Notes under the pieces: model-generated
Database searches by the model: none
What the model saw: only the letters and a program-made list of their open reading frames with translations
Told to the model about the DNA's origin: nothing
Shown here: positions 1 through 32,000 of the stretch, one piece after another
How positions within the stretch are numbered: position 1 is the stretch's first letter
How the letters are laid out: each line of letters starts with the position of its first letter
NCBI GenBank assembly: GCA_947492575.1
Contig: CANLNK010000002.1
Coordinates: forward strand, 127,304 to 159,303
Direction: 5' to 3'
DNA from: an uncultured Thalassotalea sp.
Lineage (GTDB): Bacteria; Pseudomonadota; Gammaproteobacteria; Enterobacterales; Alteromonadaceae
Length of the DNA: 32,000 bases
Position numbers and translations under genes: made by a program

Positions 1-120
1 TAATGCTTGTTGAACTATAGGGTAACATGTCACGTCTTTTGATTGTCTTTCAATTGAGTGCTTTGCTACTTGATAAACGACATCTTGATAAGACGTATAA
101 CCTACAAATACTTTTCTCAT
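1..120 (-). CDS. 5' end (first 40 codons) of an unidentified ORF running off the window edge
   Basis: Not in the supplied track. Hand translation of the minus strand from the ATG at 120..118 gives MRKVFVGYTSYQDVVYQVAKHSIERQSKDVTCYPIVQQAL with no stop down to base 1. An AAAGAG purine patch sits 8 nt upstream of the ATG. It is on the same strand as the rest of the cluster. Function cannot be recognised from 40 aa. Confidence 0.3.
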   Translation of the reverse strand, partial: MRKVFVGYTSYQDVVYQVAKHSIERQSKDVTCYPIVQQAL

Positions 121-267
121 TATTAATACTCTTTAATTTCCTTTTACACCGTTGTTATGTGTATTCGTTGCAATTTCAGCATGATTTTAAAAGCACGCCC
201 ACAGCACTAACTTAATTTGGATCAATACTTACGCTAACAATTTTGATTAATCCACTTCAACTAGTTG

Positions 268-933
268 CTATAAATGAAATCGTGCCATTTTCTGGTTTCT
301 TGGATGTTCCCAATCACCTATGATGTCAACTTTAAAACCAACACATGAAGCCATGTACTTAATTTCTTCAATCGAATAGTGAAATGGATCTTTATCAAAA
401 TATGTTTTTTTCTTTCCTGGATGCTGCACAATTACCTCAGTACAAACGGAAGTTGGAGCTTCAAAGAAAGTACTAAAATAACTTCCTCCAGGTTGTAAGC
501 ACTGCTTAGCATTTTTGAGGCATCTCAGTATCATATTCATCGGTAGATGCGTAAATAAAGAAACAGATAGCATGTAGTTAAATTGCTCTTCAAACAAACT
601 AAACTCAAAGCAATCGTTTACTAGTAAAGAGGGAAGTTTGTGCGTTAAACTTGCACTATCCAACTCTAGCTTTCCTGCATTAATTAATGAAGCATTAATA
701 TCTATTCCAAAGTAGTTTCCTTGTTCCAAGTAATCAACAAAATGGAGCCCACCTCTTAAACATCCGCATGCAATATCTAATAACTTATGGTTTGGTTGCA
801 AACCTTGTTTAATAAGGAATTCTATTTGCAATTGACCGATTTCATCCCACATTCCACCAACAAAATTACGATGCTCGTTTTCCTTGATTTCCGAACTTGA
901 TAATTGACGATGGTATGCATTTATATTTTTCAT
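268..933 (-). CDS. class I SAM-dependent methyltransferase (substrate unknown, probably glycan tailoring)
   Basis: 221-aa ORF with an ATG start. It has the SAM-binding motif I pattern LLDIACGCLRGG and a downstream LQPGGSYF segment, both typical of Methyltransf_11/12-like enzymes. It lies at the distal end of the glycan locus. Confidence 0.8.
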   Translation of the reverse strand: MKNINAYHRQLSSSEIKENEHRNFVGGMWDEIGQLQIEFLIKQGLQPNHKLLDIACGCLRGGLHFVDYLEQGNYFGIDINASLINAGKLELDSASLTHKLPSLLVNDCFEFSLFEEQFNYMLSVSLFTHLPMNMILRCLKNAKQCLQPGGSYFSTFFEAPTSVCTEVIVQHPGKKKTYFDKDPFHYSIEEIKYMASCVGFKVDIIGDWEHPRNQKMARFHL

Positions 934-1060
934 GAAATTCCTTAAAAATAAGCCACTCTATACGCTTCAATAAAAATGGTTGTTAGTTCAAGAGGCTAAA
1001 TACTTAGTTCTTCAGAGAGTACAAATAAATTCGTTAATTGACCGCAAGCTAAGACATTAT

Positions 1061-1690
1061 TTAAGCGTTTTTCAAGTATTGTGGATCACCATTTTTAATG
1101 ATACTTACAATTTCTTGAGTCTTAGCCGCTGATAACTCAACCCCACAAAATTTAGCTATTTCACGTACAGTATATTCTGGGTGAGTCAACGACTTTTCAT
1201 AAGAAAGCGACAATATAGGACATTCTAGCTCAGACATTACACTCAACATTCTTTTATAAGCATTAATAGAATTGTGTAATGACTCTTCGATATCAGCCTC
1301 AACAGAAATATTGTTTCGTAGCGATATTGCTAGAATATCTCTATACAATATGATCACGCGCGGGTTTCTCATCGAATGAATAACGTTCTTGATTGAGCCT
1401 CTCAACGCGGGGCATTTGTAACCCCACTTATCCCATTGAGCATTCCGTTTTTCACAGATATTAGAAAAACCTTCAAAATCTTTACTTTTTAGTAACAACT
1501 GGATTTCTTTATCTTCGTTAGTCCTAGGGGTTAGCTTTTCCCCCATCGGAATATCTAAAGCTGACAAAATTCGAGACGCCATAGTAGTACCAGACCTACC
1601 TAAACCAGTCACAGCTATAGTACTTTGCTTTTGACAAACGTCCTCATTCTTTAACCAAACTCCATTATTAATCAATTTTTTCACCTTCAA
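1061..1690 (-). CDS. sulfotransferase family protein (PAPS-dependent type)
   Basis: 209-aa ORF. VTGLGRSGTTMASRIL matches the phosphosulfate-binding loop pattern (G-x-x-R-S-G-T-T) of sulfotransferases. The track start is TTG and there is no in-frame ATG before this loop, so the exact start is uncertain (an AAGGTG patch precedes an internal TTG). Confidence 0.7.
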   Translation of the reverse strand: MKVKKLINNGVWLKNEDVCQKQSTIAVTGLGRSGTTMASRILSALDIPMGEKLTPRTNEDKEIQLLLKSKDFEGFSNICEKRNAQWDKWGYKCPALRGSIKNVIHSMRNPRVIILYRDILAISLRNNISVEADIEESLHNSINAYKRMLSVMSELECPILSLSYEKSLTHPEYTVREIAKFCGVELSAAKTQEIVSIIKNGDPQYLKNA

Positions 1691-1739
1691 CTTTGAAATT
1701 TATACAATTAAGCTCTACTACTGCCAATAATCAAGGCAC

Positions 1740-2819
1740 CTATCTGTCTAAAAGCTCTTCATCACACTCGACTTCAACTAACTCTCTAGCCGCCTTAATT
1801 GCGCCATCTTCTATATCAATTTCAACCTCACCTTTTGAGCATATTTCATGGTGATTTAGATCTAAAGTAGTCGCGTGCTTCAAAAATAATCTCATCACGT
1901 GACTAACCCCCTCTTCGACTACATTACGTAGATCATCTGCATAGTAAGACCCACGATTGTAGTTTCCAGTAATAATTTCATATGACGGAAAATAATGAAT
2001 ATTTGAATTTTTCTTGGATACAGTATCAGCTGCTACGCGTAAAACCGACTTAGAATAGGTTGTAGCACATAACACATGCGTTTCTTGCTCTGCTGTTGCC
2101 ATCAAAGGAACTGGAGAAACCGTAAGAATAATTTTAGCGTTAGGATTTACATCTAACAGTAAAATATTAAATTCATTTAAATCGTCAATTACATCCGTGA
2201 CTGTCTGGTTATAAAATTCAAATTTAGCTTCATCGAACTCCCCACCTTCTACACCAGGGCATAAAGGAAATACCGCACCATCCCTTTTATCTTTCCAACA
2301 CTCTGTTAAGCCCAGTGTAAATACAAACACATCTAAATTCATAAACATTTCTTTCACGAAACGTAAATGCTGCTGCTGTTCAAAGTACAGTTCTTCTTCA
2401 GAAATAAACCCACCTGGTTGAATATTAGGTCTGAAAGGGTCTCTAAAGCTGCCATCGCTGTGCAACCAAACTTGTTCACAAGGTTTAAACATACTAAACG
2501 CTCGTTTAAATAGTTGGAGCAATTGTCTTGATGTATACAAATTACCGTATCTAGCTGAAAAAGTCCCATAGTTAAACTCTTTCTGAACTGCTGCTGGCAA
2601 TAGAGGGTGTGCTTCTTCTGCAACGTAATAATTAAAACCTGAACTTTGTAAATGACGGGCAATGTGCTGGGCAAAGCAACTGCCTGCTGTTGCTACTTTT
2701 GTTTCCTTTTCTATCTGTAAACCAAAGCATCCAACTGGATCTACTTGCTCAGTCTGTAAAGAGGAAATCGATTTGCGCCAAAAGGCTTTGGGCGGCAACT
2801 TTTTATACGGGTGGCTCAT
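1740..2819 (-). CDS. GSCFA-family protein (SGNH-related, function unknown)
   Basis: 359-aa ORF with an ATG start. It contains the family's eponymous motif (TAGSCFAQHIARHL) near the N-terminus. The nested 106-aa ORF at 2354..2674 is an alternative-frame shadow. Confidence 0.7.
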   Translation of the reverse strand: MSHPYKKLPPKAFWRKSISSLQTEQVDPVGCFGLQIEKETKVATAGSCFAQHIARHLQSSGFNYYVAEEAHPLLPAAVQKEFNYGTFSARYGNLYTSRQLLQLFKRAFSMFKPCEQVWLHSDGSFRDPFRPNIQPGGFISEEELYFEQQQHLRFVKEMFMNLDVFVFTLGLTECWKDKRDGAVFPLCPGVEGGEFDEAKFEFYNQTVTDVIDDLNEFNILLLDVNPNAKIILTVSPVPLMATAEQETHVLCATTYSKSVLRVAADTVSKKNSNIHYFPSYEIITGNYNRGSYYADDLRNVVEEGVSHVMRLFLKHATTLDLNHHEICSKGEVEIDIEDGAIKAARELVEVECDEELLDR

Positions 2820-2824
2820 AGTGC

Positions 2825-3538
2825 TTACCTTAAACCTCTAATTTTTGATATTACTCGATGACCATAAAGGTGGTTAGCGTGTGTGGCATCTTTGTTATAG
2901 AACTCTTGCCTCAAAAAGCCCTTATCTGTAATTGTTTCCGTAGGTGGGTTTACAAAAGTCACCCCCCACTCTTCACAAAGCTCTTCTAATGCTTCCATCT
3001 CTGCTCGCCAAATGTTCAATCTTGTAAGAGGAGCGTTTAATGTCTGCTCCGTAACTATATTGTTTCTATATTTACTTGTTTGATCAGCTATAAACCCATT
3101 ACATTCCTTAGGTGGAGGGGTAGCTAAGTGATACAGTCGGCATTTGACAGCTTTTCGAATGGATGAAATGGTTTTGTTTTTTTTCATCTGCTCTTTAAAA
3201 ATCTGTTTCATAGCTGCGTAAGGAAGCACTAAAGCCTCGTTATCAGGAAGTATTTGGCTTTGTCTAGAAAATAAAGTGTAAGGCATACTATGTCTTACCA
3301 ATCCCAATATATTATGACCTGTCCCCAATATAGAGATTACAACCATGTCATTTGAGTTCAATTGAGAAGCTTTTTTCTGGAAATCTTCTAACGATAAATT
3401 ACCAGTCGTTTTTCCTTTTTTTTCAACTTTAATCCAACGTATTTCAATTGGACTTTCATCACAATAATTATCATCCTCAAGCGCTAGCTTCAAAGACTTA
3501 GTATGGCTATCACCAAAAATTAATATTTTTGTACCCAT
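2825..3538 (-). CDS. SGNH/GDSL-type hydrolase or acyl-esterase
   Basis: 237-aa ORF whose ATG overlaps the upstream stop (TAATG). It has N-terminal KILIFGDSHTKS (block I G-D-S) and C-terminal DATHAN (block V D-x-x-H). Confidence 0.6.
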   Translation of the reverse strand: MGTKILIFGDSHTKSLKLALEDDNYCDESPIEIRWIKVEKKGKTTGNLSLEDFQKKASQLNSNDMVVISILGTGHNILGLVRHSMPYTLFSRQSQILPDNEALVLPYAAMKQIFKEQMKKNKTISSIRKAVKCRLYHLATPPPKECNGFIADQTSKYRNNIVTEQTLNAPLTRLNIWRAEMEALEELCEEWGVTFVNPPTETITDKGFLRQEFYNKDATHANHLYGHRVISKIRGLR

Positions 3539-4677
3539 TATTGCCCCATCAACCCTTTTTCTTTAAGTTCGGCGTTTGCTTTATCTAACTTGTCCTCTGG
3601 CAACGGCTGGGTATTTACCCAATCAACGAATCTAGTCAACCCTTGCATTAAAGACACCTGAGGCTCATAACCCAATAAGTTTCTTAGTTTATTAATATCC
3701 GCTCGATTATGACGAATATCGCCGAGACGGTATTGCCCAGTCACTTTTATATCTGGATCTTTACCAAACGCCTCTGTAAGCTTAGAAGCAATATCAACGA
3801 CTGTGGTCAACTCACCCGTCCCCACATTAATCACTGTATTTGGCGCATTTTCTGCGGTTAAGGCCGCTAAGAAGGCATTGGCGACATCTTCAACATGCAC
3901 AAAGTCTCTCGTTTCTTCGCCATCCTCAAAAATAGGAAGTTGTAAGTCACGTCGAATTCGAGTTGAAAAGATAGACAAAATACCCGTATATGGATTATTT
4001 AGAGACTGCCCTTCACCATACACGTTTTGCAGTCTCAGAATACCGTAACCTATACCGAGAGACTCACAACAAATAGAAATTAGATCTTCTTGCGCATATT
4101 TTGTTGATGCGTAAATTGAAGCTGGCTGAATATTGTCACTTTCTCTAGTTGGCACGGATGTTAGCGTATGGCCACACACATTGCAGGGTGCTGTCCACTG
4201 TTGGTTGGCTAACTGTTCTGGTTTGCGAGCAGTCGGATAGTGTCTAACTTCATCGTTACACACTTCACAAATATACGCACCCTCGCCGTATACAGAACGA
4301 CTTGAAGCTAACAAAACTCTCTTAAGCTTCAGCTTTTTATTGGTTATGATATCTAGTATTAGGGCGGTCGCTTGAGTATTAACTTCATTGTACTTTTCAA
4401 TTTCATACATTGATTGACCAGTACCTGTTTCAGCCGCTAAATGAATAAGACTGTCACATTCAGACAAGCATGATTCAAGAACTCCTCTATCTGTCACACT
4501 TCCATGAACAAAGTTAATACCACACTCTTCAACCCAGCTTGGCGTTTTGGGAGTGTCACCATGTATCTGTGGGGAAAGGTTATCTAATATTGTGACACTA
4601 TAATTATTTGCTACTAATAAAGGGCACAAGTGGCTACCAATAAAACCTGCACCACCCGTAACTAATATTCTATTCAT
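3538..4677 (-). CDS. NAD-dependent sugar epimerase/dehydratase (extended SDR) with a Cys4 insertion
   Basis: 379-aa ORF. It has the Rossmann motif VTGGAGFIGSHL and the catalytic Y-x-x-x-K in IYASTKYAQE. An insertion carries C137-x2-C140 and C165-x2-C168. The exact reaction cannot be assigned. Confidence 0.85.
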   Translation of the reverse strand: MNRILVTGGAGFIGSHLCPLLVANNYSVTILDNLSPQIHGDTPKTPSWVEECGINFVHGSVTDRGVLESCLSECDSLIHLAAETGTGQSMYEIEKYNEVNTQATALILDIITNKKLKLKRVLLASSRSVYGEGAYICEVCNDEVRHYPTARKPEQLANQQWTAPCNVCGHTLTSVPTRESDNIQPASIYASTKYAQEDLISICCESLGIGYGILRLQNVYGEGQSLNNPYTGILSIFSTRIRRDLQLPIFEDGEETRDFVHVEDVANAFLAALTAENAPNTVINVGTGELTTVVDIASKLTEAFGKDPDIKVTGQYRLGDIRHNRADINKLRNLLGYEPQVSLMQGLTRFVDWVNTQPLPEDKLDKANAELKEKGLMGQ

Positions 4678-4744
4678 TGTAAATTACTTCCATTTATAAT
4701 TTCGGGAATTCTCGCTAGTACCATTTTTTATCAAACGATTTCTA

Positions 4745-6958
4745 TTACTCATCTATCCCAACTCTATAGTTATCTGCTTTATTGAGCATACCTAAAACTT
4801 GTTGTTCTAGCTTTTTTAGAGAATATGTATGCTGCAATTTCATTTGCGCATTTTTAACCATATCAAATCGCGCTTTAGGGTTTTCAATTAAGTGACTTAA
4901 ATGTTCAAGCCACTCTTGCGTAGAAGAGGCTAATAGACCACAGTCGTCACTGCAACATTCGTCATAAACGGTGCCTTTAGATGCCACTACTGCCGCACCT
5001 ACCGATGAATACTCGACCCACTTAGTATTGGCTTTCATCATATTGAAATGGATAGGGGTAAGCGGGCAAATTCCGATGTCCCAGTTGCGCTTGCTAAACT
5101 CCTGTAAGAAATTATTGTAATTCTTTACGGGGGGACTCACGTTAACACGAGTACTGTATACCTTCAGCTTTTCAGGTACTGGAATAGAGCCAAAAAACTC
5201 AACTTCTACGTCAGGATACTTCGCTAAAATATCTATTAGCGCTGGCAGTACGACATCTAAGTTATGTGCGTGATCAGCGCTGGCCATGTAACCAATTTTT
5301 TGTGTCGGCTTGTCTTCTGCTAGCTTAATTAAACTGCCTGAACAATAAATGTCTCCATTTTCAACCGGAGACTTTACACCTAATTCAGTTAAACGGGCTT
5401 TTAACTTAACGGTTGAGCAATAAACGAGATCGGTATTATTCAACAGATAATACACAGAGCTAAGCCTATCTTGCTGATTATGGTGTCTGTATTTTTTCTC
5501 GCCTATGTCTTTAGGAATAGTCAATAAATCATCATCAATATGATAAATAGTGGTAACATTATTTCTCTTCGCCCAATTAACCACGTTAAAATACTGAGGT
5601 CCGCTGTAACGGCAAAAGACTATGGTAGTCGGCTGAAACGAATTGAGTCGTCTTTCAAGCCAATATGTGACGTCAGCCTCTTCCAAGTTGACACCAAATT
5701 GCTCTCTTAAATGTACTTCTGAAATAAATTCAAAGTCGATGTCATTGTTACTTTTCAAGTTAGCCAAAGGCTTAATAAAGCTCAGCTGTAAAGTGGGCAC
5801 ATAATCGTTAGCAATAAAGACCACTTTGGGTTTAATGGCCGCCCCTTTTGATAAGTCGGTTTGTAAACCCTGAACATTGGTGTTGTTTTGAAAAGAAGAA
5901 AACAGTCGCACAAACCCACTATGGACTTGGCTAGCTTGATGAGGCATATCTAATTCAGATAAGAATTCATTTTGCCTCTCTATAAAGTACTCAGGCTCTT
6001 TATTTGCTCTGTCAGCAAAGGCTAACCAGTCCTCTACTGAGCTTATCGCAGTTAACCCTGAGTAATTATCTGCATCCATCAAACTACCACTATCGCGCCA
6101 TACTGCCGTGGGTATACCTGCCAATACCATATCGATTAATACTGAAGATGGTGCTGAAATACCATAACTATATTGACGCAAATCCAGCTTATACATGGGC
6201 TGATTATTAAGTTCAACATTATTGGGCAACATGACGTTATTTTTCACTACATATTGGCCGCCAGGGTGTGGACGTAGCGTGACTTGTTGTCCGTTACTCT
6301 CCTGTCGTCTGCAAAAGTCAGTAAAAGTATCAATAAATGACATCTTAAAGTCACCCGATGCACTTAGCCTAACCGAGTGTAAATTCTCGCAAACTAAGCC
6401 TCGCCCAAGCTTATTGACTGGTTGAACATTGGGTATTTGCAATACTTGAGATGGACCAGTTACCAACAGCTTATGTCGCTGAGACGGCAATAGAGAACTC
6501 ATATGTTTAGTGTCGTACCAGCCACATACTATATCTGCCCCAAAGCTAACATTAGTACCATGCGCCTTGTCGTGTTCACGGCTTTGTCGGAATCCAACAC
6601 ATTCAAAACCGTGTTGCAATGTCACGCGGGTAAAGTTTTTCGGAGCACACAAAAATAACTGATGAGTTGGAGAATGCGCACCTAAGTTTGATTCACTACC
6701 AGCAATCAAAAAGCCATGTTTATTGTTCAATACTTGCACAGCTTGGTAGCTCTTTTCAAATCGGTACACTAAGCTCTGGGTTTGTTGTGCTATTTGATAA
6801 ATTTCTCTCAGCCAGAGGCCTGATTTATCACGTTCAACAAATTTAGCCGTTACAAGAAATTCAGTATTAAAACCTAAGTCCTTAGACGCCAAAAAGACTA
6901 AAGGTCTAAGAACATTCACATCCTGTAATAAATTAATAATAAAAATAGCCGATTTCAT
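4745..6958 (-). CDS. two-domain putative glycosyl/phosphoglycosyl transferase (both halves GT-B-like)
   Basis: 737-aa ORF. The N-terminal half has TLQHGFECVGF (aa 112-122) and LLVTGPSQ (aa 164-171). By eye these resemble the WHG ... G-Y-P-R pair of TagF-type transferases. The C-terminal half (from about aa 375) has a GT1/GT4-like layout (IGYMASADHAHNLDVVLPALIDILAKYPDVEVEFFG ... KWVEYSSVGAAVVAS). This is a fold-level call only. Confidence 0.5.
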   Translation of the reverse strand: MKSAIFIINLLQDVNVLRPLVFLASKDLGFNTEFLVTAKFVERDKSGLWLREIYQIAQQTQSLVYRFEKSYQAVQVLNNKHGFLIAGSESNLGAHSPTHQLFLCAPKNFTRVTLQHGFECVGFRQSREHDKAHGTNVSFGADIVCGWYDTKHMSSLLPSQRHKLLVTGPSQVLQIPNVQPVNKLGRGLVCENLHSVRLSASGDFKMSFIDTFTDFCRRQESNGQQVTLRPHPGGQYVVKNNVMLPNNVELNNQPMYKLDLRQYSYGISAPSSVLIDMVLAGIPTAVWRDSGSLMDADNYSGLTAISSVEDWLAFADRANKEPEYFIERQNEFLSELDMPHQASQVHSGFVRLFSSFQNNTNVQGLQTDLSKGAAIKPKVVFIANDYVPTLQLSFIKPLANLKSNNDIDFEFISEVHLREQFGVNLEEADVTYWLERRLNSFQPTTIVFCRYSGPQYFNVVNWAKRNNVTTIYHIDDDLLTIPKDIGEKKYRHHNQQDRLSSVYYLLNNTDLVYCSTVKLKARLTELGVKSPVENGDIYCSGSLIKLAEDKPTQKIGYMASADHAHNLDVVLPALIDILAKYPDVEVEFFGSIPVPEKLKVYSTRVNVSPPVKNYNNFLQEFSKRNWDIGICPLTPIHFNMMKANTKWVEYSSVGAAVVASKGTVYDECCSDDCGLLASSTQEWLEHLSHLIENPKARFDMVKNAQMKLQHTYSLKKLEQQVLGMLNKADNYRVGIDE

Positions 6959-6974
6959 TAATTTCTCTTTGATT

Positions 6975-8471
6975 TTAATTCTTTATCCAAAAGGCCGATT
7001 TAGATTGCTCAGACAAAATGACATTCATTTCAGGAAAATAATCGGTCAAGTAACAATTAAGCCAATGCATTATCTGGTTGTAGCAAGACAGCTGCACAAG
7101 CTTAGTAGAGTCAGTCCAGCCACTAAAATGAATAAATGAGTGCTCAATTCTAGTAAGGGGTGGCAACGCGTAATAGACACGATGAATTTTTTTACCAACC
7201 TTCACTGCTCTCGACCGAACTGAATCTGATAGCTTTAATAAAGTTTTTTCGCATACATGGCATTCAAATTGCTGTTTTTCCTCTGACCACTCAAAACGAA
7301 TATCAAAATTAAGCTTGTGTCGACAAAACGGACTAGCAACAGACAAGCCCCCTAACTTTTGAACTAACTTGTGGTTTGCTGGTGACGAGTCCATTCCATG
7401 TACCAGGATCGTACTTTGGCTATTCATTTTGTTATTTTCAGCTAGGGTTACTTTATTCAATTGCTCGATAAAGCTCTCAGCTTCTTGCTCTATACTTGCA
7501 AACTGGTTTAGCACATTAATCAGGCCCTCAACTGTGTCTGCTGACATATTGAAATCAGCATTGTATACATCAGCCGACCACTCATGTGGGGTGCGGTATA
7601 TATAGTCATTAAATGGTTGATAAAGAGGAAAGCCCAATGACAATACTTGGCAACCATGCGACAGTGCTGTAACGACTCTATTAAGCGACTTTACTATACT
7701 AAAATTTTGCGCATTGACTGGCAGTAAGCACAATAAAGACTGCTTTAACAGCTCTTTTTCTTTTGTTTCAGACCACTCTTCAATAGTAAATTCAAAAGGC
7801 AGTAACCTAAGTAACGCCAGATTAGCTTCAGTTAACGCTCTTTGGTTTGTCAAAATAGTGAAATCTAACTGGTAACCGTCTACTGCTAATTGATTTAACT
7901 GATTACCTTGAGCTACTAGGTCTTGCAGACCTACTTCAAAATTAGGATTGTCCCCCATACCAAACCAACACGCTTTGATAACTCGAGTGTGATTCAATAC
8001 CGATAGTTTCGCATTTAGCAAATGGGTGATACTTTCTTTATCGATCTCACTTGCCGGATCATTCAATACATGCACAGTGGTTTTCCCTGCATATATTTTG
8101 GCCACTTCGGCCATCCCTTCGGTAGAACACAAAAACATATCGGTATATAGAGATATTTGCTTTAGCCAAAGTCTCAACCGCGCTAGGCGACTATCTTGAC
8201 TCTGAGTGAAATAATCGTCAAATAAGTCAACAATTACCTTTTTGTGTCCATGGAGAGCTTGCGCAATTAAATGGGCCCTGGCGTCATAACATTTACTGAT
8301 GATATAGGCATCGTAATTAGTAAGCTCAGCACGAGAGGTGAACTCTTCAATCGGCTTTAATTCAATCACTACGCCTTTATCATACAAATATTCAGCCAAA
8401 CGCTGGTAACGTATTCTTACCCCAGCCTGCTTAAGGTAAGCAGTTGTAGGCACTATGACACACATTCTCAT
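6975..8471 (-). CDS. hypothetical protein, possibly a GT-B-like transferase paralogous to the neighbour's C-terminal half
   Basis: 498-aa ORF whose ATG overlaps the stop of the 1386-aa gene (TAATG). It has no canonical motif. By eye, KKVIVDLFDDYF...LYTDMFLCSTEGM parallels TTIYHIDDDLL...NNTDLVYCSTVKL in the 737-aa protein. Confidence 0.35.
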   Translation of the reverse strand: MRMCVIVPTTAYLKQAGVRIRYQRLAEYLYDKGVVIELKPIEEFTSRAELTNYDAYIISKCYDARAHLIAQALHGHKKVIVDLFDDYFTQSQDSRLARLRLWLKQISLYTDMFLCSTEGMAEVAKIYAGKTTVHVLNDPASEIDKESITHLLNAKLSVLNHTRVIKACWFGMGDNPNFEVGLQDLVAQGNQLNQLAVDGYQLDFTILTNQRALTEANLALLRLLPFEFTIEEWSETKEKELLKQSLLCLLPVNAQNFSIVKSLNRVVTALSHGCQVLSLGFPLYQPFNDYIYRTPHEWSADVYNADFNMSADTVEGLINVLNQFASIEQEAESFIEQLNKVTLAENNKMNSQSTILVHGMDSSPANHKLVQKLGGLSVASPFCRHKLNFDIRFEWSEEKQQFECHVCEKTLLKLSDSVRSRAVKVGKKIHRVYYALPPLTRIEHSFIHFSGWTDSTKLVQLSCYNQIMHWLNCYLTDYFPEMNVILSEQSKSAFWIKN

Positions 8472-11400
8472 TAAAAAGCACTCCTTGTAATCAATGAACG
8501 CTCTTGAATCAGGTCTAAATATTCGTAGTCATTAACTAGAGTTGTTATTTGTTTTTCAAAAGCATCATCACAAATAGGGTTTCCATACCATCCGACTCTG
8601 ACGCTGTTTATCTGCATATTGAACCTACCACCTTGCAGCGCGTTTAAGTTTGCCAGGATATGTCCCGAAAATTGCTCTCCACTTGAATCAAGCCAATCAG
8701 TTATTTCATCTATCTTATTTGATACGTACAAGCGAGGATCAACACTAAGGACAGGCAACTCCTGCATATTCAATAAGTTATCTTTGTGGAGTTCATTAAC
8801 AATAGGAATAACAGCTTCATCGCCTTGCTGACTGCCTAAGTAAATGGCTGCACAATCTAAAAAGGCCTGAGGTTTCTTTTTAACTCTCTTCTCATAAACT
8901 AGCGGGCAACTTACCTGGAAAACTTCATCCCGAGACGCAGAATTACAAAGCATAGCCAATGTATTTGGTGCGATGAATAACGTACCTGCTTGTACGTATA
9001 CCCAGTATATCTCGTTCGAATTGCTTCTAGCGGTAACTGTAAGGTCAATAAATACGTCGTCAAAGTAGTTTTCCAATAGCCCTTTTGCGTTTATCTTTTT
9101 CAATTTACTCACGTCACCTTCAGTTCCGACTACAATAGTCAGTGCTGACAGTTTTTTAGCAGAATGAAACTGAGAAGAAAACGATGTAAGTGTTGCCATT
9201 AATGCGTCGAATGTTGCATTTTTAGCATTAACAACCACGCTAACTAATTTGCCTGATAAATCATGCTGTTCTGTTAATCCGTCTGGATGCTGAGGCATTA
9301 ATAACTCAGCCTCGCTCACTTGATTATTGAGTGGTTTAAAAACCACCTCATCGACCGCGTATTTCGTCGCCACAGGTAAAGTTCTACTCTCGCTATAGGC
9401 ATTGGTAGCAGCACTTAAACGAATGGGCGTTGTGATAATACTGTGTCTTTTGAAGCTATGTGGAGCAACTACAGAATATACACATTTTGTAAACTGATTT
9501 AACTCTTTTACCTTGACTTGAACAATATCAATCAACAAAGATAGGCTAGGAAAATGCTTGCCACATATGACATAGTCGGGTTCAGCGCTAGCTTCTTCAT
9601 TACTTTTACTTTCTTGTGGAGCTCGTGTTTTTAATAACTGCATTAAGTAGTTAGCACTGTGTTGCCTTAGCCCATTTTTGTGATCGACATTATCAATTCC
9701 ACAATAAACAATGCCTAAAAGGTGTTTTGACCAAGCTAAAAATGAATGAGTAAAAAGCAGCTCATTACCATTACAGCCACTAATATCAACATCAACCACC
9801 CTAGTGCCGCAGCCAGAACTGTGTCGCAACTTGCAAACAAAACCAAAACTTCGCTCAACAAATTCCGCCTTGTCTTGATAATTTAAGGTGTTGTGCACCC
9901 CTCCTACGAGCATACTCGGAAAAGGAAGCATAGCCGCATTGTATATTTGACCTTGAGCATCACTTTCTACTAGCAGTAAAGGCATGAAATCATCAAGCAA
10001 TGTTACTGATATCGCTTCAAGTGAATCTGCGGCAAACGAAAACGTTTTTACTAATGCAAGACTCGGCTTTTCATTATTGGCGTTTAACTGTCCTTGATAC
10101 ACTCTCACTGTGTGTTCGGGATTAATAGTGGCAATCTTTTGCCAATAAAATGTGAAAGTTGCGGTACCGGTTCGTTCAATCAAGCTGAATTTTTTCAAGC
10201 AACTCAGTAATGCAGCTTTACTCCCTTCATCATCACTGGAAGGTGGCAGCTCTACAACTTTGCTACACCAAGTTACTGAAGCGGGGCTTGCTCCTATCAA
10301 GCTGGCAAAGCATTGCAAACTAGTAAGAGTATTACTTTCAACCTCATCAAGACTACCTAAAACGGTGCCTAATACTTCTACTGGTTTATTGATAGATGAA
10401 TCGAATGCTTTGGTCTGTTGTTTCTTTATTTTAGTCTCAACGATTACTTTTTGAGAATAAGGCTCAGGAGCAACATCCTCTAAGGATAGATCAGCAGGGA
10501 CTGTAACATTGGTTTTTGATTGTTTTATCTTGCGACTTTCTGAACGACCGTATAGCTCGTAGTGGAGTAGTGCATTTACCCCAGCGCTTTGCACGTCTTC
10601 ATTATGTTCAAGATAATATGCAGTATTGAATTTAGGGCTAGGATCTCTCTTATCCTCATTACCATACTTTAAGTAGTGTTCAAGCGCCGCGATCCCAGCT
10701 TTTTGGACATCAGAGTAATTTTGTACATACCAAGACTCATCAAAAAAGTCACTATTTTTTATTATTTCTAATTGTGCTCGAGAAAGACCACTTGGGCGAT
10801 TAAGTAATCGTGCAGCAATACGACCAGGCACAGCCAATAATGATTGACGCCATTTACTCATAATTTGCTTGCCCTCGGATAGCTTTGGCAATATGGTCGA
10901 TATAACACGCTTTTTTGGGACCTCTCCATGGTTCAAATTCATACTTTGGTTTAATTTACTAAACTGTGAAGACTGTTCCGACTCAATATTGGTAAGCTTT
11001 ATTGACGCATCAAGAAACTGCTTTTGCAAGGCACTATTGCCTTCCGCTATTGCATCAAGCAACTGCTTTTCTAGAGTAGTCTTATCTTCCACCATTGCGT
11101 CAACCTGACTATGTACCTCTGTTAGTTGCTGTTGCAAGGCTGCGTTTTCTTCAAGCAGGGTATCAAGCTGTTGACCGAAAGTAGCTTCCATTTTCATTTG
11201 TGTATTAAAAACATCATCGAAAGATTCCTGCAAACTGGTTAACCGGTTTTGAACGCTTTCTTTATCTTTCAATAATTCAATATATGACACTTCAATTTTC
11301 AGGGCTTCTTCCAACCTAGCCTCGTTCTCTAAAAGGCGGCTTTCGAGTGCGACTTTTTGTTCTCTTATTACGTTCAGTGCATCTTTTTCGCCATCTAGTA

Positions 11401-12631
11401 ACTGCTCTAAATCAGATTTACTTGTTGCTTCAGCTGATAACGCTTGCTTCAATGCTCCAATTTCTCTGTCTTTATTACCAATTTCACTGTTCAGCTTGTC
11501 GATTAAGTGTTGACTTTGGCTAGATTCACTATCCAGTTTCTCATGCAATGAGTGTTGATGTTGAACTACATCTTTACGCACTGCCTCCATGGTCTCCAGT
11601 GCTGTTGACATGCTTGCAGCCATATCTGATTGAGCTTTTAAATTAGTACTCAACAGCTCATTTTGCGAAGTCAACTCAGAAACTTTTAATTCAAAATCTT
11701 TCTCTTTTTCTTTGAAAGAATGTATCTTTTTTCCTTTGTTATTTGACTCTACTAAAAGACCATGAATGAAGAGCCCTACATCCTTCATCAGGAAGTCAAA
11801 CTTCCCCCTAATCTCATCTAGAGTGTCTTGTTCATGTTCAGTGGCCAGCTGCTCCTTCTTTGCCAGAGCTGACAAGGTTTCATGCATCATCTTGATTACA
11901 GAAGTCACTGCTGAACTAGCCTCAACCCAATCACCTTCAACATTATGTCTATGGTCTGAAGAAATAATATTTGTCGCTTGACCAATAGCTGTAGTCAGCT
12001 CATTAGGTAATTCAATGGAAGAAAACAAAAGATTGTGAATTTTTTCCATGACCTTATTAGGCCGTTCTATTAGCTGAGCGTAACTAACGAATACCCTATC
12101 TCTCCCACGAGAAAACAACTCAGCATCAAGTACATATTGTCCCCACAACAATAAGCCATGCAGCTGCGGAAAGTTATTTCTTTTAGTAAGAGAATTTGCA
12201 ACTTCCAATGGGTGTCGGATAGGTAGGACGATTTTGGTTTCAATATCGAGTTGATCTAATGCCTGTAACCAAATTGGCAACAACATACAAAGCCGAGGGT
12301 CTTTAAGAATAAAATGCTTAGAATTCCCGTACTCTGATTCAATCAGATCAATTAATGCTCTGACGTCTTCTTCAGTAAAACGCTCAAAAGCCTCATAATT
12401 GCCAACCGATGAAATGTCATGCCAATTGGATTGTATTTTGCTAAATAAATAGTCATTAAAACGGTTAACTTTGACCGACTCCCAGTGGCCCGTTGGGTTG
12501 CTTTCATTCTCTCCTAACAGAGAATCTGGCAGTTCTAACCCTAAAAAGCTTAACGCTTTGGTCAATACCGAGGTGCCTGAACGGTGCATACCGCAAACAA
12601 TTACACAAAGTCTCTTTTGCTCTTGACTCAT
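8471..12631 (-). CDS. 1386-aa multidomain protein: N-terminal sulfotransferase-like domain, long coiled coil, tandem DV..AG..HY..YG motifs, large unassigned C-terminal region (last ~260 aa possibly GT-A-like)
   Basis: Uninterrupted ORF with an ATG start. At aa 9-150, CVIVCGMHRSGTSVLTKALSFLGL, NPTGHWES, ILKDPRLCMLLPIW and IRHPLEVANSL form the pattern I associate with bacterial sulfotransferase-family domains. Residues ~300-570 contain no proline and are rich in E/K/Q/L, so a coiled coil is likely. Residues 628-700 hold two tandem copies of a ~36-aa motif. At aa ~1128-1175, KLVSVVVNAKNATFDALMATLTSFSSQ resembles the start of a GT2 domain (weak). Confidence 0.6.
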   Translation of the reverse strand: MSQEQKRLCVIVCGMHRSGTSVLTKALSFLGLELPDSLLGENESNPTGHWESVKVNRFNDYLFSKIQSNWHDISSVGNYEAFERFTEEDVRALIDLIESEYGNSKHFILKDPRLCMLLPIWLQALDQLDIETKIVLPIRHPLEVANSLTKRNNFPQLHGLLLWGQYVLDAELFSRGRDRVFVSYAQLIERPNKVMEKIHNLLFSSIELPNELTTAIGQATNIISSDHRHNVEGDWVEASSAVTSVIKMMHETLSALAKKEQLATEHEQDTLDEIRGKFDFLMKDVGLFIHGLLVESNNKGKKIHSFKEKEKDFELKVSELTSQNELLSTNLKAQSDMAASMSTALETMEAVRKDVVQHQHSLHEKLDSESSQSQHLIDKLNSEIGNKDREIGALKQALSAEATSKSDLEQLLDGEKDALNVIREQKVALESRLLENEARLEEALKIEVSYIELLKDKESVQNRLTSLQESFDDVFNTQMKMEATFGQQLDTLLEENAALQQQLTEVHSQVDAMVEDKTTLEKQLLDAIAEGNSALQKQFLDASIKLTNIESEQSSQFSKLNQSMNLNHGEVPKKRVISTILPKLSEGKQIMSKWRQSLLAVPGRIAARLLNRPSGLSRAQLEIIKNSDFFDESWYVQNYSDVQKAGIAALEHYLKYGNEDKRDPSPKFNTAYYLEHNEDVQSAGVNALLHYELYGRSESRKIKQSKTNVTVPADLSLEDVAPEPYSQKVIVETKIKKQQTKAFDSSINKPVEVLGTVLGSLDEVESNTLTSLQCFASLIGASPASVTWCSKVVELPPSSDDEGSKAALLSCLKKFSLIERTGTATFTFYWQKIATINPEHTVRVYQGQLNANNEKPSLALVKTFSFAADSLEAISVTLLDDFMPLLLVESDAQGQIYNAAMLPFPSMLVGGVHNTLNYQDKAEFVERSFGFVCKLRHSSGCGTRVVDVDISGCNGNELLFTHSFLAWSKHLLGIVYCGIDNVDHKNGLRQHSANYLMQLLKTRAPQESKSNEEASAEPDYVICGKHFPSLSLLIDIVQVKVKELNQFTKCVYSVVAPHSFKRHSIITTPIRLSAATNAYSESRTLPVATKYAVDEVVFKPLNNQVSEAELLMPQHPDGLTEQHDLSGKLVSVVVNAKNATFDALMATLTSFSSQFHSAKKLSALTIVVGTEGDVSKLKKINAKGLLENYFDDVFIDLTVTARSNSNEIYWVYVQAGTLFIAPNTLAMLCNSASRDEVFQVSCPLVYEKRVKKKPQAFLDCAAIYLGSQQGDEAVIPIVNELHKDNLLNMQELPVLSVDPRLYVSNKIDEITDWLDSSGEQFSGHILANLNALQGGRFNMQINSVRVGWYGNPICDDAFEKQITTLVNDYEYLDLIQERSLITRSAF

Positions 12632-12727
12632 TTTACAACCATAGTTAACAAAATTGATTACTGCTTATTCTTTAAAATACAAGTAGAAAAAATCATGCCC
12701 TGAATAATTCAAGTAGGCATAGTTATC

Positions 12728-13807
12728 CTAAATTAAGCTCGTCCACCAAGGTTTCTGGTTCAAATACCAAGATATCGTCTTATTAATACCAGTTTCAAAT
12801 GACTCTAGTGGTTCATAACCAAGTTCATTATTAGTTTTGGTAGCGTCTATGGCATAACGACGGTCGTGACCTGCTCGGTCTTGAACAAAAGTGATCAATT
12901 CCTCACTAGATCCATTGGCCGCTTTGACCGCAGCTGGGTACTGAGTTTTTAAATCTGGGTTGGACTCAAACTGCTCATTCATTAATTTGCAAACAACTTT
13001 TACAATATCGATGTTTGCCCACTCATTGTGACCACCAATGTTGTAGTTTTCTCCTATTAGCCCTTTATTCAGAACAAGCTCAATACCTCTAGCATGATCT
13101 TCTACATATAGCCAATCGCGAATTTGTTGGCCATCACCATAAATGGGCAGAGGCTTGTCATGCAAAATATTCGTAATAATGAGCGGAATTAACTTTTCAG
13201 GAAAATGGTACGGTCCATAATTATTTGAACAATTAGACGTCGTCACTTCCAATCCATAGGTGTGGTGATACGCACGAACTAGGTGATCGCTTGCTGCTTT
13301 ACTTGCAGAGTATGGCGAGTTAGGCGCATAAGCAGTTTCTTCAGTAAATGCAGGATCATCTTTTTCTAATGTACCGTAAACCTCATCCGTAGAAACATGA
13401 TGAAAACGATGAGGTAAAGGACTAAGGCCTTTATCTTTGGGCAAATCAATCCAAACTTTTTTGGCTGCTTTTAAGAGCGAGTAGGTACCAATGATGTTGG
13501 TTTCGATGAATGCATCTGGCCCTGTTATGGAGCGATCTACATGAGATTCAGCCGCGAAATGCACAATCGTATTAAGTGATTTTTCCGATAAAAGCTTTTC
13601 TACTAAATTAGTATCACAAATATCACCGTGAACAAACTCGAAATTAGCATTGTTTTCTATCGGCGCTAAATTATCTCTATTTCCAGCATAAGTCAGTGCA
13701 TCTACCACTACCACAGTATCTTGTGGGTTATTTTCCAACCAATAGTGCACAAAATTCGCACCGATAAAGCCGGCACCACCGGTAACTAATAGTTTTCTAT
13801 TTTCCAT
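12728..13807 (-). CDS. rmlB: dTDP-glucose 4,6-dehydratase
   Basis: 359 aa. It has LVTGGAGFIGANFVHYW, the catalytic YSASKAASDHLVRAYHHTYGL, and the conserved C-terminal RRYAIDATK. It sits in an rmlACDB run. Confidence 0.95.
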   Translation of the reverse strand: MENRKLLVTGGAGFIGANFVHYWLENNPQDTVVVVDALTYAGNRDNLAPIENNANFEFVHGDICDTNLVEKLLSEKSLNTIVHFAAESHVDRSITGPDAFIETNIIGTYSLLKAAKKVWIDLPKDKGLSPLPHRFHHVSTDEVYGTLEKDDPAFTEETAYAPNSPYSASKAASDHLVRAYHHTYGLEVTTSNCSNNYGPYHFPEKLIPLIITNILHDKPLPIYGDGQQIRDWLYVEDHARGIELVLNKGLIGENYNIGGHNEWANIDIVKVVCKLMNEQFESNPDLKTQYPAAVKAANGSSEELITFVQDRAGHDRRYAIDATKTNNELGYEPLESFETGINKTISWYLNQKPWWTSLI

Positions 13808-13825
13808 GATTATTTAATTAATTGT

Positions 13826-14710
13826 TTATTCGTTAATGATACGCTGATACGACGATAACATCGCTTCAAGTTGTGACTCCCAGTGCACTGATTGAGCCCC
13901 TAAATAGCTCTCGGTTGGCTGTTTATCCATTACACTGAAATGCGGTCTAGCTGCAGGCGTTGGGTATGCTGAGCTAGAAATCGGCTTGAGCGGAATTGCT
14001 TTAGCTAATATCCCCTGCTTAAGGGCCACCTTTTGGATACTTACGGCGAAATCATACCAGCTGGCTACACCTGCATCACTCCAATGAAATAATTTTCCAT
14101 CTATTTTTGATGCATTTATTACAAGAGTCCAAATTACCTGTGCTAAACCAGCTGCCCATGTAGGCGTTCCAATTTGATCACTAACTACTCCTAACTCTTC
14201 TTTTTCTTGCATTAAACGGAGCATAGTTTTAACAAAATTATTGCCATGCTCTGAATAAACCCAAGACGTGCGAATGATAATGTGATCATTCGGCAATATT
14301 GCTTGAACTTCTAGCTCACCTGCAAGTTTACTTTTACCATAAACACTTACGGGATCAGTTTCGTCTGATGGCAAATAAGGCTTAAAATGTTTGCCGTTAA
14401 ATACGAAGTCTGTTGATATATGAATCAGCTTCGCTTTAACATCAGCACAAGCATTGGCTAAGTATTGACAACCATATTGATTAACTTGGTGCACTAATCC
14501 TACTTCTGACTCAGCTTTATCTACCGCAGTATATGCAGCAGCATTAATGACAACATCTGGCTTTTCCCGAGCTATAACCAGAGCAACTTGCACCGCATCT
14601 TTGATATCTAGTTCATTTGAACCAAATGCTACGACCTCAACGTCACTAGGAATAGACTGCAATAACTCATAGCCCAATTGCCCATTTTTTCCGGTAATGA
14701 GTACTTTCAT
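13826..14710 (-). CDS. rmlD: dTDP-4-dehydrorhamnose reductase
   Basis: 294 aa. It has MKVLITGKNGQLG, YGKSKLAGE (Y-x-x-x-K) and the typical RmlD length, and lies between rmlC and rmlB. Confidence 0.93.
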   Translation of the reverse strand: MKVLITGKNGQLGYELLQSIPSDVEVVAFGSNELDIKDAVQVALVIAREKPDVVINAAAYTAVDKAESEVGLVHQVNQYGCQYLANACADVKAKLIHISTDFVFNGKHFKPYLPSDETDPVSVYGKSKLAGELEVQAILPNDHIIIRTSWVYSEHGNNFVKTMLRLMQEKEELGVVSDQIGTPTWAAGLAQVIWTLVINASKIDGKLFHWSDAGVASWYDFAVSIQKVALKQGILAKAIPLKPISSSAYPTPAARPHFSVMDKQPTESYLGAQSVHWESQLEAMLSSYQRIINE

Positions 14711-14712
14711 AT

Positions 14713-15258
14713 CTAAAATTTAGGTGCCTGATTAAAAAACAATCCGCCTGCATCTTTTGCAGATAAACTTGGCTCTTTTTCATCAACTAAAGGCCAATCT
14801 ATTGCGAGTGTTGGATCATCCCAACGAAGAGAAACCTCAGCGTTAGGGTTGTATACATCGGTACACTTATATACAAATTCGGCCGATTCACTCGTTACAT
14901 AAAAGCCATGCGCAAAGCCTTCTGGTACCCAAAATTGCTTTTTATTCGCTGCTGAAAGGAATACACCGACCCAGTGTCCAAACGTAGGAGAGTGCTCACG
15001 CATATCTACGGCCACATCAAACACTTCTCCTTGAGTTACTCTAACCAGTTTCCCTTGCGTATTCTCTGTTTGATAATGTAAGCCTCGCAAAATACCTTGA
15101 GACGACTTGCTGTGGTTATCTTGCACAAAAACACGCACCCCACAGTTTTGGTTAAAGCTTTCTTGACGAAAAGTTTCCATGAAAAAACCACGTTCATCCC
15201 CAAATACTTGAGGTTCTAATATTTTTACATCGGGAATTGATGTTTCTACAAACAGCAT
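14713..15258 (-). CDS. rmlC: dTDP-4-dehydrorhamnose 3,5-epimerase
   Basis: 181 aa. It has FGDERGFFMETF, LRGLHYQ and GFAHGF, which are cupin-type RmlC signatures. Confidence 0.95.
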   Translation of the reverse strand: MLFVETSIPDVKILEPQVFGDERGFFMETFRQESFNQNCGVRVFVQDNHSKSSQGILRGLHYQTENTQGKLVRVTQGEVFDVAVDMREHSPTFGHWVGVFLSAANKKQFWVPEGFAHGFYVTSESAEFVYKCTDVYNPNAEVSLRWDDPTLAIDWPLVDEKEPSLSAKDAGGLFFNQAPKF

Positions 15259-15260
15259 AA

Positions 15261-16142
15261 TTAGAATATCTTCTCTTCGATTAAATTAAGTAGGTACTCG
15301 CCATAGCCACTCTTCTTTAATGGCTCAGCAATTTCGATTAGCTCTTGTGTTGTTATCCAACCATTTCGGTAAGCAATTTCTTCTGGACAATTAATCTTTA
15401 AGCCCTGTCTTTTTTCAACCGTTGCTATGAACTGGGCAGCAGCGAGTAAATCGTCATGGGTTCCCGTATCAAGCCAGGCAGTTCCTCGTCCCATAATTTC
15501 CACTTTTAACTCGCCAGCACGTAAATACTGTTCTATCACATCAGTAATTTCTAGTTCGCCACGCGGTGAAGGAGTTACATTTTTCGCATATTCTACAACA
15601 TTACTATCAAAGAAATATAAACCTGGCACTGCATATTTTGACTTCGGCTGTAATGGTTTTTCTTCAATGGAGATAGCGACTCCCTGCTCGTCAAACTCGA
15701 CTACACCATAGGCTGAAGGGTTAGCAACATGGTAACCGAAAACTGTACCACCTGACTGTTGTTGATTAGCAGCAATTAATGACTTGGTTAAGTCATGTCC
15801 ATAGAATAAGTTATCACCTAAAACTAACGCGGCGGGTTGCCCAGCAAGAAACTCTTCGGCAATAATAAAAGCTTGAGCTAAACCATCTGGCGAGGGTTGC
15901 ACTGCATACTCAATAGTAACACCAAAGTTTGTGCCGTTCCCTAATAAATCTTCAAATCGACTTAACTCTTGAGGTGTTGAAATAATAAGTACTTCTTTAA
16001 TTCCGGCCTGCATTAATGTTGCGAGCGGATAATAAATCATAGGCTTATCATAAACAGGCATCAACTGCTTACTTACCACTTTAGTTAAAGGATATAGGCG
16101 TGTACCAGAACCACCAGCCAAAATAATACCTTTACGCGACAT
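15261..16142 (-). CDS. rmlA: glucose-1-phosphate thymidylyltransferase
   Basis: 293 aa. It has [17 protein letters not shown], a YGVVEFD segment and the typical RmlA C-terminus. Its start overlaps the wzt stop by 11 nt. Confidence 0.95.
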
Positions 16143-16863
16143 TTGCTTTATCCTTTTCTTTTAATGTTTTTGTTGTGTATTGATGGTATTCAGACATTAC
16201 ATTTTCCGTTCTACCTAAAGCCATAATTTTGCCATTATTAAGCCATAAACAACGGTCACATAGTCGAGCAATTTGTTTGGCACTGTGGGAAACGAAAATG
16301 ACAGTTTGGTCACCTTTCATTTTATTTAACAAAGCTCTCTCAGCCTTTTCCTTAAAGGTTCGATCACCAACGCTTAACACTTCATCGATCAGCAAGATAT
16401 CAACATCTAATACCAAACCAGTTGTAAACCCTAGCTTGGCACGCATACCAGAAGAATATGTCTTTACTGGCTGCTCAAAAAAGTCACCAAGTTCTGAAAA
16501 AGCTTTTATTTCTTCCAATTTTTCGGTGGCATCAGCCTTTGAGTAACCATTTAGCATACAACTAATAAGCGCATTATCTCGACCCGTTAATTGGTTATTA
16601 AACCCTAAGCCAAGAGCCAAAAGTGAACGAGTAACATCTCCGAGCCACTCAATGGAACCGGAATCCGGAATTAACACTCCTGCAAGTACTTTTAATAGGG
16701 TTGACTTTCCTGAGCCATTATTCCCAAGTACTCCAAAAATCTCGCCTTTACTAATGGTAAACGAGACATTATCTAAAGCATTAAACTTGAACCGTTTAAA
16801 AAGCCCAGTTCTTACTGAGTATGACAAGCCAACATCTTGCAAACTGACTACAGTGTGACTCAT
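16132..16863 (-). CDS. wzt: polysaccharide/O-antigen ABC exporter ATP-binding protein (nucleotide-binding domain only, no C-terminal carbohydrate-binding extension)
   Basis: 243 aa. It has Walker [10 protein letters not shown], the signature [11 protein letters not shown], and Walker [13 protein letters not shown]. Its ATG overlaps the wzm stop (TAATG). Confidence 0.9.
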
Positions 16864-17654
16864 TAGAGTAATTTCCTTGTTAAGTAATTACTATTCTTAG
16901 TTAACAAAAAAGTACCAAGTATAATAGCCAGAAGCGCCCAACAAGTTATTGATAGCATATATTTAAACTCAAGAACGCCCTGCCACATAAGTACTTCTCG
17001 ATATCCCTGAATTAGCGCAGCTAAGGGGTTTAGTAAGAGCAACATATCTTTTAAGTTAGGGTCTTGTATTAAGTTAACATCCCAAAAAATACCGGAAGTA
17101 AACATAAGGCCCAACATAAAAAGCTGTATTACCATACGAAAGTCTTGCGCTATTGTGACGAAAACAGAAAAGAACGCCGCCACCCCAATAGTCAATAAAT
17201 ATTGTAAAAGGATAATAGGTATGAGATTAAGCCAATGAAATGAGGCGGAAAAGCCATTTACTATTAATACGACAAACAATACGACAAAAGCTATTTGTTG
17301 CTTATAAAAGGCCTCTTGACAATTAACAAGAGGAAACATCGCCTTGGGCATATCCCGCTGCATTAGCAATCCCTTATTTTCGATGAGGCTATTTGCCCCC
17401 GAAGTAACAGCTTTTGAAAACCACAAAAACGAGATTTTACCTACCATCAAAAATGTTAGAAAGTTTTCTCCCCCTCTATACAGTACATACTTGAATACAA
17501 AATAAAAAAGTAACACGTATAACAAGGGTTCAAGCACCCACCATAGATAGCTGAGTACTAGATTATTTGCTTGCGATTTTAATTTCATTAGAGCTTGTGT
17601 ATGAACAAGCGATATAAATCTTGAGGCATTCATGAGAACCAGAGACTCCCCCAC
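16863..17654 (-). CDS. wzm: ABC-2 type polysaccharide exporter permease
   Basis: 263-aa hydrophobic ORF with about 6 predicted TM segments, immediately upstream of and coupled to wzt. The track start is GTG. An in-frame ATG at 17633 (MNASRF...) is an alternative start. Confidence 0.8.
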   Translation of the reverse strand: MGESLVLMNASRFISLVHTQALMKLKSQANNLVLSYLWWVLEPLLYVLLFYFVFKYVLYRGGENFLTFLMVGKISFLWFSKAVTSGANSLIENKGLLMQRDMPKAMFPLVNCQEAFYKQQIAFVVLFVVLIVNGFSASFHWLNLIPIILLQYLLTIGVAAFFSVFVTIAQDFRMVIQLFMLGLMFTSGIFWDVNLIQDPNLKDMLLLLNPLAALIQGYREVLMWQGVLEFKYMLSITCWALLAIILGTFLLTKNSNYLTRKLL

Positions 17655-17770
17655 TCTGGATTAATGTAATATAACGACCATCCTAAGCCGCAGATAAAAT
17701 ACACTAATTAATATCTAGATTAAATACTTTAAAATGTTTTTAAAAGTATCCGCCCACTTTTCATACTAAA

Positions 17771-19195
17771 TTAACATTTTATTGACAATGAAATTACTTT
17801 TAACTTAAAAGCAAAGACCATAATTAATAAAAGAATCGGAAGATAAAATGCACTTGATAACCAAATGGAACTATTTCCAATCTGTATATAAGTCAAACAA
17901 AACACTGTAATAAGCGAAGACAAAATACAAATTGTAAAAGGTAATAACAGTTGCCTTAAGAGATTAAAAGCATTTACATTTGCATGACGTGAAAGCAAGA
18001 ATTTCAGATGGAACAGAAATAGAACGACCTGAACGCATATGAGCGCTATTGCCACCTGTTCGATGCCAAACTGAGCCCCAATATAAATACTGATAGGAAA
18101 CACTATCAATAACCCAAGGTTCCATTTAAATAACTGCTTAACTTTGCCAATTGCCATAAACAATGACCCCAGCGGATTCATACAAGATCTAACTAAACAC
18201 CAAATTGCGAATAATGTAAGTAATTGAGATAGATGTAACCATTTATCACCAAATAAGAAACTTACAACTTCTTCACTGAAAAACGCTAAGAAGCAATAAA
18301 TTGGGAAGTTAATAAGTGCTAATGTTGAAAGTAACTTGGTATAAATTATTGGTAAATCAGGTGACTTCTGCAATTTGGACATTACAGGAAACGCGACTCT
18401 CGTTAATATTGGGTTAATAACTAACGCTGGTTTCATACAAAACTGACGAACTAAGTTATACCCACCTAAAATTTCAGTTCCTAATAACTTACCTACTAAA
18501 ACCACATCAATATGTGAGTTAATGTAGTTTACGACGCCATCACCTGTTTGATAGGCACCAAAGCTTAAATAGCCAGAAAGACTTTTGTAAGAAGAAGGCA
18601 ATGTAGGCCTAATCTTAGCCGGCGATAGAATAATAAATAGCAGCGCTTGAACAGTTAAATTAGCTAAATAGCCATATACAAGCGAAAATACCCCATACTC
18701 GGCATTCAAACAGTACACAGCGGCAAGTAAGCCCGCTAATTGGCCAACAATCTCTACTTTACTGATAATGTTAAACATCAGTTGTTTTTGCAAAACTACC
18801 AAGTGCATTCTAAAGCAGGCACTTAACAAAAAAGCTGGAGACAAACTGGTGATTAACTGTTGCAAATGTTTAGCTTCGAAAAATAAAGCTGCCAACGGCG
18901 AAATAGCTATCATCAATGTTGCCACAAGCAAGGCTACGAACAAATTAATGACATATAGCTGGTTTACGTCATTTGGTTTTACTTCCTCTTTATGAATTAC
19001 TGCATTACCTATACCCAAGTCCATAAATACTTGAGCGAAGCCTACAAACAACATTAGCAAGGCATAACTACCTAATTCATCGCCAGTTAAGAAACGAGCA
19101 GCAATCGCCAATAAAGCTAATTGCGCGAAAGCTCTAATCAAGGTTGATGAGGTAGTCCATTTGATACCAGACTTTGCTTTTTCGAAAATCGACAT
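17771..19195 (-). CDS. wzx: Wzx-type (MOP superfamily) lipid-linked oligosaccharide flippase
   Basis: 474-aa polytopic protein with about 12-14 hydrophobic segments. Its N-terminus (KWTTSSTLIRAFAQLALLAIAARFL) is typical of the polysaccharide-biosynthesis-protein family. Its ATG directly abuts the stop of the GT56 gene. Confidence 0.8.
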   Translation of the reverse strand: MSIFEKAKSGIKWTTSSTLIRAFAQLALLAIAARFLTGDELGSYALLMLFVGFAQVFMDLGIGNAVIHKEEVKPNDVNQLYVINLFVALLVATLMIAISPLAALFFEAKHLQQLITSLSPAFLLSACFRMHLVVLQKQLMFNIISKVEIVGQLAGLLAAVYCLNAEYGVFSLVYGYLANLTVQALLFIILSPAKIRPTLPSSYKSLSGYLSFGAYQTGDGVVNYINSHIDVVLVGKLLGTEILGGYNLVRQFCMKPALVINPILTRVAFPVMSKLQKSPDLPIIYTKLLSTLALINFPIYCFLAFFSEEVVSFLFGDKWLHLSQLLTLFAIWCLVRSCMNPLGSLFMAIGKVKQLFKWNLGLLIVFPISIYIGAQFGIEQVAIALICVQVVLFLFHLKFLLSRHANVNAFNLLRQLLLPFTICILSSLITVFCLTYIQIGNSSIWLSSAFYLPILLLIMVFAFKLKVISLSIKC

Positions 19196-20245
19196 CTAAT
19201 GTCCTAGCAACTGCAGCCATTTAGGCGCTAGTGCGGCTTCTGTTAATGTATTATTTAGAATATCTGAATTCCTGCATTCGTTATCTAACGATGCTCTTAA
19301 TGATTCATAGCTAAACGAATGTAGAGATTCTGAACAAGTGAGTTTAAACCCCATGTCCGTAAGATAGCTAAAGCTAGATACTTTAGACTTCATAAAAACA
19401 GGTTTATTAAGGGCAAACATTGCATAAACCACAAACAACCCTTGCTGCCTATCGTGGCCAAATACACAAATATCAACATCTGAAAGTAACTTGGCATGCT
19501 GTTGTTTAGTCAACATGTCTTGATAAGCAGTGAATTTATCGCCAAAAATATCGTTACCTGCTCTAACAACTTGCTTTATGTAATCTACCTTACCTGCGTA
19601 ATTAAGTGTGCAAACCACTTTAATGTTTTCATCTGCTAAGTGCTTTAGTTGTTCAAACATTTCAAGATGGTTATTGGACTGAGCTGCCGAGTTTCCTACC
19701 AAAAAGGTAAGGGGCTTAGCAACGTTGGTTGATTTGCGTTCGTCAGTATTTTTTAAATTATCTAGATAAGCTTGTTCGAGAGGGTAAGGAATAACCAAAG
19801 CATCTCGGCGCTTTAAGTATTTTTCCACAAGCGCTGCATCACCTTTATTTAAACAAACAACGGACTCATAACGCTTACACAAAAAACGATGAATACATTT
19901 AATAATTCGTTGTTTAAATGTAAGCTTTGGAAGCTGGTAGCGATAAATATCTGCTCCCCAGAAAACACAACTTGCCCTAGAGGTTAGAGGATGGAACAAA
20001 AGCATTAGCCAAACTTTAGGGTCGAAGTTGCCGTGAATAATTAACTTGGTACTTCTTGGTAATTTATCAAGTTGTCGTTTTAAACCCTTGGCATCTTGAT
20101 AGTAATTAAAGCCGTCAATTTCTCGTTGCTCTGGTAAAGCAAGCGCCCAAAATTGCTGTTCCTCTGATACGTCCTTTAAACTACGAAAATAACTCGCCAT
20201 CGAGACGTAGTGATGAGGAGTATCTGCAAATATATGAACTATCAC
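19196..20245 (-). CDS. GT56-family glycosyltransferase (WecF/TDP-Fuc4NAc:lipid II transferase-like)
   Basis: 349 aa. IVHIFADTPHHY, LIIHGNFDPKVWLMLL, VFWGADIY, FLVGNSAAQSNNHLE and VFGHDRQQGLF are collinear with the conserved blocks of E. coli WecF as I remember that sequence. The GTG start overlaps the upstream stop (GTGA). Confidence 0.8.
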   Translation of the reverse strand: MIVHIFADTPHHYVSMASYFRSLKDVSEEQQFWALALPEQREIDGFNYYQDAKGLKRQLDKLPRSTKLIIHGNFDPKVWLMLLFHPLTSRASCVFWGADIYRYQLPKLTFKQRIIKCIHRFLCKRYESVVCLNKGDAALVEKYLKRRDALVIPYPLEQAYLDNLKNTDERKSTNVAKPLTFLVGNSAAQSNNHLEMFEQLKHLADENIKVVCTLNYAGKVDYIKQVVRAGNDIFGDKFTAYQDMLTKQQHAKLLSDVDICVFGHDRQQGLFVVYAMFALNKPVFMKSKVSSFSYLTDMGFKLTCSESLHSFSYESLRASLDNECRNSDILNNTLTEAALAPKWLQLLGH

Positions 20246-20970
20246 TGTGGTTCCTTCGATAGCTCTACTTTTACATACACTTTTTCACCTTGCTCATTAA
20301 CATAATAAGCATTGGCATAGTCACCGTGAGTTAGTGCTCTTAACAAGTCTAGGTGCTGCTGTAACGTGCCAGTACTTGTTAAATCTAATTGGCACAGCTC
20401 TTTAAAATCTGAAATTCCGTTGTAATTTCCGGTTTCTGATGGCCTACTCGCTGAATAGTCACAGGTAATCCAAGACAATAAGTGCTCTTCAATAAGCGCT
20501 ATCTCTTCCTGCTGAATTTTGTCATAAGCGCTTTGAGACGTATCTTCACTTGAAAGCGCTATCTCCCTCTGGGTAATAATGTCACCGTGGTCAATCTCTT
20601 TATCCATCAAGTGAACAGTAACCCCTGCAGGCTTACCATTAATAATAGAGAACACTTGTGGGAACCATCCTCTATTAAACGGATTTAAACCAGGGTGAAT
20701 ATTAATACACCTGACATTTGATACTAAATAGTCAGGGAATATCTGCTTACAATGTGCAGAAATAACGAGATCGTAGGATGCAGCAATTTCCTCAGCTGAC
20801 GACTTGACGTCAATTTTTGACATCCCCATTGCTTCTAATGCGGTAGGCACTTTATTTATCGAGCTATATTTATAATCGAAAGTATACTCTTGGTAACATG
20901 ATGCTTTAGTAATCCTAATAAACTCACTCACCAAAAGCACATTGTCAGATACGACAAGTATATTCATCAA
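20242..20970 (-). CDS. sugar N-formyltransferase (dTDP-4-amino-4,6-dideoxyhexose formyltransferase-like, VioF/WbtJ type)
   Basis: 242 aa. It has the formyltransferase core INIHPGLNPFNRG followed by VHLMDKEIDHGDII (Asn/His/Asp catalytic pattern). Size and context (after a DegT aminotransferase, with rmlA/rmlB nearby) fit this enzyme type. The probable true start is the ATG at 20967, one codon inside the track start. Confidence 0.8.
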   Translation of the reverse strand: MMNILVVSDNVLLVSEFIRITKASCYQEYTFDYKYSSINKVPTALEAMGMSKIDVKSSAEEIAASYDLVISAHCKQIFPDYLVSNVRCINIHPGLNPFNRGWFPQVFSIINGKPAGVTVHLMDKEIDHGDIITQREIALSSEDTSQSAYDKIQQEEIALIEEHLLSWITCDYSASRPSETGNYNGISDFKELCQLDLTSTGTLQQHLDLLRALTHGDYANAYYVNEQGEKVYVKVELSKEPQ

Positions 20971-22058
20971 AGTTCTCTATATTGTTTAAGGAAATCTATT
21001 ACCGTATCGCAAATATAATCTACTTGTTCGAAACTCAATTCATAGTACATAGGCAGGCATAGCACTCGGCTACAAATATCATTAGCTATTGGCGTCTCAC
21101 CTGCTCCCTTATAACACTCAACTAAACTTAAGCTGGGGTAGAAATATCGCCGAGTTTGTATTTCTAAACTGGCAAAATGGGCTTGAAGCGTTTCTAGCTC
21201 AGCTTCATTATTTAAAATTATCGGGGCATAAGCGCCATTAGGTTTACATGTTTCAGTAAAAAATGGGAAGCTGACATGGCCTTTGAGATTATTAATGTAT
21301 TGGGCTGCAAGTTGTGCACGATGAGAGGTGATACTCTCAACATGTTCAAATAAAGATAAGCCCATAGCAGCATGTATTTCACTCATCTTCGCATTTATAC
21401 CAACGAGGTTTGGCATATTATTAGCGTCGAAACCAAAATTAATTAATTGCTTCGCTTTTTCATAATCGGCCTTATTCTTGAACGCTACCGCTCCGCCTTC
21501 TACGGTGTGAAAAATTTTAGTTGCATGAAGGCTTATTGTCGCGGCATCGCCATATGCTAGTAGAGGCTTTCCGTCATATTCAGCACCAAAAGTGTGTGCA
21601 GCATCGTAAATAACTTTTAGCTGGTGTTCTTGTGCCAACGCTTCCAAGGTTTTTACGTCACAAGCATTGCCATATACATGCACTGGTAGAATTGCAGAAG
21701 CACTTTTTAGGGCGTCTGTTGAAATAGCTTTTGGATCGAGGTTCAAAGTCTCCCTATCTATATCTGAAAAGATAGGGTCTATACTTAAAGCAGATAATGT
21801 ACTACTCGTCGCAGCGAACGAAAAAGGTGTAGTGATAACTTTACCTTTTACTTCCAATGCCATTAATGCAACTTGGATAGCTAATGTACCGTTAGAAACC
21901 AATAATAAATATGGTACCTTAAAGTAGTCAGCTAGCTTTTGTTCAAGTTCCTGTAAAACGGGCCCATTGTTGGTTAGATAGTTTCGTTCAAATATATCTT
22001 CGATTCTGGCGCTGTAAGCTTCAAACTTTGGTAAGAATGGTTTGACAATCGGGATCAT
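20967..22058 (-). CDS. DegT/DnrJ/EryC1-family PLP-dependent sugar aminotransferase (dTDP-4-keto-6-deoxyglucose 4-aminotransferase-like)
   Basis: 363 aa. SLHATKIFHTVEGGAV contains the Schiff-base lysine context of this family. The N-terminus (NYLTNNGPVLQELEQKLADYF) is also typical. Its ATG overlaps the upstream stop (ATGA). Whether the product has gluco (VioA) or galacto (WecE) configuration cannot be told. Confidence 0.9.
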   Translation of the reverse strand: MIPIVKPFLPKFEAYSARIEDIFERNYLTNNGPVLQELEQKLADYFKVPYLLLVSNGTLAIQVALMALEVKGKVITTPFSFAATSSTLSALSIDPIFSDIDRETLNLDPKAISTDALKSASAILPVHVYGNACDVKTLEALAQEHQLKVIYDAAHTFGAEYDGKPLLAYGDAATISLHATKIFHTVEGGAVAFKNKADYEKAKQLINFGFDANNMPNLVGINAKMSEIHAAMGLSLFEHVESITSHRAQLAAQYINNLKGHVSFPFFTETCKPNGAYAPIILNNEAELETLQAHFASLEIQTRRYFYPSLSLVECYKGAGETPIANDICSRVLCLPMYYELSFEQVDYICDTVIDFLKQYREL

Positions 22059-23830
22059 TGGTTAGCATTGACCTTTTTACTTTCTGAACTTTGAACTACA
22101 CGGTTTACCTTCTGTAGAAGCTCTATAGCCATAGCATGGCTTGGATTAACAACGAGCGCGGATTCTAACAAATATTTTGCTGCATTAAAATTCTTTAGAA
22201 CGGCCTCGCAGATAGCAAGATTAACCAATATATATATCTGCTTATTATCCAATTGATATGCTTTCCTTAACCAAAATCTTGCTTTTTTATGCATTTTTAA
22301 ATCCATTAGCATCTTACCCTTTTGCGCATAAAGCATAGCTTTTTGATTTGGACGTTTTACTTGCTTTTGCAACTTATCTAATAAATTGAAAGCCTGTTGC
22401 TGCATCCCCAGCGAAAACAAGCATTTCGCATAATTTTGAAAAAGCTCTGGTTGCTTTCCTAAATTAGATGCATGAGCCATGTCATAAAGCCTTATCGCGT
22501 GATCAAAATAGCTTAACGCTAGGTGACACTGGTCATTATCTATATACATTTGCCCTAAGCTCATATACAGGCGAGGGTTGCGCTTCGATATCGAAATTTC
22601 ATTTTTATAAAAAGCAAATTTATCAGCCCAAACCTTTGCTCTCTCATGAGTAATAATGGATAACGCAGAAACTATTATTACAGACAGTAAAACAAGATAT
22701 GTTCTTAGCCTATTTACCTTTAGCAGAATGGTAAACAAAGATGCGATTAAAACACTGTGCATAATGTTAGGCAGGTAAGTTCTATGCTCGAAAGCGACAT
22801 CTCGAATAGGAATAAACGAACTTTCTACCGCGTGTAAAACATAAAAAGAAAAAAGTGCTAACGAAGCTAAAGGCGCTTTTTTGATAAAAGCTAACCCTAA
22901 TAAAATGAGCCCAATATGGAGTGTTAAATAAGTTAGTTCTGTTACTGAAAATGCTTTAGCAATCGTAACATCGTACTCAAGCCTAAAATCTAGTGGGATA
23001 TAAAATTGCTTTATGTAATGGGCTAGCACTGCCAATTGAGTGTAGAAATACTCTAACCTAGTTAATTCACTATTCTCTCGGGTAAAACTATCAACTAACG
23101 TAACCAGCTTATCGAAATTGCCGACATAGAAGTATGCGCTAAGCCCTGCTATTAACACAGCTGCTGCAAACAAAAAACCTAATTTATTTGGGCTTTTTTT
23201 AATAATTAAAAATTCAATCAGAAGAAAAACTAAAGGCAAGACAACAACATTCTGCTTGCTTAACATGGCTGCAATGAAGCTAAGGAAGCTCAACGTTAAC
23301 CATATGAATTGATGCTTACAATTAGCAGAGAGCCTTCCCTTCAAAAATGCGTACAAACTGAGCAGGCTAAAAAATGCGGCGATAAGTGCTATTTGCTGAA
23401 CAATATAAATGACAGCTTGAGAGTTTTGAGGGTGAAAAGCAAAAATAAGGGTGGCAATCCCCGCGGCTATTTTATTTATATTGCCATTGAGAGATAAGCT
23501 GTTACGGCTCTCAAAAGAAACACTCTGCTCTAACAAGCAAAGCAATATACCAAACACAAGAACACTACTAGCTATATGAATTAATAAACTAACAAGATGG
23601 TAACCTAGAGTCGAATCCTGAAAAAAGGAGTACTGTGCTGCAAACAAGCTGTACGGTAGGGTACGTAATCCATAAACGTTAATGATTTTTTGCCAATCTA
23701 CAGGCGCTTTAATCAAGCCATTGTGAACAATAGAACTAAAGTCGTCTAAGTAGAAGTCAGCGTTCAGACTAGGGAAGTAGATTAAAAAAAGTGTGATTGC
23801 AAAAAAAAGGAAGCAATAAAAACGTTTCAA
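22055..23830 (-). CDS. polytopic GT-C-like membrane glycosyltransferase with C-terminal TPR domain (TMTC/PMT-like architecture)
   Basis: 591 aa. Residues 1-~400 hold about 10-12 hydrophobic segments, with FYLDDFSSIVHN in the first predicted external loop (an acidic DD pair, as in GT-C enzymes). Residues ~410-580 form several TPR-like repeats (LGQMYIDNDQCHLALSYFDHAIRL, AKYLLESALVVNPSHAMAIELL). The TTG start has a GGAG 7 nt upstream. Confidence 0.6.
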   Translation of the reverse strand: MKRFYCFLFFAITLFLIYFPSLNADFYLDDFSSIVHNGLIKAPVDWQKIINVYGLRTLPYSLFAAQYSFFQDSTLGYHLVSLLIHIASSVLVFGILLCLLEQSVSFESRNSLSLNGNINKIAAGIATLIFAFHPQNSQAVIYIVQQIALIAAFFSLLSLYAFLKGRLSANCKHQFIWLTLSFLSFIAAMLSKQNVVVLPLVFLLIEFLIIKKSPNKLGFLFAAAVLIAGLSAYFYVGNFDKLVTLVDSFTRENSELTRLEYFYTQLAVLAHYIKQFYIPLDFRLEYDVTIAKAFSVTELTYLTLHIGLILLGLAFIKKAPLASLALFSFYVLHAVESSFIPIRDVAFEHRTYLPNIMHSVLIASLFTILLKVNRLRTYLVLLSVIIVSALSIITHERAKVWADKFAFYKNEISISKRNPRLYMSLGQMYIDNDQCHLALSYFDHAIRLYDMAHASNLGKQPELFQNYAKCLFSLGMQQQAFNLLDKLQKQVKRPNQKAMLYAQKGKMLMDLKMHKKARFWLRKAYQLDNKQIYILVNLAICEAVLKNFNAAKYLLESALVVNPSHAMAIELLQKVNRVVQSSESKKVNANQ

Positions 23831-23862
23831 CGATCAACTCCATTGATTGTAGTCAGTATTAG

Positions 23863-23899
23863 AAAAACAAAAAAGCGAGCCTAAGCTCGCTTTTTTTCT
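23863..23899 (-). terminator. rho-independent terminator downstream of the surface-protein gene
   Basis: Minus-strand sequence AAAAAAAGCGAGC-TTAG-GCTCGC-TTTTTTGTTTTT. A GC-rich 6-bp stem is extended by A/T pairs, closes a 4-nt loop, and is followed by a T run. It lies 16 nt after the TAA stop at 23915. Confidence 0.75.
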
Positions 23900-23914
23900 A
23901 AAGTACTATTCGCA

Positions 23915-25210
23915 TTACTTAGTAAGTACGCGATCACCGTCTGACTTAGTGAAGTATAGTGCTTTGATTTCAGTCGCTGTAGACGGAGTGTTAACAACTA
24001 CGTCAAATGCAACAACACCTGAAGTGATGCCAGCGTCAGCGATAGCTTGCTTAACAGCAGCAGAGATGTCTGTAACACCTTCAGCCATAACAGTAGCAAC
24101 ACCTTCGAAAGTAACCGCATCTTCACCAACGTAAACAGTTACGTCAACACCACCAGTTTGAGTAGAAGTGTTAGAAACAGTAACAGCTTGTGCGTAGTTA
24201 GAACCTACGTACATTAATGGGATGTGTGCTTTTGCACCGTTAAGCGTCCAAGAACCTGCAGCAGCCTTGTCTAAAGTAGCAGTAGAAAGCTCTTTAGTAG
24301 CGTCAGCTGGGTTTTCGTAAACTACGTCAGTAGAAACCATGAATGCTTGATCAGGGATTACTGTATCTTCTGGACCTTCAACTACTACGCTTACAGAGTA
24401 AGTACCAGCAGTTGCAGCAGCAAGATCTACGTCTAAAGAAGCAGACATGAAGTCTTCAGCAACTTCAGCAGCAGTACCGTCGATAGTAACAGTACCATCG
24501 TCGTCACCGCCTAACTCACCGTCACCGTCAGCGTCTAAGAATGAGAAGTCACCGTATACTGTGAATGCTTGCTCAACAGTAGTAACACCCATGTCAGTAG
24601 CTGCTAAAGTAGTTTCAACAGTCATAGTATCTTGAGTACCACCACCAACGAATGCTTGACGTTGTTCGTTTACGTCAACAACACCATCGAACTTAGCTGA
24701 AACTTTAGAAGAAAGCTCTGCTGCGAAAGTGTAAGCAGTGCCAGCAGCTGACTTATCAACGTCGATTGGACCGTCAACAGTGTCAACACGACCAGCAGCA
24801 GTTACTTTAACAGTACCTTTGTCAGCAGCACCAGAGATGTCTAACATTACGTCTGCTAATGTGAAAGTAGCGTCTGCGTCACCTTCTGCGAAATCTTCAG
24901 TTACTAAGTAACGCACAGCGTTATCTTTGTAGCCAAGGAATTCTAAAGAAGTGTTAGGATCAGCAATTGTAATTGCATCGCCATCTTCGTCTTCAGTTAC
25001 AACATCTGCACCTGAGAAAGTTACAGTGATGATGTCACCAGCTGAGTAATCACGACCTAAAACAACTGTTACGTCTTGCGCTTCAATCGTTTTGATACCT
25101 TGCGCGTACTCAACACCAATTACAGTGTCAGTAACACCTACAGTTGATGCAGCAGCGCCAAATGATGCAGTTGTGGCCACAGCAGCTGCAATAAGCGTCT
25201 TTTTAAACAT
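23915..25210 (-). CDS. secreted, highly acidic, Cys-free Thr/Val/Ala/Asp/Gly-rich protein; candidate S-layer or abundant surface protein
   Basis: 431 aa. It has a Sec-type signal peptide MFKKTLIAAAVATTASFGAAAS with an A-x-A cleavage context. There is no cysteine, and D+E greatly outnumber K+R (I count 16 K and 5 R). The RBS is strong (GGAG 7 nt before the ATG). Codon choice differs markedly from the neighbours (GGT, GCT/GCA, GTT/GTA, GAC, TTC, ATC, CGT) and the local GC is visibly higher. The gene has its own terminator and a 386-bp upstream leader. Confidence 0.55.
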   Translation of the reverse strand: MFKKTLIAAAVATTASFGAAASTVGVTDTVIGVEYAQGIKTIEAQDVTVVLGRDYSAGDIITVTFSGADVVTEDEDGDAITIADPNTSLEFLGYKDNAVRYLVTEDFAEGDADATFTLADVMLDISGAADKGTVKVTAAGRVDTVDGPIDVDKSAAGTAYTFAAELSSKVSAKFDGVVDVNEQRQAFVGGGTQDTMTVETTLAATDMGVTTVEQAFTVYGDFSFLDADGDGELGGDDDGTVTIDGTAAEVAEDFMSASLDVDLAAATAGTYSVSVVVEGPEDTVIPDQAFMVSTDVVYENPADATKELSTATLDKAAAGSWTLNGAKAHIPLMYVGSNYAQAVTVSNTSTQTGGVDVTVYVGEDAVTFEGVATVMAEGVTDISAAVKQAIADAGITSGVVAFDVVVNTPSTATEIKALYFTKSDGDRVLTK

Positions 25211-25341
25211 TATATTTCTCCAATTTCATGAAATTGAACACTATCCAAATCATTTGTTTGTGTTCTTTATCTTTTACCTTTCGGTTCTTCATTTGTTCGC
25301 AATACAGCGTCCATAATGAACACTTAATAACGAATACCGCC

Positions 25342-25371
25342 AATTTACAACCATAAAAGCCTAAAAGTCAA
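25342..25371 (-). promoter_or_regulatory. candidate sigma70 promoter for the surface-protein gene
   Basis: The minus strand reads TTGACT (25371..25366), an 18-nt spacer, then TAAATT (25347..25342). This would give a 5' UTR of about 125 nt. It is the best match I found by eye in the 386-bp intergenic region and has no other support. Confidence 0.3.
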
Positions 25372-25596
25372 CAGCCCAAATCAAACTTTGTTAATAAAAA
25401 TAAGATATTGGTTGAATTTTACGCACCCTTTAATTTTAGAGAAAGTTATCTCCAACTGTACCCTTAAAATCTATCGACTAGGGTTTAACTTAAATTTGTT
25501 TCAGTTTTTTTAAAATGTCTGAATTAGTATAGTGTGCAATGAAAATATCACACGCTATTTCACATTCTTACTGGCTGTAAAGCCGCTTATTTAGCC

Positions 25597-27672
25597 TTAT
25601 TCATTAATGATATTTAGACCACTAAGCGACTGCTGGAATGAGGACATGATCCCACTCCATTGCTCACTTCTAGAAATTACTTTTGGTGTCACCAACAGCA
25701 CCAACTCTGTTTTTGAGAAGGAGTCACTCTTCGACTTAAATAAATTCCCTAAAACAGGAATGTCGCCAAGTAATGGGATTTTGTTATCTACGACTGATTT
25801 ATTTTCATCTATCAATCCTCCCAATATTATTGTTTGGCCACTTTCTGCTACTACCGCCGTTGCCAAGTTACGTTCATATATGTTTGGATTTCCTGTACTG
25901 CCTGACGCCGATGACTCGACTTCATTACTGATAGATTCAGTTATATCCATGATGACAACGCCTTGAGCATTGATAGTCGGAGTGACTGAGACCTTAATGC
26001 CAGTTTGACGATAAGAAGTAGATGTGGTCTGCCTATCATTTTCACCAAACCCGTCTGTAACTGAATCTGTTACAGATATTTGCTCACCAACTTCTAAGGT
26101 CGCCGTGACTCCATCTCTAACCAAGAGGCTAGGGTTAGACAAAATTTTAACGTTTGTGTTGCCTTGTGAAAAAGCTGCACTGACGGTATCACTAAAGCCA
26201 TTGGTTAAAGAAAAGCTGAAGCCACCATCAGAGGCACTTACGTCTCCAATTGTCCCTCCACTAAAACGGCCATTTTCGAGAGCCCATTTAACACCGTACT
26301 TGAAGTCATCAGTTAGCGTAACTTCCGCGACCACTATATCAAGCATTACTTGCTTAGGAAGAACGTCTAATCGGTTAACTAAAGGGATGATATTTCTGTA
26401 CTCAGTTCCAGTTGTATAAAATATCAATGCGTTTGAGCGCTCATCTACCACAAACGTCAATTCAGTATTAGAAGCACCGGTCACTTTTTTAGCTTTCACT
26501 AAATTTGACGTGCTTTTTCCATTTGAATCACTAGTACTAACTGCAAGTTGACTGTTAGCGCTTTTAATTGCTTGAGTTCTTGCGGAAATCAGTGGAGTAA
26601 GGCTTTCGCCAATATCTGCTGCTCTTGCATATTTTGGATGATAAACGTAATACCGCTTTACATCACCTTGCGGTGGCTTATCGAGCGTTTTTGTCCAAAA
26701 CTTAACTCGATCCATAAGCTCCTTTGTAGCTGAAAAAACTGCTACTGCACCAATTTGCATTAATGGTACGAAAACCAAGTTATTATTTTGTGGATCATTT
26801 ATGCTATTCGGAATTCCTTCCGTATCTAAAAGTGCTTGTAATTGCTGAAGGTAAATATCAGGAGATGAATACACTAACTTAACTAGCCCTACATATCGCC
26901 CTCTATTTGCCGGAGAATCTAATAATTGAATTAATTCAACAGCTCTTGCTACATTAGTGTAGTTACCACGTATAAACAAAGCACTTTGTTTCACATCTAA
27001 ATTGACTTTAACGTCTGCTAATTCCTGAACAGTGTTTTTAAGTGAGGTTTTAATGCCGTATAAGATAGGCATTACATGAAGTATGCTTCTTCCTCGCTCT
27101 ACTGAACTTACTTCTCGCCCCATACTGACGATAGTTGATGATTTGCTCTTGGGATCAAGCTTGTTAAGCATGAAGGTGTTATTTTCATGTTTAAGCTGAA
27201 TGTTTCTCTGTGCAAAAATTTGTTCTGTCAGCTGGAATAGCTCTTTCTTTGAAACCGCTTTATTCAGGTTTAATGTCACAACTTCTTTGCTATTGGCTAT
27301 GTTAGGCGCAAGCACGTAGTTAGCCTGCAACAGCTCACCAAACGTATAATGAATGAAATCAGCCAAAGGCATTTTGTTTGCTTTGACAGTTGCGACTTCT
27401 TCATCAGGAAACAAGCTTGATAACTGTGTAGACTCAAACTGAACAAGCCCTCTTTTCATTGCTTGTAATCTAGTAAACGGCCTATCTTTACTTTGCTCTT
27501 CGACATCACCAGCTGCATCGCTATCTAATAAAACATCGTCCCCACTTTCCTTTAAATAAGAAGTTTCCAACGAATGAACTTGGTTCTCTGCTTTATCATC
27601 AATACTCGCGCAACCGCTCAAGACTGTTAATAAACAAACTGAAACTAAACTAACTTTAAATTTGACCATCAC
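25597..27672 (-). CDS. gspD: secretin (GspD/MshL-type outer-membrane channel) with N-terminal lipobox
   Basis: 691 aa. The canonical secretin C-domain is present (ILGGLIDENKSVVDNKIPLLGDIPVLGNLFKSKSDSFSKTELVLLVTPKVI), preceded by N-domain-like repeats. The signal peptide ends in the lipobox L-S-G-C (VCLLTVLSGCAS). The track start is GTG and the ATG one codon inside is more likely. Confidence 0.92.
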   Translation of the reverse strand: MMVKFKVSLVSVCLLTVLSGCASIDDKAENQVHSLETSYLKESGDDVLLDSDAAGDVEEQSKDRPFTRLQAMKRGLVQFESTQLSSLFPDEEVATVKANKMPLADFIHYTFGELLQANYVLAPNIANSKEVVTLNLNKAVSKKELFQLTEQIFAQRNIQLKHENNTFMLNKLDPKSKSSTIVSMGREVSSVERGRSILHVMPILYGIKTSLKNTVQELADVKVNLDVKQSALFIRGNYTNVARAVELIQLLDSPANRGRYVGLVKLVYSSPDIYLQQLQALLDTEGIPNSINDPQNNNLVFVPLMQIGAVAVFSATKELMDRVKFWTKTLDKPPQGDVKRYYVYHPKYARAADIGESLTPLISARTQAIKSANSQLAVSTSDSNGKSTSNLVKAKKVTGASNTELTFVVDERSNALIFYTTGTEYRNIIPLVNRLDVLPKQVMLDIVVAEVTLTDDFKYGVKWALENGRFSGGTIGDVSASDGGFSFSLTNGFSDTVSAAFSQGNTNVKILSNPSLLVRDGVTATLEVGEQISVTDSVTDGFGENDRQTTSTSYRQTGIKVSVTPTINAQGVVIMDITESISNEVESSASGSTGNPNIYERNLATAVVAESGQTIILGGLIDENKSVVDNKIPLLGDIPVLGNLFKSKSDSFSKTELVLLVTPKVISRSEQWSGIMSSFQQSLSGLNIINE

Positions 27673-27684
27673 AAAATTCTTATA

Positions 27685-28248
27685 TTAAGACTTACTTTTC
27701 AAAAACAACTGCAGTGAGATTATTCTATCACCATCAGCAAGTTCTATATGATTATTCTCTATTATCTGTACTGTATAATTATCAAGCTTTTCTTGAGTAA
27801 CTAATTTGATTGACTTAATAACGCCAGATACTAAGTGTCTTTCGCTGAGTAAGGCAAACTTATTGCCGTTTTCATCAAAAATAGCGGTAAGTGAATACTC
27901 CTTTTCTCCACTAAAAAAGTTCTTCTTTGCCCCTTTTTGCTTGTTTTGCTCTTCAAGCGACATAATTTGAACTTTGGGTTTTGAAGGTTTGTTCTGTTTA
28001 GCTTTTGGTTTTGGCTTCTCAAATCTTTCAAGTGCTTCGTCTACTTTTTTAAGTTCGTCTTTCATTAGAAATTTGATTTGTGGTTTATTTTGAACACCTT
28101 CAGACACTAATGCAGATAATTTTATTTCATCACTAGTTAATCGTGACGAAAAATCAATCAAAGCAAGTAAAAAGCTCGCGACTAATAATATGGAAAGAGA
28201 AGTTTTATTCACTAGTATTCTCCTCTTTATATTTTCTCCATACTGCAA
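27685..28248 (-). CDS. bitopic secretion-system component, GspC/PilP-like (TM anchor, Lys/Pro linker, small beta domain)
   Basis: It has an N-terminal TM segment (SLSILLVASFLLALI), a basic KPKPKAKQNKPSKPK linker, and a C-terminal ~70-aa beta-rich segment (YSLTAIFDENGNKFALLSE...IELADGDRIISLQL) resembling GspC-HR/PilP domains. It sits directly before the secretin. The likely true start is the GTG at 28212, which has AAGAGGAG 7 nt upstream and overlaps the upstream stop. The track's ATG at 28248 would overlap the upstream gene by 44 nt. Confidence 0.45.
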   Translation of the reverse strand: MQYGENIKRRILVNKTSLSILLVASFLLALIDFSSRLTSDEIKLSALVSEGVQNKPQIKFLMKDELKKVDEALERFEKPKPKAKQNKPSKPKVQIMSLEEQNKQKGAKKNFFSGEKEYSLTAIFDENGNKFALLSERHLVSGVIKSIKLVTQEKLDNYTVQIIENNHIELADGDRIISLQLFLKSKS

Positions 28249-28789
28249 AAGTAATTTTGCCAGACACTCTTCCTAGCCTCATACTTGAGGCCCTCATTCT
28301 CGACACATTCAAAGTGTAGTTAGCTAGTGCAACTTTAGGTTTTAAACTCTCCGCTACCAGCAACCCTTTCATTAGCTGTTTAAAACTGCCAGTTACTGTC
28401 ATCTCCATCATCTGCTCTTCGTAACCACTTTTTTGCACTGGCGTTAACCAGCTAGTTCGAGATACAGATAACCCATGCTTTACAAACAATTCCTCTATCG
28501 CCTCTTGATGCCCTAGTCTAAATTGAACTTCGTCATCTGACGTTGTAAAAAGTAGCGCATCGTACTCTATTACTTCCTGCTCTATAGTGCCTATAGTCGA
28601 TAACATTTTATCTTGGTTTAATAGCAAGCGTTCTGTTTTCAATAGACGCTCCTGCAATTTGGCTATTGAGGCCACTTTACTTTCTTGCCACTCCAAAAGA
28701 GGCGCCACAGCAAATTTAATGGCAGCCAAAAAGAGAATAACGCCGAGCATGAGAGGCTTGTTATTTAGTAGTTCTCTCATCTTAGCCAA
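28205..28789 (-). CDS. bitopic secretion-system component, GspM/PilO/MshJ-like
   Basis: About 190 aa with one N-terminal TM segment (PLMLGVILFLAAIKFAVAPLL), then a coiled segment (IAKLQERLLKTERLLLNQ) and an alpha/beta C-terminal domain. The position between the L-like and C-like genes fits this role. The track start is TTG. The ATG at 28780 (MRELL...), 1 nt after the upstream stop, is more likely. Confidence 0.5.
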   Translation of the reverse strand: MAKMRELLNNKPLMLGVILFLAAIKFAVAPLLEWQESKVASIAKLQERLLKTERLLLNQDKMLSTIGTIEQEVIEYDALLFTTSDDEVQFRLGHQEAIEELFVKHGLSVSRTSWLTPVQKSGYEEQMMEMTVTGSFKQLMKGLLVAESLKPKVALANYTLNVSRMRASSMRLGRVSGKITFAVWRKYKEENTSE

Positions 28790-29891
28790 CCACCAGTGTA
28801 ATTTTCACCGTAAATAATTCCTTTCCACCGGACTTTACAGCTGGAGAAACAATTTCAGGGTTTTCAAGCGCACTAGAAGTCGCCAGGAAATGCATAATAT
28901 CTGTTGATTTAGAGGCTTTCATTCTCAACGTTATGTCGCTTCCTGAAAAATTAACTAGAGATACATCAGCCCCTTTGTCGGCAAGCTCAGTAATTAATAA
29001 CCAAAGGGGAGCACTTAATTGTTCGAATAGTGGATTATTGGCTAACCCTTCTAACTGAGCATTCATATTTTCCAACTGGCCTTGCTTCGCGAAAAGCTCA
29101 TTGATAGAGGATTGCTGCTTCGCTAATTGAGAAGACAGTGTATTCTCCTTCAAAATCAGATAGCCACTTGCTATCGACATGTAAGAAGCAAAGAAAACAG
29201 CTAAAGAGATTGCTGAAGTTTTTATAAAACGAGGTGACCAAAAGCTCTTAAGTAATGGCAGGTTTAAAGCCTGACTATACGAACCGCTTGGCAACAACGT
29301 AACACTTTTTAGCAATAGCATTATGTATTCGCCTTGCTCAAAATTCTGTACCTCTGCGCCGCTCTGAACAGCTGAAAAAAATCCACTTTCTTTCGTACTC
29401 ATTAAGCTCAATAGTTCGCAGCTAAAGCCATCCTTAGAAAACTCCCCATGAATAAGCCGTTCTCGAAAAGAGCCGCTAATTGAATTTGGTACAGTTTGCT
29501 TGTTTAACCTTAAGAACAACAAATAACTTTCAGGAAGAATGAACAATGAATCTCGACATTGTTCATCGATAAAGGTTTGTTTGATAACGAAAAAGTAAAC
29601 TCTAGTTTTGCCACCATCAATAGATGAAGCGGCGGTGTAGATCTGGCCAGCAAAAGGGGCTACATCCTTCATATGCTTAGCGGCAAGTAAGGCCTCTTTC
29701 TTTGAGGAAATCGGTAAGTCTTTATGGGTTTCGAATGTATGTTCTTTACCCACAATAGTAAGTAAGGCTTTAGATTCAGAAACACCTTGTAGGCCTTTAA
29801 CCCCCTTACCTTCTAAGTCTAATACATATGACTCAGCACCGTGAAACCGACAACGGTTCGCCAAAAGTTTTATCATCGCTGACAAGTGCAC
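28782..29891 (-). CDS. GspL-like / PilM-PilN-fusion-like (MshI-like) inner-membrane assembly protein
   Basis: 369 aa. It has a cytoplasmic domain of about 220 aa, a single TM segment (AISLAVFFASYMSIASGYLIL), a coiled segment (QLAKQQSSINELFAKQGQLENMNAQLEGL), and a small periplasmic domain. The GTG start has GAGG 5 nt upstream. Confidence 0.5.
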   Translation of the reverse strand: MHLSAMIKLLANRCRFHGAESYVLDLEGKGVKGLQGVSESKALLTIVGKEHTFETHKDLPISSKKEALLAAKHMKDVAPFAGQIYTAASSIDGGKTRVYFFVIKQTFIDEQCRDSLFILPESYLLFLRLNKQTVPNSISGSFRERLIHGEFSKDGFSCELLSLMSTKESGFFSAVQSGAEVQNFEQGEYIMLLLKSVTLLPSGSYSQALNLPLLKSFWSPRFIKTSAISLAVFFASYMSIASGYLILKENTLSSQLAKQQSSINELFAKQGQLENMNAQLEGLANNPLFEQLSAPLWLLITELADKGADVSLVNFSGSDITLRMKASKSTDIMHFLATSSALENPEIVSPAVKSGGKELFTVKITLVVG

Positions 29892-30010
29892 TTTTCCCTC
29901 AAAATAAACAGCCGAAGGGCATTATCCATAGTTTCTTAAGTTAATACAATCTGGTATTCGCTTGAATGTGTTGCAAATAATTTAGGTTAAGTAATTATCC
30001 CATCCATTTT

Positions 30011-30886
30011 TTACATTCGAGAGAGGATAACAAATGGCGTCACCGAATTTTGATTTTGGATTTTTACTAAAGTAACTTGCTCCAGGAATACTGTACCAAC
30101 GCTTACTTTTATAATCACTTGATGAAGCGTACCAGGGTTAAAGTCTATTGATTCAAACGTCTGGCCACCAACAAGCTTCGTCCAGTCCTGTTCGGTAAAG
30201 CTGTTGCCGCTGTTGCTATTTACAACAAGTGCTTCTGCCACACTTTCCCCAAACAAAGCAGTATTTAACTCTTTTGAAGAGTAGGCAGGGTTGAATGACT
30301 GCGTTGCATAAATTGTGACAAATTGGCTAAATTTTTGAACGACACTGTCACTCACTCCTTTGATGGCGGCAAGCTCGCTAATATGCTGCAAAGGCCCATT
30401 CCTTGGCTTAGTATTGCCCGAGTATGAAGCCAACTCTGCTCCTTGTCGCCTTGTAACATTATCAGCATCTATCCAATCCATAATGCTATCATATGTAGCA
30501 GTCAACTCATCTTCTTGGACACCGCTGAGTAGCAAAGCTCTCTTAATATAGAGTTCGGGTGCTGTTAATAATGAAAGTCGACCGGATAAAGGGTTAATTT
30601 CAACGATGGTGTAGTCATTTAGCTTAAAAGCCTTAGCTAAATACCAATTGACCTCGTTAATGTTCATACCATTAATCTGATGAGAATCCATTCTAAAAAG
30701 CTCTGCTAATACATTCGACTCTGCTGATTTTAAAAGTAACTCAGCTTGGGCTCGATCATCAAATCCCTGTGCGATCCCAACATTACTTCGTGCCGTTTTA
30801 GATATTTGGATGGCGATAACCGATATCAGAGTTGTTAGCAACAGCACCTGGATAAGAGCTAGCCCGTCCTCTTTAAAAACTTTCAC
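30011..30886 (-). CDS. gspK: GspK-like minor pseudopilin
   Basis: 291 aa. The hydrophobic N-terminus GLALIQVLLLTTLISVIAIQ, the central IMDWIDADNVTRRQGAELASY and ISELAAIKGVS match the conserved GspK blocks (DW-x-D-x-D ... GAE ... EL-x-x-[VI]-x-G[VI]). The GTG start overlaps the end of the upstream gene. Confidence 0.7.
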   Translation of the reverse strand: MKVFKEDGLALIQVLLLTTLISVIAIQISKTARSNVGIAQGFDDRAQAELLLKSAESNVLAELFRMDSHQINGMNINEVNWYLAKAFKLNDYTIVEINPLSGRLSLLTAPELYIKRALLLSGVQEDELTATYDSIMDWIDADNVTRRQGAELASYSGNTKPRNGPLQHISELAAIKGVSDSVVQKFSQFVTIYATQSFNPAYSSKELNTALFGESVAEALVVNSNSGNSFTEQDWTKLVGGQTFESIDFNPGTLHQVIIKVSVGTVFLEQVTLVKIQNQNSVTPFVILSRM

Positions 30887-31541
30887 TAAATTGCACCATC
30901 ACTCGAGAATCAAATTCGGTTAATTTGACTTGGAGATTTTGTTCTTTACCTGACAGGCCTAATTTCACGCTCAACCGTTCGGGCATTATATTTCGATTTA
31001 GGGCATTGAAAGATGTCCACCAACGCTTGGGGCTAACGTTATTCTTTTCATCAATGTTTTCAAAACCAAAATAGCTGAACTGAACGTAATCAAGTTGTTC
31101 AATTAAAACCACTTTTTTTGAAAAAGTTCTGCGTTGAGACAAGTGTGTAAAAGCCTCACCTACTTTTGCAGGGTGTTCCTCATAAATCAATTGATAACTA
31201 AAGTCTTCCGCTTGATTGATAGAAAGGCGAAAGATTGTCGGTAAGCCACCACTAAAGAGTGAGCGCGTACTTACAGCCACTAGACCTTCATCATCGCCCT
31301 CAAAGAAAATGATAGGGTTATTTTCTTCATCCCTGATAATGAAGGGGTAAATACCTTCTATCAAACGCTTAGCCATAATCAGAGATTTTGTATTTTTAGC
31401 AGAGGCGTCAAAATTTCCCAACTCATTACCCCATCGTTGCATAAAAAAAGAGTATCCTTGAGTCATTATGATTAATGTAAAACTCATAATCGCTAACGCT
31501 ACTAGCAGCTCTACCAAAGAGAAACCTCTGTTTCTTACCAT
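30873..31541 (-). CDS. gspJ: GspJ-like minor pseudopilin (prepilin-type N-terminal cleavage/methylation domain)
   Basis: 222 aa. Its N-terminus MVRNRGFSLVELLVALAIMSF is a class III signal (G|F-S-L-V-E). Size and position before the K-like gene fit GspJ. Its ATG overlaps the upstream stop (ATGGTAA). Confidence 0.7.
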   Translation of the reverse strand: MVRNRGFSLVELLVALAIMSFTLIIMTQGYSFFMQRWGNELGNFDASAKNTKSLIMAKRLIEGIYPFIIRDEENNPIIFFEGDDEGLVAVSTRSLFSGGLPTIFRLSINQAEDFSYQLIYEEHPAKVGEAFTHLSQRRTFSKKVVLIEQLDYVQFSYFGFENIDEKNNVSPKRWWTSFNALNRNIMPERLSVKLGLSGKEQNLQVKLTEFDSRVMVQFSESF

Positions 31542-31954
31542 GAGATATCCTCATATTGGTATTCTCTAGAGCGTCCCTTTACTGTTACGCTAAAAGAAAC
31601 TTGCCATTTCTTCAGCCTATGTTCTGCTTGACTTATCTCAGCACCAACAAATCTTACCGGAGGCTTTATAGTCTCTATAACACGAGCTTCCCAGAAATAC
31701 GTCCCTTCGAGTAATTCGCCTTTTCCTGATAAAGAGTTTTGAGCTTTATTTGACGCGATTTCGCTTGAGATCTCACTTGTTACTAACGTAGCAATGGAAG
31801 AGGTTAAAAGTGCACTTTCCGCTTTTGTGTTTGCGATAATGGCACCACGGAAAACAAGTGTAAATACACTTAAACTTATGAATGCAATGAGAGCCGCGAC
31901 AAGCACCTCTATTAGCGTAAAGCCAGATGAGTTTTTTCTATTGTACGTAATCAT
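31535..31954 (-). CDS. gspI: GspI-like (or small GspH-like) minor pseudopilin
   Basis: 139 aa. NSSGFTLIEVLVAALIAFISL is a prepilin cleavage/methylation motif (G|F-T-L-I-E). Size and position fit GspI. Confidence 0.65.
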   Translation of the reverse strand: MITYNRKNSSGFTLIEVLVAALIAFISLSVFTLVFRGAIIANTKAESALLTSSIATLVTSEISSEIASNKAQNSLSGKGELLEGTYFWEARVIETIKPPVRFVGAEISQAEHRLKKWQVSFSVTVKGRSREYQYEDISW

Positions 31955-32000
31955 CTAACACTACTTTAGTAAATTTATCTTGATAGCTTATTGTGAAGTG
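31938..32000 (-). CDS. 3' end of an upstream ORF (last 20 codons), probably another pseudopilin gene
   Basis: Not in the track. Hand translation of the minus strand from base 32000 gives HFTISYQDKFTKVVLDDYVQ followed by TAG at 31940..31938, overlapping the next gene's start by 17 nt. The identity is inferred from operon context only. Confidence 0.25.
   Translation of the reverse strand, partial: HFTISYQDKFTKVVLDDYVQ

Follow-up and report, generated by a model that had tools for sequence, protein, structure and literature searches.

The S-layer protein Slr4 and the dedicated T2SS encoded upstream of it were described in 2020 in Pseudoalteromonas tunicata, where a lattice was visualized by TEM, a deletion mutant was generated and the upstream T2SS was found to be conserved (PMC7821379). 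An S-layer has been shown only for this long P. tunicata protein (578 aa), a member of a subclade that shares about 25% identity with the 431-aa protein described here. A preprint describes a Vibrio parahaemolyticus K-locus that unites slr4 and its T2SS with an ABC-transporter glycan. The core of the locus analyzed here, i.e., Slr4, its export machine and sugar-polymer genes, is already known, and a first-pass annotation of this DNA, which had named no characterized system with exactly these genes, is corrected with regard to this core by the published P. tunicata Slr4 and T2SS. Its comparison with Gram-positive slg clusters breaks down on the type of oligosaccharyltransferase that defines slg. 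The tight link of slr4 to a membrane sugar transferase and to polymer type is without published description.

The window (the whole 32-kb stretch of DNA analyzed) is tiled by 27 ORFs of at least 139 aa, all on the minus strand, to which all coordinates below refer; plus-strand ORFs are short and nested inside minus-strand genes. Neighboring genes overlap or lie within 18 nt of each other at 18 of the 26 junctions, and the wider gaps are found before (386 nt) and after (84 nt) slr4 and elsewhere (119, 116, 96, 67, 49 and 127 nt). Read 5' to 3', T2SS-like genes are followed by a stand-alone slr4 and then by glycan genes spanning about 24 kb; the packed, one-strand order of secretion, secreted protein and glycan proposed at first pass holds for all 27 ORFs. 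We consider it rather likely that the window represents an Slr4-type S-layer locus joined head-to-tail to a variable surface-polysaccharide locus, in what is probably a Thalassotalea-like bacterium of the Alteromonadales.

The secretion genes and slr4

The T2SS part encodes, in order, two pseudopilins, GspK, GspL-like and GspM-like proteins, a bitopic protein and the secretin. The first minor pseudopilin (GspI-like, 139 aa, 31535..31954) was recognized by Pfam N_methyl (E = 2.4e-6) and weakly by the NCBIfam models XpsI and GspI, neither reaching cut-off. The second (222 aa, 30873..31541; Pfam N_methyl, E = 4e-7; TIGR02532 above cut-off) is encoded by a gene with a 7-nt overlap with its upstream gene. 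The GspK-like minor pseudopilin (291 aa, 30011..30886) matched PF21687 (T2SSK_1st, E = 1e-15) and scored 81 bits against the 130-bit cut-off of NF037980 and, being under this cut-off, is read as a divergent T2SS paralogue. The next protein (369 aa, 28782..29891) had no family match in Pfam or NCBIfam and is probably GspL-like, based on its place between gspK and gspM and its single TM (residues 228-246); it is 50% identical to the product of the Thalassotalea euphylliae gene in the equal position. The GspM-like protein (194 aa, 28205..28789), with an N-terminal TM, was detected by PF10741 (E = 9e-4) and NF040576 (E = 1e-6), each below cut-off. A 187-aa bitopic protein with an N-terminal TM (27685..28248) occupies the GspC/GspN position, matched nothing in Pfam or NCBIfam, and is kept at this position in a few Slr4 loci. 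The GspD-like secretin (691 aa, 25597..27672; PF00263, E = 2.4e-43; PF03958) scored 288 bits against the 351-bit cut-off of TIGR02517 and carries a lipoprotein signal with the lipobox LSGC at residues 18-21, as its earlier designation as a liposecretin implied. By family membership and sequence features, these genes make up the distal half (minor pseudopilins to lipoprotein secretin) of a divergent, dedicated T2SS; genes for GspE, F and G are located just upstream of the equivalent part in the closest relative. The first-pass placement of slr4 directly behind a T2SS-like exporter and ahead of the glycan locus was likewise borne out, with the T2SS both dedicated and divergent.

The 431-aa product of slr4 (23915..25210) was assigned as an Slr4-family S-layer protein precursor by PF19526 (E = 3e-74; 250.9 bits, cut-off 25 bits), with residues 59-427 aligned to the full length of the Pfam model (positions 1-370 of 370). 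The earlier reading of this protein as an S-layer protein is upheld by this family membership. The protein has a Sec-type signal sequence at its N-terminus, is acidic with 12.8% Thr and zero Cys, and has DADGDGELGGDDDG; its nearest named homologue is from T. euphylliae (75% identity). Its gene displayed extreme codon bias, with an ENC of 30.9 compared to 46.1-59.0 for the remaining 26 genes. Upstream, a conserved promoter and 5' leader (25211..25425) include a promoter-like site, TTGACT-18-TAAATT at 25371..25342, that belongs to slr4. The slr4-proximal ~213 nt share 93% identity with T. euphylliae, compared to 75% for the Slr4 protein, and the half of the spacer farther from slr4 did not align with that species. 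The UTR gave a fold z of -2.4, and an Rfam search of the leader found no match. Within the leader, a hyper-conserved 24-nt 'slr4 box' (TTCAATTTCATGAAATTGGAGAAA, 25215..25238) is composed of a 14-nt palindrome followed by a Shine-Dalgarno sequence. With up to four mismatches, this box was found immediately 5' of slr4 in 23 of 66 sources, and these 23 represent at least 10 genera; its exact 20-mer was present in 48 metagenome contigs, and an Slr4-HMM ORF began 4-10 nt after the 20-mer in 41 of the 47 usable cases. Downstream, an intrinsic terminator (23869..23896; 12-bp stem with 5 GC pairs, 4-nt loop, T-run) was the best-ranked terminator-like site within 12500-32000. By these signals slr4 is predicted to be monocistronic and strongly expressed, and the first-pass description of a stand-alone, high-expression secreted-protein gene is retained on its ENC, promoter-like site, terminator and Sec signal. 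Judged by sequence, the 431-aa protein and its T2SS are very probably an Slr4 system.

The downstream glycan genes

The genes after slr4 encode a GT-C/TPR protein, DegT, a formyltransferase, GT56 and Wzx, followed by Wzm and Wzt and then by RmlA, RmlC, RmlD and RmlB. Motifs, topology and AF2 fold identified the first product (591 aa, 22055..23830) as a putative TMTC-like GT-C glycosyltransferase whose C-terminal part is a periplasmic TPR domain. Its AF2 models (pLDDT 91.7 for the full length, 92.5 for the N-terminal domain) were accompanied by a topology of 11 TM helices with a cytoplasmic N-terminus, and D29-D30 was invariant across 45 homologues; with HPxxQxAV and K192-Q-N, these motifs match those given for TMTCs (PMC7801869). 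The Pfam DUF1736 model of TMTCs did not match the protein. Best fold matches were ArnT 5f15 (prob 0.99, TM 0.49) and Pmt4 (prob 0.95), all with weak E-values (0.05-1.4, above 0.05). The GT-C/TPR label given at first pass is in keeping with the DD motif, the 11 helices, the periplasmic TPR and the ArnT/PMT-like matches.

The degT gene (363 aa, 20967..22058; PF01041, E = 6e-84) overlaps the GT-C/TPR gene by 4 nt, and the top NCBIfam matches of this sugar aminotransferase were dTDP-4-keto-6-deoxyglucose aminotransferases, all below equivalog cut-offs. The formyltransferase (242 aa, 20242..20970; PF00551, PF18216) was classified as a dTDP-4-amino-4,6-dideoxyglucose N-formyltransferase by NF005755 (275.9 bits against a 238-bit cut-off), a score that substantiates the formamido-sugar module recognized earlier. 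A GT56 (WecF-like) glycosyltransferase (349 aa, 19196..20245; PF07429, E = 4e-27; NF002756, 192 bits, below cut-off) is encoded next, its gene abutted by that of a Wzx/MOP-family flippase (474 aa, 17771..19195; NF007773, 332 bits against 273; PF13440, E = 2e-64). No Wzy-like or WaaL-like multi-TM protein was found in the 32-kb window, and Wzx is therefore best paired with the GT-C enzyme.

A Wzm-like ABC-2 permease (263 aa, 16863..17654; PF01061, E = 2e-7, above cut-off; at least 5 TM helices) and a Wzt-like ABC ATPase (243 aa, 16132..16863; PF00005; TagH/Wzt similarity below cut-offs) complete, with the flippase, the two export routes noted at first pass. The ATPase, at a length too short for a CBM, probably lacks a C-terminal carbohydrate-binding domain, which argues against terminator-gated export. 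The rmlA, rmlC, rmlD and rmlB genes (12728..16142; TIGR01207, TIGR01221, TIGR01214 and TIGR01181, all above cut-offs) specify the dTDP-L-rhamnose pathway, also the source of the 4-keto-6-deoxyglucose precursor.

The last block begins with a 1386-aa multidomain giant (8471..12631) whose N-terminal sulfotransferase is followed by a coiled coil, repeats and a GT-like C-terminal region. An SMC-like match at residues 298-576 and the frequent presence of PF13469 (Sulfotransfer_3) in its homologues, which are giant GT2/GT4/WsaF/RgpF proteins, agree with its earlier description as a sulfotransferase-coiled-coil giant, which is supported only in part, as its own PF13469 score of 26.6 bits falls just below the 27-bit cut-off; no match was found among PDB sequences. 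The giant may be a polymerase, chain-length ruler or terminator. It is followed by a 498-aa soluble protein (6975..8471; no TM helix) that matched nothing in Pfam, NCBIfam or PDB, a 737-aa protein whose C-terminal domain is GT1-like (4745..6958; PF13524, E = 1.2e-5; 25.7 bits, cut-off 25 bits), and an SDR-family NAD-dependent sugar epimerase/dehydratase (379 aa, 3538..4677; PF01370, E = 1e-47; NCBIfam all below cut-offs). A 237-aa protein (2825..3538) had no family match in Pfam or NCBIfam; judging from its GDSH motif in the N-terminal part, it may adopt an SGNH-type fold. A GSCFA-family protein (359 aa, 1740..2819; PF08885, E = 7e-54), a sulfotransferase (209 aa, 1061..1690; PF13469, E = 2e-11; PF00685, E = 1e-5) and a SAM-dependent methyltransferase (221 aa, 268..933; PF08242, PF13649 and PF08241, all above cut-offs) end the block. 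The window contains no WecA, WaaL or Kps genes, and we infer the glycan structure, its sulfation and its attachment (to lipid A-core or another carrier).

Slr4 loci across genomes

Synteny was examined in species genomes with a total of 62 Slr4 loci, and 58 of these loci included upstream DNA. A secretin operon (secretin and pseudopilins) was upstream of slr4 in 56 of these 58. By contrast, the GT-C/TPR gene was directly after slr4 in 12 of the 62 loci and 8 kb downstream in one more (13/62), and a DegT homologue was detected in 9/62. Thus, of the first-pass expectation that homologues always lie between the secretin operon and an operon with GT-C/TPR and an aminotransferase, the secretin side stood and the glycan side did not: GT-C/TPR after slr4 is not universal. 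Nearly all loci had co-oriented glycan genes of variable content after slr4, and, within a distance of 10 kb, Wzm/Wzt were confined to loci with GT-C/TPR. One close relative (L065) has T2SS genes from E, F and G onward to D, followed by slr4, GT-C/TPR, degT, fmt and GT56.

A GT2+DUF2304 pair, which would serve Und-P-sugar donor synthesis and is absent from the 32-kb window, was found only in loci with GT-C/TPR (3/13 versus 0/49 in the unbiased set; p ~0.008, hand calculation), rising to five loci once L063 and L065 were added. Its best matches were polyprenyl-phosphate sugar synthases (PpgS, AglJ, PgfS and ArnC), and Arhodomonas has a GT2-DUF2304-GT-C/TPR operon without Slr4. The GT-C/TPR of relatives is paired with this predicted GacI/GacJ-like Und-P-sugar synthase, and the GT2-DUF2304-Wzx order of L065 and L001 matches streptococcal gacI-gacJ-gacK.

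Proposed pathway and role of the glycan

Slr4 would cross the inner membrane by Sec, fold in the periplasm and be exported by its own T2SS to crystallize on the outer membrane, a step that experiments have established for P. tunicata Slr4. The 24-kb downstream block would provide a matching cell-surface glycan: RmlABCD would supply dTDP-rhamnose, soluble GTs including the 1386-aa giant would build a cytoplasmic polymer, probably rhamnose-containing, sulfated and methylated, and Wzm/Wzt would export it. By the five-gene operon (GT-C/TPR, degT, fmt, GT56 and wzx), dTDP-Qui4NFo would be made, loaded onto polyprenyl and flipped, and the TMTC-like enzyme would transfer the flipped Qui4NFo in the periplasm. 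That the GT-C/TPR enzyme decorates the glycan there from a polyprenyl-linked donor seems fairly likely, a scheme that resembles streptococcal GacI/J/K/L side-chain addition to ABC-exported rhamnan and the logic of the Arn pathway. The finished anionic glycan would then act as anchor or receptor for the acidic, probably Ca2+-binding lattice.

This anchoring role, already raised at first pass, is our preferred but tentative reading of the glycan, at a likelihood a little below even. The GT-C/TPR enzyme might instead glycosylate Slr4 itself; this is possible, but GT-C-linked Slr4 proteins have no distinctive Ser/Thr sites or content, and P. tunicata Slr4 migrated close to the mass predicted for it, peptide coverage being 93% (PMC7821379). 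Indirect evidence for the glycan as anchor comes from covariation of Slr4 type with glycan-gene content, the anchoring itself being a step we infer. Slr4 identity correlated with downstream gene content overall (r = 0.42) and between genera (r = 0.36), values reached in 0 of 2000 permutations each. In line with a link between slr4 and the glycan genes, whole-cassette variants were found between two strains named T. euphylliae. Physical linkage and cassette transfer alone could also account for the covariation of Slr4 with glycan genes. The covariation was strongest for Slr4 residues 311-431 (r = 0.49, compared to ~0.2 in the N-terminal half, where the lower value may be alignment noise).

Slr4 and the T2SS-like genes upstream

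The 431-aa gene product (slr4; 23915..25210, minus strand) was found to match the Pfam family 'S-layer protein Slr4' (PF19526) with an E-value of 3e-74 and 250.9 bits (cut-off 25 bits). The match was full-length, with residues 59-427 aligned to model positions 1-370 of 370, and the conserved C-terminal core of Slr4 proteins (AGxWTLNG and others) was retained. The N-terminus, MFKKTLIAAAVATTASFGAAAS, represents a Sec-type signal sequence, and the protein is acidic, devoid of Cys and composed of 12.8% Thr, including a DADGDGELGGDDDG stretch. The nearest named homologue was that of Thalassotalea euphylliae (75% identity), with the secretin and RmlB of the same strain at 82% and 80% identity, respectively, which makes a Thalassotalea-like bacterium the probable source.

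All 27 genes of the window (GC content approximately 0.38) were located on the minus strand, 18 of the 26 gene junctions were overlapping or at most 18 nt apart, and annotation by Pfam and NCBIfam gave the same order as had been read in the first-pass annotation: distal T2SS-like genes, the 431-aa gene and then about 24 kb of glycan genes. The T2SS-like set comprised two prepilin-type pseudopilins, GspK, GspL-like and GspM-like proteins, a 187-aa bitopic protein with no assignment and a secretin with an LSGC lipobox. Domains PF00263, PF03958, PF07963 (twice) and PF21687 were detected; the GspM match was weak and GspL is a putative assignment. Every component scored below its NCBIfam equivalog cut-off, and thus the set is regarded as a divergent paralogue and not the housekeeping Gsp system. 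The operon is cut by the right edge of the window; in the closest relative, a T. euphylliae locus (L065), GspE, GspF and GspG are encoded directly upstream.

The secretin gene ends 386 nt upstream of slr4. A promoter-like site (25371..25342, minus strand) precedes slr4, the strongest terminator-like hairpin of the region (23896..23869, minus strand) lies directly past its stop codon, and its effective number of codons is 30.9 compared to 46.1-59.0 for all other genes of the window. As judged from these sequence features, slr4 looks like a gene that is transcribed on its own and expressed at a very high level. Directly 5' of the start codon is a 24-nt element, TTCAATTTCATGAAATTGGAGAAA (25215-25238, minus strand), in which a perfect 14-nt palindrome is followed by the Shine-Dalgarno sequence. 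With up to 4 mismatches, this element preceded slr4 in 23 of 66 sources; these represent at least 10 genera, and their Slr4 proteins are only about 25-30% identical. Among the compared loci (numbered L001-L066), it occupied the same position in L001, L002, L009-L011, L013, L015, L020, L021, L024, L028, L029, L034, L043-L045, L047, L050-L052, L064 and L065; in L009 and L010 the palindrome centre is CTAG for CATG, and the palindrome is kept. An exact 20-mer was present in 48 metagenome contigs, and an ORF matching the Slr4 HMM began 4-10 nt downstream in 41 of the 47 usable cases; in metagenomes, this 20-nt motif of the leader comes close to being diagnostic of slr4 genes. When the window (25211-25425, minus strand) was aligned to L065 (9787-9999), the proximal 213 nt or so upstream of slr4 were 93% identical, compared to 75% for the Slr4 protein; this stretch spans the promoter-like site and the leader of about 125 nt, and the distal half of the spacer was not alignable. 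The leader was predicted to fold somewhat better than shuffled sequences (z=-2.4) and had no Rfam match, nor was any known RNA family detected by Rfam in the window. The 24-nt element might enhance translation or bind a regulator, and the leader motif is a candidate for the element that drives or regulates expression of Slr4, which ranks among the most abundant proteins of bacteria in marine biofilms.

A 2020 study identified Slr4 as the S-layer protein of Pseudoalteromonas tunicata D2, in which it is the most abundant protein of cultures and forms a lattice of p4 symmetry that is visible by TEM and gone in the deletion mutant; a T2SS operon is immediately upstream of slr4, and this arrangement is conserved among other species (Ali et al. 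2020, PMC7821379). To date, a lattice has been shown for P. tunicata Slr4 only. The slr4-T2SS synteny is repeated in the AnnoView paper. In Vibrio parahaemolyticus, slr4, a T2SS and an ABC-transporter-dependent glycan are combined in the 'Molassodon' K-locus, and Slr4 is abundant and vanishes upon slr4 deletion (preprint, bioRxiv 10.1101/2025.06.27.661923). None of these three reports mentions glycosylation, a TPR or a GT-C gene, or an anchor. In the window, as in P. tunicata, a marine Alteromonadales host has a PF19526 protein that carries a Sec signal peptide and is encoded directly behind a T2SS operon whose last gene is the secretin; very high expression is also shared, being predicted for the window from sequence proxies. 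By contrast to the 578-aa Slr4 of P. tunicata, that of the window is 431 aa and belongs to a subclade only about 25% identical to the long type, and its gene is followed by the operon of a TMTC-like membrane glycosyltransferase (GT-C/TPR) and an ABC-transporter glycan pathway; glycan genes and glycosylation are not discussed for P. tunicata (PMC7821379). The V. parahaemolyticus K-locus likewise is a single surface-antigen locus in which an ABC-transporter glycan pathway accompanies slr4 and its dedicated T2SS; unlike the window, no GT-C/TPR gene, formamido-sugar module or glycosylation is mentioned in the preprint text.

Thus, the island of the window is a member of the published Slr4 system and its basic classification is unchanged. 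The earlier claim of an S-layer protein with a T2SS-like exporter was borne out by the full-length PF19526 match and the T2SS genes directly upstream, but had been published before, and the statement that no characterised system has this gene set failed for its core, as an S-layer with a dedicated T2SS was already on record for P. tunicata. The observation of the first-pass annotation therefore stands, with its interpretation upheld in part. What goes beyond the literature is the covariation of Slr4 with glycan genes, the Slr4-linked TMTC-like GT-C/TPR with GacI/J-like partners, and the conserved leader motif. That the 431-aa protein is instead an abundant secreted matrix or adhesin protein, which shares the Slr4 fold and forms no lattice in this organism, is considered very improbable. 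Its length (147 aa shorter than P. tunicata Slr4), the identity of about 25% to the long subclade, the shedding of Slr4 into the biofilm matrix and a V. parahaemolyticus Slr4 for which no lattice has been seen so far would fit such a role; the full-length 251-bit match, the C-terminal core, the same dedicated T2SS context, the extreme codon bias and the shared leader motif all argue for an S-layer protein.

Synteny of slr4 loci and covariation of Slr4 with glycan genes

An alignment of 18 Slr4 sequences was used to collect 62 slr4 loci, with 10-kb flanks, from species-representative genomes. Secretin and pseudopilin homologues were found upstream and co-oriented in 56 of the 62 loci (56 of the 58 with informative upstream DNA); of the remaining six, four were truncated at a contig end and two were MAG contigs that had neither. 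Downstream, 461 ORFs were clustered and their representatives annotated by Pfam, revealing co-oriented polysaccharide genes of variable content in nearly every locus. The recurrent downstream types were (i) Wzx, nitroreductase and pyruvyl-transferase, (ii) sulfotransferases and a flippase, with Slr4 mostly of the long type (510-580 aa), (iii) DegT, acetyltransferase, GT56 and Wzx, and (iv) a GT-C/TPR gene followed by various clusters. The GT-C/TPR gene was detected in 13 of the 62 loci, in 12 immediately after slr4 and in one at a distance of 8 kb. The first-pass annotation had proposed a check of whether homologues always sit between a secretin operon and an operon for GT-C/TPR and an aminotransferase; this was upheld for the secretin and failed for GT-C/TPR with the aminotransferase.

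Several features of individual loci were also observed. The two MAG contigs, one labelled Phenylobacterium (L035) and the other Alteromonadaceae (L046), are the only ones on which an Slr4 homologue with 10 kb of upstream sequence lacks detectable T2SS or glycan neighbours, which could reflect mis-binning, gene relocation or a different export route. In Pseudidiomarina, slr4 paralogues occur as tandem arrays of three copies (L015, L024, L028) or four (L051); the copies are divergent and all lie behind a single T2SS operon, and such arrays could serve antigenic variation of the S-layer or a multi-component lattice. Genes for anionic groups were very common just downstream of slr4 by raw count: a polysaccharide pyruvyl-transferase next to nitroreductase and Wzx in about 14 loci (L009, L013, L021, L022, L027, L028, L032, L038, L041, L044, L045, L052, L053, L057) and one to three sulfotransferases in about 16 (L007, L012, L014, L017, L019, L023, L026, L036, L037, L039, L042, L048, L049, L055, L056, L058). 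Alkalimonas loci have what is presumably a CysD-like gene, named by its sequence only. Where GT-C/TPR is absent, the gene next to slr4 often encodes another TPR-containing protein, either a soluble 634-aa protein with an unassigned C-terminal domain (L017, L023, L026, L058) or a TPR-sulfotransferase fusion of 560-580 aa (L036, L037, L049).

The type of Slr4 was found to follow the type of its glycan neighbours. By UPGMA of 72 Slr4 sequences, loci of the same downstream type clustered together irrespective of genus. Pairwise Slr4 identity correlated with the Jaccard similarity of downstream gene families among 50 loci (r=0.42), including when only pairs from different genera were compared (r=0.36), and none of 2000 label permutations reached either value. 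Cross-genus sharing of families was threefold higher at Slr4 identities of at least 35% than below (0.16 vs 0.054), and same-genus pairs with less than 35% Slr4 identity shared few families (0.135). The correlation peaked at Slr4 residues 311-431 (r=0.49, compared to about 0.2 for the N-terminal half, to which worse N-terminal alignment may contribute). Two genomes under the species name T. euphylliae, KCTC 42743 (L049) and GCA_003390375.1 (L065), have entirely different T2SS-slr4-glycan cassettes: the secretin of the window is 37% identical to that of L049 and 82% to that of L065, and its Slr4 is 25% and 75% identical, respectively. The whole T2SS-slr4-glycan module behaves like a serotype locus. 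As the type of Slr4 goes with the neighbouring set of glycan genes across genera, and does so most in the C-terminal 120 residues, these results point to a glycan anchor for the lattice and to a candidate binding domain. The founding 2020 paper did not settle how Slr4 is anchored, nor did it consider the region downstream of slr4.

Such covariation is expected if an S-layer protein must match its glycan and is equally the product that cassette co-transfer alone would yield. The latter would be accommodated by mere juxtaposition, in which a T2SS-slr4 module lies beside, or is inserted into, a hypervariable O-antigen or capsule locus with no functional dependence, the shared strand and recombination history account for the association, and the GT-C/TPR operon decorates polysaccharide only. 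The downstream content is indeed as variable as that of a serotype locus, the V. parahaemolyticus block is within a K-locus and thought to be imported, and the promoter and terminator predicted for slr4 would make it transcriptionally separate. We nevertheless consider juxtaposition unlikely, as the arrangement, with its genes directly adjacent and in the same orientation, persists in at least 15 genera even where Slr4 identity drops to about 25%, and the covariation extends between genera and is focused on one part of Slr4. To our knowledge, the Gram-negative S-layers studied so far (RsaA, VapA, SapA) are all tethered via a specific LPS O-antigen, which likewise argues against it. Caulobacter RsaA is bound to O-antigen and the SapA types of Campylobacter fetus are matched to LPS types; Aeromonas VapA/AhsA reportedly relies on S-layer-specific T2SS homologues (SpsD/ApsE) and O-antigen tethering. 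A dedicated exporter, a specific LPS glycan anchor and a protein type that matches the glycan type are the points of likeness to these systems. The differences are that their S-layer families are unrelated to Slr4, that RsaA and SapA are exported via T1SS, and that glycan anchoring is something we infer for Slr4. Of the two models offered in the first-pass annotation, a glycan that anchors the lattice is, through the covariation, better supported than glycosylation of Slr4 itself, and the label 'glycosylation island' is unproven.

The GT-C/TPR enzyme, its partners and its acceptor

GT-C/TPR (591 aa; 22055..23830, minus strand) is encoded by the gene that follows slr4. AlphaFold models had pLDDT values of 91.7 for the full-length protein and 92.5 for residues 1-403, which were modelled alone since structure searches with the full-length protein gave only TPR proteins. 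[quoted passage not shown] This topology resembles that of the eukaryotic TMTC O-mannosyltransferases, which have 11 TM helices and a luminal TPR domain and for which ArnT is the best template (PMC7801869). The DD, HPxxQxAV and K192-Q-N motifs correspond to those of TMTC1-4 (DD in the first external loop, HPxxT/QxAV and K-E/Q), in which the N-terminus is cytoplasmic and the TPR domain is likewise C-terminal and on the active-site side (PMC7801869). ArnT, the closest solved fold to TMTC1-4, was likewise the best fold match of the N-terminal domain by Foldseek (probability 0.99, TM 0.49), along with Pmt4 (probability 0.95) and EmbA-EmbB (7bvf); other matches were meaningless, and all E-values exceeded 0.05. 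Unlike TMTC1-4, to which it is likened by motifs and topology, GT-C/TPR had no match to Pfam DUF1736, the TMTC loop signature, at E<=0.01, and its donor would be a bacterial polyprenyl-linked sugar. Based on the missing DUF1736 match and the weak fold E-values, the enzyme is termed 'TMTC-like' and not TMTC.

A pair consisting of a small GT2 gene and, behind it, a DUF2304 gene was detected in slr4 loci L001, L007, L050, L063 and L065, all with GT-C/TPR, and in none of the loci that lack it; in the unbiased set of 62, this corresponds to 3 of 13 GT-C/TPR loci vs 0 of 49 others (p of about 0.008, hand calculation). Together with L066, six loci have a GacI/PpgS/ArnC-like GT2 and DUF2304 adjoining a GT-C/TPR homologue, and in Arhodomonas a GT2-DUF2304-GT-C/TPR operon is present with no Slr4. 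The best NCBIfam matches of the GT2 were PpgS, AglJ, PgfS, dolichyl-P-hexose transferase and ArnC, all of which are polyprenyl-phosphate sugar synthases and all of which fell under cut-off; the GT2 of the relatives matched the ArnC model at E=3e-12. GacJ, which activates the Und-P-GlcNAc synthase GacI of Streptococcus pyogenes, belongs to the DUF2304 family; in that system the Wzx-family GacK is proposed to flip the lipid-linked sugar and the GT-C enzyme GacL then adds it to ABC-exported polyrhamnose (bioRxiv 10.1101/180810). Relatives of the window share this logic of a GT2 with its DUF2304 activator, a Wzx-family flippase and a GT-C transferase that acts outside: the gene order GT2-DUF2304-Wzx also occurs in L065 and L001, and L065 has all Gac-like components except Wzm/Wzt, none being seen in the 10 kb downstream of slr4. 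Within 10 kb of slr4, Wzm/Wzt was found only in GT-C/TPR loci. The window has Wzx, the GT-C enzyme, Wzm/Wzt and rml genes, and so shares with the Gac system the rml genes and an ABC transporter for a polymer built in the cytoplasm. It differs in that GacL has no TPR, the GT2-DUF2304 pair is missing from the 32 kb of the window, the host is Gram-negative and the side-chain sugar is probably Qui4NFo (4-formamido-4,6-dideoxyglucose) instead of GlcNAc.

The polytopic candidates of the window are GT-C/TPR, Wzx and Wzm only, with no Wzy-like or WaaL-like protein detected there; Wzx thus most likely serves the GT-C enzyme and not a separate O-unit pathway. The earlier reading of two glycan routes holds insofar as Wzx and Wzm/Wzt are both present, and Wzx as a route of its own is now less likely. 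In the translationally coupled GT-C/TPR-degT-fmt-GT56-wzx operon, dTDP-Qui4NFo would be made, the sugar would cross the membrane, and transfer would take place in the periplasm. The Arn pathway (ArnB, ArnA, ArnC, ArnE/F, ArnT) proceeds similarly from aminotransferase to N-formyltransferase, Und-P-formamido-sugar, flipping and GT-C transfer; it differs in its use of a UDP-pentose where the window would use a dTDP-6-deoxyhexose, in a deformylase that is missing from the window, in the TPR carried by the GT-C enzyme of the window and in the acceptor, which is unlikely to be lipid A. The possibility that GT-C/TPR is a Wzy polymerase or WaaL ligase was rejected, as the WaaL fold match was poor (TM 0.30, rmsd 18.7) and the DD, HP and K motifs and GT2-DUF2304 partners point elsewhere. 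Taken together, the sequence evidence points to a transferase that would use an Und-P-monosaccharide donor; an oligosaccharyltransferase role is possible.

The acceptor may be a glycan or Slr4 itself. A glycan is consistent with the Gac precedent, the co-occurrence with ABC-transporter pathways and the lack of a distinctive Ser/Thr feature in the linked Slr4 proteins. Alternatively, and we regard this as a tentative possibility, GT-C/TPR might O-glycosylate Slr4 in the periplasm, once Sec has translocated it and before the T2SS exports it. Und-P-Qui4NFo or a short Wzx-flipped Und-PP-glycan could perhaps serve as donor, and the TPR domain would recognise folded Slr4 as TMTCs do cadherin domains. 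The position of the gene favours Slr4 as acceptor, as it directly follows the slr4 terminator in the window, in L064 and L065 and in 12 of the 13 GT-C loci of the unbiased set. The clusters that come next vary (degT/GT56/wzx, rml with wzm/wzt, and others), and GT-C/TPR therefore behaves as part of the slr4 module. Its close homologues with checkable context are all on Slr4 contigs, down to 31-32% identity (Shewanella halifaxensis, Saliniradius), whereas the family also exists apart from Slr4 in the distant homologues of Arhodomonas and Beggiatoa. The DD loop and TPR domain are predicted to be periplasmic, where T2SS substrates fold; the motifs and topology are like those of the TMTC protein O-mannosyltransferases, one source names homologues 'protein O-mannosyl-transferase', and the GT2 partner resembles PgfS and AglJ, both of which function in protein glycosylation.

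Against Slr4 as acceptor, the gene is present in only 13 of 62 slr4 loci and is thus not needed for the function of the family. The Ser+Thr content of GT-C-linked Slr4 proteins (0.211) is close to that of the others (0.208), and no signal of glycosylation-specific Ser/Thr columns or enrichment was found in the linked group. P. tunicata Slr4 bears no sign of heavy modification and runs near its predicted mass with 93% peptide coverage, its locus being of a type that has no GT-C/TPR. In addition, GacIJKL, the best-studied GT2/DUF2304/Wzx/GT-C system, decorates polysaccharide and not protein. It is therefore with reserve that we propose, for about a fifth of Slr4 lineages, that a TMTC-like GT-C/TPR may O-glycosylate Slr4 prior to T2SS export with a formamido or other polyprenyl-linked sugar. 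If true, Gammaproteobacteria would gain their first example of a glycosylated S-layer exported by a T2SS, the large bacterial TMTC-like family would receive its first functional assignment, and cadherin O-mannosylation would have a prokaryotic counterpart. Members of the eukaryotic TMTC family are disease-linked O-mannosyltransferases, and the bacterial gene, which has a fixed place beside slr4 in some of the lineages, offers a tractable model.

Remaining glycan genes of the window

RmlA, RmlB, RmlC and RmlD all scored above NCBIfam cut-offs. For the putative dTDP-Qui4NFo pathway, RmlA, RmlB and the formyltransferase were above their equivalog cut-offs, and the aminotransferase was matched at family level only (244 bits vs the 650-bit DesI cut-off), a score that does not set the C4 configuration. 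An ABC-transporter-dependent O-polysaccharide or capsule pathway is represented by a PF01061 permease, a PF00005 ATPase and soluble GT-containing proteins downstream. WecA/WbaP, a WaaL ligase and KpsCSDE were not detected in the window and may be encoded elsewhere in the genome. The rest of the block encodes another sulfotransferase, a methyltransferase, one GSCFA protein and one SDR enzyme, as well as three proteins that could be assigned to a family poorly or not at all.

The largest gene (8471..12631, minus strand) encodes a giant protein of 1386 aa, in which a sulfotransferase domain that scores near threshold is combined with a coiled coil of about 280 residues, FDxxWY-type repeats and, at the C-terminus, a GT-like region. 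It is homologous to giant GT2/GT4/WsaF/RgpF enzymes, many of which also carry this sulfotransferase domain. PDB sequence searches gave nothing informative for this protein, the 498-aa and 737-aa proteins or the GT-C N-terminal domain. A long coiled coil within a giant enzyme is shared with the chain-length regulators WbdD and WbbB, and by this analogy a role as ruler or terminator is plausible. Wzt is short (243 aa) and has no CBM, which argues against terminator-gated export; a sulfotransferase domain that acts as a chain terminator read by Wzt would be speculation. The S-layer glycosylation (slg) clusters of Geobacillus and Paenibacillus likewise have rml genes, Wzm/Wzt, methyltransferase-type modifying enzymes and multidomain GTs related to WsaF/RgpF. 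The slg comparison drawn in the first-pass annotation breaks down at the oligosaccharyltransferase: no Pfam match to the Wzy_C or O-antigen-ligase families was found in the window, and the Wzy_C/PglL-type enzyme of slg clusters (WsaB) is thus missing. The window also differs from slg clusters in a Wzt that has no CBM, in its S-layer protein family and in export via T2SS. In a collection of 15 billion proteins, the giant is filed in a 90%-identity cluster represented by a 56-aa YacG gyrase-inhibitor protein, and this placement is most likely an artefact of clustering.

Follow-up and report, generated by a model that had tools for sequence, protein, structure and literature searches.

Here we describe a 1386-residue protein of an uncultured Thalassotalea sp. 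in which a PAPS-type sulfotransferase domain, a coiled-coil stalk, and a C-terminal module ending in a predicted GT-A fold follow one another in a single polypeptide. We read this protein tentatively, and at a little short of even confidence, as a ruler of the WbdD type that would cap with a new chemistry and organise ABC-dependent glycan assembly. Cytoplasmic and peripheral to the membrane, it would organise the ABC-transporter-dependent assembly line of a surface polysaccharide that is probably sulfated and rhamnose-containing. In the proposed mechanism, the C-terminal module, in which a degenerate GT-A domain follows the repeats and a novel conserved region, would dock two likely transferases of 498 and 737 aa at the membrane, and the ~280-residue coil, presumably oligomeric, would hold the N-terminal sulfotransferase away from this docking site. 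The PAPS-dependent head would then reach only chains grown long enough, and sulfation of the non-reducing end would stop chain extension. Coordinates refer to the window (the whole 32,000-nucleotide stretch of DNA that was analysed), and every feature given with coordinates lies on its minus strand.

Gene order and the sulfotransferase head

The open reading frame (8471..12631) is real, starts with ATG, and encodes a protein for which no transmembrane segment is predicted (Kyte-Doolittle averages over 19 residues peak at 1.46). The gene order and spacing claimed in the earlier note were found as described: wzm, wzt, rmlA, rmlC, rmlD, and rmlB lie in this order 5′ of the gene, followed by a 96-bp gap. 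Wzm (263 aa; 16863-17654) and Wzt (243 aa; 16132-16863) form an ABC-2 exporter (16132..17654), and the four rml genes (12728..16142, with rmlB at 12728-13807) encode the dTDP-L-rhamnose pathway. The accessory genes of the cassette (268..4677) encode an epimerase/dehydratase (379 aa), a protein of unknown function (237 aa), a GSCFA protein (359 aa), a stand-alone sulfotransferase (209 aa), and a methyltransferase (221 aa), of which the last two could be candidates for in-chain decoration.

The N-terminal domain (aa 1-290; 11762..12631) was assigned from a Pfam match, conserved residues, and a PDB profile search. The match to Sulfotransfer_3 (PF13469; aa 10-199, E 8.6e-6) scored 26.6 bits and missed the gathering threshold of 27.0, and several homologues are annotated as PF13469 or PF00685. 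Five of the seven chains retrieved by the profile search, the best ones included, were sulfotransferases, with weak scores (E 0.006-0.5; 5x2b at E 0.006, and 2zq5, 1cjm, and 4gox weaker). The 5′-phosphosulfate-binding loop GMHRSGTS (aa 14-21), which had been pointed out at 12569..12592, lies exactly there and is 90-99% conserved in 126 sequences; in alignment A4, G14 and H16-S21 are invariant and M15 nearly so. The 3′-phosphate-binding motif, R139-H-P-L-E-V-A-N-S147-L-T-K-R151 (12179..12217), aligns with VRNPKDTAVS of the solved sulfotransferase PDB 5x2b, and its R139, P141, S147, and R151 are 99% conserved in the 126 related sequences. Across the same set, GMHRSGTS, N45, G48, W50-E51, and KDPR110-113, and likewise R139-x-PLEVA-x-S147-L-x-x-R151, W163, E171, R175, and R179, are 83-99% conserved, most of them above 90%. 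All family-conserved residues are present in the query. Judged from this conservation, the head is an intact PAPS-type sulfotransferase domain under strong constraint.

At least 585 species have the sulfotransferase-coil head, which nearly always lies at the N terminus (the median start is residue 7.5 in 124 homologues) and is usually fused to GT2 or GT4 modules; among the matches listed, sulfotransferase and coil precede GT2, GT4, WbsX, RgpF, or WsaF modules in many homologues. This distribution bears on a reading that we regard as highly improbable, namely that the substrate of the head is not the polymer but another acceptor (lipid carrier, primer, or protein), or that the head is a nucleotide-binding regulatory domain of a purely structural protein. 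The Pfam score just under threshold and the weak PDB profile matches would fit such a role, and the acceptor is not deducible from sequence; however, both PAPS-binding motifs and the W-E pair are held at 83-99% over those species, and the domain is consistently tied to glycan clusters and GT modules.

The coiled-coil stalk spans aa ~295-575 (10907..11749). Residues 300-570 contain no proline, as the earlier note had it, but the full proline-free run is longer than was claimed, extending over aa 210-571. The coiled coil itself, for which a check had been suggested, is confirmed by three signals: hydrophobic power at period 3.5 (z=4.9, a value reached by none of 300 shuffles), 28-residue heptad windows across aa 295-574 (11 of the 19 sampled exceed the 95th percentile of shuffles, and six the 99th), and a match to an SMC coiled-coil arm at aa 298-576. 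If continuous, the stalk would span up to about 40 nm, although a continuous rod of that length is not assured because the heptad register breaks several times (at least five shifts). Head and coil recur together as a module: in 124 homologues, the head is followed by a proline-free run of variable length (median 196 aa, range 42-553 aa), as would be expected of a spacer. About one third of the genomic members of the head family are short proteins (a crude ORF call puts them at roughly 360-450 aa) in which the stalk is minimal or missing, so the head would also seem to work without a long coil.

The C-terminal module and its coupled partner genes

At the base of the coil, a basic amphipathic linker (aa 576-620; 10772..10906) contains those amphipathic windows that carry more positive charge than any others in the protein and might mediate membrane association. 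It is followed by two repeats of ~36 aa with the pattern FDxxWY...(N)xLxHYxxxG...R (aa 621-700; 10532..10771), which are common to about 80 of 120 homologues among the matches listed. The conserved middle region (aa 744-1124; 9260..10402), delimited through alignments and an AlphaFold model (pLDDT 73, pTM 0.76), has no Pfam match and no fold match in the PDB (Foldseek, E<0.001). LPFPSMLVGGVH and GxNGNE...W lie in its core (aa ~840-1010). The relatives have PFPSLxRGGxHxxE there, and in the query 9 residues are deleted behind the His.

The last ~260 aa had been described as weakly resembling the start of a GT2 enzyme, and LVSVVVNAKNATFDALMATLTSFSSQ indeed lines up with the opening strand and helix of relatives annotated as GT2. 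When the AlphaFold model of aa 705-1386 (of moderate quality, pLDDT 66) was compared with the PDB by Foldseek, the top ~40 matches were all GT-A glycosyltransferases (E 8e-8 to 2e-6, probability 1.00). The glycosyltransferase fold on which the earlier note had staked its reading is therefore present in the predicted model, and it maps to aa 1125-1386 (8474..9259). The catalytic signature of this domain is missing from the query: VQAG stands at the position of DxD, IA replaces the family HD motif, and no acidic residue occupies the E/D-x-D position of the later C-terminal acidic motif. HD is kept in all six other cassette orthologues, which makes the query the sole one of the seven without it. 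No Pfam GT family matches the query C terminus, and Pfam GT2 (PF00535 or PF13641) is matched by two of 19 family members. From the loss of these motifs, the GT-A domain is probably non-catalytic, and a polymerase role within the 1386-aa polypeptide is consequently unlikely. An accessory, non-catalytic GT-A domain also occurs in lysyl hydroxylase LH3, which is among the Foldseek matches: the second of its GT-A-like domains has the fold without DxD and is part of a multidomain glycosylation enzyme. LH3 is eukaryotic and unrelated in sequence, and the analogy is one of fold level only.

Directly downstream, the gene for the 498-aa partner (6975..8471) has an ATG that shares 1 nt with the TAA at the end of the large ORF, with an AAGGAG 9 nt upstream of that ATG; the conserved family to which its product belongs has no Pfam or PDB match. 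The 737-aa partner (4745..6958) has a GT-B (GT4-like) C-terminal half and shows 45-51% identity in all related cassettes. This translationally coupled triad—the large protein, then the ~500-aa unknown family, then the ~740-aa GT—recurs in Legionella, Sphingobium, Polaromonas, and metagenomes, where its genes overlap by 1-4 nt. The partners are 37-51% identical across phyla, compared with 25-30% for the large protein over long alignments. The two coupled genes are the likely transferases, an arrangement that points to a WbdD-like or O4-like split and not to a WbbB-like fusion. Polaromonas has the C-module by itself, upstream of the partners, and a separate gene for a sulfotransferase-family protein, which shows that head and C-module are separable units. 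The conserved three-gene core, none of whose families is annotated (the ~500-aa family, the ~740-aa GT, and the PFPS...GG.H region), is a candidate for a new glycan-polymerising machine.

The earlier note had proposed a possible WbbB-like terminator-polymerase, that is, a single polypeptide whose C-terminal GT domain(s) polymerise and whose N-terminal sulfotransferase terminates. The order of head, coil, and GT fold beside an ABC-2 exporter upholds part of this layout, whereas the motif loss makes the polymerase role unlikely, and homology to WbbB finds no match. A phmmer search of the full 1386-aa protein against all PDB chains, which include the WbdD and WbbB structures, returned no match at E<=1, and thus no sequence relationship to WbbB, WbdD, or any other solved protein. 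Taken whole, we judge the single-polypeptide reading improbable: the predicted GT-A fold, the two family members scoring as Pfam GT2, and the bona fide GT2 or GT4 modules of many head homologues (among the matches listed) speak for it, but it has to contend with the degenerate motifs, the 9-residue deletion in the middle-region motif, the missing Pfam and WbbB matches, and two far better conserved candidate transferase genes next door.

Proposed chain termination, and the exporter

An extended coil with a terminator at its distal end is the mark of an assembly strategy described for WbdD, WbbB, and Klebsiella pneumoniae O4/O7 (PMC11231755). By domain order, both here and in the homologues, the modifying enzyme likewise sits at the coil end distal from the polymerase/membrane end. 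The order of head, long coil, and GT-fold region beside an ABC-2 exporter matches this coiled-coil terminator strategy. WbdD (E. coli O9a / K. pneumoniae O3, O5) also has an N-terminal modifying enzyme on an extended coiled coil in an ABC-dependent pathway, and its membrane-associated C-terminal region recruits a separately encoded polymerase (PMC11231755), as is proposed here. The WbdD head, however, is a kinase/methyltransferase instead of a sulfotransferase, the Wzt of WbdD systems has a carbohydrate-binding domain (CBM) that is missing here, and neither the PFPS...GG.H region nor the GT-A-like C-terminal domain is present in WbdD. WbbB (K. pneumoniae O12 / Raoultella terrigena) and K. pneumoniae O7 ORF6 also combine terminator, coiled coil, and C-terminal GT-fold modules in one polypeptide, and their genes adjoin wzm-wzt and rhamnose genes. 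The head of WbbB is a GT99 beta-Kdo transferase and that of O7 ORF6 a methyltransferase-kinase; the C-terminal GTs of both actively polymerise, unlike the GT-A domain described here, which lacks catalytic motifs, their exporters read the cap via a CBM, and neither shows sequence homology to the present protein. The layout is closer to that of WbdD, a terminator/scaffold recruiting separate transferases, than to that of WbbB.

The 243-aa Wzt consists of an ABC domain (aa 30-162) without a C-terminal extension, in agreement with what had been claimed for it, and the closest solved relatives of the exporter are TarH/TagH and Aquifex Wzt. A Wzt-like ATPase lies within 10 kb in 28 of 80 related genome loci, and in 26 of these 28 it has no CBM (fewer than 40 aa beyond the nucleotide-binding domain). 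Cap-gated export, which the earlier note had already argued against, is unlikely on these sequences, because Wzt here and in those 26 loci has no carbohydrate-binding domain. For the same reason, a cap would end chain growth but go unread by the exporter, whereas in the terminator systems of K. pneumoniae O3, O5, O12, O4, and O7 the CBM of Wzt reads it (PMC11231755), a difference that counts against the ruler reading.

The same exporter evidence favours a tethered decorator, a reading that we consider somewhat unlikely, in which the head sulfates internal residues of every repeat during synthesis, the coil merely oligomerises and positions the enzyme on the polymerase complex, and length is set by other means, one of which would be the ratio of exporter to polymerase, as in K. 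pneumoniae O2a. The essentially coil-less members of the head family would suit it, and the O2a model sets length by stoichiometry without a terminator (PMC11231755). Marine bacteria, moreover, sulfate sugars within every repeat unit, as with Rha2S in the ABC-dependent capsular polysaccharide (CPS) of Cobetia, where sulfotransferase genes adjoin rml and RgpF (PMC11766843). The Cobetia marina enzymes resemble the present head in being PAPS-type and encoded in ABC-dependent polysaccharide clusters with rml genes (PMC11766843), but they are small and stand-alone, decorate internal residues, and have neither coiled coil nor fused GT-like module. Against decoration, a variable-length stalk of ~280 residues is hard to explain for an enzyme acting per repeat near the polymerase, a separate small sulfotransferase is already present in the cassette, and all characterised coiled-coil enzymes of such layout are terminators (PMC11231755). 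The ruler reading nonetheless calls for a product without precedent in the searchable literature, where no sulfate-capped glycan was found. Sinorhizobium LpsS is a rhizobial example of surface-glycan sulfotransferases like those of Cobetia marina. We know of no glycan that is capped with sulfate.

Breadth of the family and identity of the glycan

To our knowledge, control of chain length by coiled-coil rulers has been established for no more than a few O-antigens of enterobacteria, and their caps (methyl, phosphomethyl, and beta-Kdo) are read by the CBM of the exporter. The sulfotransferase-headed version differs in its spread over at least 585 species, in its mostly CBM-less exporters, and in its occurrence in some capsule-type loci. 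A wider generalisation, which we hold to be rather doubtful, is that these heads define a large undescribed ruler class that sulfate-caps ABC-exported glycans without a CBM checkpoint, including Kps-like polymers (Legionella, sphingomonads, and marine bacteria), and whose polymerase core is a triad of two protein families and one domain without Pfam/PDB counterpart. If the ruler reading is true, it would add a new terminating chemistry, imply that chain termination need not be coupled to export gating, and provide an experimental handle on length setting in ABC-dependent capsules and CBM-less O-antigens.

Related cassettes often sit in capsule-type loci with KpsC/S-, KpsD-, KpsE-, KpsF-, and KdsA-like genes, and the O-antigen identity assumed in the earlier note is for this reason not established. 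The locus also adjoins the Slr4 S-layer and its secretion genes, and the glycan may therefore serve as an S-layer anchor.

The large protein and its sulfotransferase head

The window contains one gene array, on the minus strand, in which a Wzx-like flippase, wzm (263 aa), wzt (243 aa), rmlA, rmlC, rmlD and rmlB are followed, after a 96-bp gap, by an ORF (8471..12631, minus strand) that starts with ATG, has no in-frame start further upstream and encodes the 1386-aa large protein. The sulfotransferase loop, the proline-free stretch, the wzm-wzt-rmlACDB order, the 96-bp gap and the 243-aa Wzt were all located where the earlier note had placed them. Within the gap, the two halves of ATGCC...GGCAT (12686-12720, minus strand) could pair as a short hairpin whose loop is 16 nt long, with a T-run after it; this possible weak terminator or attenuator was not flagged by the scan. 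The full 1386-aa protein had no matches among PDB sequences, and a scan of the genome collection with this single protein as query returned no relatives. In a 15-billion-protein collection it is grouped with 56-aa YacG sequences, which explains why its self-match was absent from the homologue search.

The N-terminal domain (the head, aa 1-290) was matched by Pfam Sulfotransfer_3 at aa 10-199 with E 8.6e-6 and 26.6 bits, slightly below the 27-bit threshold. In an alignment of 126 head domains (A4), gathered by searching iteratively and locally among the homologues retrieved, GMHRSGTS (aa 14-21), N45, G48, W50-E51, KDPR (110-113), R139-x-P-L-E-V-A-x-S147-L-x-x-R151, W163, E171, R175, R179 and H229 are 83-99% conserved (most >90%), and the query retains every one of them. 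GMHRSGTS corresponds to the 5'-phosphosulfate loop, and the R139/S147 motif to the 3'-phosphate Arg/Ser motif, of PAPS-dependent sulfotransferases. When the A4 profile was compared with all PDB sequences, mostly sulfotransferases were recovered, with weak scores (5x2b at E 0.006, then 2zq5, 1cjm and 4gox, the CurM sulfotransferase domain); the 3'-motif is in register in the alignment. We conclude that the head is an intact, putative sulfotransferase domain under selection. That it should have no action on the glycan seems very improbable.

The head family is widespread: the pattern GMHRSGTS[AV] occurs in at least 585 species of the genome collection, mainly Alpha- and Gammaproteobacteria, with some Planctomycetota, cyanobacteria and Actinomycetota. 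Across 124 homologues the head lies at the N-terminus (start residue 7.5 in the median) and is followed by a proline-free run of 42-553 aa (median 196), beyond which many of the homologues among the matches listed carry GT2, GT4, WbsX, RgpF or WsaF modules. In about one third of the genomic head members a crude ORF call gives a short protein of some 360-450 aa, whose stalk is small or absent. Repeats of ~36 aa (FDxxWYLxxYPDV...NPLxHYxxxGxxEGRxP), which were matched by none of the family searches run, separate the coil from the catalytic modules (10532-10771, minus strand, in the query); 2 to 6 or more copies are present in many of the multi-domain homologues and in their stand-alone relatives.

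Coiled-coil stalk and C-terminal module

Pro, Trp and Cys are missing from aa 300-570 of the large protein, a stretch in which L, E, S, K, Q, A and D make up 69% of the residues. At period 3.5 the windowed hydrophobic power of this stalk is 23.8, compared with 9.9 +/- 2.8 in shuffled sequences (z=4.9; 0 of 300 shuffles as high), and the same computation gave no such signal in the two C-terminal regions. Of 19 windows sampled across aa 295-574, 11 had a crude heptad score above the 95th percentile of shuffles (6 above the 99th), and the coiled-coil arm of the NCBIfam SMC model aligns to aa 298-576. Taken together, the proline-free composition, periodicity, heptad score and SMC-arm match make a predicted coiled coil well supported. 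The earlier note had envisaged a coil of a few tens of nm; the coil itself stands, while an unbroken rod of ~40 nm (271 residues x 0.1485 nm) is an upper bound only, as the best heptad register shifts at least five times along aa 295-574. Immediately past the coil, aa 572-620 include the most positively charged amphipathic windows of the protein, which has no transmembrane segment; by analogy, this basic amphipathic stretch may occupy a position like that of the membrane-binding region of WbdD.

Homologue coverage falls sharply past aa ~700. A profile of the tail-module alignment, run against 5.8 billion proteins, saturated the word index and brought up one irrelevant match. An exhaustive HMMER search of aa 705-1386 against 1.84 billion representatives gave 20 matches, all weak (best E 4.7e-7), whose alignment (A1) divides the tail module into two parts. 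The first, at aa ~840-1010 (window 9602-10114, minus strand), is marked by near-invariant PFPSLxRGGxHxxE and GAxGxE...W motifs; the query lacks the xxE of the former, removed by a 9-residue deletion after GG.H that is unique to it among seven cassette orthologues. An AlphaFold model of aa 744-1124 (pLDDT 73, pTM 0.76) had no match to PDB folds at E<0.001, so this conserved region may be a new domain. A second GT-A domain in this middle part was considered and rejected because the fold search gave no significant match.

The second part is a GT2-like domain, whose first strand and helix match LVSVVVNAKNATFDALMATLTSFSSQ of the query in alignment A1; Pfam GT2 scores in 2 of 19 members of the tail-module family. 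An AlphaFold model of aa 705-1386 (pLDDT 66, pTM 0.67) matched exclusively GT-A glycosyltransferases in the PDB (E about 1e-7, probability 1.00), namely B4GALNT1, GalNAc-T1/T2, mimivirus R699, ColGalT1, LH3 and PmHS2. As modelled, the C-terminal GT-A fold is real, bearing out the glycosyltransferase fold on which the earlier note had staked its proposal. That proposal was a fused polymerase, with a terminator head and a polymerising C-terminal GT in one polypeptide, and the active-site positions argue against it: the DxD position of the query reads VQAG, the later E/D-x-D position lacks an acidic residue, and LFIAPNTL replaces the family's ILHDPRTL, the HD being kept by 6 of 6 other cassette orthologues and replaced by IA in the query alone of the seven. 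Judging from these residues, catalysis by this domain is unlikely, and a fused polymerase is improbable.

A conserved three-gene core

A conserved triad of genes opens with a large protein bearing the C-module, that is, the unclassified conserved region plus the GT-A-fold domain; a ~500-aa family (1-4 nt overlap) comes next, and then a GT of 736-1127 aa. In the window, the ATG of the second gene (6975-8471, minus strand; 498 aa) shares one base with the TAA of the large ORF and has AAGGAG 9 nt upstream; downstream of it lies a 737-aa protein (4745-6958, minus strand) whose C-terminal half is GT4-like. Further downstream are an epimerase/dehydratase, a 237-aa unknown, a GSCFA-family protein (1740-2819, minus strand), which is the most conserved member of the cassette, a small sulfotransferase and a methyltransferase. 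The same arrangement was found in two metagenomic lineages, a Legionella pneumophila assembly, Sphingobium phenoxybenzoativorans, Polaromonas eurypsychrophila and one more NCBI genome, again near GSCFA, a 379-aa epimerase, a ~240-aa unknown, small sulfotransferases and methyltransferases. Identities are 45-51% for the 737-aa GT, 37-41% for the 498-aa protein, 53-61% for the epimerase and 61-67% for GSCFA, the last spanning Legionella to Sphingobium; the large protein shows 25-30% over long alignments and 32-39% inside the head.

The 498-aa family comprises at least 672 homologues of about 500 aa at about 40% identity, with dozens of invariant polar residues (e.g., in DLFDDYF and SxxKSLNR), and had no matches in Pfam, NCBIfam or the PDB, the last also searched with the family profile. 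It is always the middle gene, flanked by the large protein and the ~740-aa GT, both in the window and in four related loci (L084 10001-11533; L085-L087 10001-115xx). The 737-aa protein had no PDB sequence matches, and its N-terminal half (aa 1-370) had no family matches, though its identity between phyla is ~50%; in Legionella and Polaromonas the protein is ~1100 aa long. Head and coil are present in 6 of 7 large proteins. In Polaromonas eurypsychrophila the C-module stands alone (L087 7743-10004; 753 aa) upstream of the two partners, and a separate sulfotransferase-family protein at the locus edge (L087 20753-21527) makes this a split form of the fused architecture. By this comparison of sequences, the C-module goes with its two partner proteins, and the head and stalk are an add-on.

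Proposed function and genomic setting

The window Wzt matched TagH/TarH and Aquifex Wzt at E 1e-55 to 1e-47, and 8tsi (a 234-aa chain), which we take to be KpsT, at E 2e-34. A KpsT-like assignment was rejected because the scores are far nearer to the former, and the exporter is, by similarity, of the Wzt/TagH type. Among the best 80 genome loci of the head family, a Wzt-like ATPase is encoded within 10 kb in 28; 26 of these ATPases end <40 aa past the nucleotide-binding domain and 2 have a ~210-aa extension.

In the best-supported reading, the large protein is a WbdD-like organiser: at the membrane, the C-module would be anchored to both of its conserved partner transferases, the coil would serve as a spacer, and the sulfotransferase would be placed at its far end. 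That this organiser is both scaffold and terminator, with sulfate capping the chain as part of a ruler, we propose tentatively, at somewhat less than an even chance. A tethered enzyme that decorates the chain would better suit an exporter that has no cap-reading domain (CBM) here and in most relatives, and we know of no sulfate-capped glycan. In-chain sulfation is, moreover, documented in marine ABC-dependent polysaccharides (PMC11766843). Decoration is the somewhat less probable of the two. Three points favour capping: in ABC-dependent assembly, all the coil-borne enzymes that have been characterised act as terminators (PMC11231755), the spacer varies in length among homologues, and the cassette has a separate small sulfotransferase free for decoration.

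The large protein shares its architecture with the WbdD/WbbB class but lacks one defining feature of it, the CBM-bearing Wzt, and it belongs to neither family because the search of PDB sequences showed no homology; of the WbbB-like layout suggested earlier, the architecture holds, whereas the C-terminal polymerase probably does not. Published systems range from fused (WbbB, O7) to split (WbdD, O4) (PMC11231755), a spectrum that the cassette resembles in pairing a C-module and its partners with an added head and stalk. No description of sulfotransferase-coiled-coil-GT proteins was found in the searchable literature, although subscription papers could hold an earlier mention of sulfotransferase terminators. 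What the analysis mainly offers is a candidate, common among species and open to testing, for a new chemistry of termination and for control of the ruler type that needs no gating by the exporter. It also offers a conserved three-gene core built of unannotated families.

Several related loci contain capsule-type genes (KpsC/S-like Capsule_synth, KpsF-like SIS/CBS, KdsA/KdsB-like, Poly_export and Wzz-like), so O-antigen, capsule and S-layer anchor are all candidates for the window glycan. At 23915-31954 (minus strand), a gene set resembling a type II secretion system (secretin, GspK/M-like proteins and pseudopilins) is followed immediately downstream by a Slr4-type S-layer protein (Pfam Slr4, E 3e-74), and both adjoin the glycan clusters. 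In Aeromonas salmonicida, too, S-layer and T2SS genes are part of an O-antigen cluster of the ABC-dependent type (PMC4483657); by analogy, the window glycan may anchor the S-layer. A second, Wzx-type glycan gene set (17771-23830, minus strand) encodes a flippase, a GT56 (WecF-like) protein, an N-formyltransferase and a DegT aminotransferase, which suggests a formamido-dideoxyhexose; it is followed by a 591-aa TPR protein.

Follow-up and report, generated by a model that had tools for sequence, protein, structure and literature searches.

A TPR-bearing GT-C-like membrane protein encoded beside the S-layer gene slr4 in Thalassotalea is a probable glycosyltransferase of S-layer biogenesis

Introduction

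TfpW, the arabinosyltransferase that acts on Pseudomonas aeruginosa group IV pilin, has 11 transmembrane (TM) segments, carries a DDx motif in its first loop and has its TPR domain in the periplasm, and its gene lies right after pilA (10.1101/2020.04.19.049825). In the TMTC proteins, three motifs have been described: M1, a DD pair in loop 1; M4, K-E-(T/Q)-x-x-T in loop 3; and M7, E-R-x-x-Y between TM9 and TM10. The counterpart of the M1 acidic pair in ArnT is D55/E56, and GT-C enzymes of the ArnT, PMT and TMTC types use monophosphate-linked monosaccharides as donors (PMC7801869). In streptococci, experiments have established GacI/GacJ as an Und-P-GlcNAc synthase supplying the GT-C enzyme GacL (10.1101/180810), and GtrB/PgtC2 carries out protein O-glycosylation from Und-P-glucose (PMC12041528).

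Slr4 defines a characterised family of S-layer proteins, and the P. tunicata member, for which MS coverage reached 93%, runs near the mass predicted for it (PMC7821379). For the Aeromonas A-layer, T2SS genes and vapA are embedded in an O-antigen cluster, with the layer tethered through LPS (PMC4483657). Here, we describe a gene that lies beside slr4 in a 32-kb stretch of DNA from an uncultured Thalassotalea sp. (the window). Its product is part of a large, uncharacterised bacterial family built like TMTC and TfpW, and our literature search found no paper describing an Slr4-linked, TPR-bearing GT-C gene.

Results

The gene encodes a 591-aa protein composed of a membrane domain and a TPR domain, with the following features.

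22055..23830, minus strand: gene for the GT-C-like TPR membrane protein, 591 aa, TTG start, TGA stop
23838..23841, minus strand: ribosome-binding site GGAG, 7 nt 5' of the TTG start, read directly in the sequence
22643..23830, minus strand: membrane domain, residues 1-396, with 11 TM helices, a cytoplasmic N-terminus and five periplasmic loops
23741..23746, minus strand: codons of D29 and D30, the acidic pair in periplasmic loop 1, invariant in the alignment
23255..23257, minus strand: codon of K192 in the short third periplasmic loop, invariant, consensus T-K-Q-N-T-x-T
22775..22789, minus strand: codons of E348-H-R350-T-Y352 in the fifth periplasmic loop
22058..22642, minus strand: C-terminal TPR domain, residues 397-591, about five repeats (Pfam and model), predicted periplasmic

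The protein has 410 homologues at E <= 0.001, and homologues begin at the same K-R residues. The initial annotation read this ORF as a polytopic domain followed by TPRs, with an FYLDDF acidic pair after the first TM segment, and both observations hold: residues 1-396 are followed by about 195 aa of TPR, and D29 and D30 of the FYLDDF motif lie directly after TM1 and are unchanged in 55 of 55 homologues (26-79% identity). The AlphaFold model (pLDDT 92.7 over the full length, 93.5 for residues 1-405) places 11 hydrophobic helices within residues 1-396. This count falls within the 8-13 TM helices of the GT-C superfamily, whose members carry an acidic motif (DD, DxD or DE) in the first extracytoplasmic loop. 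The cytoplasmic loops contain 0.16-0.36 K+R per residue and the periplasmic loops 0-0.09, the exception being the five-residue third periplasmic loop (0.20), which holds the invariant K192. With 11 TM helices, an odd count, and loop charges that obey the positive-inside rule, the TPR domain is predicted to be periplasmic.

Conservation is concentrated on the same side of the membrane. Among positions conserved at 90% or more (n=48), 31 lie in periplasmic loops and two in cytoplasmic loops, and the roughly 30 residues that are invariant among sequences of 26-79% identity cluster in periplasmic loops. The fifth periplasmic loop is the most conserved stretch of the protein: E348, H349, R350 and Y352 never vary among the 55 aligned sequences, and a 21-sequence alignment shows T351 at least 90% conserved. 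Conservation of the DD pair, the lysine and E-H-R-x-Y in periplasmic loops suggests an active-site signature rather than an anchor. In the C-terminal region, TPR_2, TPR_14 and TPR_12 match residues 421-571 and are the sole Pfam matches on the protein, while the model shows ten helices forming about five TPR hairpins (residues 404-590). The best fold match of this domain is the TPR domain of OGT (1w3b); PilF, PilW and LcrH-type models match the region weakly.

We compared the membrane domain with known folds and families. With Foldseek, its top solved structure is ArnT (5f15; probability 0.99, E 0.08, TM 0.41, 390 aligned columns), a match that is modest in score, and the only other matches above 0.3 probability are Pmt4 and EmbB, both GT-C. 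Pfam searches with the membrane domains of the query and 21 relatives returned no match at E <= 1, with PMT, PMT_2 and DUF1736 all missing; DUF1736 (PF08409) was likewise absent from the Pfam lists of the 120 best matches, and Wzy_C (PF04932) was not found by Pfam in the protein or its relatives. The family profile found nothing among PDB sequences. Alignment to E. coli ArnT by hhalign gave probabilities of 1.9-6.6% with a shallow ArnT profile (sequences at least 76% identical), and it puts K192 on the T-K-G lysine of ArnT in an alignment that is not significant. The GT-C-like build put forward in the initial annotation is borne out by structure, whereas no sequence profile joins the protein to any GT-C family, and the assignment as a putative GT-C enzyme derives solely from predicted fold and motifs.

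The neighbouring genes are as follows.

25597..31954, minus strand: dedicated T2SS genes 5' of slr4, encoding secretin GspD, M-like, K and pseudopilins (Pfam/NCBIfam)
23915..25210, minus strand: slr4, a 431-aa S-layer protein with a Sec signal peptide (PF19526, E 3e-74), candidate acceptor
23869..23896, minus strand: intrinsic terminator after slr4, a 12-bp stem followed by a T run, between slr4 and the GT-C gene
20967..22058, minus strand: DegT-family sugar aminotransferase (PF01041, E 6e-84), its ATG overlapping the GT-C stop (ATGA)
20242..20970, minus strand: dTDP-4-amino-4,6-dideoxyglucose N-formyltransferase (NF005755, 275.9 bits against a cut-off of 238)
19196..20245, minus strand: GT56 (WecF-like) glycosyltransferase (PF07429, E 4e-27; NCBIfam WecF models under their cut-offs)
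17771..19195, minus strand: Wzx/MOP-family lipid-linked sugar flippase (NF007773, 332 bits against a cut-off of 273; PF13440)
12728..17654, minus strand: Wzm/Wzt ABC-2 exporter and RmlA, RmlC, RmlD and RmlB (Pfam/NCBIfam)

The adjacent gene product, at first called a surface protein, can now be named as Slr4; it is acidic (16% D+E) and rich in Thr and Ser (12.7% T, 5.8% S). As annotated, the GT-C gene is the first gene after the terminator, which is a strong one. Its translational coupling to the aminotransferase, formyltransferase, GT56 and Wzx genes is real, as the successive junctions read ATGA, TGATG (or TTGA), GTGA and TAGATG, with the flippase gene closing the operon. The best NCBIfam model for the aminotransferase is dTDP-4-dehydro-6-deoxyglucose aminotransferase, under cut-off, and the formyltransferase contains the Pfam domains Formyl_trans_N and N_formyltrans_C. 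The Wzm/Wzt and Rml genes point to dTDP-sugar supply and O-polysaccharide export, and the exported polymer may anchor the S-layer and may be the acceptor in place of Slr4. Pfam and NCBIfam scans of minus-strand window ORFs of at least 139 aa detected no Wzy_C, WaaL or PglL-type gene, in agreement with the earlier reading; one 498-aa ORF matches nothing and appears on reading to be free of hydrophobic segments. The same databases revealed no DprE-type family among the window ORFs, and the window holds no homologues of ArnC or ArnD.

The order T2SS, slr4, GT-C gene is conserved at 15 or more loci, among which Slr4 identity drops to about 26%. The GT-C gene lies 0-1 genes 3' of slr4 in the window, L001, L002, L004, L006, L007, L009, L011, L015, L017, L020, L021, L031, L047 and L072, and three genes 3' in L050 and L075, the L075 Slr4 relative being visible to hhalign only (probability 94%). 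The T2SS gene order in L001, L002 and L006 matches that of the window. Although the downstream polysaccharide genes alternate between Wzx/Wzy-type and ABC-type, the linkage of slr4 and the GT-C gene is constant. Identity of the TPR domain follows that of Slr4 with a slope of about 1.0 and a rho of 0.98 across 8 loci, uncorrected for shared phylogeny, and in close relatives the TPR domain is more alike than the catalytic domain (74% vs 53%, 67% vs 46%). This conserved synteny supports the tie to the adjacent surface protein that the initial annotation had proposed, and the GT-C gene is a conserved accessory gene of an Slr4 S-layer locus made up of T2SS, slr4, GT-C gene and sugar aminotransferase. 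Since L010 and L012 contain slr4 and lack the GT-C gene, the gene is not required for the Slr4 layer as such. Some GT-C relatives are encoded immediately after a T2SS secretin and ahead of unknown proteins, with no recognised polysaccharide genes between; one of these unknown proteins has a signal-peptide-like N-terminus.

Across the family as a whole, the neighbour that recurs is not GT56/Wzx but a GT2+DUF2304 pair of the GacI/GacJ type, an undecaprenyl-phosphate-sugar synthase. The pair is found near family members, mostly directly adjoining them, in 21 of 72 scored metagenomic loci (12 of 29 with at least 2 kb of flank per side; 9 of 20 with at least 4 kb) and beside GT-C relatives in L001, L006, L007, L009, L011, L015 and L016. 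A Wzx gene lies directly 3' of GT2-DUF2304 in L001, L009 and L015, as gacK does after gacIJ. In Arhodomonas, the GT-C relative and the pair form an overlapping three-gene operon with no Slr4 near. The occurrence of this neighbour outside Slr4 loci, often overlapping, points to a monosaccharide-phosphate-lipid donor. A phmmer search found no GacI/GacJ-type synthase in the window, which covers 22 kb downstream and 8 kb upstream, and so the donor route is not encoded beside the GT-C gene here.

The distribution of GT56 and Wzx is different. L010 carries both genes, together with Wzz, beside slr4 but without the GT-C gene; conversely, L007, L011 and L075 have the GT-C gene beside slr4 without GT56 or Wzx. 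In L016 and most metagenomic loci, too, the GT-C gene is present and GT56 and Wzx are not. This distribution, with a GacI/GacJ-type neighbour instead, does not support the original proposal that the protein transfers the Wzx-flipped glycan.

Discussion

We consider it likely that the 591-aa protein is an inner-membrane GT-C enzyme of the ArnT/TMTC/TfpW type that acts on the periplasmic side and takes part in S-layer biogenesis. Its donor, acceptor and catalysis we infer from the observations above. The complete reading, in which a lipid-phosphate-linked 4-acylamino-4,6-dideoxyhexose is the donor and Slr4 the acceptor, is more tentative, and we hold it at a little under even confidence. RmlA/RmlB, the DegT aminotransferase and the formyltransferase would produce dTDP-4-formamido-4,6-dideoxyhexose. 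The sugar would then be placed on undecaprenyl phosphate, in most relatives by a GacI/GacJ-type GT2+DUF2304 pair that is absent from the window, and flipped, possibly by the adjacent Wzx acting in the manner of GacK. The GT-C enzyme would transfer it on the periplasmic side, where its putative catalytic residues are predicted to face (D29/D30 in loop 1, K192 in loop 3, E348-H-R-T-Y352 in loop 5), and the five-repeat TPR domain may serve as the acceptor-recognition module. Slr4 is the most likely acceptor, probably at Ser/Thr during its periplasmic passage ahead of type II secretion, with the S-layer-anchoring O-polysaccharide as the alternative. Counting against Slr4 as acceptor, the GT-C gene always sits within polysaccharide gene clusters, and Und-P-sugar/GT-C systems often modify glycans. 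The near-predicted mass of P. tunicata Slr4 also argues against heavy glycosylation there, in a genome that may or may not carry the GT-C gene.

A less likely explanation is that the enzyme adds the Und-P-linked 4-acylamino-4,6-dideoxyhexose to O-polysaccharide or LPS core as a branch or cap, by analogy with GacL on streptococcal rhamnan, GtrC on O-antigens and ArnT on lipid A. The sugar would in that case create or tune an epitope that tethers the acidic Slr4 lattice. The GT2+DUF2304 pair is the one that feeds GacL, a polysaccharide-modifying GT-C, and the sequence of aminotransferase, formyltransferase, lipid carrier and GT-C parallels the logic of ArnB/A/C/T. The GT-C gene is paired with Wzm/Wzt in the window, L007 and L011, with Rml in the window and L011, suggesting that the polymer is ABC-exported and, as in the group A carbohydrate, probably contains rhamnose. 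No shift in mass is seen for P. tunicata Slr4, and in Aeromonas the T2SS and S-layer genes lie inside an O-antigen cluster, with an LPS-tethered layer (PMC4483657). Against this, the TPR-bearing GT-Cs TMTC and TfpW act on proteins, the GT-C gene stays by slr4 though the type of polysaccharide pathway changes, its TPR domain diverges in step with Slr4, and the secretin-linked relatives have no recognised polysaccharide genes in between. Nor do we know of a TPR domain in ArnT, GtrC, GacL or YfhO, the characterised GT-Cs that modify glycans or lipids.

It is improbable that the enzyme is an oligosaccharyltransferase or ligase that takes the place of a PglL/WaaL-type enzyme, which the window lacks, and moves a GT56-built, Wzx-flipped, Und-PP-linked unit en bloc to Slr4 or lipid A-core. 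GT56 and Wzx do form the only lipid-linked sugar route beside the GT-C gene in the window, L002 and L004, within one coupled operon; the window has no Wzy, WaaL or Wzy_C gene; and TfpW has been proposed to be an oligosaccharyltransferase (10.1101/2020.04.19.049825). However, GT56, Wzx and Wzz occur beside slr4 without the GT-C gene in L010, and L007, L011, L016, L075 and most metagenomic loci have the GT-C gene but neither GT56 nor Wzx. Loci with GT56/Wzx often add a Wzy-like polymerase and Wzz, as in ordinary O-unit polymerisation, WaaL may sit elsewhere in the genome, and GT-Cs of the ArnT, PMT and TMTC types take monophosphate-linked monosaccharides. Finally, a non-catalytic, membrane-anchored TPR scaffold or chaperone for Slr4 secretion or lattice assembly, with the GT-C-like domain as its anchor, is very improbable: TPR proteins often assist secretion or the assembly of pili, PilF, PilW and LcrH-type models match weakly and some relatives directly follow a T2SS secretin, but about 30 invariant residues, including DD, the lysine and E-H-R-x-Y, cluster in periplasmic loops, and the gene recurs in an operon with an Und-P-sugar synthase.

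Compared by description, TfpW and the 591-aa protein are alike in their length of about 600 aa, cytoplasmic N-terminus, 11 TM segments, loop-1 DD-type motif (essential in TfpW) and large periplasmic C-terminal TPR domain. In both, the membrane part is best matched by ArnT and the TPR part by OGT, and both genes lie directly 3' of a gene for a secreted structural protein (pilA or slr4). They differ in that the partner of TfpW is a pilin, whereas here it is a T2SS-exported S-layer protein, and in that TfpW is associated with donor genes for D-arabinofuranose (DprE-type), none of which was found in the window, whereas the likely sugar here is a 4-formamido-4,6-dideoxyhexose and the family partner is GacI/GacJ.

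TMTC1-4 (CAZy GT105, cadherin O-mannosyltransferases) likewise consist of an 11-TM GT-C domain followed by extracytoplasmic TPRs, and JGI or UniRef gives some members of the present family the label 'protein O-mannosyl-transferase' or 'Transmembrane and TPR repeat...'. In a by-eye comparison with the published motifs, the DD pair, K192-Q-N-x-x-(T/V) and E348-H-R-T-Y352 fall in matching loops and are similar, not identical, to those of TMTC. In contrast to TMTC, which have DUF1736 in the fourth lumenal loop, the 591-aa protein has about five TPRs and no DUF1736 or PMT_2 match, its carrier would be undecaprenyl phosphate and not dolichol, and its donor is probably not mannose.

The GacI/GacJ/GacK/GacL, GtrABC and pentofuranose systems each comprise an Und-P-sugar synthase, a flippase and a GT-C that transfers sugar from a lipid monophosphate in the periplasm. 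The operons of relatives resemble gacI-J-K-L in having GT2+DUF2304, often followed by a Wzx-type flippase; the window differs in missing the synthase pair. To our knowledge, neither GacL nor GtrC has a TPR domain, and both act on polysaccharide. The Arn pathway also combines a DegT-type aminotransferase, an N-formyltransferase, a formylated amino sugar and delivery by a GT-C, and ArnT is the closest solved structure to the membrane domain. It differs in using UDP-arabinose and not dTDP-hexose chemistry and in including ArnC and ArnD, which the window lacks. Unlike ArnT, the 591-aa protein has a TPR domain, and its proposed acceptor is Slr4 or O-polysaccharide, nothing pointing to lipid A.

The Aeromonas A-layer locus resembles the window in having a dedicated T2SS, then the S-layer gene, amid O-polysaccharide genes including Wzm/Wzt and Rml; the available portion of its account mentions no GT-C/TPR gene, and VapA belongs to an S-layer protein family other than Slr4 (PMC4483657). 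Across many marine bacteria the GT-C gene is a neighbour of slr4, and its product is a probable transferase of a rare amino sugar to Slr4 or to its anchoring polysaccharide.

The GT-C/TPR gene and its neighbourhood

The gene under study encodes a 591-aa membrane protein with a C-terminal TPR domain, and we refer to it as the GT-C/TPR gene; comparison loci that carry relatives of it and/or of slr4 are numbered L001 to L095. Its operon and the gene preceding it are arranged as follows, in order of transcription.

23915..25210 (-), slr4, 431-aa S-layer protein
23896..23869 (-), terminator with a 12-bp stem and T run, between slr4 and the GT-C/TPR gene
22055..23830 (-), GT-C/TPR gene, 591 aa, TTG start
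20967..22058 (-), DegT aminotransferase
20242..20970 (-), formyltransferase
19196..20245 (-), GT56 (WecF-like)
17771..19195 (-), MOP/Wzx flippase

A GGAG sequence lies 7 nt 5' of the TTG start, and the closest homologues share the M-K-R start of the protein. The codons for D29 and D30 (23746..23741, minus strand) belong to an FYLDDF motif directly after the first hydrophobic helix. The four junctions downstream read, in order, CAATGA, TTTGATG, CAGTGA and TAGATG, and these overlapping or abutting codons indicate that translation of the GT-C/TPR gene is coupled to that of the four genes after it (aminotransferase, formyltransferase, GT56 and Wzx). The reading frame, FYLDDF motif, terminator and coupling that the initial annotation had described were correct, as read from the sequence. 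Pfam detected TPRs alone in the protein (residues 421-571) and gave no match in its first 400 residues. The reported lack of a ligase gene was likewise confirmed, as Pfam and NCBIfam searches of the minus-strand window ORFs of at least 139 aa revealed no Wzy_C, WaaL or PglL-type protein. A 498-aa ORF at 6975..8471 with no match in either database was considered as a hidden Wzy or WaaL and rejected, since it reads as soluble and has no hydrophobic segments.

PF19526 identifies the 431-aa product of the gene upstream as the S-layer protein Slr4 (E 3e-74). Upstream of slr4 lies a type II secretion (T2SS) set with a secretin, an M-like protein, K and pseudopilins, and Ali et al. proposed that this arrangement is a dedicated Slr4 secretion system (PMC7821379; PMC11094555). 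Published accounts of the Slr4 locus, in the passages searched, discuss the upstream T2SS, one of them noting a nearby ABC-type capsule, and mention neither the GT-C/TPR gene nor Slr4 glycosylation. On the downstream side, the formyltransferase scores 275.9 bits with the NCBIfam model of dTDP-4-amino-4,6-dideoxyglucose formyltransferase, above its cut-off of 238 bits. After a gap past Wzx come Wzm/Wzt, RmlA, RmlC, RmlD, RmlB and several large soluble transferase/sulfotransferase proteins; together these look like an ABC-transporter-type O-polysaccharide cluster.

Within that cluster, a 1386-aa protein (8471..12631, minus strand) combines an N-terminal sulfotransferase domain with a long SMC-like coiled coil (residues ~298-576), resembling the coiled-coil chain-length "ruler"/terminator proteins of ABC-transporter O-polysaccharide pathways. 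This protein, the second sulfotransferase at 1061..1690, the GSCFA protein at 1740..2819 and the methyltransferase-like ORF at 268..933 together hint at a sulfated or methyl-capped polymer. GC content falls to 0.339 in the stretch 17001..18000 (~0.39 elsewhere), where the Wzx gene ends and a gap of 116 bp separates it from wzm; the drop marks the junction of the Slr4-linked operon and the ABC polysaccharide cluster, and may be a seam left by recombination.

Predicted fold, topology and conserved residues

We built an AlphaFold model of the GT-C/TPR protein with a 55-sequence alignment (full length: pLDDT 92.7, pTM 0.89). Since a fold search of the PDB with this model returned TPR proteins only, the best being the TPR domain of O-GlcNAc transferase, the membrane domain (residues 1-405) was modelled separately (pLDDT 93.5). 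Its best match among 350,542 chains was ArnT of Cupriavidus metallidurans (5f15; probability 0.99, E 0.08, TM 0.41, 390 columns). The only further matches above a probability of 0.3 were yeast Pmt4 (0.85) and mycobacterial EmbB (0.38), both of which are GT-C enzymes, and the rest did not exceed 0.11.

The model contains 11 hydrophobic helices. Across the 55 homologues, K+R per residue is 0.16-0.36 in the proposed cytoplasmic loops versus 0-0.09 in the periplasmic ones, with the exception of the five-residue third periplasmic loop, which is the site of the invariant K192. This charge pattern and the helix number indicate a cytoplasmic N-terminus and a periplasmic TPR domain, the orientation that the proposal of a GT-C enzyme had called for. 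Conservation reaches at least 90% at 48 positions, of which the periplasmic loops contain 31 and the cytoplasmic loops 2. They include D29, D30, R56, an H-P-x-x-x-Q-A-V loop, K192, R258/Y261/Q265/Y272 and the stretch P341-N355 with E348-H-R-T-Y352, and this distribution is the pattern of a putative periplasmic active site.

No sequence profile linked the protein to a GT-C family. Pfam found nothing in 21 membrane domains of the family except one weak DUF6056 match. A HMMER profile of alignment A2 was swamped by TPRs when run against PDB sequences, and hence the truncated alignment A3 was used; its membrane-domain profile had no match in the PDB sequences, and the membrane-domain profile search of proteins recovered the same family only, with no bridge to TMTC or PMT_2. 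Comparison of the family with E. coli ArnT by hhalign gave probabilities of 2-7%, with an ArnT profile that is shallow, its homologues all being at least 76% identical. The protein falls outside Pfam-defined TMTC (DUF1736) and PMT_2, so we term it TMTC/TfpW-like rather than file it as a TMTC. The GT-C fold suggested in the initial annotation stands on structural but not on sequence-profile grounds: membership of the GT-C superfamily is supported by the predicted topology, by the acidic pair in loop 1 and by the closest structural match.

Linkage to slr4 across loci

We observed the GT-C/TPR gene immediately downstream of slr4, or of slr4 and an aminotransferase gene, in the window and in many other loci. 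Some were reached through homologues of the protein (L001 of Thalassotalea euphylliae, 59% identity; L002; L004; L006; L007 of Shewanella halifaxensis; L015), others independently from Slr4 (L009 of Fluctibacter halophilus; L011 of Shewanella waksmanii), and others are metagenomic (L017, L020, L021, L031, L047, L072). In L050 the gene is three genes downstream of an Slr4 relative, and in L075 three genes past a 503-aa remote Slr4 relative (hhalign probability 94%, E 1.4e-7) that itself follows a secretin. The genome scan from Slr4 gave only 5 loci because its peptide patterns were narrow. Two Slr4 loci, L010 (Pseudoalteromonas sp. MSK9-3) and L012, have polysaccharide genes after slr4 and no GT-C/TPR protein within 10 kb, which makes the gene a frequent accessory of Slr4 loci and not a universal part. 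A 580-aa ORF after Wzx in L010, considered as a divergent copy, is asparagine-synthase-like instead.

Beyond the linked pair, Wzx/Wzy/Wzz-type genes are present in L001, L002, L004, L006, L009 and L015, and Wzm/Wzt-type genes in the window, L007 and L011. The linkage partner of the GT-C/TPR gene is slr4 plus the aminotransferase gene, not any one polysaccharide pathway, and the proposed tie to the adjacent surface protein holds, the gene order being kept in many Slr4 loci.

The L075 protein (4054..5565, metagenome contig Ga0056115_1000103) has no Pfam match and follows the T2SS secretin; after it come GT4, GT2, DUF2304, the GT-C/TPR gene and a TPR-sulfotransferase. This remote relative indicates that the Slr4 family and its locus type reach beyond PF19526 detection. 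Every Slr4 locus examined that has downstream sequence, including L010 and L012, carries polysaccharide genes after slr4, and in most a DegT aminotransferase is the first or second of them, which suggests that Slr4 layers generally go together with a glycan containing a 4-amino-4,6-dideoxyhexose. In Caulobacter, the S-layer binds an N-acetylperosamine O-antigen. Directly after Wzx, L001 (19633..21099) and L002 (16068..17441) encode a 457-488-aa protein without a Pfam match that is conserved between them (E ~1e-122) and whose position suggests a Wzy-type polymerase; the window has no counterpart of it.

The sugar donor

The initial annotation had proposed that the donor is the Wzx-flipped product, which as a family rule is unlikely. 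L010 has GT56 and Wzx beside slr4 without the GT-C/TPR gene, L007, L011 and L075 have the GT-C/TPR gene with slr4 and neither GT56 nor Wzx, and the recurrent partner of the family is a 230-260-aa GT2 with a small DUF2304 membrane protein. We found this pair in L001, L006, L007, L009, L011 and L015. In L016 (Arhodomonas sp. AD133), the genes for GT2, DUF2304 and the GT-C/TPR protein overlap at 6832..9740 as a three-gene operon that has no S-layer or T2SS genes close by; upstream of it are genes for an MBOAT acyltransferase and a rotamase. Among scored metagenomic loci the pair occurs in 21 of 72; the figure is 12 of 29 when both flanks extend for at least 2 kb and 9 of 20 when they extend for at least 4 kb, and the pair directly adjoins the GT-C/TPR gene in most of those having both.

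GT2 and DUF2304 correspond to the GacI/GacJ pair, shown experimentally to make GlcNAc-P-undecaprenol for the GT-C enzyme GacL (10.1101/180810). The Wzx gene lies immediately 3' of DUF2304 in L001, L009 and L015, as gacK follows gacJ in GacIJK. Given this pairing and gene order, the family looks, by analogy, to be the GT-C member of a three-component system using a lipid-monophosphate monosaccharide (see also PMC11194591). No GacI/GacJ-type gene was found within the 32-kb window or in the available flanks of L002 and L004. In these three organisms the synthase would be encoded elsewhere in the genome, or else, improbably, the GT56/Wzx product would be used.

Family size and annotation

Family matches among the scored candidates of two protein searches numbered 410 and 768. 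Clustered at 50% identity, more than 150 representatives reach 489 bits or higher, with nearly all of them matching over both the membrane and the TPR domain; we used the best 150 of these representatives, because the full-length alignment served as query and the full counts (769,189, 276,480 and 53,872) were inflated by TPR proteins. NCBI labels the members "tetratricopeptide repeat protein" and JGI labels several "protein O-mannosyl-transferase". Our literature search found no studied member, and the catalytic domain has no Pfam model. The GT-C+TPR proteins thus make up a bacterial family that is uncharacterised and has ties to an S-layer protein and to a GacI/GacJ-type donor synthase. Two to four tandem paralogues occur per contig in L058, L074, L079 and L082 (also L039, L076 and L095), recalling the animal TMTC1-4 expansion and suggesting diversified acceptor specificity.

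The acceptor

We tentatively favour Slr4 as the acceptor, with slightly less than even confidence. To our knowledge, the GT-C enzymes that carry TPRs act on proteins, as do TMTC and TfpW, which argues for Slr4, as does the fact that the GT-C/TPR gene stays beside slr4 while the glycan pathway changes. Identity of the TPR domain tracks that of Slr4 (rho 0.98, slope 1.0), although the correlation is small (n=8 loci) and not corrected for phylogeny. In close relatives the TPR domain also outdoes the catalytic domain (74% versus 53% identity in L001; 67% versus 46% in L002), and catalytic-domain identity levels off at 35-40%. Slr4 also has a Sec signal peptide and is rich in T (12.7%) and S (5.8%), so that it passes through the periplasm. 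Further support comes from L029, L049 and L053, where relatives of the GT-C/TPR gene directly follow a T2SS secretin and precede unknown proteins, one with a signal-peptide-like N-terminus, and from the precedent of bacterial Und-P-sugar/GT-C systems that O-glycosylate proteins (PMC12041528).

At L029 5283..16121, and likewise in L049 and L053, T2SS-like GspH, GspK, a PilN-domain protein and an 815-aa secretin abut the GT-C/TPR relative, which is followed by conserved unknown proteins of ~200, 170, 440-460 and 1130-1250 aa. The 460-aa protein of L029, which has the signal-peptide-like N-terminus, was considered as an Slr4 and is not a relative of it. These loci may represent another secreted surface-protein system with the same enzyme family.

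Other observations disfavour Slr4. The GT-C/TPR gene is always among polysaccharide genes, and GacL-type systems decorate ABC-exported rhamnan, seemingly the type of polymer encoded in the window, which points to the O-polysaccharide or LPS as acceptor; we consider this unlikely, though appreciably possible. In addition, P. tunicata Slr4 is reported to run at its predicted size with 93% peptide coverage (PMC7821379), in a strain that may or may not carry the GT-C/TPR gene. En-bloc transfer of the Wzx product, against which the distribution of GT56 and Wzx among Slr4 loci speaks, is improbable, and a non-catalytic role, for a protein whose conserved residues have the predicted pattern of a periplasmic active site, is very improbable.

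With Slr4 as the favoured acceptor, a fuller reading is possible, if short of probable: this widespread family of bacterial proteins, which share the build of the animal TMTC O-mannosyltransferases and whose catalytic domain lacks a Pfam model, would serve type II-secreted S-layer proteins as their dedicated O-glycosyltransferase. The TPR domain, co-evolving with Slr4, would select it in the periplasm, and the sugar attached would be a rare 4-formamido-4,6-dideoxyhexose from an undecaprenyl-phosphate donor. If true, Gram-negative bacteria would have a new S-layer glycosylation route, and folded-substrate recognition by TMTC-type enzymes could be studied in a tractable bacterial model. Marine Gammaproteobacteria and their biofilms abound in Slr4 layers. 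Should the enzyme glycosylate Slr4 or build the glycan epitope that anchors it, it would control the outermost surface of the cell, which matters for phage resistance, predator resistance and the properties of the biofilm matrix. The family could also provide a genetically tractable bacterial model for TMTC-type GT-C enzymes and for substrate recognition through their TPRs. The recurrent GacI/GacJ pairing is also a practical guide to further lipid-phosphate-sugar glycosylation systems.

Comparison with known systems

By architecture and gene position, the closest characterised relative of the GT-C/TPR protein is TfpW, which has 11 TM helices, a DDx motif in loop 1, a periplasmic TPR domain and ArnT as best template, and whose gene comes immediately after the one for the pilin that it modifies (10.1101/2020.04.19.049825). 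In motif pattern the TMTC family is closest. Human TMTC1-4 have an 11-TM domain followed by lumenal TPRs, with DD in loop 1, K-E-(T/Q)-x-x-T in loop 3 and E-R-x-x-Y between TM9 and TM10 (PMC7801869), and the conserved loop residues of the GT-C/TPR protein, compared by eye, resemble these motifs without matching them exactly. GacIJKL/GtrABC is closest in operon logic and the Arn pathway in sugar chemistry. The overall layout of the window is similar to that of the A-layer locus of Aeromonas salmonicida, where the O-antigen cluster has the T2SS and vapA inserted between its wzm and wzt genes, and LPS tethers the A-layer (PMC4483657).

Follow-up and report, generated by a model that had tools for sequence, protein, structure and literature searches.

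Gene order of the secretion operon

Which machine is encoded by a run of T2SS-like genes on the minus strand of an uncultured Thalassotalea sp. genome, and what does it export? We analysed this question in a 32,000-nucleotide stretch of DNA, hereafter the window. The region is probably the distal two-thirds of a T2SS operon of the order gspG-E-F-H-I-J-K-L-M-C-D, with the window starting inside gspH, and the main, probably the only, substrate would be the Slr4-family S-layer protein encoded next to it. Every ORF of the first-pass annotation was recovered on the minus strand at its original position, in the following order:

31938..32000, minus strand: 3′ end (20 codons and the stop) of a gene for a gspH-like minor pseudopilin, truncated by the end of the window
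31535..31954, minus strand: gspI-like minor pseudopilin, 139 aa
30873..31541, minus strand: gspJ-like minor pseudopilin, 222 aa
30011..30886, minus strand: gspK-like minor pseudopilin, 291 aa
29892..30010: K-L intergenic region, 119 bp
28782..29891, minus strand: GspL-type assembly-platform protein, 369 aa
28205..28780, minus strand: GspM-like protein, 191 aa from ATG 28780
27685..28212, minus strand: bitopic small protein at the GspC position (175 aa, start GTG 28212)
25597..27672, minus strand: GspD-type liposecretin (secretin carrying a lipobox), 691 aa

Calculated from the ORF coordinates, the genes overlap by 17 nt at H/I (identical in the related locus L002), 7 nt at I/J, 14 nt at J/K, and 8 nt at M/C, and the L/M junction is a 1-nt gap or an 8-nt overlap, depending on the M start. 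Gaps of 119 nt (29892-30010) and 12 nt separate K from L and C from D, respectively, and a gap of 386 nt separates the secretin gene from a minus-strand ORF whose 431-aa product carries a Sec signal peptide. No prepilin peptidase gene was found within the cluster. In the K-L intergenic region, alignment revealed approximately 95 nt that are kept in the close relatives L002 and Thalassotalea euphylliae (L001), and the gap is missing from L009 and L010, which are more distant. The promoter scan called no consensus promoter in this region, which is a possible internal promoter or regulatory site.

The partial translation HFTISYQDKFTKVVLDDYVQ* resembles the C-terminus of the H-like pseudopilin in L002 and L001 (YQDKFTKV.LDDYVQ*). 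Prepilin motifs of the form G|F(T/S)L(I/V)E (Pfam N_methyl) were present in I, J, and the H orthologues. The gspI-like protein, located between H and J, has weak NCBIfam matches to XpsI (1.5e-4) and GspI (4e-4), both under the cut-off. The 222-aa pseudopilin (N_methyl, E 4e-7; motif G|FSLVE) is called gspJ-like on its size and position alone. The K protein scored 58.8 bits with Pfam T2SSK_1st, above the cut-off of 26.2, and matched NCBIfam T2SS_GspK across almost the whole model (E 9.5e-23, under the equivalog cut-off); its residue +5, read from the sequence, is Gln and not Glu.

Conservation of the operon in related loci

Six complete related loci were reached via the L family: L001 (T. euphylliae), L002, L004, L005, L009 (Shewanella eurypsychrophilus), and L010; the complete related loci include metagenomes. 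All six carry WecA-GspG-E-F-H-I-J-K-L-M-C-D-Slr4 and lack an MSHA pilin set, and the incomplete loci L003, L006, and L011 agree with the same gene order. Chance is not at issue for this arrangement, which is repeated at six complete loci besides the window. The adjacency of T2SS genes and Slr4 is retained in all complete loci down to an L-protein identity of about 20%. The window proteins share 50-82% identity with those of T. euphylliae, consistent with a Thalassotalea-like genome.

The identities of G, E, and F were read from the relatives only; the L002 proteins are 70-96% identical to those of the window. No MSHA/type IV pilus set, for which the first-pass annotation had suggested looking upstream, was found in the relatives, where GspG, GspE-like, GspF-like, and GspH-like proteins are encoded. 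The GspG of the relatives scored 123 bits with TIGR01710, exceeding the equivalog cut-off of 88.85, and the best matches of their E and F proteins were the GspE and GspF models. 

Identity of the machine

The T2SS character proposed in the first-pass annotation was borne out by the secretin, by the GspK and T2SSK_1st matches, and by the M protein (GspM_XpsM, 1e-6), with the majority of components scoring below the NCBIfam equivalog cut-offs. The secretin matched Pfam Secretin (148 bits), Secretin_N (63.8 bits), and NCBIfam GspD (E 1e-85, 288.5 bits, covering 15-597 of 600, under the equivalog cut-off). Its lipobox LSGC occupies residues 18-21, and the Cys is kept in 7/7 orthologues.

The M ORF as listed (28205-28789) extends to a TTG at 28789, and alignment with orthologues indicates that the ATG at 28780 is the likely true start. 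This protein matched NCBIfam T2SS_GspM_XpsM across residues 13-166 (E 1.1e-6, under the cut-off), Pfam T2SSM_b (E 8.9e-4), and PilO (0.018); T2SSM_b was matched by 4/5 M orthologues, with a best value of 2.5e-5. The C-like ORF was listed as 27685-28248, and with its true start at GTG 28212 its product is identical to the NCBI-called P0152. In this protein, a TM helix at the N-terminus is followed by a Lys/Pro-rich linker and a C-terminal domain of roughly 75 aa; a PDZ domain is absent. The window protein had no matches in Pfam, NCBIfam, or PDB, and GspC_delta was weakly matched by two of nine orthologues (E 0.0019); the position of the gene between M and D is kept at all loci.

The L protein of the window had no Pfam or NCBIfam matches. 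In its confident AlphaFold2 model, built from an 88-sequence alignment (pLDDT 92.5), an actin-like domain on the cytoplasmic side is followed by a single TM helix, a long helix, and, in the periplasm, a ferredoxin-like domain. The top Foldseek hits were cyto-EpsL/GspL/PulL (E 1.4e-5 to 1.3e-4, TM 0.43-0.47), compared with TM 0.24 and rmsd 24 A for PilM against the cytoplasmic domain, and the XcpY, EpsL, and PulL periplasmic domains (TM 0.65-0.71, rmsd 2.3-2.7). PilN reached TM 0.47. The predicted structure of the 369-aa protein thus matches GspL in both domains, better than PilM or PilN.

These results bear on the alternative that the genes encode an MSHA-type/type IV pilus machine or a T2SS/MSHA hybrid, in which L would correspond to a fusion of PilM and PilN (MshI-like) and M-C-D to PilO-PilP-PilQ. 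The L-M-C-D order mirrors pilMN-O-P-Q and mshI-J-K-L. Pfam PilN was matched by 22/88 members of the L family (best 5e-9), and the Pfam GspL models were matched by 0/88; the weak PilO match of the M-like protein and the nearly equal scores of the relatives' GspE on the GspE and PilB models (522 vs 482 bits) also point in this direction. On the other hand, the GspD alignment runs the whole length of the secretin, whereas the matches to MshL (145 bits) and PilQ, which reach just 1e-42, are limited to its C-terminal secretin domain. The presence of GspK, the GspG-type major subunit in the relatives, the absence of MshA/B/C/D-type pilins, an adhesin, and a retraction ATPase from every locus examined, and the GspL-sized cytoplasmic domain in the L model argue against it as well. 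We therefore regard a pilus machine or hybrid, including the PilM-PilN fusion entertained in the first-pass annotation, as very improbable, and the operon is treated below as a T2SS.

The presumed cargo gene and its putative expression signals

The following features lie downstream of the secretin gene:

25211..25596: secretin-slr4 intergenic region
23915..25210, minus strand: slr4-family S-layer protein gene, 431 aa, presumed cargo
23869..23896: intrinsic terminator-like hairpin directly 3′ of the slr4 stop (12-bp stem, 5 GC pairs, then a T-run)

The 431-aa protein matched Pfam PF19526 (Slr4) over positions 1-370 of 370 with E 3e-74 and 250.9 bits (cut-off, 25 bits). Its N-terminus, MFKKTLIAAAVATTASFGAAAS, is a standard Sec-type signal, and the mature protein is about 42 kDa with a pI of 4.05, contains no Cys, and is rich in V/A/T/D/G. 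Its identity to the L002 orthologue is 96%. The first-pass annotation had named this protein as the cargo, which is supported by the family match and by the synteny in all complete loci; the S-layer nature of the cargo had gone unrecognised. Judging from this synteny and by analogy with the Aeromonas precedent, it is very probably the protein that the T2SS secretes.

The gene has putative expression signals of its own. The promoter scan revealed a promoter-like site at 25371..25342 (TTGACT-18-TAAATT), which would give a leader of about 125 nt that folds with z -2.6; no Rfam family was detected. The DNA block 25154-25401 is 90-98% identical to that of T. euphylliae, well above its surroundings: identity was 56-86% over the remainder of the slr4 coding sequence, with a single window at 94%, and 32-60% in the distal part of the intergenic region. 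This hyper-conserved 5′ block, the putative promoter, and the terminator suggest that slr4 is expressed on its own.

In a general-purpose T2SS, Slr4 would be exported beside many exoenzymes, and the adjacency of slr4 would reflect the abundance of that substrate and not exclusivity. In Shewanella and Pseudoalteromonas, a canonical gsp cluster is present separately, which argues against this role. So do the distance of the components from the canonical Gsp models, with L and C having no family match and others falling under equivalog cut-offs, and the strict co-occurrence of the cluster with Slr4 (6/6 complete loci). In favour of it, the NpdA paper remarks that an S-layer-linked gsp cluster may serve further substrates too (PMC10765051). 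Taken together, a general-purpose role is unlikely, and the system would probably be dedicated to Slr4.

Surface-glycan genes around the cluster

Two further features follow slr4:

22055..23830, minus strand: polytopic membrane protein of 591 aa whose C-terminal TPR repeats matched TPR families (residues 420-570)
12728..22058, minus strand: surface-glycan genes (Pfam scans)

The gene for the 591-aa protein directly follows slr4, a position kept in L001 and L002 only. Its N-terminal 410 aa had no family match, and the protein is possibly part of the secretion system. The glycan genes encode a DegT aminotransferase, an N-formyltransferase, GT56 (WecF-like), a Wzx-like flippase, an ABC-2 permease and ATPase, and RmlA, C, D, and B; the first three are syntenic in L001 and L002. 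They probably build the anchor of the S-layer.

Poly_export, WecA, and other glycan genes always flank the cluster, and the machine might instead export, or aid the export of, their glycan, with Slr4 as a mere neighbour. Slime secretion via a secretin has been reported for cyanobacteria and myxobacteria. Secretin-dependent slime secretion is the subject of a published paper (PMC12475490). However, for glycan export there is already a separate Poly_export protein, Wza-like, along with Wzx or ABC-2 transporters, Slr4 always comes right after the secretin whereas the glycan genes vary between loci, and the Aeromonas precedent is one of protein export. Polysaccharide export is thus extremely improbable.

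In the proposed Slr4 export pathway, a strong promoter of its own would drive slr4, with the leader and terminator described above. Sec would carry Slr4 over the inner membrane, its 22-residue signal peptide would be removed, and the protein would fold in the periplasm. A GspG pseudopilus with an H-I-J-K minor-pseudopilin tip, assembled on GspE/F/L/M/C, would then push Slr4 through the lipid-anchored GspD-type secretin. Outside the cell, Slr4 would crystallise on the outer membrane, probably held by the glycan of the surrounding WecA/dTDP-sugar/ABC-transporter cluster.

Comparison with known systems

The first-pass annotation had taken the distal C and D genes as a departure from the classical order; this is normal in Xps-type systems, the order in Xanthomonas being E-F-G-H-I-J-K-L-M-C-D (PMC11981180). 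Like Xps, the window system has C and D distal, has its prepilin peptidase encoded elsewhere, and lacks a pilotin and GspA/B; among NCBIfam models, XpsM-type and XpsI give the best, though weak, matches to its M and I proteins, respectively. Xps differs in its general exoenzyme secretion, its lack of a link to an S-layer gene, low sequence similarity, and the position of gspG.

The Hxc system of Pseudomonas aeruginosa is a second T2SS with essentially one substrate, the alkaline phosphatase LapA, and a liposecretin, HxcQ. It shares with the window the single-substrate concept and the N-terminal lipid anchor of the secretin, and it differs in cargo, regulation, and gene order.

In Aeromonas, the S-layer-specific T2SS (sps/aps genes with vapA) has the order spsE-F-G-H-I-J-K-L-M-orf2-spsD-vapA and sits inside O-antigen clusters (PMC4413209, PMC4483657). 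According to the NpdA paper, S-layer export requires this system, which is dedicated to it (PMC10765051). As in the window, the C-like gene and D come last and the S-layer gene follows directly. The protein sizes are also similar: A. salmonicida SpsL has 371 aa compared with 369 here, and A. hydrophila SpsM, Orf2, and SpsD have 198, 166, and 743 aa compared with 191, 175, and 691, respectively. Both surroundings are O-antigen clusters with Rml genes, an ABC-2 transporter, and a sulfotransferase-domain protein. The Aeromonas cargo is VapA, and G follows E-F, whereas it precedes E-F in the relatives of the window; the Aeromonas system is supported by experiments, and the proposed role of the window system by gene content and synteny.

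A close counterpart is the Slr4 locus of Pseudoalteromonas tunicata D2, another marine gammaproteobacterium, with a PF19526 cargo carrying a Sec signal and with T2SS genes, among them G, E, F, K, and D, clustered immediately upstream. Ali et al. 2020 (PMC7821379) and AnnoView 2024 (PMC11094555) described a T2SS cluster that is conserved just upstream of slr4 among marine Gammaproteobacteria and presumed to be dedicated, and they drew the same inference for P. tunicata Slr4. The cargo assignment is hence already published and not new. Likewise, the arrangement that the first-pass annotation considered unusual has been reported for Slr4, for Aeromonas VapA/Sps (PMC4413209, PMC4483657), and for NpdA (PMC10765051). 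The Slr4 hosts in PMC7821379 include Thalassotalea, Shewanella, and Lacimicrobium, in agreement with the relatives found here. Compared with P. tunicata Slr4 (about 59 kDa), the window protein is smaller (431 aa) and its host is Thalassotalea-like. Beyond the Slr4 papers (PMC7821379, PMC11094555), our analysis describes the L, M, and C proteins, the secretin lipobox, the glycan flank, and the conserved slr4 leader.

Organization of the secretion operon and related loci

The minus-strand genes formed an unbroken series from the window edge to position 23915 in the ORF list. The first-pass annotation had described this series as a T2SS-like operon with pseudopilin-, L-, M- and C-like genes followed by a secretin gene, and its description was accurate apart from the start codons of the M-like and C-like genes. 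The M-like gene most likely starts at the ATG at 28780, giving a product of 191 aa, and the C-like gene starts at the GTG at 28212, giving a product of 175 aa identical to an NCBI-called protein. The features of the operon are as follows.

31938–32000, minus strand: 3′ end of a gspH-like gene, last 20 codons and stop codon, encoding HFTISYQDKFTKVVLDDYVQ, which matches the C-terminus of the gspH-like pseudopilin in related loci
After the gspH-like end, minus strand: three ORFs that overlap at their junctions (139, 222, and 291 aa)
29892–30010: gap of 119 bp between the gspK-like and L-like genes (K-L spacer)
After the K-L spacer, minus strand: ORFs of 369, 194, and 187 aa, lengths as originally listed
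25597–27672, minus strand: secretin gene, 691 aa
Between the secretin gene and slr4: gap of 386 bp
23915–25210, minus strand: slr4, 431 aa

Six loci reached through the family of the 369-aa L-like protein were fully syntenic with the window, namely those of Thalassotalea euphylliae (L001), a metagenome contig (L002), Shewanella eurypsychrophilus (L009), and three further complete loci (L004, L005, and L010). In all six, the upstream genes encoded a Wza-like Poly_export protein, a WecA-type GT4 glycosyltransferase, sometimes Wzz, and then GspG, GspE, GspF, and GspH. In L002, these upstream genes correspond to a region outside the window; GspG scored 123 bits, above the NCBIfam equivalog cut-off of 88.85, and the GspE (1.8e-156) and GspF (2.1e-95) models were the best-scoring ones yet remained below their cut-offs. 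Proteins of L002 were about 70–96% identical to those of the window. By protein (19196–31954), identity was 96% for Slr4, 93% for the secretin, 77% for the M-like, 76% for the K-like, 70% for the L-like, and 68% for the C-like protein. Judged by sequence identity, the inner-membrane platform evolves faster than the putative cargo and the channel.

Control of the relatives' GspE by c-di-GMP through an MshEN domain (L002, 2389–4092; L005, 3894–5543) was considered and rejected as unsupported: the N-terminal extension gave a sub-threshold match (26.6 bits; cut-off, 38), and a regular-expression search did not find the canonical motif.

The 431-aa protein and its relation to the T2SS

The 431-aa protein matched the Pfam family PF19526, "S-layer protein Slr4", with 250.9 bits (cut-off, 25; E-value, 3e-74) over positions 1–370 of the 370-position profile. 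Its N-terminus carried a Sec-type signal peptide, MFKKTLIAAAVATTASFGAAAS; the signal peptide of Slr4 from Pseudoalteromonas tunicata is cleaved at residues 23–24 (PMC7821379). The mature product was calculated to be about 42 kDa with a pI of 4.05, lacked Cys, and was rich in V, A, T, D, and G, and such an acidic, Cys-free composition is typical of S-layer proteins. By sequence, the 431-aa protein is a member of the Slr4 family of S-layer proteins.

An Slr4-family gene directly followed the secretin gene in every complete related locus, even where the L proteins were only about 20% identical. This arrangement supports the earlier proposal that the 431-aa protein is the cargo of the adjacent machine. 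From the conserved synteny and the Aeromonas precedent, we infer that the T2SS would be dedicated to Slr4.

Secretin and pseudopilins

The secretin matched GspD (TIGR02517) with an E-value of 1e-85 over model positions 15–597 of 600, and its score of 288.5 bits falls short of the 351 bits that NCBIfam requires of an equivalog, marking it as a divergent member. The Pfam Secretin and Secretin_N domains were both above cut-off. MshL and PilQ each matched with 145 bits and an E-value of 1e-42 (cut-offs, 250 and 284 bits), in the C-terminal secretin domain only. A lipobox Cys motif closed the signal peptide in all seven secretins, those of the window, L001, L002, L004, L005, L009, and L010 (LSGC, LTGC, LNGC, LFGC, ISGC, LAGC, and VSGC). 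In the window secretin, the lipobox preceded an acidic linker of about 90 residues, and the GspD-homologous region began at residue 111. The conserved Cys suggests that these proteins are self-piloting liposecretins, which fits a cluster in which no pilotin gene is present.

The 291-aa protein was identified as GspK, with Pfam T2SSK_1st above cut-off and an NCBIfam GspK E-value of 9.5e-23. The H, I, and J pseudopilins carried Pfam N_methyl motifs. The 139-aa protein gave weak matches to XpsI and GspI, and the I and J assignments are based on weak matches and gene position. Neither the window nor the 20-kb related loci contained a prepilin peptidase gene (GspO/PilD).

L-, M-, and C-like proteins

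The 369-aa L protein matched no Pfam or NCBIfam family and gave no sequence-profile match to GspL families. A profile search with it retrieved at least 482 relatives, which form a family without a Pfam or NCBIfam model. The first-pass annotation had raised the possibility that this protein is an MshI-like PilM-PilN fusion belonging to a T2SS/MSHA hybrid. Among the Pfam models, PilN matched 22 of 88 sampled relatives, and GspL matched none of the 88. An AlphaFold2 model built from these 88 sequences reached a pLDDT of 92.5 and superseded a poor model from four sequences (pLDDT, 55.7). In this model, a cytoplasmic domain of two lobes is followed by a single transmembrane helix, a long helix, and a periplasmic domain with a ferredoxin-like fold. 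In Foldseek searches, the best matches of the cytoplasmic domain were EpsL, GspL, and PulL (E-values, 1.4e-5 to 1.3e-4; TM-scores, 0.43–0.47), and those of the periplasmic domain were XcpY, EpsL, and PulL (TM-scores, 0.65–0.71; rmsd, 2.3–2.7 Å), compared with TM-scores of only 0.24 for PilM and 0.47 for PilN. Because Foldseek prefers GspL-type domains to PilM and PilN, with such matches to both domains, the 369-aa protein is assigned to the GspL type from its modelled structure. GspL is generally held to be the T2SS counterpart of PilM plus PilN, and this relationship explains the PilN signal in the family.

When the L and C profiles were compared by hhalign with individual E. coli K-12 proteins (GspL, HofM, HofN, and GspC), probabilities stayed below 6%; references of one sequence each are too weak for this result to count either way. 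PDB sequence-profile searches with two alignments of the L family and one each of the C-like and M-like proteins returned nothing meaningful. The M-like protein matched GspM_XpsM (1.1e-6) and T2SSM_b (8.9e-4), both below cut-off, and PilO weakly as well; four of its five orthologues matched T2SSM_b. The 175-aa C-like protein fits GspC in topology and position: a transmembrane helix and a linker precede a C-terminal domain of some 75 aa, and a PDZ domain is lacking. Since the protein also lacks a lipobox, a PilP-like lipoprotein fold would be unexpected. It had no PDB or Pfam match, and the sole sequence support was a weak GspC_delta match (0.0019) in two of nine orthologues.

Taken together, the GspD-type secretin, GspK, and the structurally assigned GspL in the window, along with GspG in the relatives, support the assignment as a T2SS. 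An MSHA or pilus gene set upstream, which would have spoken for the pilus alternative, was absent from the six complete related loci: no MshA–D or MshO–Q pilins or adhesin and no MshM or MshN were found there or in the window, and the major subunit in these loci was GspG. With the secretin closer to GspD than to MshL or PilQ and the L model closer to GspL than to PilM, the proposed T2SS/MSHA hybrid found no support.

Putative expression signals and the 5′ region of slr4

A promoter-like site preceded slr4.

25371..25342, minus strand: promoter-like site of slr4, TTGACT-18-TAAATT

The gene also has a strong Shine-Dalgarno sequence and a terminator with a 12-bp stem directly 3′ of the stop codon. 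It is probably transcribed apart from the secretion operon, which would suit a very abundant protein. The block at 25154–25401 (minus strand) takes in the promoter-like site with an A/T-rich stretch upstream, the leader (about 125 nt), and the codons of the signal peptide. It was 90–98% identical to T. euphylliae, compared with 56–86% for the other slr4 coding sequence (except for one segment at 94%) and 32–60% for the distal spacer. The leader folded somewhat better than shuffled sequences (z, −2.6). The block is possibly a strong promoter combined with an mRNA-stabilising or regulatory leader. No Rfam family was found for the leader or the K-L spacer. Four sub-threshold Rfam matches were positioned on the terminator hairpin and were rejected as chance.

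A perfect 14-nt palindrome, AATTTCATGAAATT, at approximately 25221–25234 (minus strand) adjoins the slr4 Shine-Dalgarno sequence GGAGA. A near-identical copy was located just 5′ of the slr4 start in L005, at the same position, where Slr4 is only 27% identical. The palindrome might serve as an operator for a protein, or it might form a small hairpin at the ribosome-binding site.

Within the operon, about 95 nt of the 119-bp K-L spacer was conserved in L002 and T. euphylliae, where the flanking proteins were only 51–76% identical; in the distant loci L009 and L010, the spacer was 1–18 nt long. An internal promoter or regulatory site for the L-M-C-D half, specific to this lineage, may lie here.

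Glycan genes flanking the T2SS-slr4 unit

The genes downstream of slr4 included the following.

22055–23830, minus strand: TPR membrane protein of 591 aa directly 3′ of slr4, with a multi-span membrane domain of about 400 aa and C-terminal TPR repeats
12728–22058, minus strand, in part: DegT aminotransferase, N-formyltransferase, GT56 (WecF-like), Wzx-like flippase, ABC-2 Wzm/Wzt pair, and RmlA, C, D, and B
8471–12631, minus strand: 1386-aa protein with an N-terminal sulfotransferase-family match only
1061–1690, minus strand: separate sulfotransferase of 209 aa

More glycosyltransferases were also encoded downstream. On the other flank, L001, L004, L009, and L010 carried genes for WecA and for a Poly_export protein (about 910 aa). 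This places the T2SS-slr4 unit within a surface-glycan (ECA/O-antigen-like) cluster. The flanking genes suggest a formamido-dideoxyhexose-containing glycan, and by analogy with the O-antigen in Aeromonas, this glycan may anchor the S-layer.

The 591-aa protein was kept after slr4 in L001 and L002 only, and its membrane domain had no Pfam, NCBIfam, or PDB match. Its N-terminal FYLDDFSSIVHN motif may resemble GT-C/TMTC-type glycosyltransferases. If this resemblance is true, the protein could point to modification of the S-layer or the glycan. The O-antigen/A-layer cluster of Aeromonas salmonicida likewise encodes a small protein with a sulfotransferase domain, together with a WbbB-type transferase of very large size and unexplained role (PMC4483657).

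Comparison with known systems

In a marine, Thalassotalea-like bacterium, a set of "hypothetical" genes can now be annotated as encoding an S-layer protein and the machine that probably exports it, surrounded by a glycan cluster. The gains are modest: structural evidence, from modelling, for identifying the unannotated family of the 369-aa protein as GspL, the invariance of the WecA-T2SS-Slr4 architecture across genera, and the unusual conservation of the slr4 5′ region. A wider reading, which we consider unlikely, is that the Slr4-linked machine represents a distinct T2SS lineage missed by family libraries, that this lineage, the S-layer protein, and the glycan anchoring it co-evolved as one surface-biogenesis island, and that the slr4 block of about 250 nt is a new cis-regulatory element for S-layer output. 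The distinct lineage would be reflected in the GspL-type family without models and with a PilN-like periplasmic half, the minimal PDZ-less protein at the GspC position, and the lipid-anchored secretin. The island would have WecA and Poly_export on one side and variable glycan genes on the other.

No new principle emerges, as an S-layer gene with its own T2SS is known experimentally in Aeromonas and genomically for Slr4 and NpdA. Ali et al. (2020), who identified the Slr4 protein of P. tunicata, noted that its gene directly follows a T2SS operon containing G, E, F, K, D, and other genes, found the linkage kept in other marine Gammaproteobacteria, among them Thalassotalea, Shewanella, and Lacimicrobium, and suggested that the T2SS is a dedicated one (PMC7821379); the AnnoView paper made the same inference (PMC11094555). 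In Aeromonas hydrophila and A. salmonicida, spsE-F-G-H-I-J-K-L-M-orf2-spsD is followed by vapA, and insertion of the whole unit separates wzm from wzt in the O-antigen cluster (PMC4413209, PMC4483657). S-layer export is stated to depend on this sps system, which is dedicated to the task (PMC10765051). In Xanthomonas, the Xps genes are ordered E, F, G, H, I, J, K, L, M, C, D, with the prepilin peptidase encoded elsewhere and without a pilotin (PMC11981180). The distal C-D order, the single-cargo adjacency, and the glycan context thus all have precedents, and the novelty claimed in the first-pass annotation is not supported. In the window, as in the Aeromonas Sps type, the T2SS cluster closes with the secretin gene, the S-layer gene comes next, and surface-glycan genes surround the unit; as in Xps, the cluster includes no gene for a prepilin peptidase or a pilotin.

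Follow-up and report, generated by a model that had tools for sequence, protein, structure and literature searches.

A gene predicted to encode an Slr4-family S-layer protein, with a conserved leader and an adjacent type II secretion operon, in a Thalassotalea-like marine bacterium

We have found that a gene lying in a stretch of DNA of 32,000 nucleotides (here the window) encodes, as judged from its sequence, a new member of the known Slr4 family of S-layer proteins. We put at roughly 87% the probability that this gene, slr4, belongs to a Thalassotalea-like marine bacterium of the Alteromonadales and specifies an S-layer protein of the Slr4 family, and we propose a mechanism for its synthesis, export and assembly. 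The gene had been recognised as a candidate S-layer gene from sequence design features alone and is now placed firmly in the Slr4 family. This placement, in a family described in 2020 and curated in Pfam, puts a function to what would otherwise be called a 'hypothetical protein', and some 20 kb of the window can be read as one cell-surface module made up of type II secretion system (T2SS) genes, the S-layer protein gene and glycan genes (Table 1).

Table 1. Features of the slr4 region, in positions of the window
Feature	Position	Strand	Remarks
slr4 CDS	23915..25210	minus	ATG start, TAA stop, 431 aa; predicted acidic Cys-free S-layer protein precursor
Sec-type signal peptide, aa 1-22, MFKKTLIAAAVATTASFGAAAS	25145..25210	minus	by inspection
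EF-hand-like loop DADGDGELGGDD, aa 226-237	24500..24535	minus	candidate Ca2+ site, DxDGDG motif
Intrinsic terminator AAAAAAGCGAGC-TTAG-GCTCGCTTTTTT	23869..23896	minus	terminator scan: 12 pairs, then T-run
Shine-Dalgarno (SD) GGAG	25218..25221	minus	7 nt before slr4 ATG
Perfect 16-nt palindrome CAATTTCATGAAATTG, core TTTCATGAAA	25221..25236	minus	abuts SD; core conserved family-wide
Leader hairpin 1, GAACAC-N18-GTGTTC	25236..25265	minus	immediately 5' of palindrome
Predicted stem-loop near presumed transcript 5' end	25296..25334	minus	RNA fold; prediction only
Promoter-like TTGACT-N18-TAAATT	25342..25371	minus	consensus scan; hexamer match alone not above chance
Secretin (GspD-like), dedicated T2SS	25597..27672	minus	Pfam Secretin + Secretin_N
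Further T2SS genes	27685..31954	minus	Pfam + NCBIfam; operon runs past window end
187-aa ORF	within 27685..31954	minus	in T2SS operon
GspM-like	28205-28789	minus	T2SS operon
369-aa ORF	28782-29891	minus	T2SS operon
GspK	30011-30886	minus	T2SS operon
Two pseudopilins	30873-31541 and 31535-31954	minus	T2SS operon
591-aa membrane protein, C-terminal TPR	22055..23830	minus	candidate TMTC-like GT-C glycosyltransferase
Surface-glycan genes	12728..22058	minus	Pfam + NCBIfam

Family assignment of the slr4 product

The original prediction had named Slr4 as a possible family and proposed a profile search against S-layer families; that search matched the slr4 product to Pfam PF19526 (Slr4) end to end, with residues 59-427 covering all 370 model positions (1-370) and scoring 250.9 bits (E 3e-74, cut-off 25 bits), a higher score than that of the founding Pseudoalteromonas tunicata Slr4 (219 bits). 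Direct comparison with P. tunicata Slr4 (EAR28894) by BLASTP gave 27% identity (E 5e-16, 429 columns, residues 32-409), a value that is approximate since the founder sequence was taken from an OCR'd paper supplement (577/579 residues). PF19526 is carried by all 80 homologues from a single-sequence search and by 120/120 profile matches among the matches listed. The family comprises at least 1118 clusters at 50% identity (cluster representatives counted), where 108 homologues were reported in 2020, and its members are mostly about 430-480 aa long, so that 431 aa is typical. The closest named relative is from Thalassotalea euphylliae (75%), and others come from Fluctibacter, Bowmanella, Pseudoalteromonas, Colwellia and Idiomarina; judged from these nearest named relatives, the host is of the marine gammaproteobacterial kind (Alteromonadales/Vibrionales) in which the family occurs. 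PF19526 was the sole Pfam or NCBIfam match, with no enzyme or porin family at E<=0.01, and the clear homology to an enzyme family that the original prediction had named as counting against it was not seen at that threshold. Sequence and profile searches of the PDB with Slr4 gave no significant match and no solved S-layer protein, and PADLOC, run on Slr4 and its large neighbours, gave no defence-system match.

The features of the precursor that had first drawn attention to the gene were borne out when they were counted or scanned for. By inspection, the N-terminus has the n, h and c regions of a Sec/SPI signal and an AXA-type site at about residue 21/22. This signal peptide is the best-conserved stretch family-wide (2.9 bits per block, compared with about 2.0-2.4 elsewhere), MFKK[TS]L[IL]A[ALV] being the top-conserved peptide; residues 1-15 have AlphaFold (AF2) pLDDT values below 50, and the N-terminus of P. 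tunicata Slr4 is missing from MS data. The protein contains no Cys, one Trp and one His and has a pI of 4.05, with 69 D+E and 19 K+R in its mature part, which bears out the predicted extreme acidity, and the Thr/Val/Ala/Gly/Asp dominance amounts to 61% of residues. Scans of the product for RTX GGxGxD repeats, for the prepilin G-F/M-xxx-E motif and for a lipobox found none, and its C-terminus, ...DRVLTK, lacks the aromatic OMP signature, in keeping with what had been claimed for repeats, pilin signal and C-terminus.

Predicted fold and a candidate Ca2+-binding loop

The AF2 monomer model, a check that the original prediction had suggested, is confident (pLDDT 90.9, pTM 0.77) and all-beta, with consecutive beta-sandwich domains. 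Its best Foldseek matches in the PDB are Gram-positive pilins, the MSCRAMM adhesins SdrD, ClfB, FnBPA and UafA, and integrin leg domains, all at low TM-scores (0.14-0.28), and the top 50 of 1523 PDB structure matches do not include RsaA. The predicted fold is a generic chain of Ig-like beta-sandwiches, so that the fold alone would not tell whether the protein builds a lattice or acts as an adhesin. I-TASSER threading published in 2020 put P. tunicata Slr4 on RsaA (PDB 5n8p) at 11-17% identity; the confident AlphaFold model contradicts this RsaA-like beta-helix threading and, as a prediction, groups Slr4 with those S-layer proteins that consist of Ig-like beta-sandwich domains.

The window protein also contains an EF-hand-like loop whose DxDGDG motif is kept in 42/67 aligned family members. 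The profile resemblance of this region to calmodulin EF-hand 1 is non-significant (E about 1), and the loop suggests that Slr4 may depend on Ca2+.

Codon use and signs of high expression

We note that slr4 shows by far the strongest codon bias of the window: its effective number of codons (Nc) is 30.9, against 46.1-59.0 in the other 26 ORFs, in a comparison made within the window, where ribosomal protein genes are absent. The shift towards GGT/GCT/GTT/GAC/TTC/ATC/CGT described in the original prediction is matched by the measured preferences (GGT 85%, ACT 80%, GCT 59%, GTT 61%, GAC 66%, TTC 82%, ATC 71%, CGT 80%, and AAC, TAC and CAA each 100%). The accompanying claim that the gene forms a compositional island holds in one part and fails in the other. 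GC is indeed higher than in the other window ORFs (0.444 against 0.32-0.41), but codon choice is not the cause, as GC3 is 0.273, the window minimum; the excess is confined to the first (0.60) and second (0.46) codon positions and therefore stems from the Ala/Gly/Val/Asp/Thr-rich composition. The rise in GC is a signal of amino-acid composition and translational selection, not of GC-rich codon choice, and we reject an 'island' of foreign, GC-rich origin, given a GC3 below that of every other ORF. Taken with the strong SD, the conserved structured leader and the terminator, the codon bias indirectly supports high expression of slr4; in P. tunicata, Slr4 ranks first or second in protein abundance.

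A conserved element in the slr4 leader

The well-spaced GGAG, the dedicated terminator and the long leader that had been claimed for slr4 were all found. GGAG or AGGA occupies the SD position in 32/32 slr4 loci, and the terminator stem-loop, GCGAGC-TTAG-GCTCGC (GCUCGC in RNA), is identical in T. euphylliae. The intergenic region upstream spans 386 bp at 30% GC; the promoter-like site within it, which T. euphylliae and Fluctibacter share, would give the transcript a leader of about 125 nt. Identity to T. euphylliae is 91.5% over the proximal 225 nt upstream, 78% over the CDS and 56% over the distal spacer. The start region AUG-UUU-AAA-AAA is conserved across the family and reads AUG UUU AAA AAG in the window gene.

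Next to the SD stands the 16-nt palindrome CAATTTCATGAAATTG, which has a single perfect match in the window. In 30/31 loci the near-invariant palindrome UUUCAUGAAA has a single occurrence, which lies in the slr4 leader, the one other locus having a variant; hairpin and palindrome together recur in 32/32 loci, and the palindrome was also found before 44 metagenomic slr4 genes. Its outer pair covaries (GC 22, AU 8, GU 1, UA 1) and is unpaired in none. At the position of leader hairpin 1, a hairpin of differing sequence is present in 32/32 loci (mean z -3.2). Folding favours the sense over the antisense strand (p=0.014), and 44/363 pairs are G-U; an RNA fold of the stretch 25336..25195, which takes in the predicted 5' stem-loop, gave -25.8 kcal/mol (z -2.54). 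A scan of positions 23700-25700 by Rfam E-value gave no match in the leader, with sub-threshold matches on the terminator only, and a full-text literature search for TTTCATGAAA yielded nothing but primers and sites of no relation to it. The leader, which combines a hairpin of freely covarying sequence with a palindrome, is apparently a family-specific, undescribed 5'-UTR RNA element.

Several known kinds of element were considered for this leader and rejected. An intrinsic terminator or attenuator does not fit, as the terminator scan was negative at the hairpin and the U-tract has 3-4 U in most loci. The AUG within the palindrome is a poor candidate for an upstream start, being replaced by CUAG in loci L007 and L008 and having no SD of its own. 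A regulon-wide operator is at odds with the restriction of the palindrome to slr4 across some 620 kb of related loci; a second copy in the window (928-937) merely overlaps a Met-Lys start codon. A CsrA-type GGA-in-loop site was set aside, by inspection, for the inconsistent positions of GGA across loci. It is conceivable, and in our estimation rather unlikely, that a dedicated trans-acting factor, either a protein or an RNA, binds this element and tunes translation or stability of the S-layer mRNA; such a factor could, for example, couple Slr4 synthesis to secretion or assembly capacity. Alternatively, the element may be a passive stabiliser.

Secretion and glycan genes beside slr4

A dedicated T2SS gene cluster upstream is a family feature in the published descriptions of Slr4, and the operon upstream of the window gene joins the full-length PF19526 match and the homology to the founder in supporting the membership that had been raised as a possibility. 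The secretin scores 288.5 bits against TIGR02517 GspD, under the 351 cut-off. A secretin homologue lies directly upstream of slr4 in 30/30 genome loci, and pseudopilin genes are found upstream alongside it in the same 30/30. The T. euphylliae locus is syntenic with the T2SS genes of the window, and GspE and GspF follow further upstream there.

On the downstream side, the 591-aa gene adjoins slr4 in the window and in loci L031, L001, L002 and L008. The AF2 model of its product (pLDDT 93.2) has a helical membrane region to about residue 400 followed by TPR helices, and together with the TPR Pfams it agrees with the layout of TMTC proteins, in which about 11 TM helices precede a C-terminal TPR domain. 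The TPR models are its only Pfam matches (residues 420-570); the membrane part has no Pfam match even at E<=10, including DUF1736/PMT-type models, and Foldseek and PDB profile searches are dominated by TPR. Its homologues carry the source names 'protein O-mannosyl-transferase' and 'Transmembrane and TPR repeat-containing protein'. In 62 homologues, D29-D30 (after TM1) and K192-Q193 are invariant (full-length numbering), within the consensus stretches ...PFYLDDFS... and ...TKQNTxTLP.... TMTC proteins have a conserved DD in the first extracytoplasmic loop (motif M1) and a K-E/Q-T-xx-T motif (M4) (PMC7801869), and the invariant DD and Lys-Gln resemble these when compared by eye.

Beyond this gene, a dTDP-amino-sugar glycan cluster encodes a DegT-type aminotransferase, a sugar N-formyltransferase, a GT56 (WecF-like) protein, a Wzx flippase, an ABC-2 permease and ATPase, and RmlA/C/D/B. 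Genes for DegT, GT56 and Wzx are each found again in 8-9 loci, no more than about 8 kb downstream of slr4, and follow it directly in six Pseudoalteromonas loci; in locus L031 the DegT, formyltransferase and GT56 genes come after the TPR gene. The cluster may be linked to the anchoring or glycosylation of Slr4.

Discussion

We propose that slr4 forms its own transcription unit, which begins at a promoter some 125-160 nt upstream and ends at the strong intrinsic terminator, and that its mRNA, with a structured leader, a strong SD, an A/U-rich start and extreme preferred-codon use, would be highly expressed. The precursor would cross the inner membrane by the Sec pathway and shed a signal peptide of some 21-22 residues, as its sequence and the P. 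tunicata MS data suggest, and would then fold in the periplasm into the beta-sandwich domains that AlphaFold predicts, probably binding Ca2+ at the DxDGDG loop. Universally conserved synteny and the precedent of Aeromonas point to export across the outer membrane through the adjacent upstream T2SS. By homology to P. tunicata Slr4, the protein would self-assemble at the surface into a paracrystalline lattice and be shed into the matrix; more speculatively, a surface glycan that the neighbouring cluster produces would probably hold it there non-covalently.

The protein might instead be a T2SS-secreted adhesin or biofilm-matrix protein of Ig-like domains that shares Slr4 ancestry and forms no regular surface lattice. 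The pilins, adhesins and integrin leg domains at the head of the Foldseek matches would suit such a protein, as would the modest identity to the lattice-proven Slr4, whose N-terminal segment of about 105 aa is missing here, and the fact that Slr4 itself is also shed as a matrix component. The match to the Slr4 model is, however, full-length and stronger than the founder's own, the form of about 430-480 aa is the family norm, and locus architecture and translation-initiation region are common to all family members; moreover, the protein shows no adhesin-type repeats or anchoring motifs, and TM-scores of at most 0.28 to adhesins amount to generic Ig-like similarity. We therefore think this reading improbable.

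We give far less credence still to an RsaA-like, beta-helical RTX-type S-layer protein, which the 2020 threading of P. tunicata Slr4 and the acidic, Cys-free character of the protein with its Asp-rich candidate Ca2+ site could be taken to favour; the protein has no RTX GGxGxD repeats, an N-terminal Sec signal and adjacent T2SS take the place of a C-terminal T1SS signal and ABC exporter, the beta-sandwiches are modelled with high confidence while RsaA falls outside the top 50 structure matches, and no solved S-layer protein was matched by sequence or profile. Just as implausible is some other abundant envelope protein, be it a porin or other outer-membrane protein, a pilin or pseudopilin, or a secreted enzyme: a Sec signal, high-expression design and adjacent pilus-like T2SS genes would fit any of these, but the product lacks the C-terminal aromatic signature, prepilin motif and lipobox that they would lead one to look for, has no enzyme or porin match in Pfam or NCBIfam at E<=0.01, and is modelled as a multidomain soluble beta structure with no barrel.

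An S-layer protein of the Slr4 family remains our preferred reading, and it extends modestly beyond what has been published in family size, fold, the candidate Ca2+ loop and the slr4-specific leader element. The EF-hand-like loop offers a testable Ca2+ site. The leader element may provide a handle on how bacteria drive and control the synthesis of a top-abundance exported protein, and the leader could serve as a strong expression cassette in marine hosts. If it is true that the TMTC-like enzyme O-glycosylates Slr4, the locus would constitute a self-contained module for S-layer expression, secretion and glycosylation.

Comparison with known systems

Formation of an S-layer by Slr4 of P. tunicata D2 (EAR28894) has been shown by TEM, purification and deletion, and the protein, which forms a p4 lattice of about 9.1 nm, is also released as a matrix component (Ali et al. 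2020, PMC7821379). The window protein resembles it in carrying PF19526, an MFKKTL... Sec signal and a T2SS operon directly upstream, and in having a marine Alteromonadales host; the initiation region of palindrome and SD is present in every Pseudoalteromonas locus examined, a sample that lies outside the P. tunicata locus. The two proteins differ in length (431 aa against 578-579 aa, at 27% identity), the window protein being without the post-signal segment of about 105 residues that bears both Cys of P. tunicata Slr4, and having a DxDGDG loop of which P. tunicata Slr4 has none. The lattice has been shown for P. tunicata Slr4 only. In the 'Molassodon' strains of Vibrio parahaemolyticus, slr4 and a dedicated T2SS lie inside a surface-polysaccharide (K) locus together with the genes for an ABC-transporter-dependent glycan, and deletion of slr4 leads to loss of a highly abundant protein (bioRxiv 10.1101/2025.06.27.661923). 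The window likewise has an ABC-2 transporter and glycan genes beside slr4, a likeness of gene context across different genera.

The Aeromonas S-layer proteins VapA and AhsA are exported by a dedicated T2SS (SpsD/ApsE). Like them, the window protein is acidic and has a Sec signal and an S-layer-dedicated T2SS encoded beside the structural gene; unlike them it belongs to a separate family, with no sequence similarity detected (PF19526 being the sole Pfam/NCBIfam match). RsaA of Caulobacter crescentus is an acidic, Cys-free Gram-negative S-layer protein whose assembly depends on Ca2+ and which is anchored on an O-antigen of 4-acylamino-4,6-dideoxyhexose (N-acetylperosamine). The candidate Ca2+ loop and the adjacent 4-amino-dideoxyhexose pathway recall that system, whereas type I secretion, RTX repeats and a beta-helix, which characterise RsaA, were none of them found for the window protein. 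Lastly, stabilising 5' UTRs are known from E. coli ompA, and long leaders from the S-layer genes slpA of Lactobacillus and vapA of Aeromonas. The slr4 leader is similar to these in being long, in having stem-loops, one of them beside the SD, and in preceding a gene for an envelope protein, and it differs from them, besides having no Rfam match, in a family-specific palindromic core, UUUCAUGAAA, that is nearly invariant.

Results

The window gene encodes a member of the Slr4 family

The 431-codon frame we call slr4 was originally predicted to specify an S-layer protein, with the Slr4 family named as a candidate, and profile searching bears this out: the Pfam model PF19526 (S-layer protein Slr4) is matched over its whole length, positions 1-370 of 370 (250.9 bits, E 3e-74), and no other family was matched in the Pfam and NCBIfam searches. 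The family was defined by Ali et al. 2020 (PMC7821379), whose founding member, EAR28894, is the most abundant protein of P. tunicata, self-assembles into a p4 lattice of ~9.1 nm and constitutes the S-layer that a P. tunicata deletion mutant loses (PMC7821379). We took the founder sequence from Figure S1 of that paper (OCR text, 577/579 residues); in this form it scores 219 bits against PF19526 and aligns with window residues 32-409 at 27% identity (E 5e-16). Numbers in this pairwise alignment, in the Slr4 alignment A1 and in the AlphaFold model omit Met1 and so lie one below full-length numbering. The P. tunicata protein differs from the window protein in carrying an extra segment of ~105 residues after the signal peptide, which holds its two Cys.

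All 80 homologues of the window protein retrieved from 5.8 billion proteins contain PF19526, the closest named one being a T. euphylliae protein (75%) and the best overall match reaching 96%. Among 1.84 billion cluster representatives, profile searching recovered 1118 members at E<=1e-3 (567 at E<=1e-30), mostly of 430-480 aa; the 578-aa P. tunicata protein is thus an atypically long form. With 1118 clusters at 50% identity as against the 108 homologues reported in 2020 (PMC7821379), the family is much larger than published. T. euphylliae homologues are included in the supplementary species table of that paper, which gives four accessions for this species (PMC7821379). Genomes assigned to T. 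euphylliae (proteins P0005 and P0129, loci L025 and L031) encode widely differing Slr4 proteins: one of 433 aa is 75% identical to the window protein, one of 509 aa is 33% identical, and one locus reaches 25%. Such a spread suggests paralogues, or alleles that have diverged strongly, as would be expected of a surface antigen. In the complete genome of Pseudoalteromonas sp. T1lg65 (locus L015, 9845) the slr4 frame ends after 51 codons while tblastn similarity continues beyond; either a sequencing error or a frameshifted pseudogene could explain this.

Features of the gene and its product

The predicted Sec signal peptide is present: the precursor begins MFKKTLIAAAVATTASFGAAAS, with two Lys, a hydrophobic core (mean Kyte-Doolittle 1.65) and an Ala-rich c-region, and is assigned from these features as a Sec/SPI-type signal. 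A prepilin motif, a lipobox, an RTX repeat and a C-terminal aromatic residue were sought in the protein and none was found, in line with the predicted absence of RTX repeats, a pilin signal and an aromatic OMP signature. Likewise, the protein is Cys-free and acidic (pI 4.05), with Ala, Val, Thr, Asp and Gly together accounting for 61% of its residues. The GGAG, terminator and long leader that had been described are all in place (see table).

The claim that the gene is a compositional island held in part. Its effective number of codons is 30.9, against 46.1-59.0 for the 26 other window ORFs of >=100 aa, with T-ending codons preferred in four-fold families (GGT 85%, ACT 80%) and C-ending codons in two-fold families (TTC 82%; AAC and TAC 100%). 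Highly expressed genes of gammaproteobacteria usually favour these same codons; the window itself has no ribosomal protein genes to serve as a yardstick. GC content is also raised (0.444 versus 0.32-0.41 in other window ORFs), but not through GC-ending codons: the excess lies in codon positions 1 and 2, and GC3 (0.273) is the lowest of the window. The island is therefore a product of amino-acid composition and translational selection rather than of foreign DNA.

Features of the slr4 region (window coordinates)
Feature	Position	Strand	Remarks
slr4 ORF	23915..25210	minus	431 codons
Shine-Dalgarno GGAG			7 nt before slr4 ATG
Palindrome CAATTTCATGAAATTG	25236..25221	minus	perfect, 16 nt; abuts the slr4 Shine-Dalgarno
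Leader hairpin GAACAC-N18-GTGTTC	25265..25236	minus	a hairpin in each of 32 loci; sequence differs
Promoter-like TTGACT-N18-TAAATT	25371..25342
Spacer upstream of slr4			386 bp, 30% GC
slr4 terminator	23896..23869		12 pairs
591-aa membrane+TPR protein	22055-23830	minus	directly after the slr4 terminator

A conserved element in the slr4 leader

The upstream region yielded an unexpected result when set against that of relatives. The proximal 225 nt (window 25211-25435 against L031, the T. euphylliae locus, 9776-10000) are 91.5% identical, whereas nucleotide identity is 78% for the slr4 coding sequence, 72% for the secretin coding sequence and 56% for the distal spacer. This segment is more conserved with T. 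euphylliae than every coding sequence of the locus (66-78% at the nucleotide level; proteins 50-82%). The palindrome core TTTCATGAAA occupies the same place in 31/31 related loci, which come from at least seven genera and encode proteins as little as ~25% identical; the centre changes symmetrically from CATG to CTAG in two loci, and one carries a single mismatch. The pair flanking the core covaries (GC 22, AU 8, GU 1, UA 1, unpaired 0). There is one copy per locus, at slr4, with two further occurrences in 620 kb. The sole other exact TTTCATGAAA in the window (928-937, overlapping the ATG-AAA start of the methyltransferase ORF 268-933) is probably a coincidence, 0.11 copies being expected per window. 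A metagenome scan for the majority palindrome form followed by GGA and ATGTT returned at least 120 sites, 44 of the 120 listed preceding ORFs that match an Slr4 HMM; most of the remaining 76 lie before ORFs of fewer than 100 codons and appear to be fortuitous.

All loci carry a hairpin immediately 5' of the palindrome, its sequence differing between them, and the predicted leader of ~125 nt opens with a stem-loop. Over 32 loci the hairpin region has a mean z-score of -3.2, and a control stretch 60 nt upstream one of -1.4. Of 37 unique sequences, 23 fold better as the sense strand and 13 as the reverse complement (p=0.014), and 44 of the 363 hairpin pairs are G-U; this strand asymmetry and these pairs point to structure in RNA rather than DNA. 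The symmetric CATG to CTAG change would also fit a DNA palindrome. An Rfam search of the leader gave no match, and no mention of the element was found in the literature searched.

The signal peptide region (25145-25210, MFKKTLIAAA...; DNA ATGTTTAAAAA) is the most conserved part of Slr4 in alignment A1 at both the protein and the DNA level. Such conservation is uncommon for a signal peptide and suggests selection on the entire translation-initiation region of slr4. By the same logic, the annotated start of P. tunicata Slr4 (MEIMFKK...) is probably three codons too early.

Predicted structure

The suggested AlphaFold prediction, built from a 67-sequence alignment with AlphaFold2, is confident (mean pLDDT 90.9, pTM 0.77) and nearly all beta-strand, the signal peptide alone being disordered. 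Foldseek found 128 PDB matches at E<=1e-3, the best being Ig-like beta-sandwich chains (BcpA, SpaD and other Gram-positive pilins, SdrD/ClfB/FnBPA/UafA, integrin leg domains), with low TM-scores (0.14-0.28) and 6-13% sequence identity for the top matches. RsaA is absent from the best 50, so earlier I-TASSER threading of Slr4 onto the RsaA beta-helix, which its own authors called unclear (PMC7821379), is not supported. The signal peptide and the C-terminal third, with the motif AGxWTLNG at residues ~318-325, are the best conserved parts, and the N-terminal mature region is the least conserved. Residues 226-237, DADGDGELGGDD, form a loop that is spaced like the DxDxDG loop of an EF-hand and may bind Ca2+; 42 of the 67 aligned sequences have it, all close relatives among them, and P. 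tunicata does not.

Neighbouring genes

Immediately upstream of slr4, in the same orientation and continuing past the window end, lies a divergent type II secretion (T2SS) cluster comprising a secretin, a GspM-like protein, GspK, two pseudopilins and two ORFs without a family match. The secretin has Secretin and Secretin_N domains and scores 288 bits on the GspD model, below its cut-off of 351. Among 30 genome loci collected via the conserved N-terminal peptide of the family, a secretin homologue is directly upstream of slr4 in all 30 and pseudopilins are present in 29. The T. euphylliae locus is wholly syntenic with the window (protein identity 50-82%), its T2SS cluster extending to GspF and GspE.

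The 591-aa protein encoded after slr4 is modelled (pLDDT 93.2) as a helical membrane domain followed by TPR repeats, and its homologues are named 'protein O-mannosyl-transferase' or 'Transmembrane and TPR repeat-containing protein'. The family is a large bacterial one, and Pfam has no model for its membrane domain. Its gene adjoins slr4 in five genera (the window, T. euphylliae, Fluctibacter, Bowmanella and Idiomarina). Across 62 aligned homologues, a DD just past the first TM helix is invariant, as is a Lys-Gln in the consensus TKQNTxT. These motifs and the architecture resemble TMTC-type GT-C O-mannosyltransferases, whose motifs M1 and M4 are assigned to metal and dolichyl-phosphate-sugar binding (PMC7801869). 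Pfam models and solved structures gave no match confirming a GT-C fold, TPR matches dominating.

A glycan cluster follows: a DegT-type C4-aminotransferase-like enzyme, a sugar N-formyltransferase, GT56 (WecF-like), Wzx, an ABC-2 permease with ATPase, and RmlA/C/D/B; beyond it are large uncharacterised proteins, sulfotransferase-like proteins and a methyltransferase. Homologues of DegT, GT56 and Wzx recur downstream of slr4, each in eight or nine loci out of 30, and in six Pseudoalteromonas loci they come directly after it; in T. euphylliae DegT, formyltransferase and GT56 come after the membrane+TPR gene. The recurring set (window 12728-22058; L001, L003-L005, L015, L017, L018, L021 and L031), found in about a third of loci, consists of the DegT-type aminotransferase, in some loci the N-formyltransferase, the GT56 transferase, Wzx and RmlA/B. 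Further on, a 1386-aa protein (8471-12631, minus) has only a weak N-terminal sulfotransferase-like match; of three more minus-strand ORFs (6975-8471, 498 aa; 4745-6958, 737 aa; 2825-3538, 237 aa), the 737-aa product has only a C-terminal Glyco_trans_1_2 match and the others no family match. None of these four has homologues in the related slr4 loci.

Discussion

The features first described are confirmed and their reading is supported: the window gene is an uncharacterised new member of a known family in a known genomic setting. The most likely mechanism, its sequence-level steps seen here and the rest drawn by homology, is that slr4 would be very highly expressed as a dedicated monocistronic unit and its precursor exported by Sec; the protein would then fold into beta-sandwich domains, probably with Ca2+, leave through the adjacent T2SS and self-assemble on the cell surface. 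Beyond this picture, three points deserve attention: the leader element and its conservation, the revised fold, and a possible link to glycosylation.

The two-part 5'-UTR element (25221-25265; L001-L031; 44 metagenome loci) appears to be specific to slr4 genes, and we read the leader as a conserved translation-initiation and stability module. The invariance of the palindrome core suggests recognition by a specific factor, with an RNA element and a DNA operator both as candidates. The leaders of ompA and of S-layer genes are known to stabilise their mRNAs, and the slr4 leader resembles them in design.

The 591-aa protein may O-glycosylate the Thr-rich Slr4 or act on a lattice-anchoring glycan, and the 93% mass-spectrometry coverage of P. 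tunicata Slr4 (Figure S1, PMC7821379) argues against heavy glycosylation in that species. The recurring glycan set looks like the Fuc4NAc branch of enterobacterial common antigen, except that a formyltransferase takes the place of an acetyltransferase, and may make a glycan that anchors or decorates the S-layer.

A T2SS cluster next to slr4 is the arrangement described for the Slr4 family (PMC7821379), and it parallels the S-layers of Aeromonas, which have a dedicated T2SS. Like the window, 'Molassodon' strains of V. parahaemolyticus have an slr4 and T2SS block beside glycan genes, there within a capsule locus next to an ABC-transporter-dependent glycan, and deletion of their slr4 removes a highly abundant protein (bioRxiv 10.1101/2025.06.27.661923).
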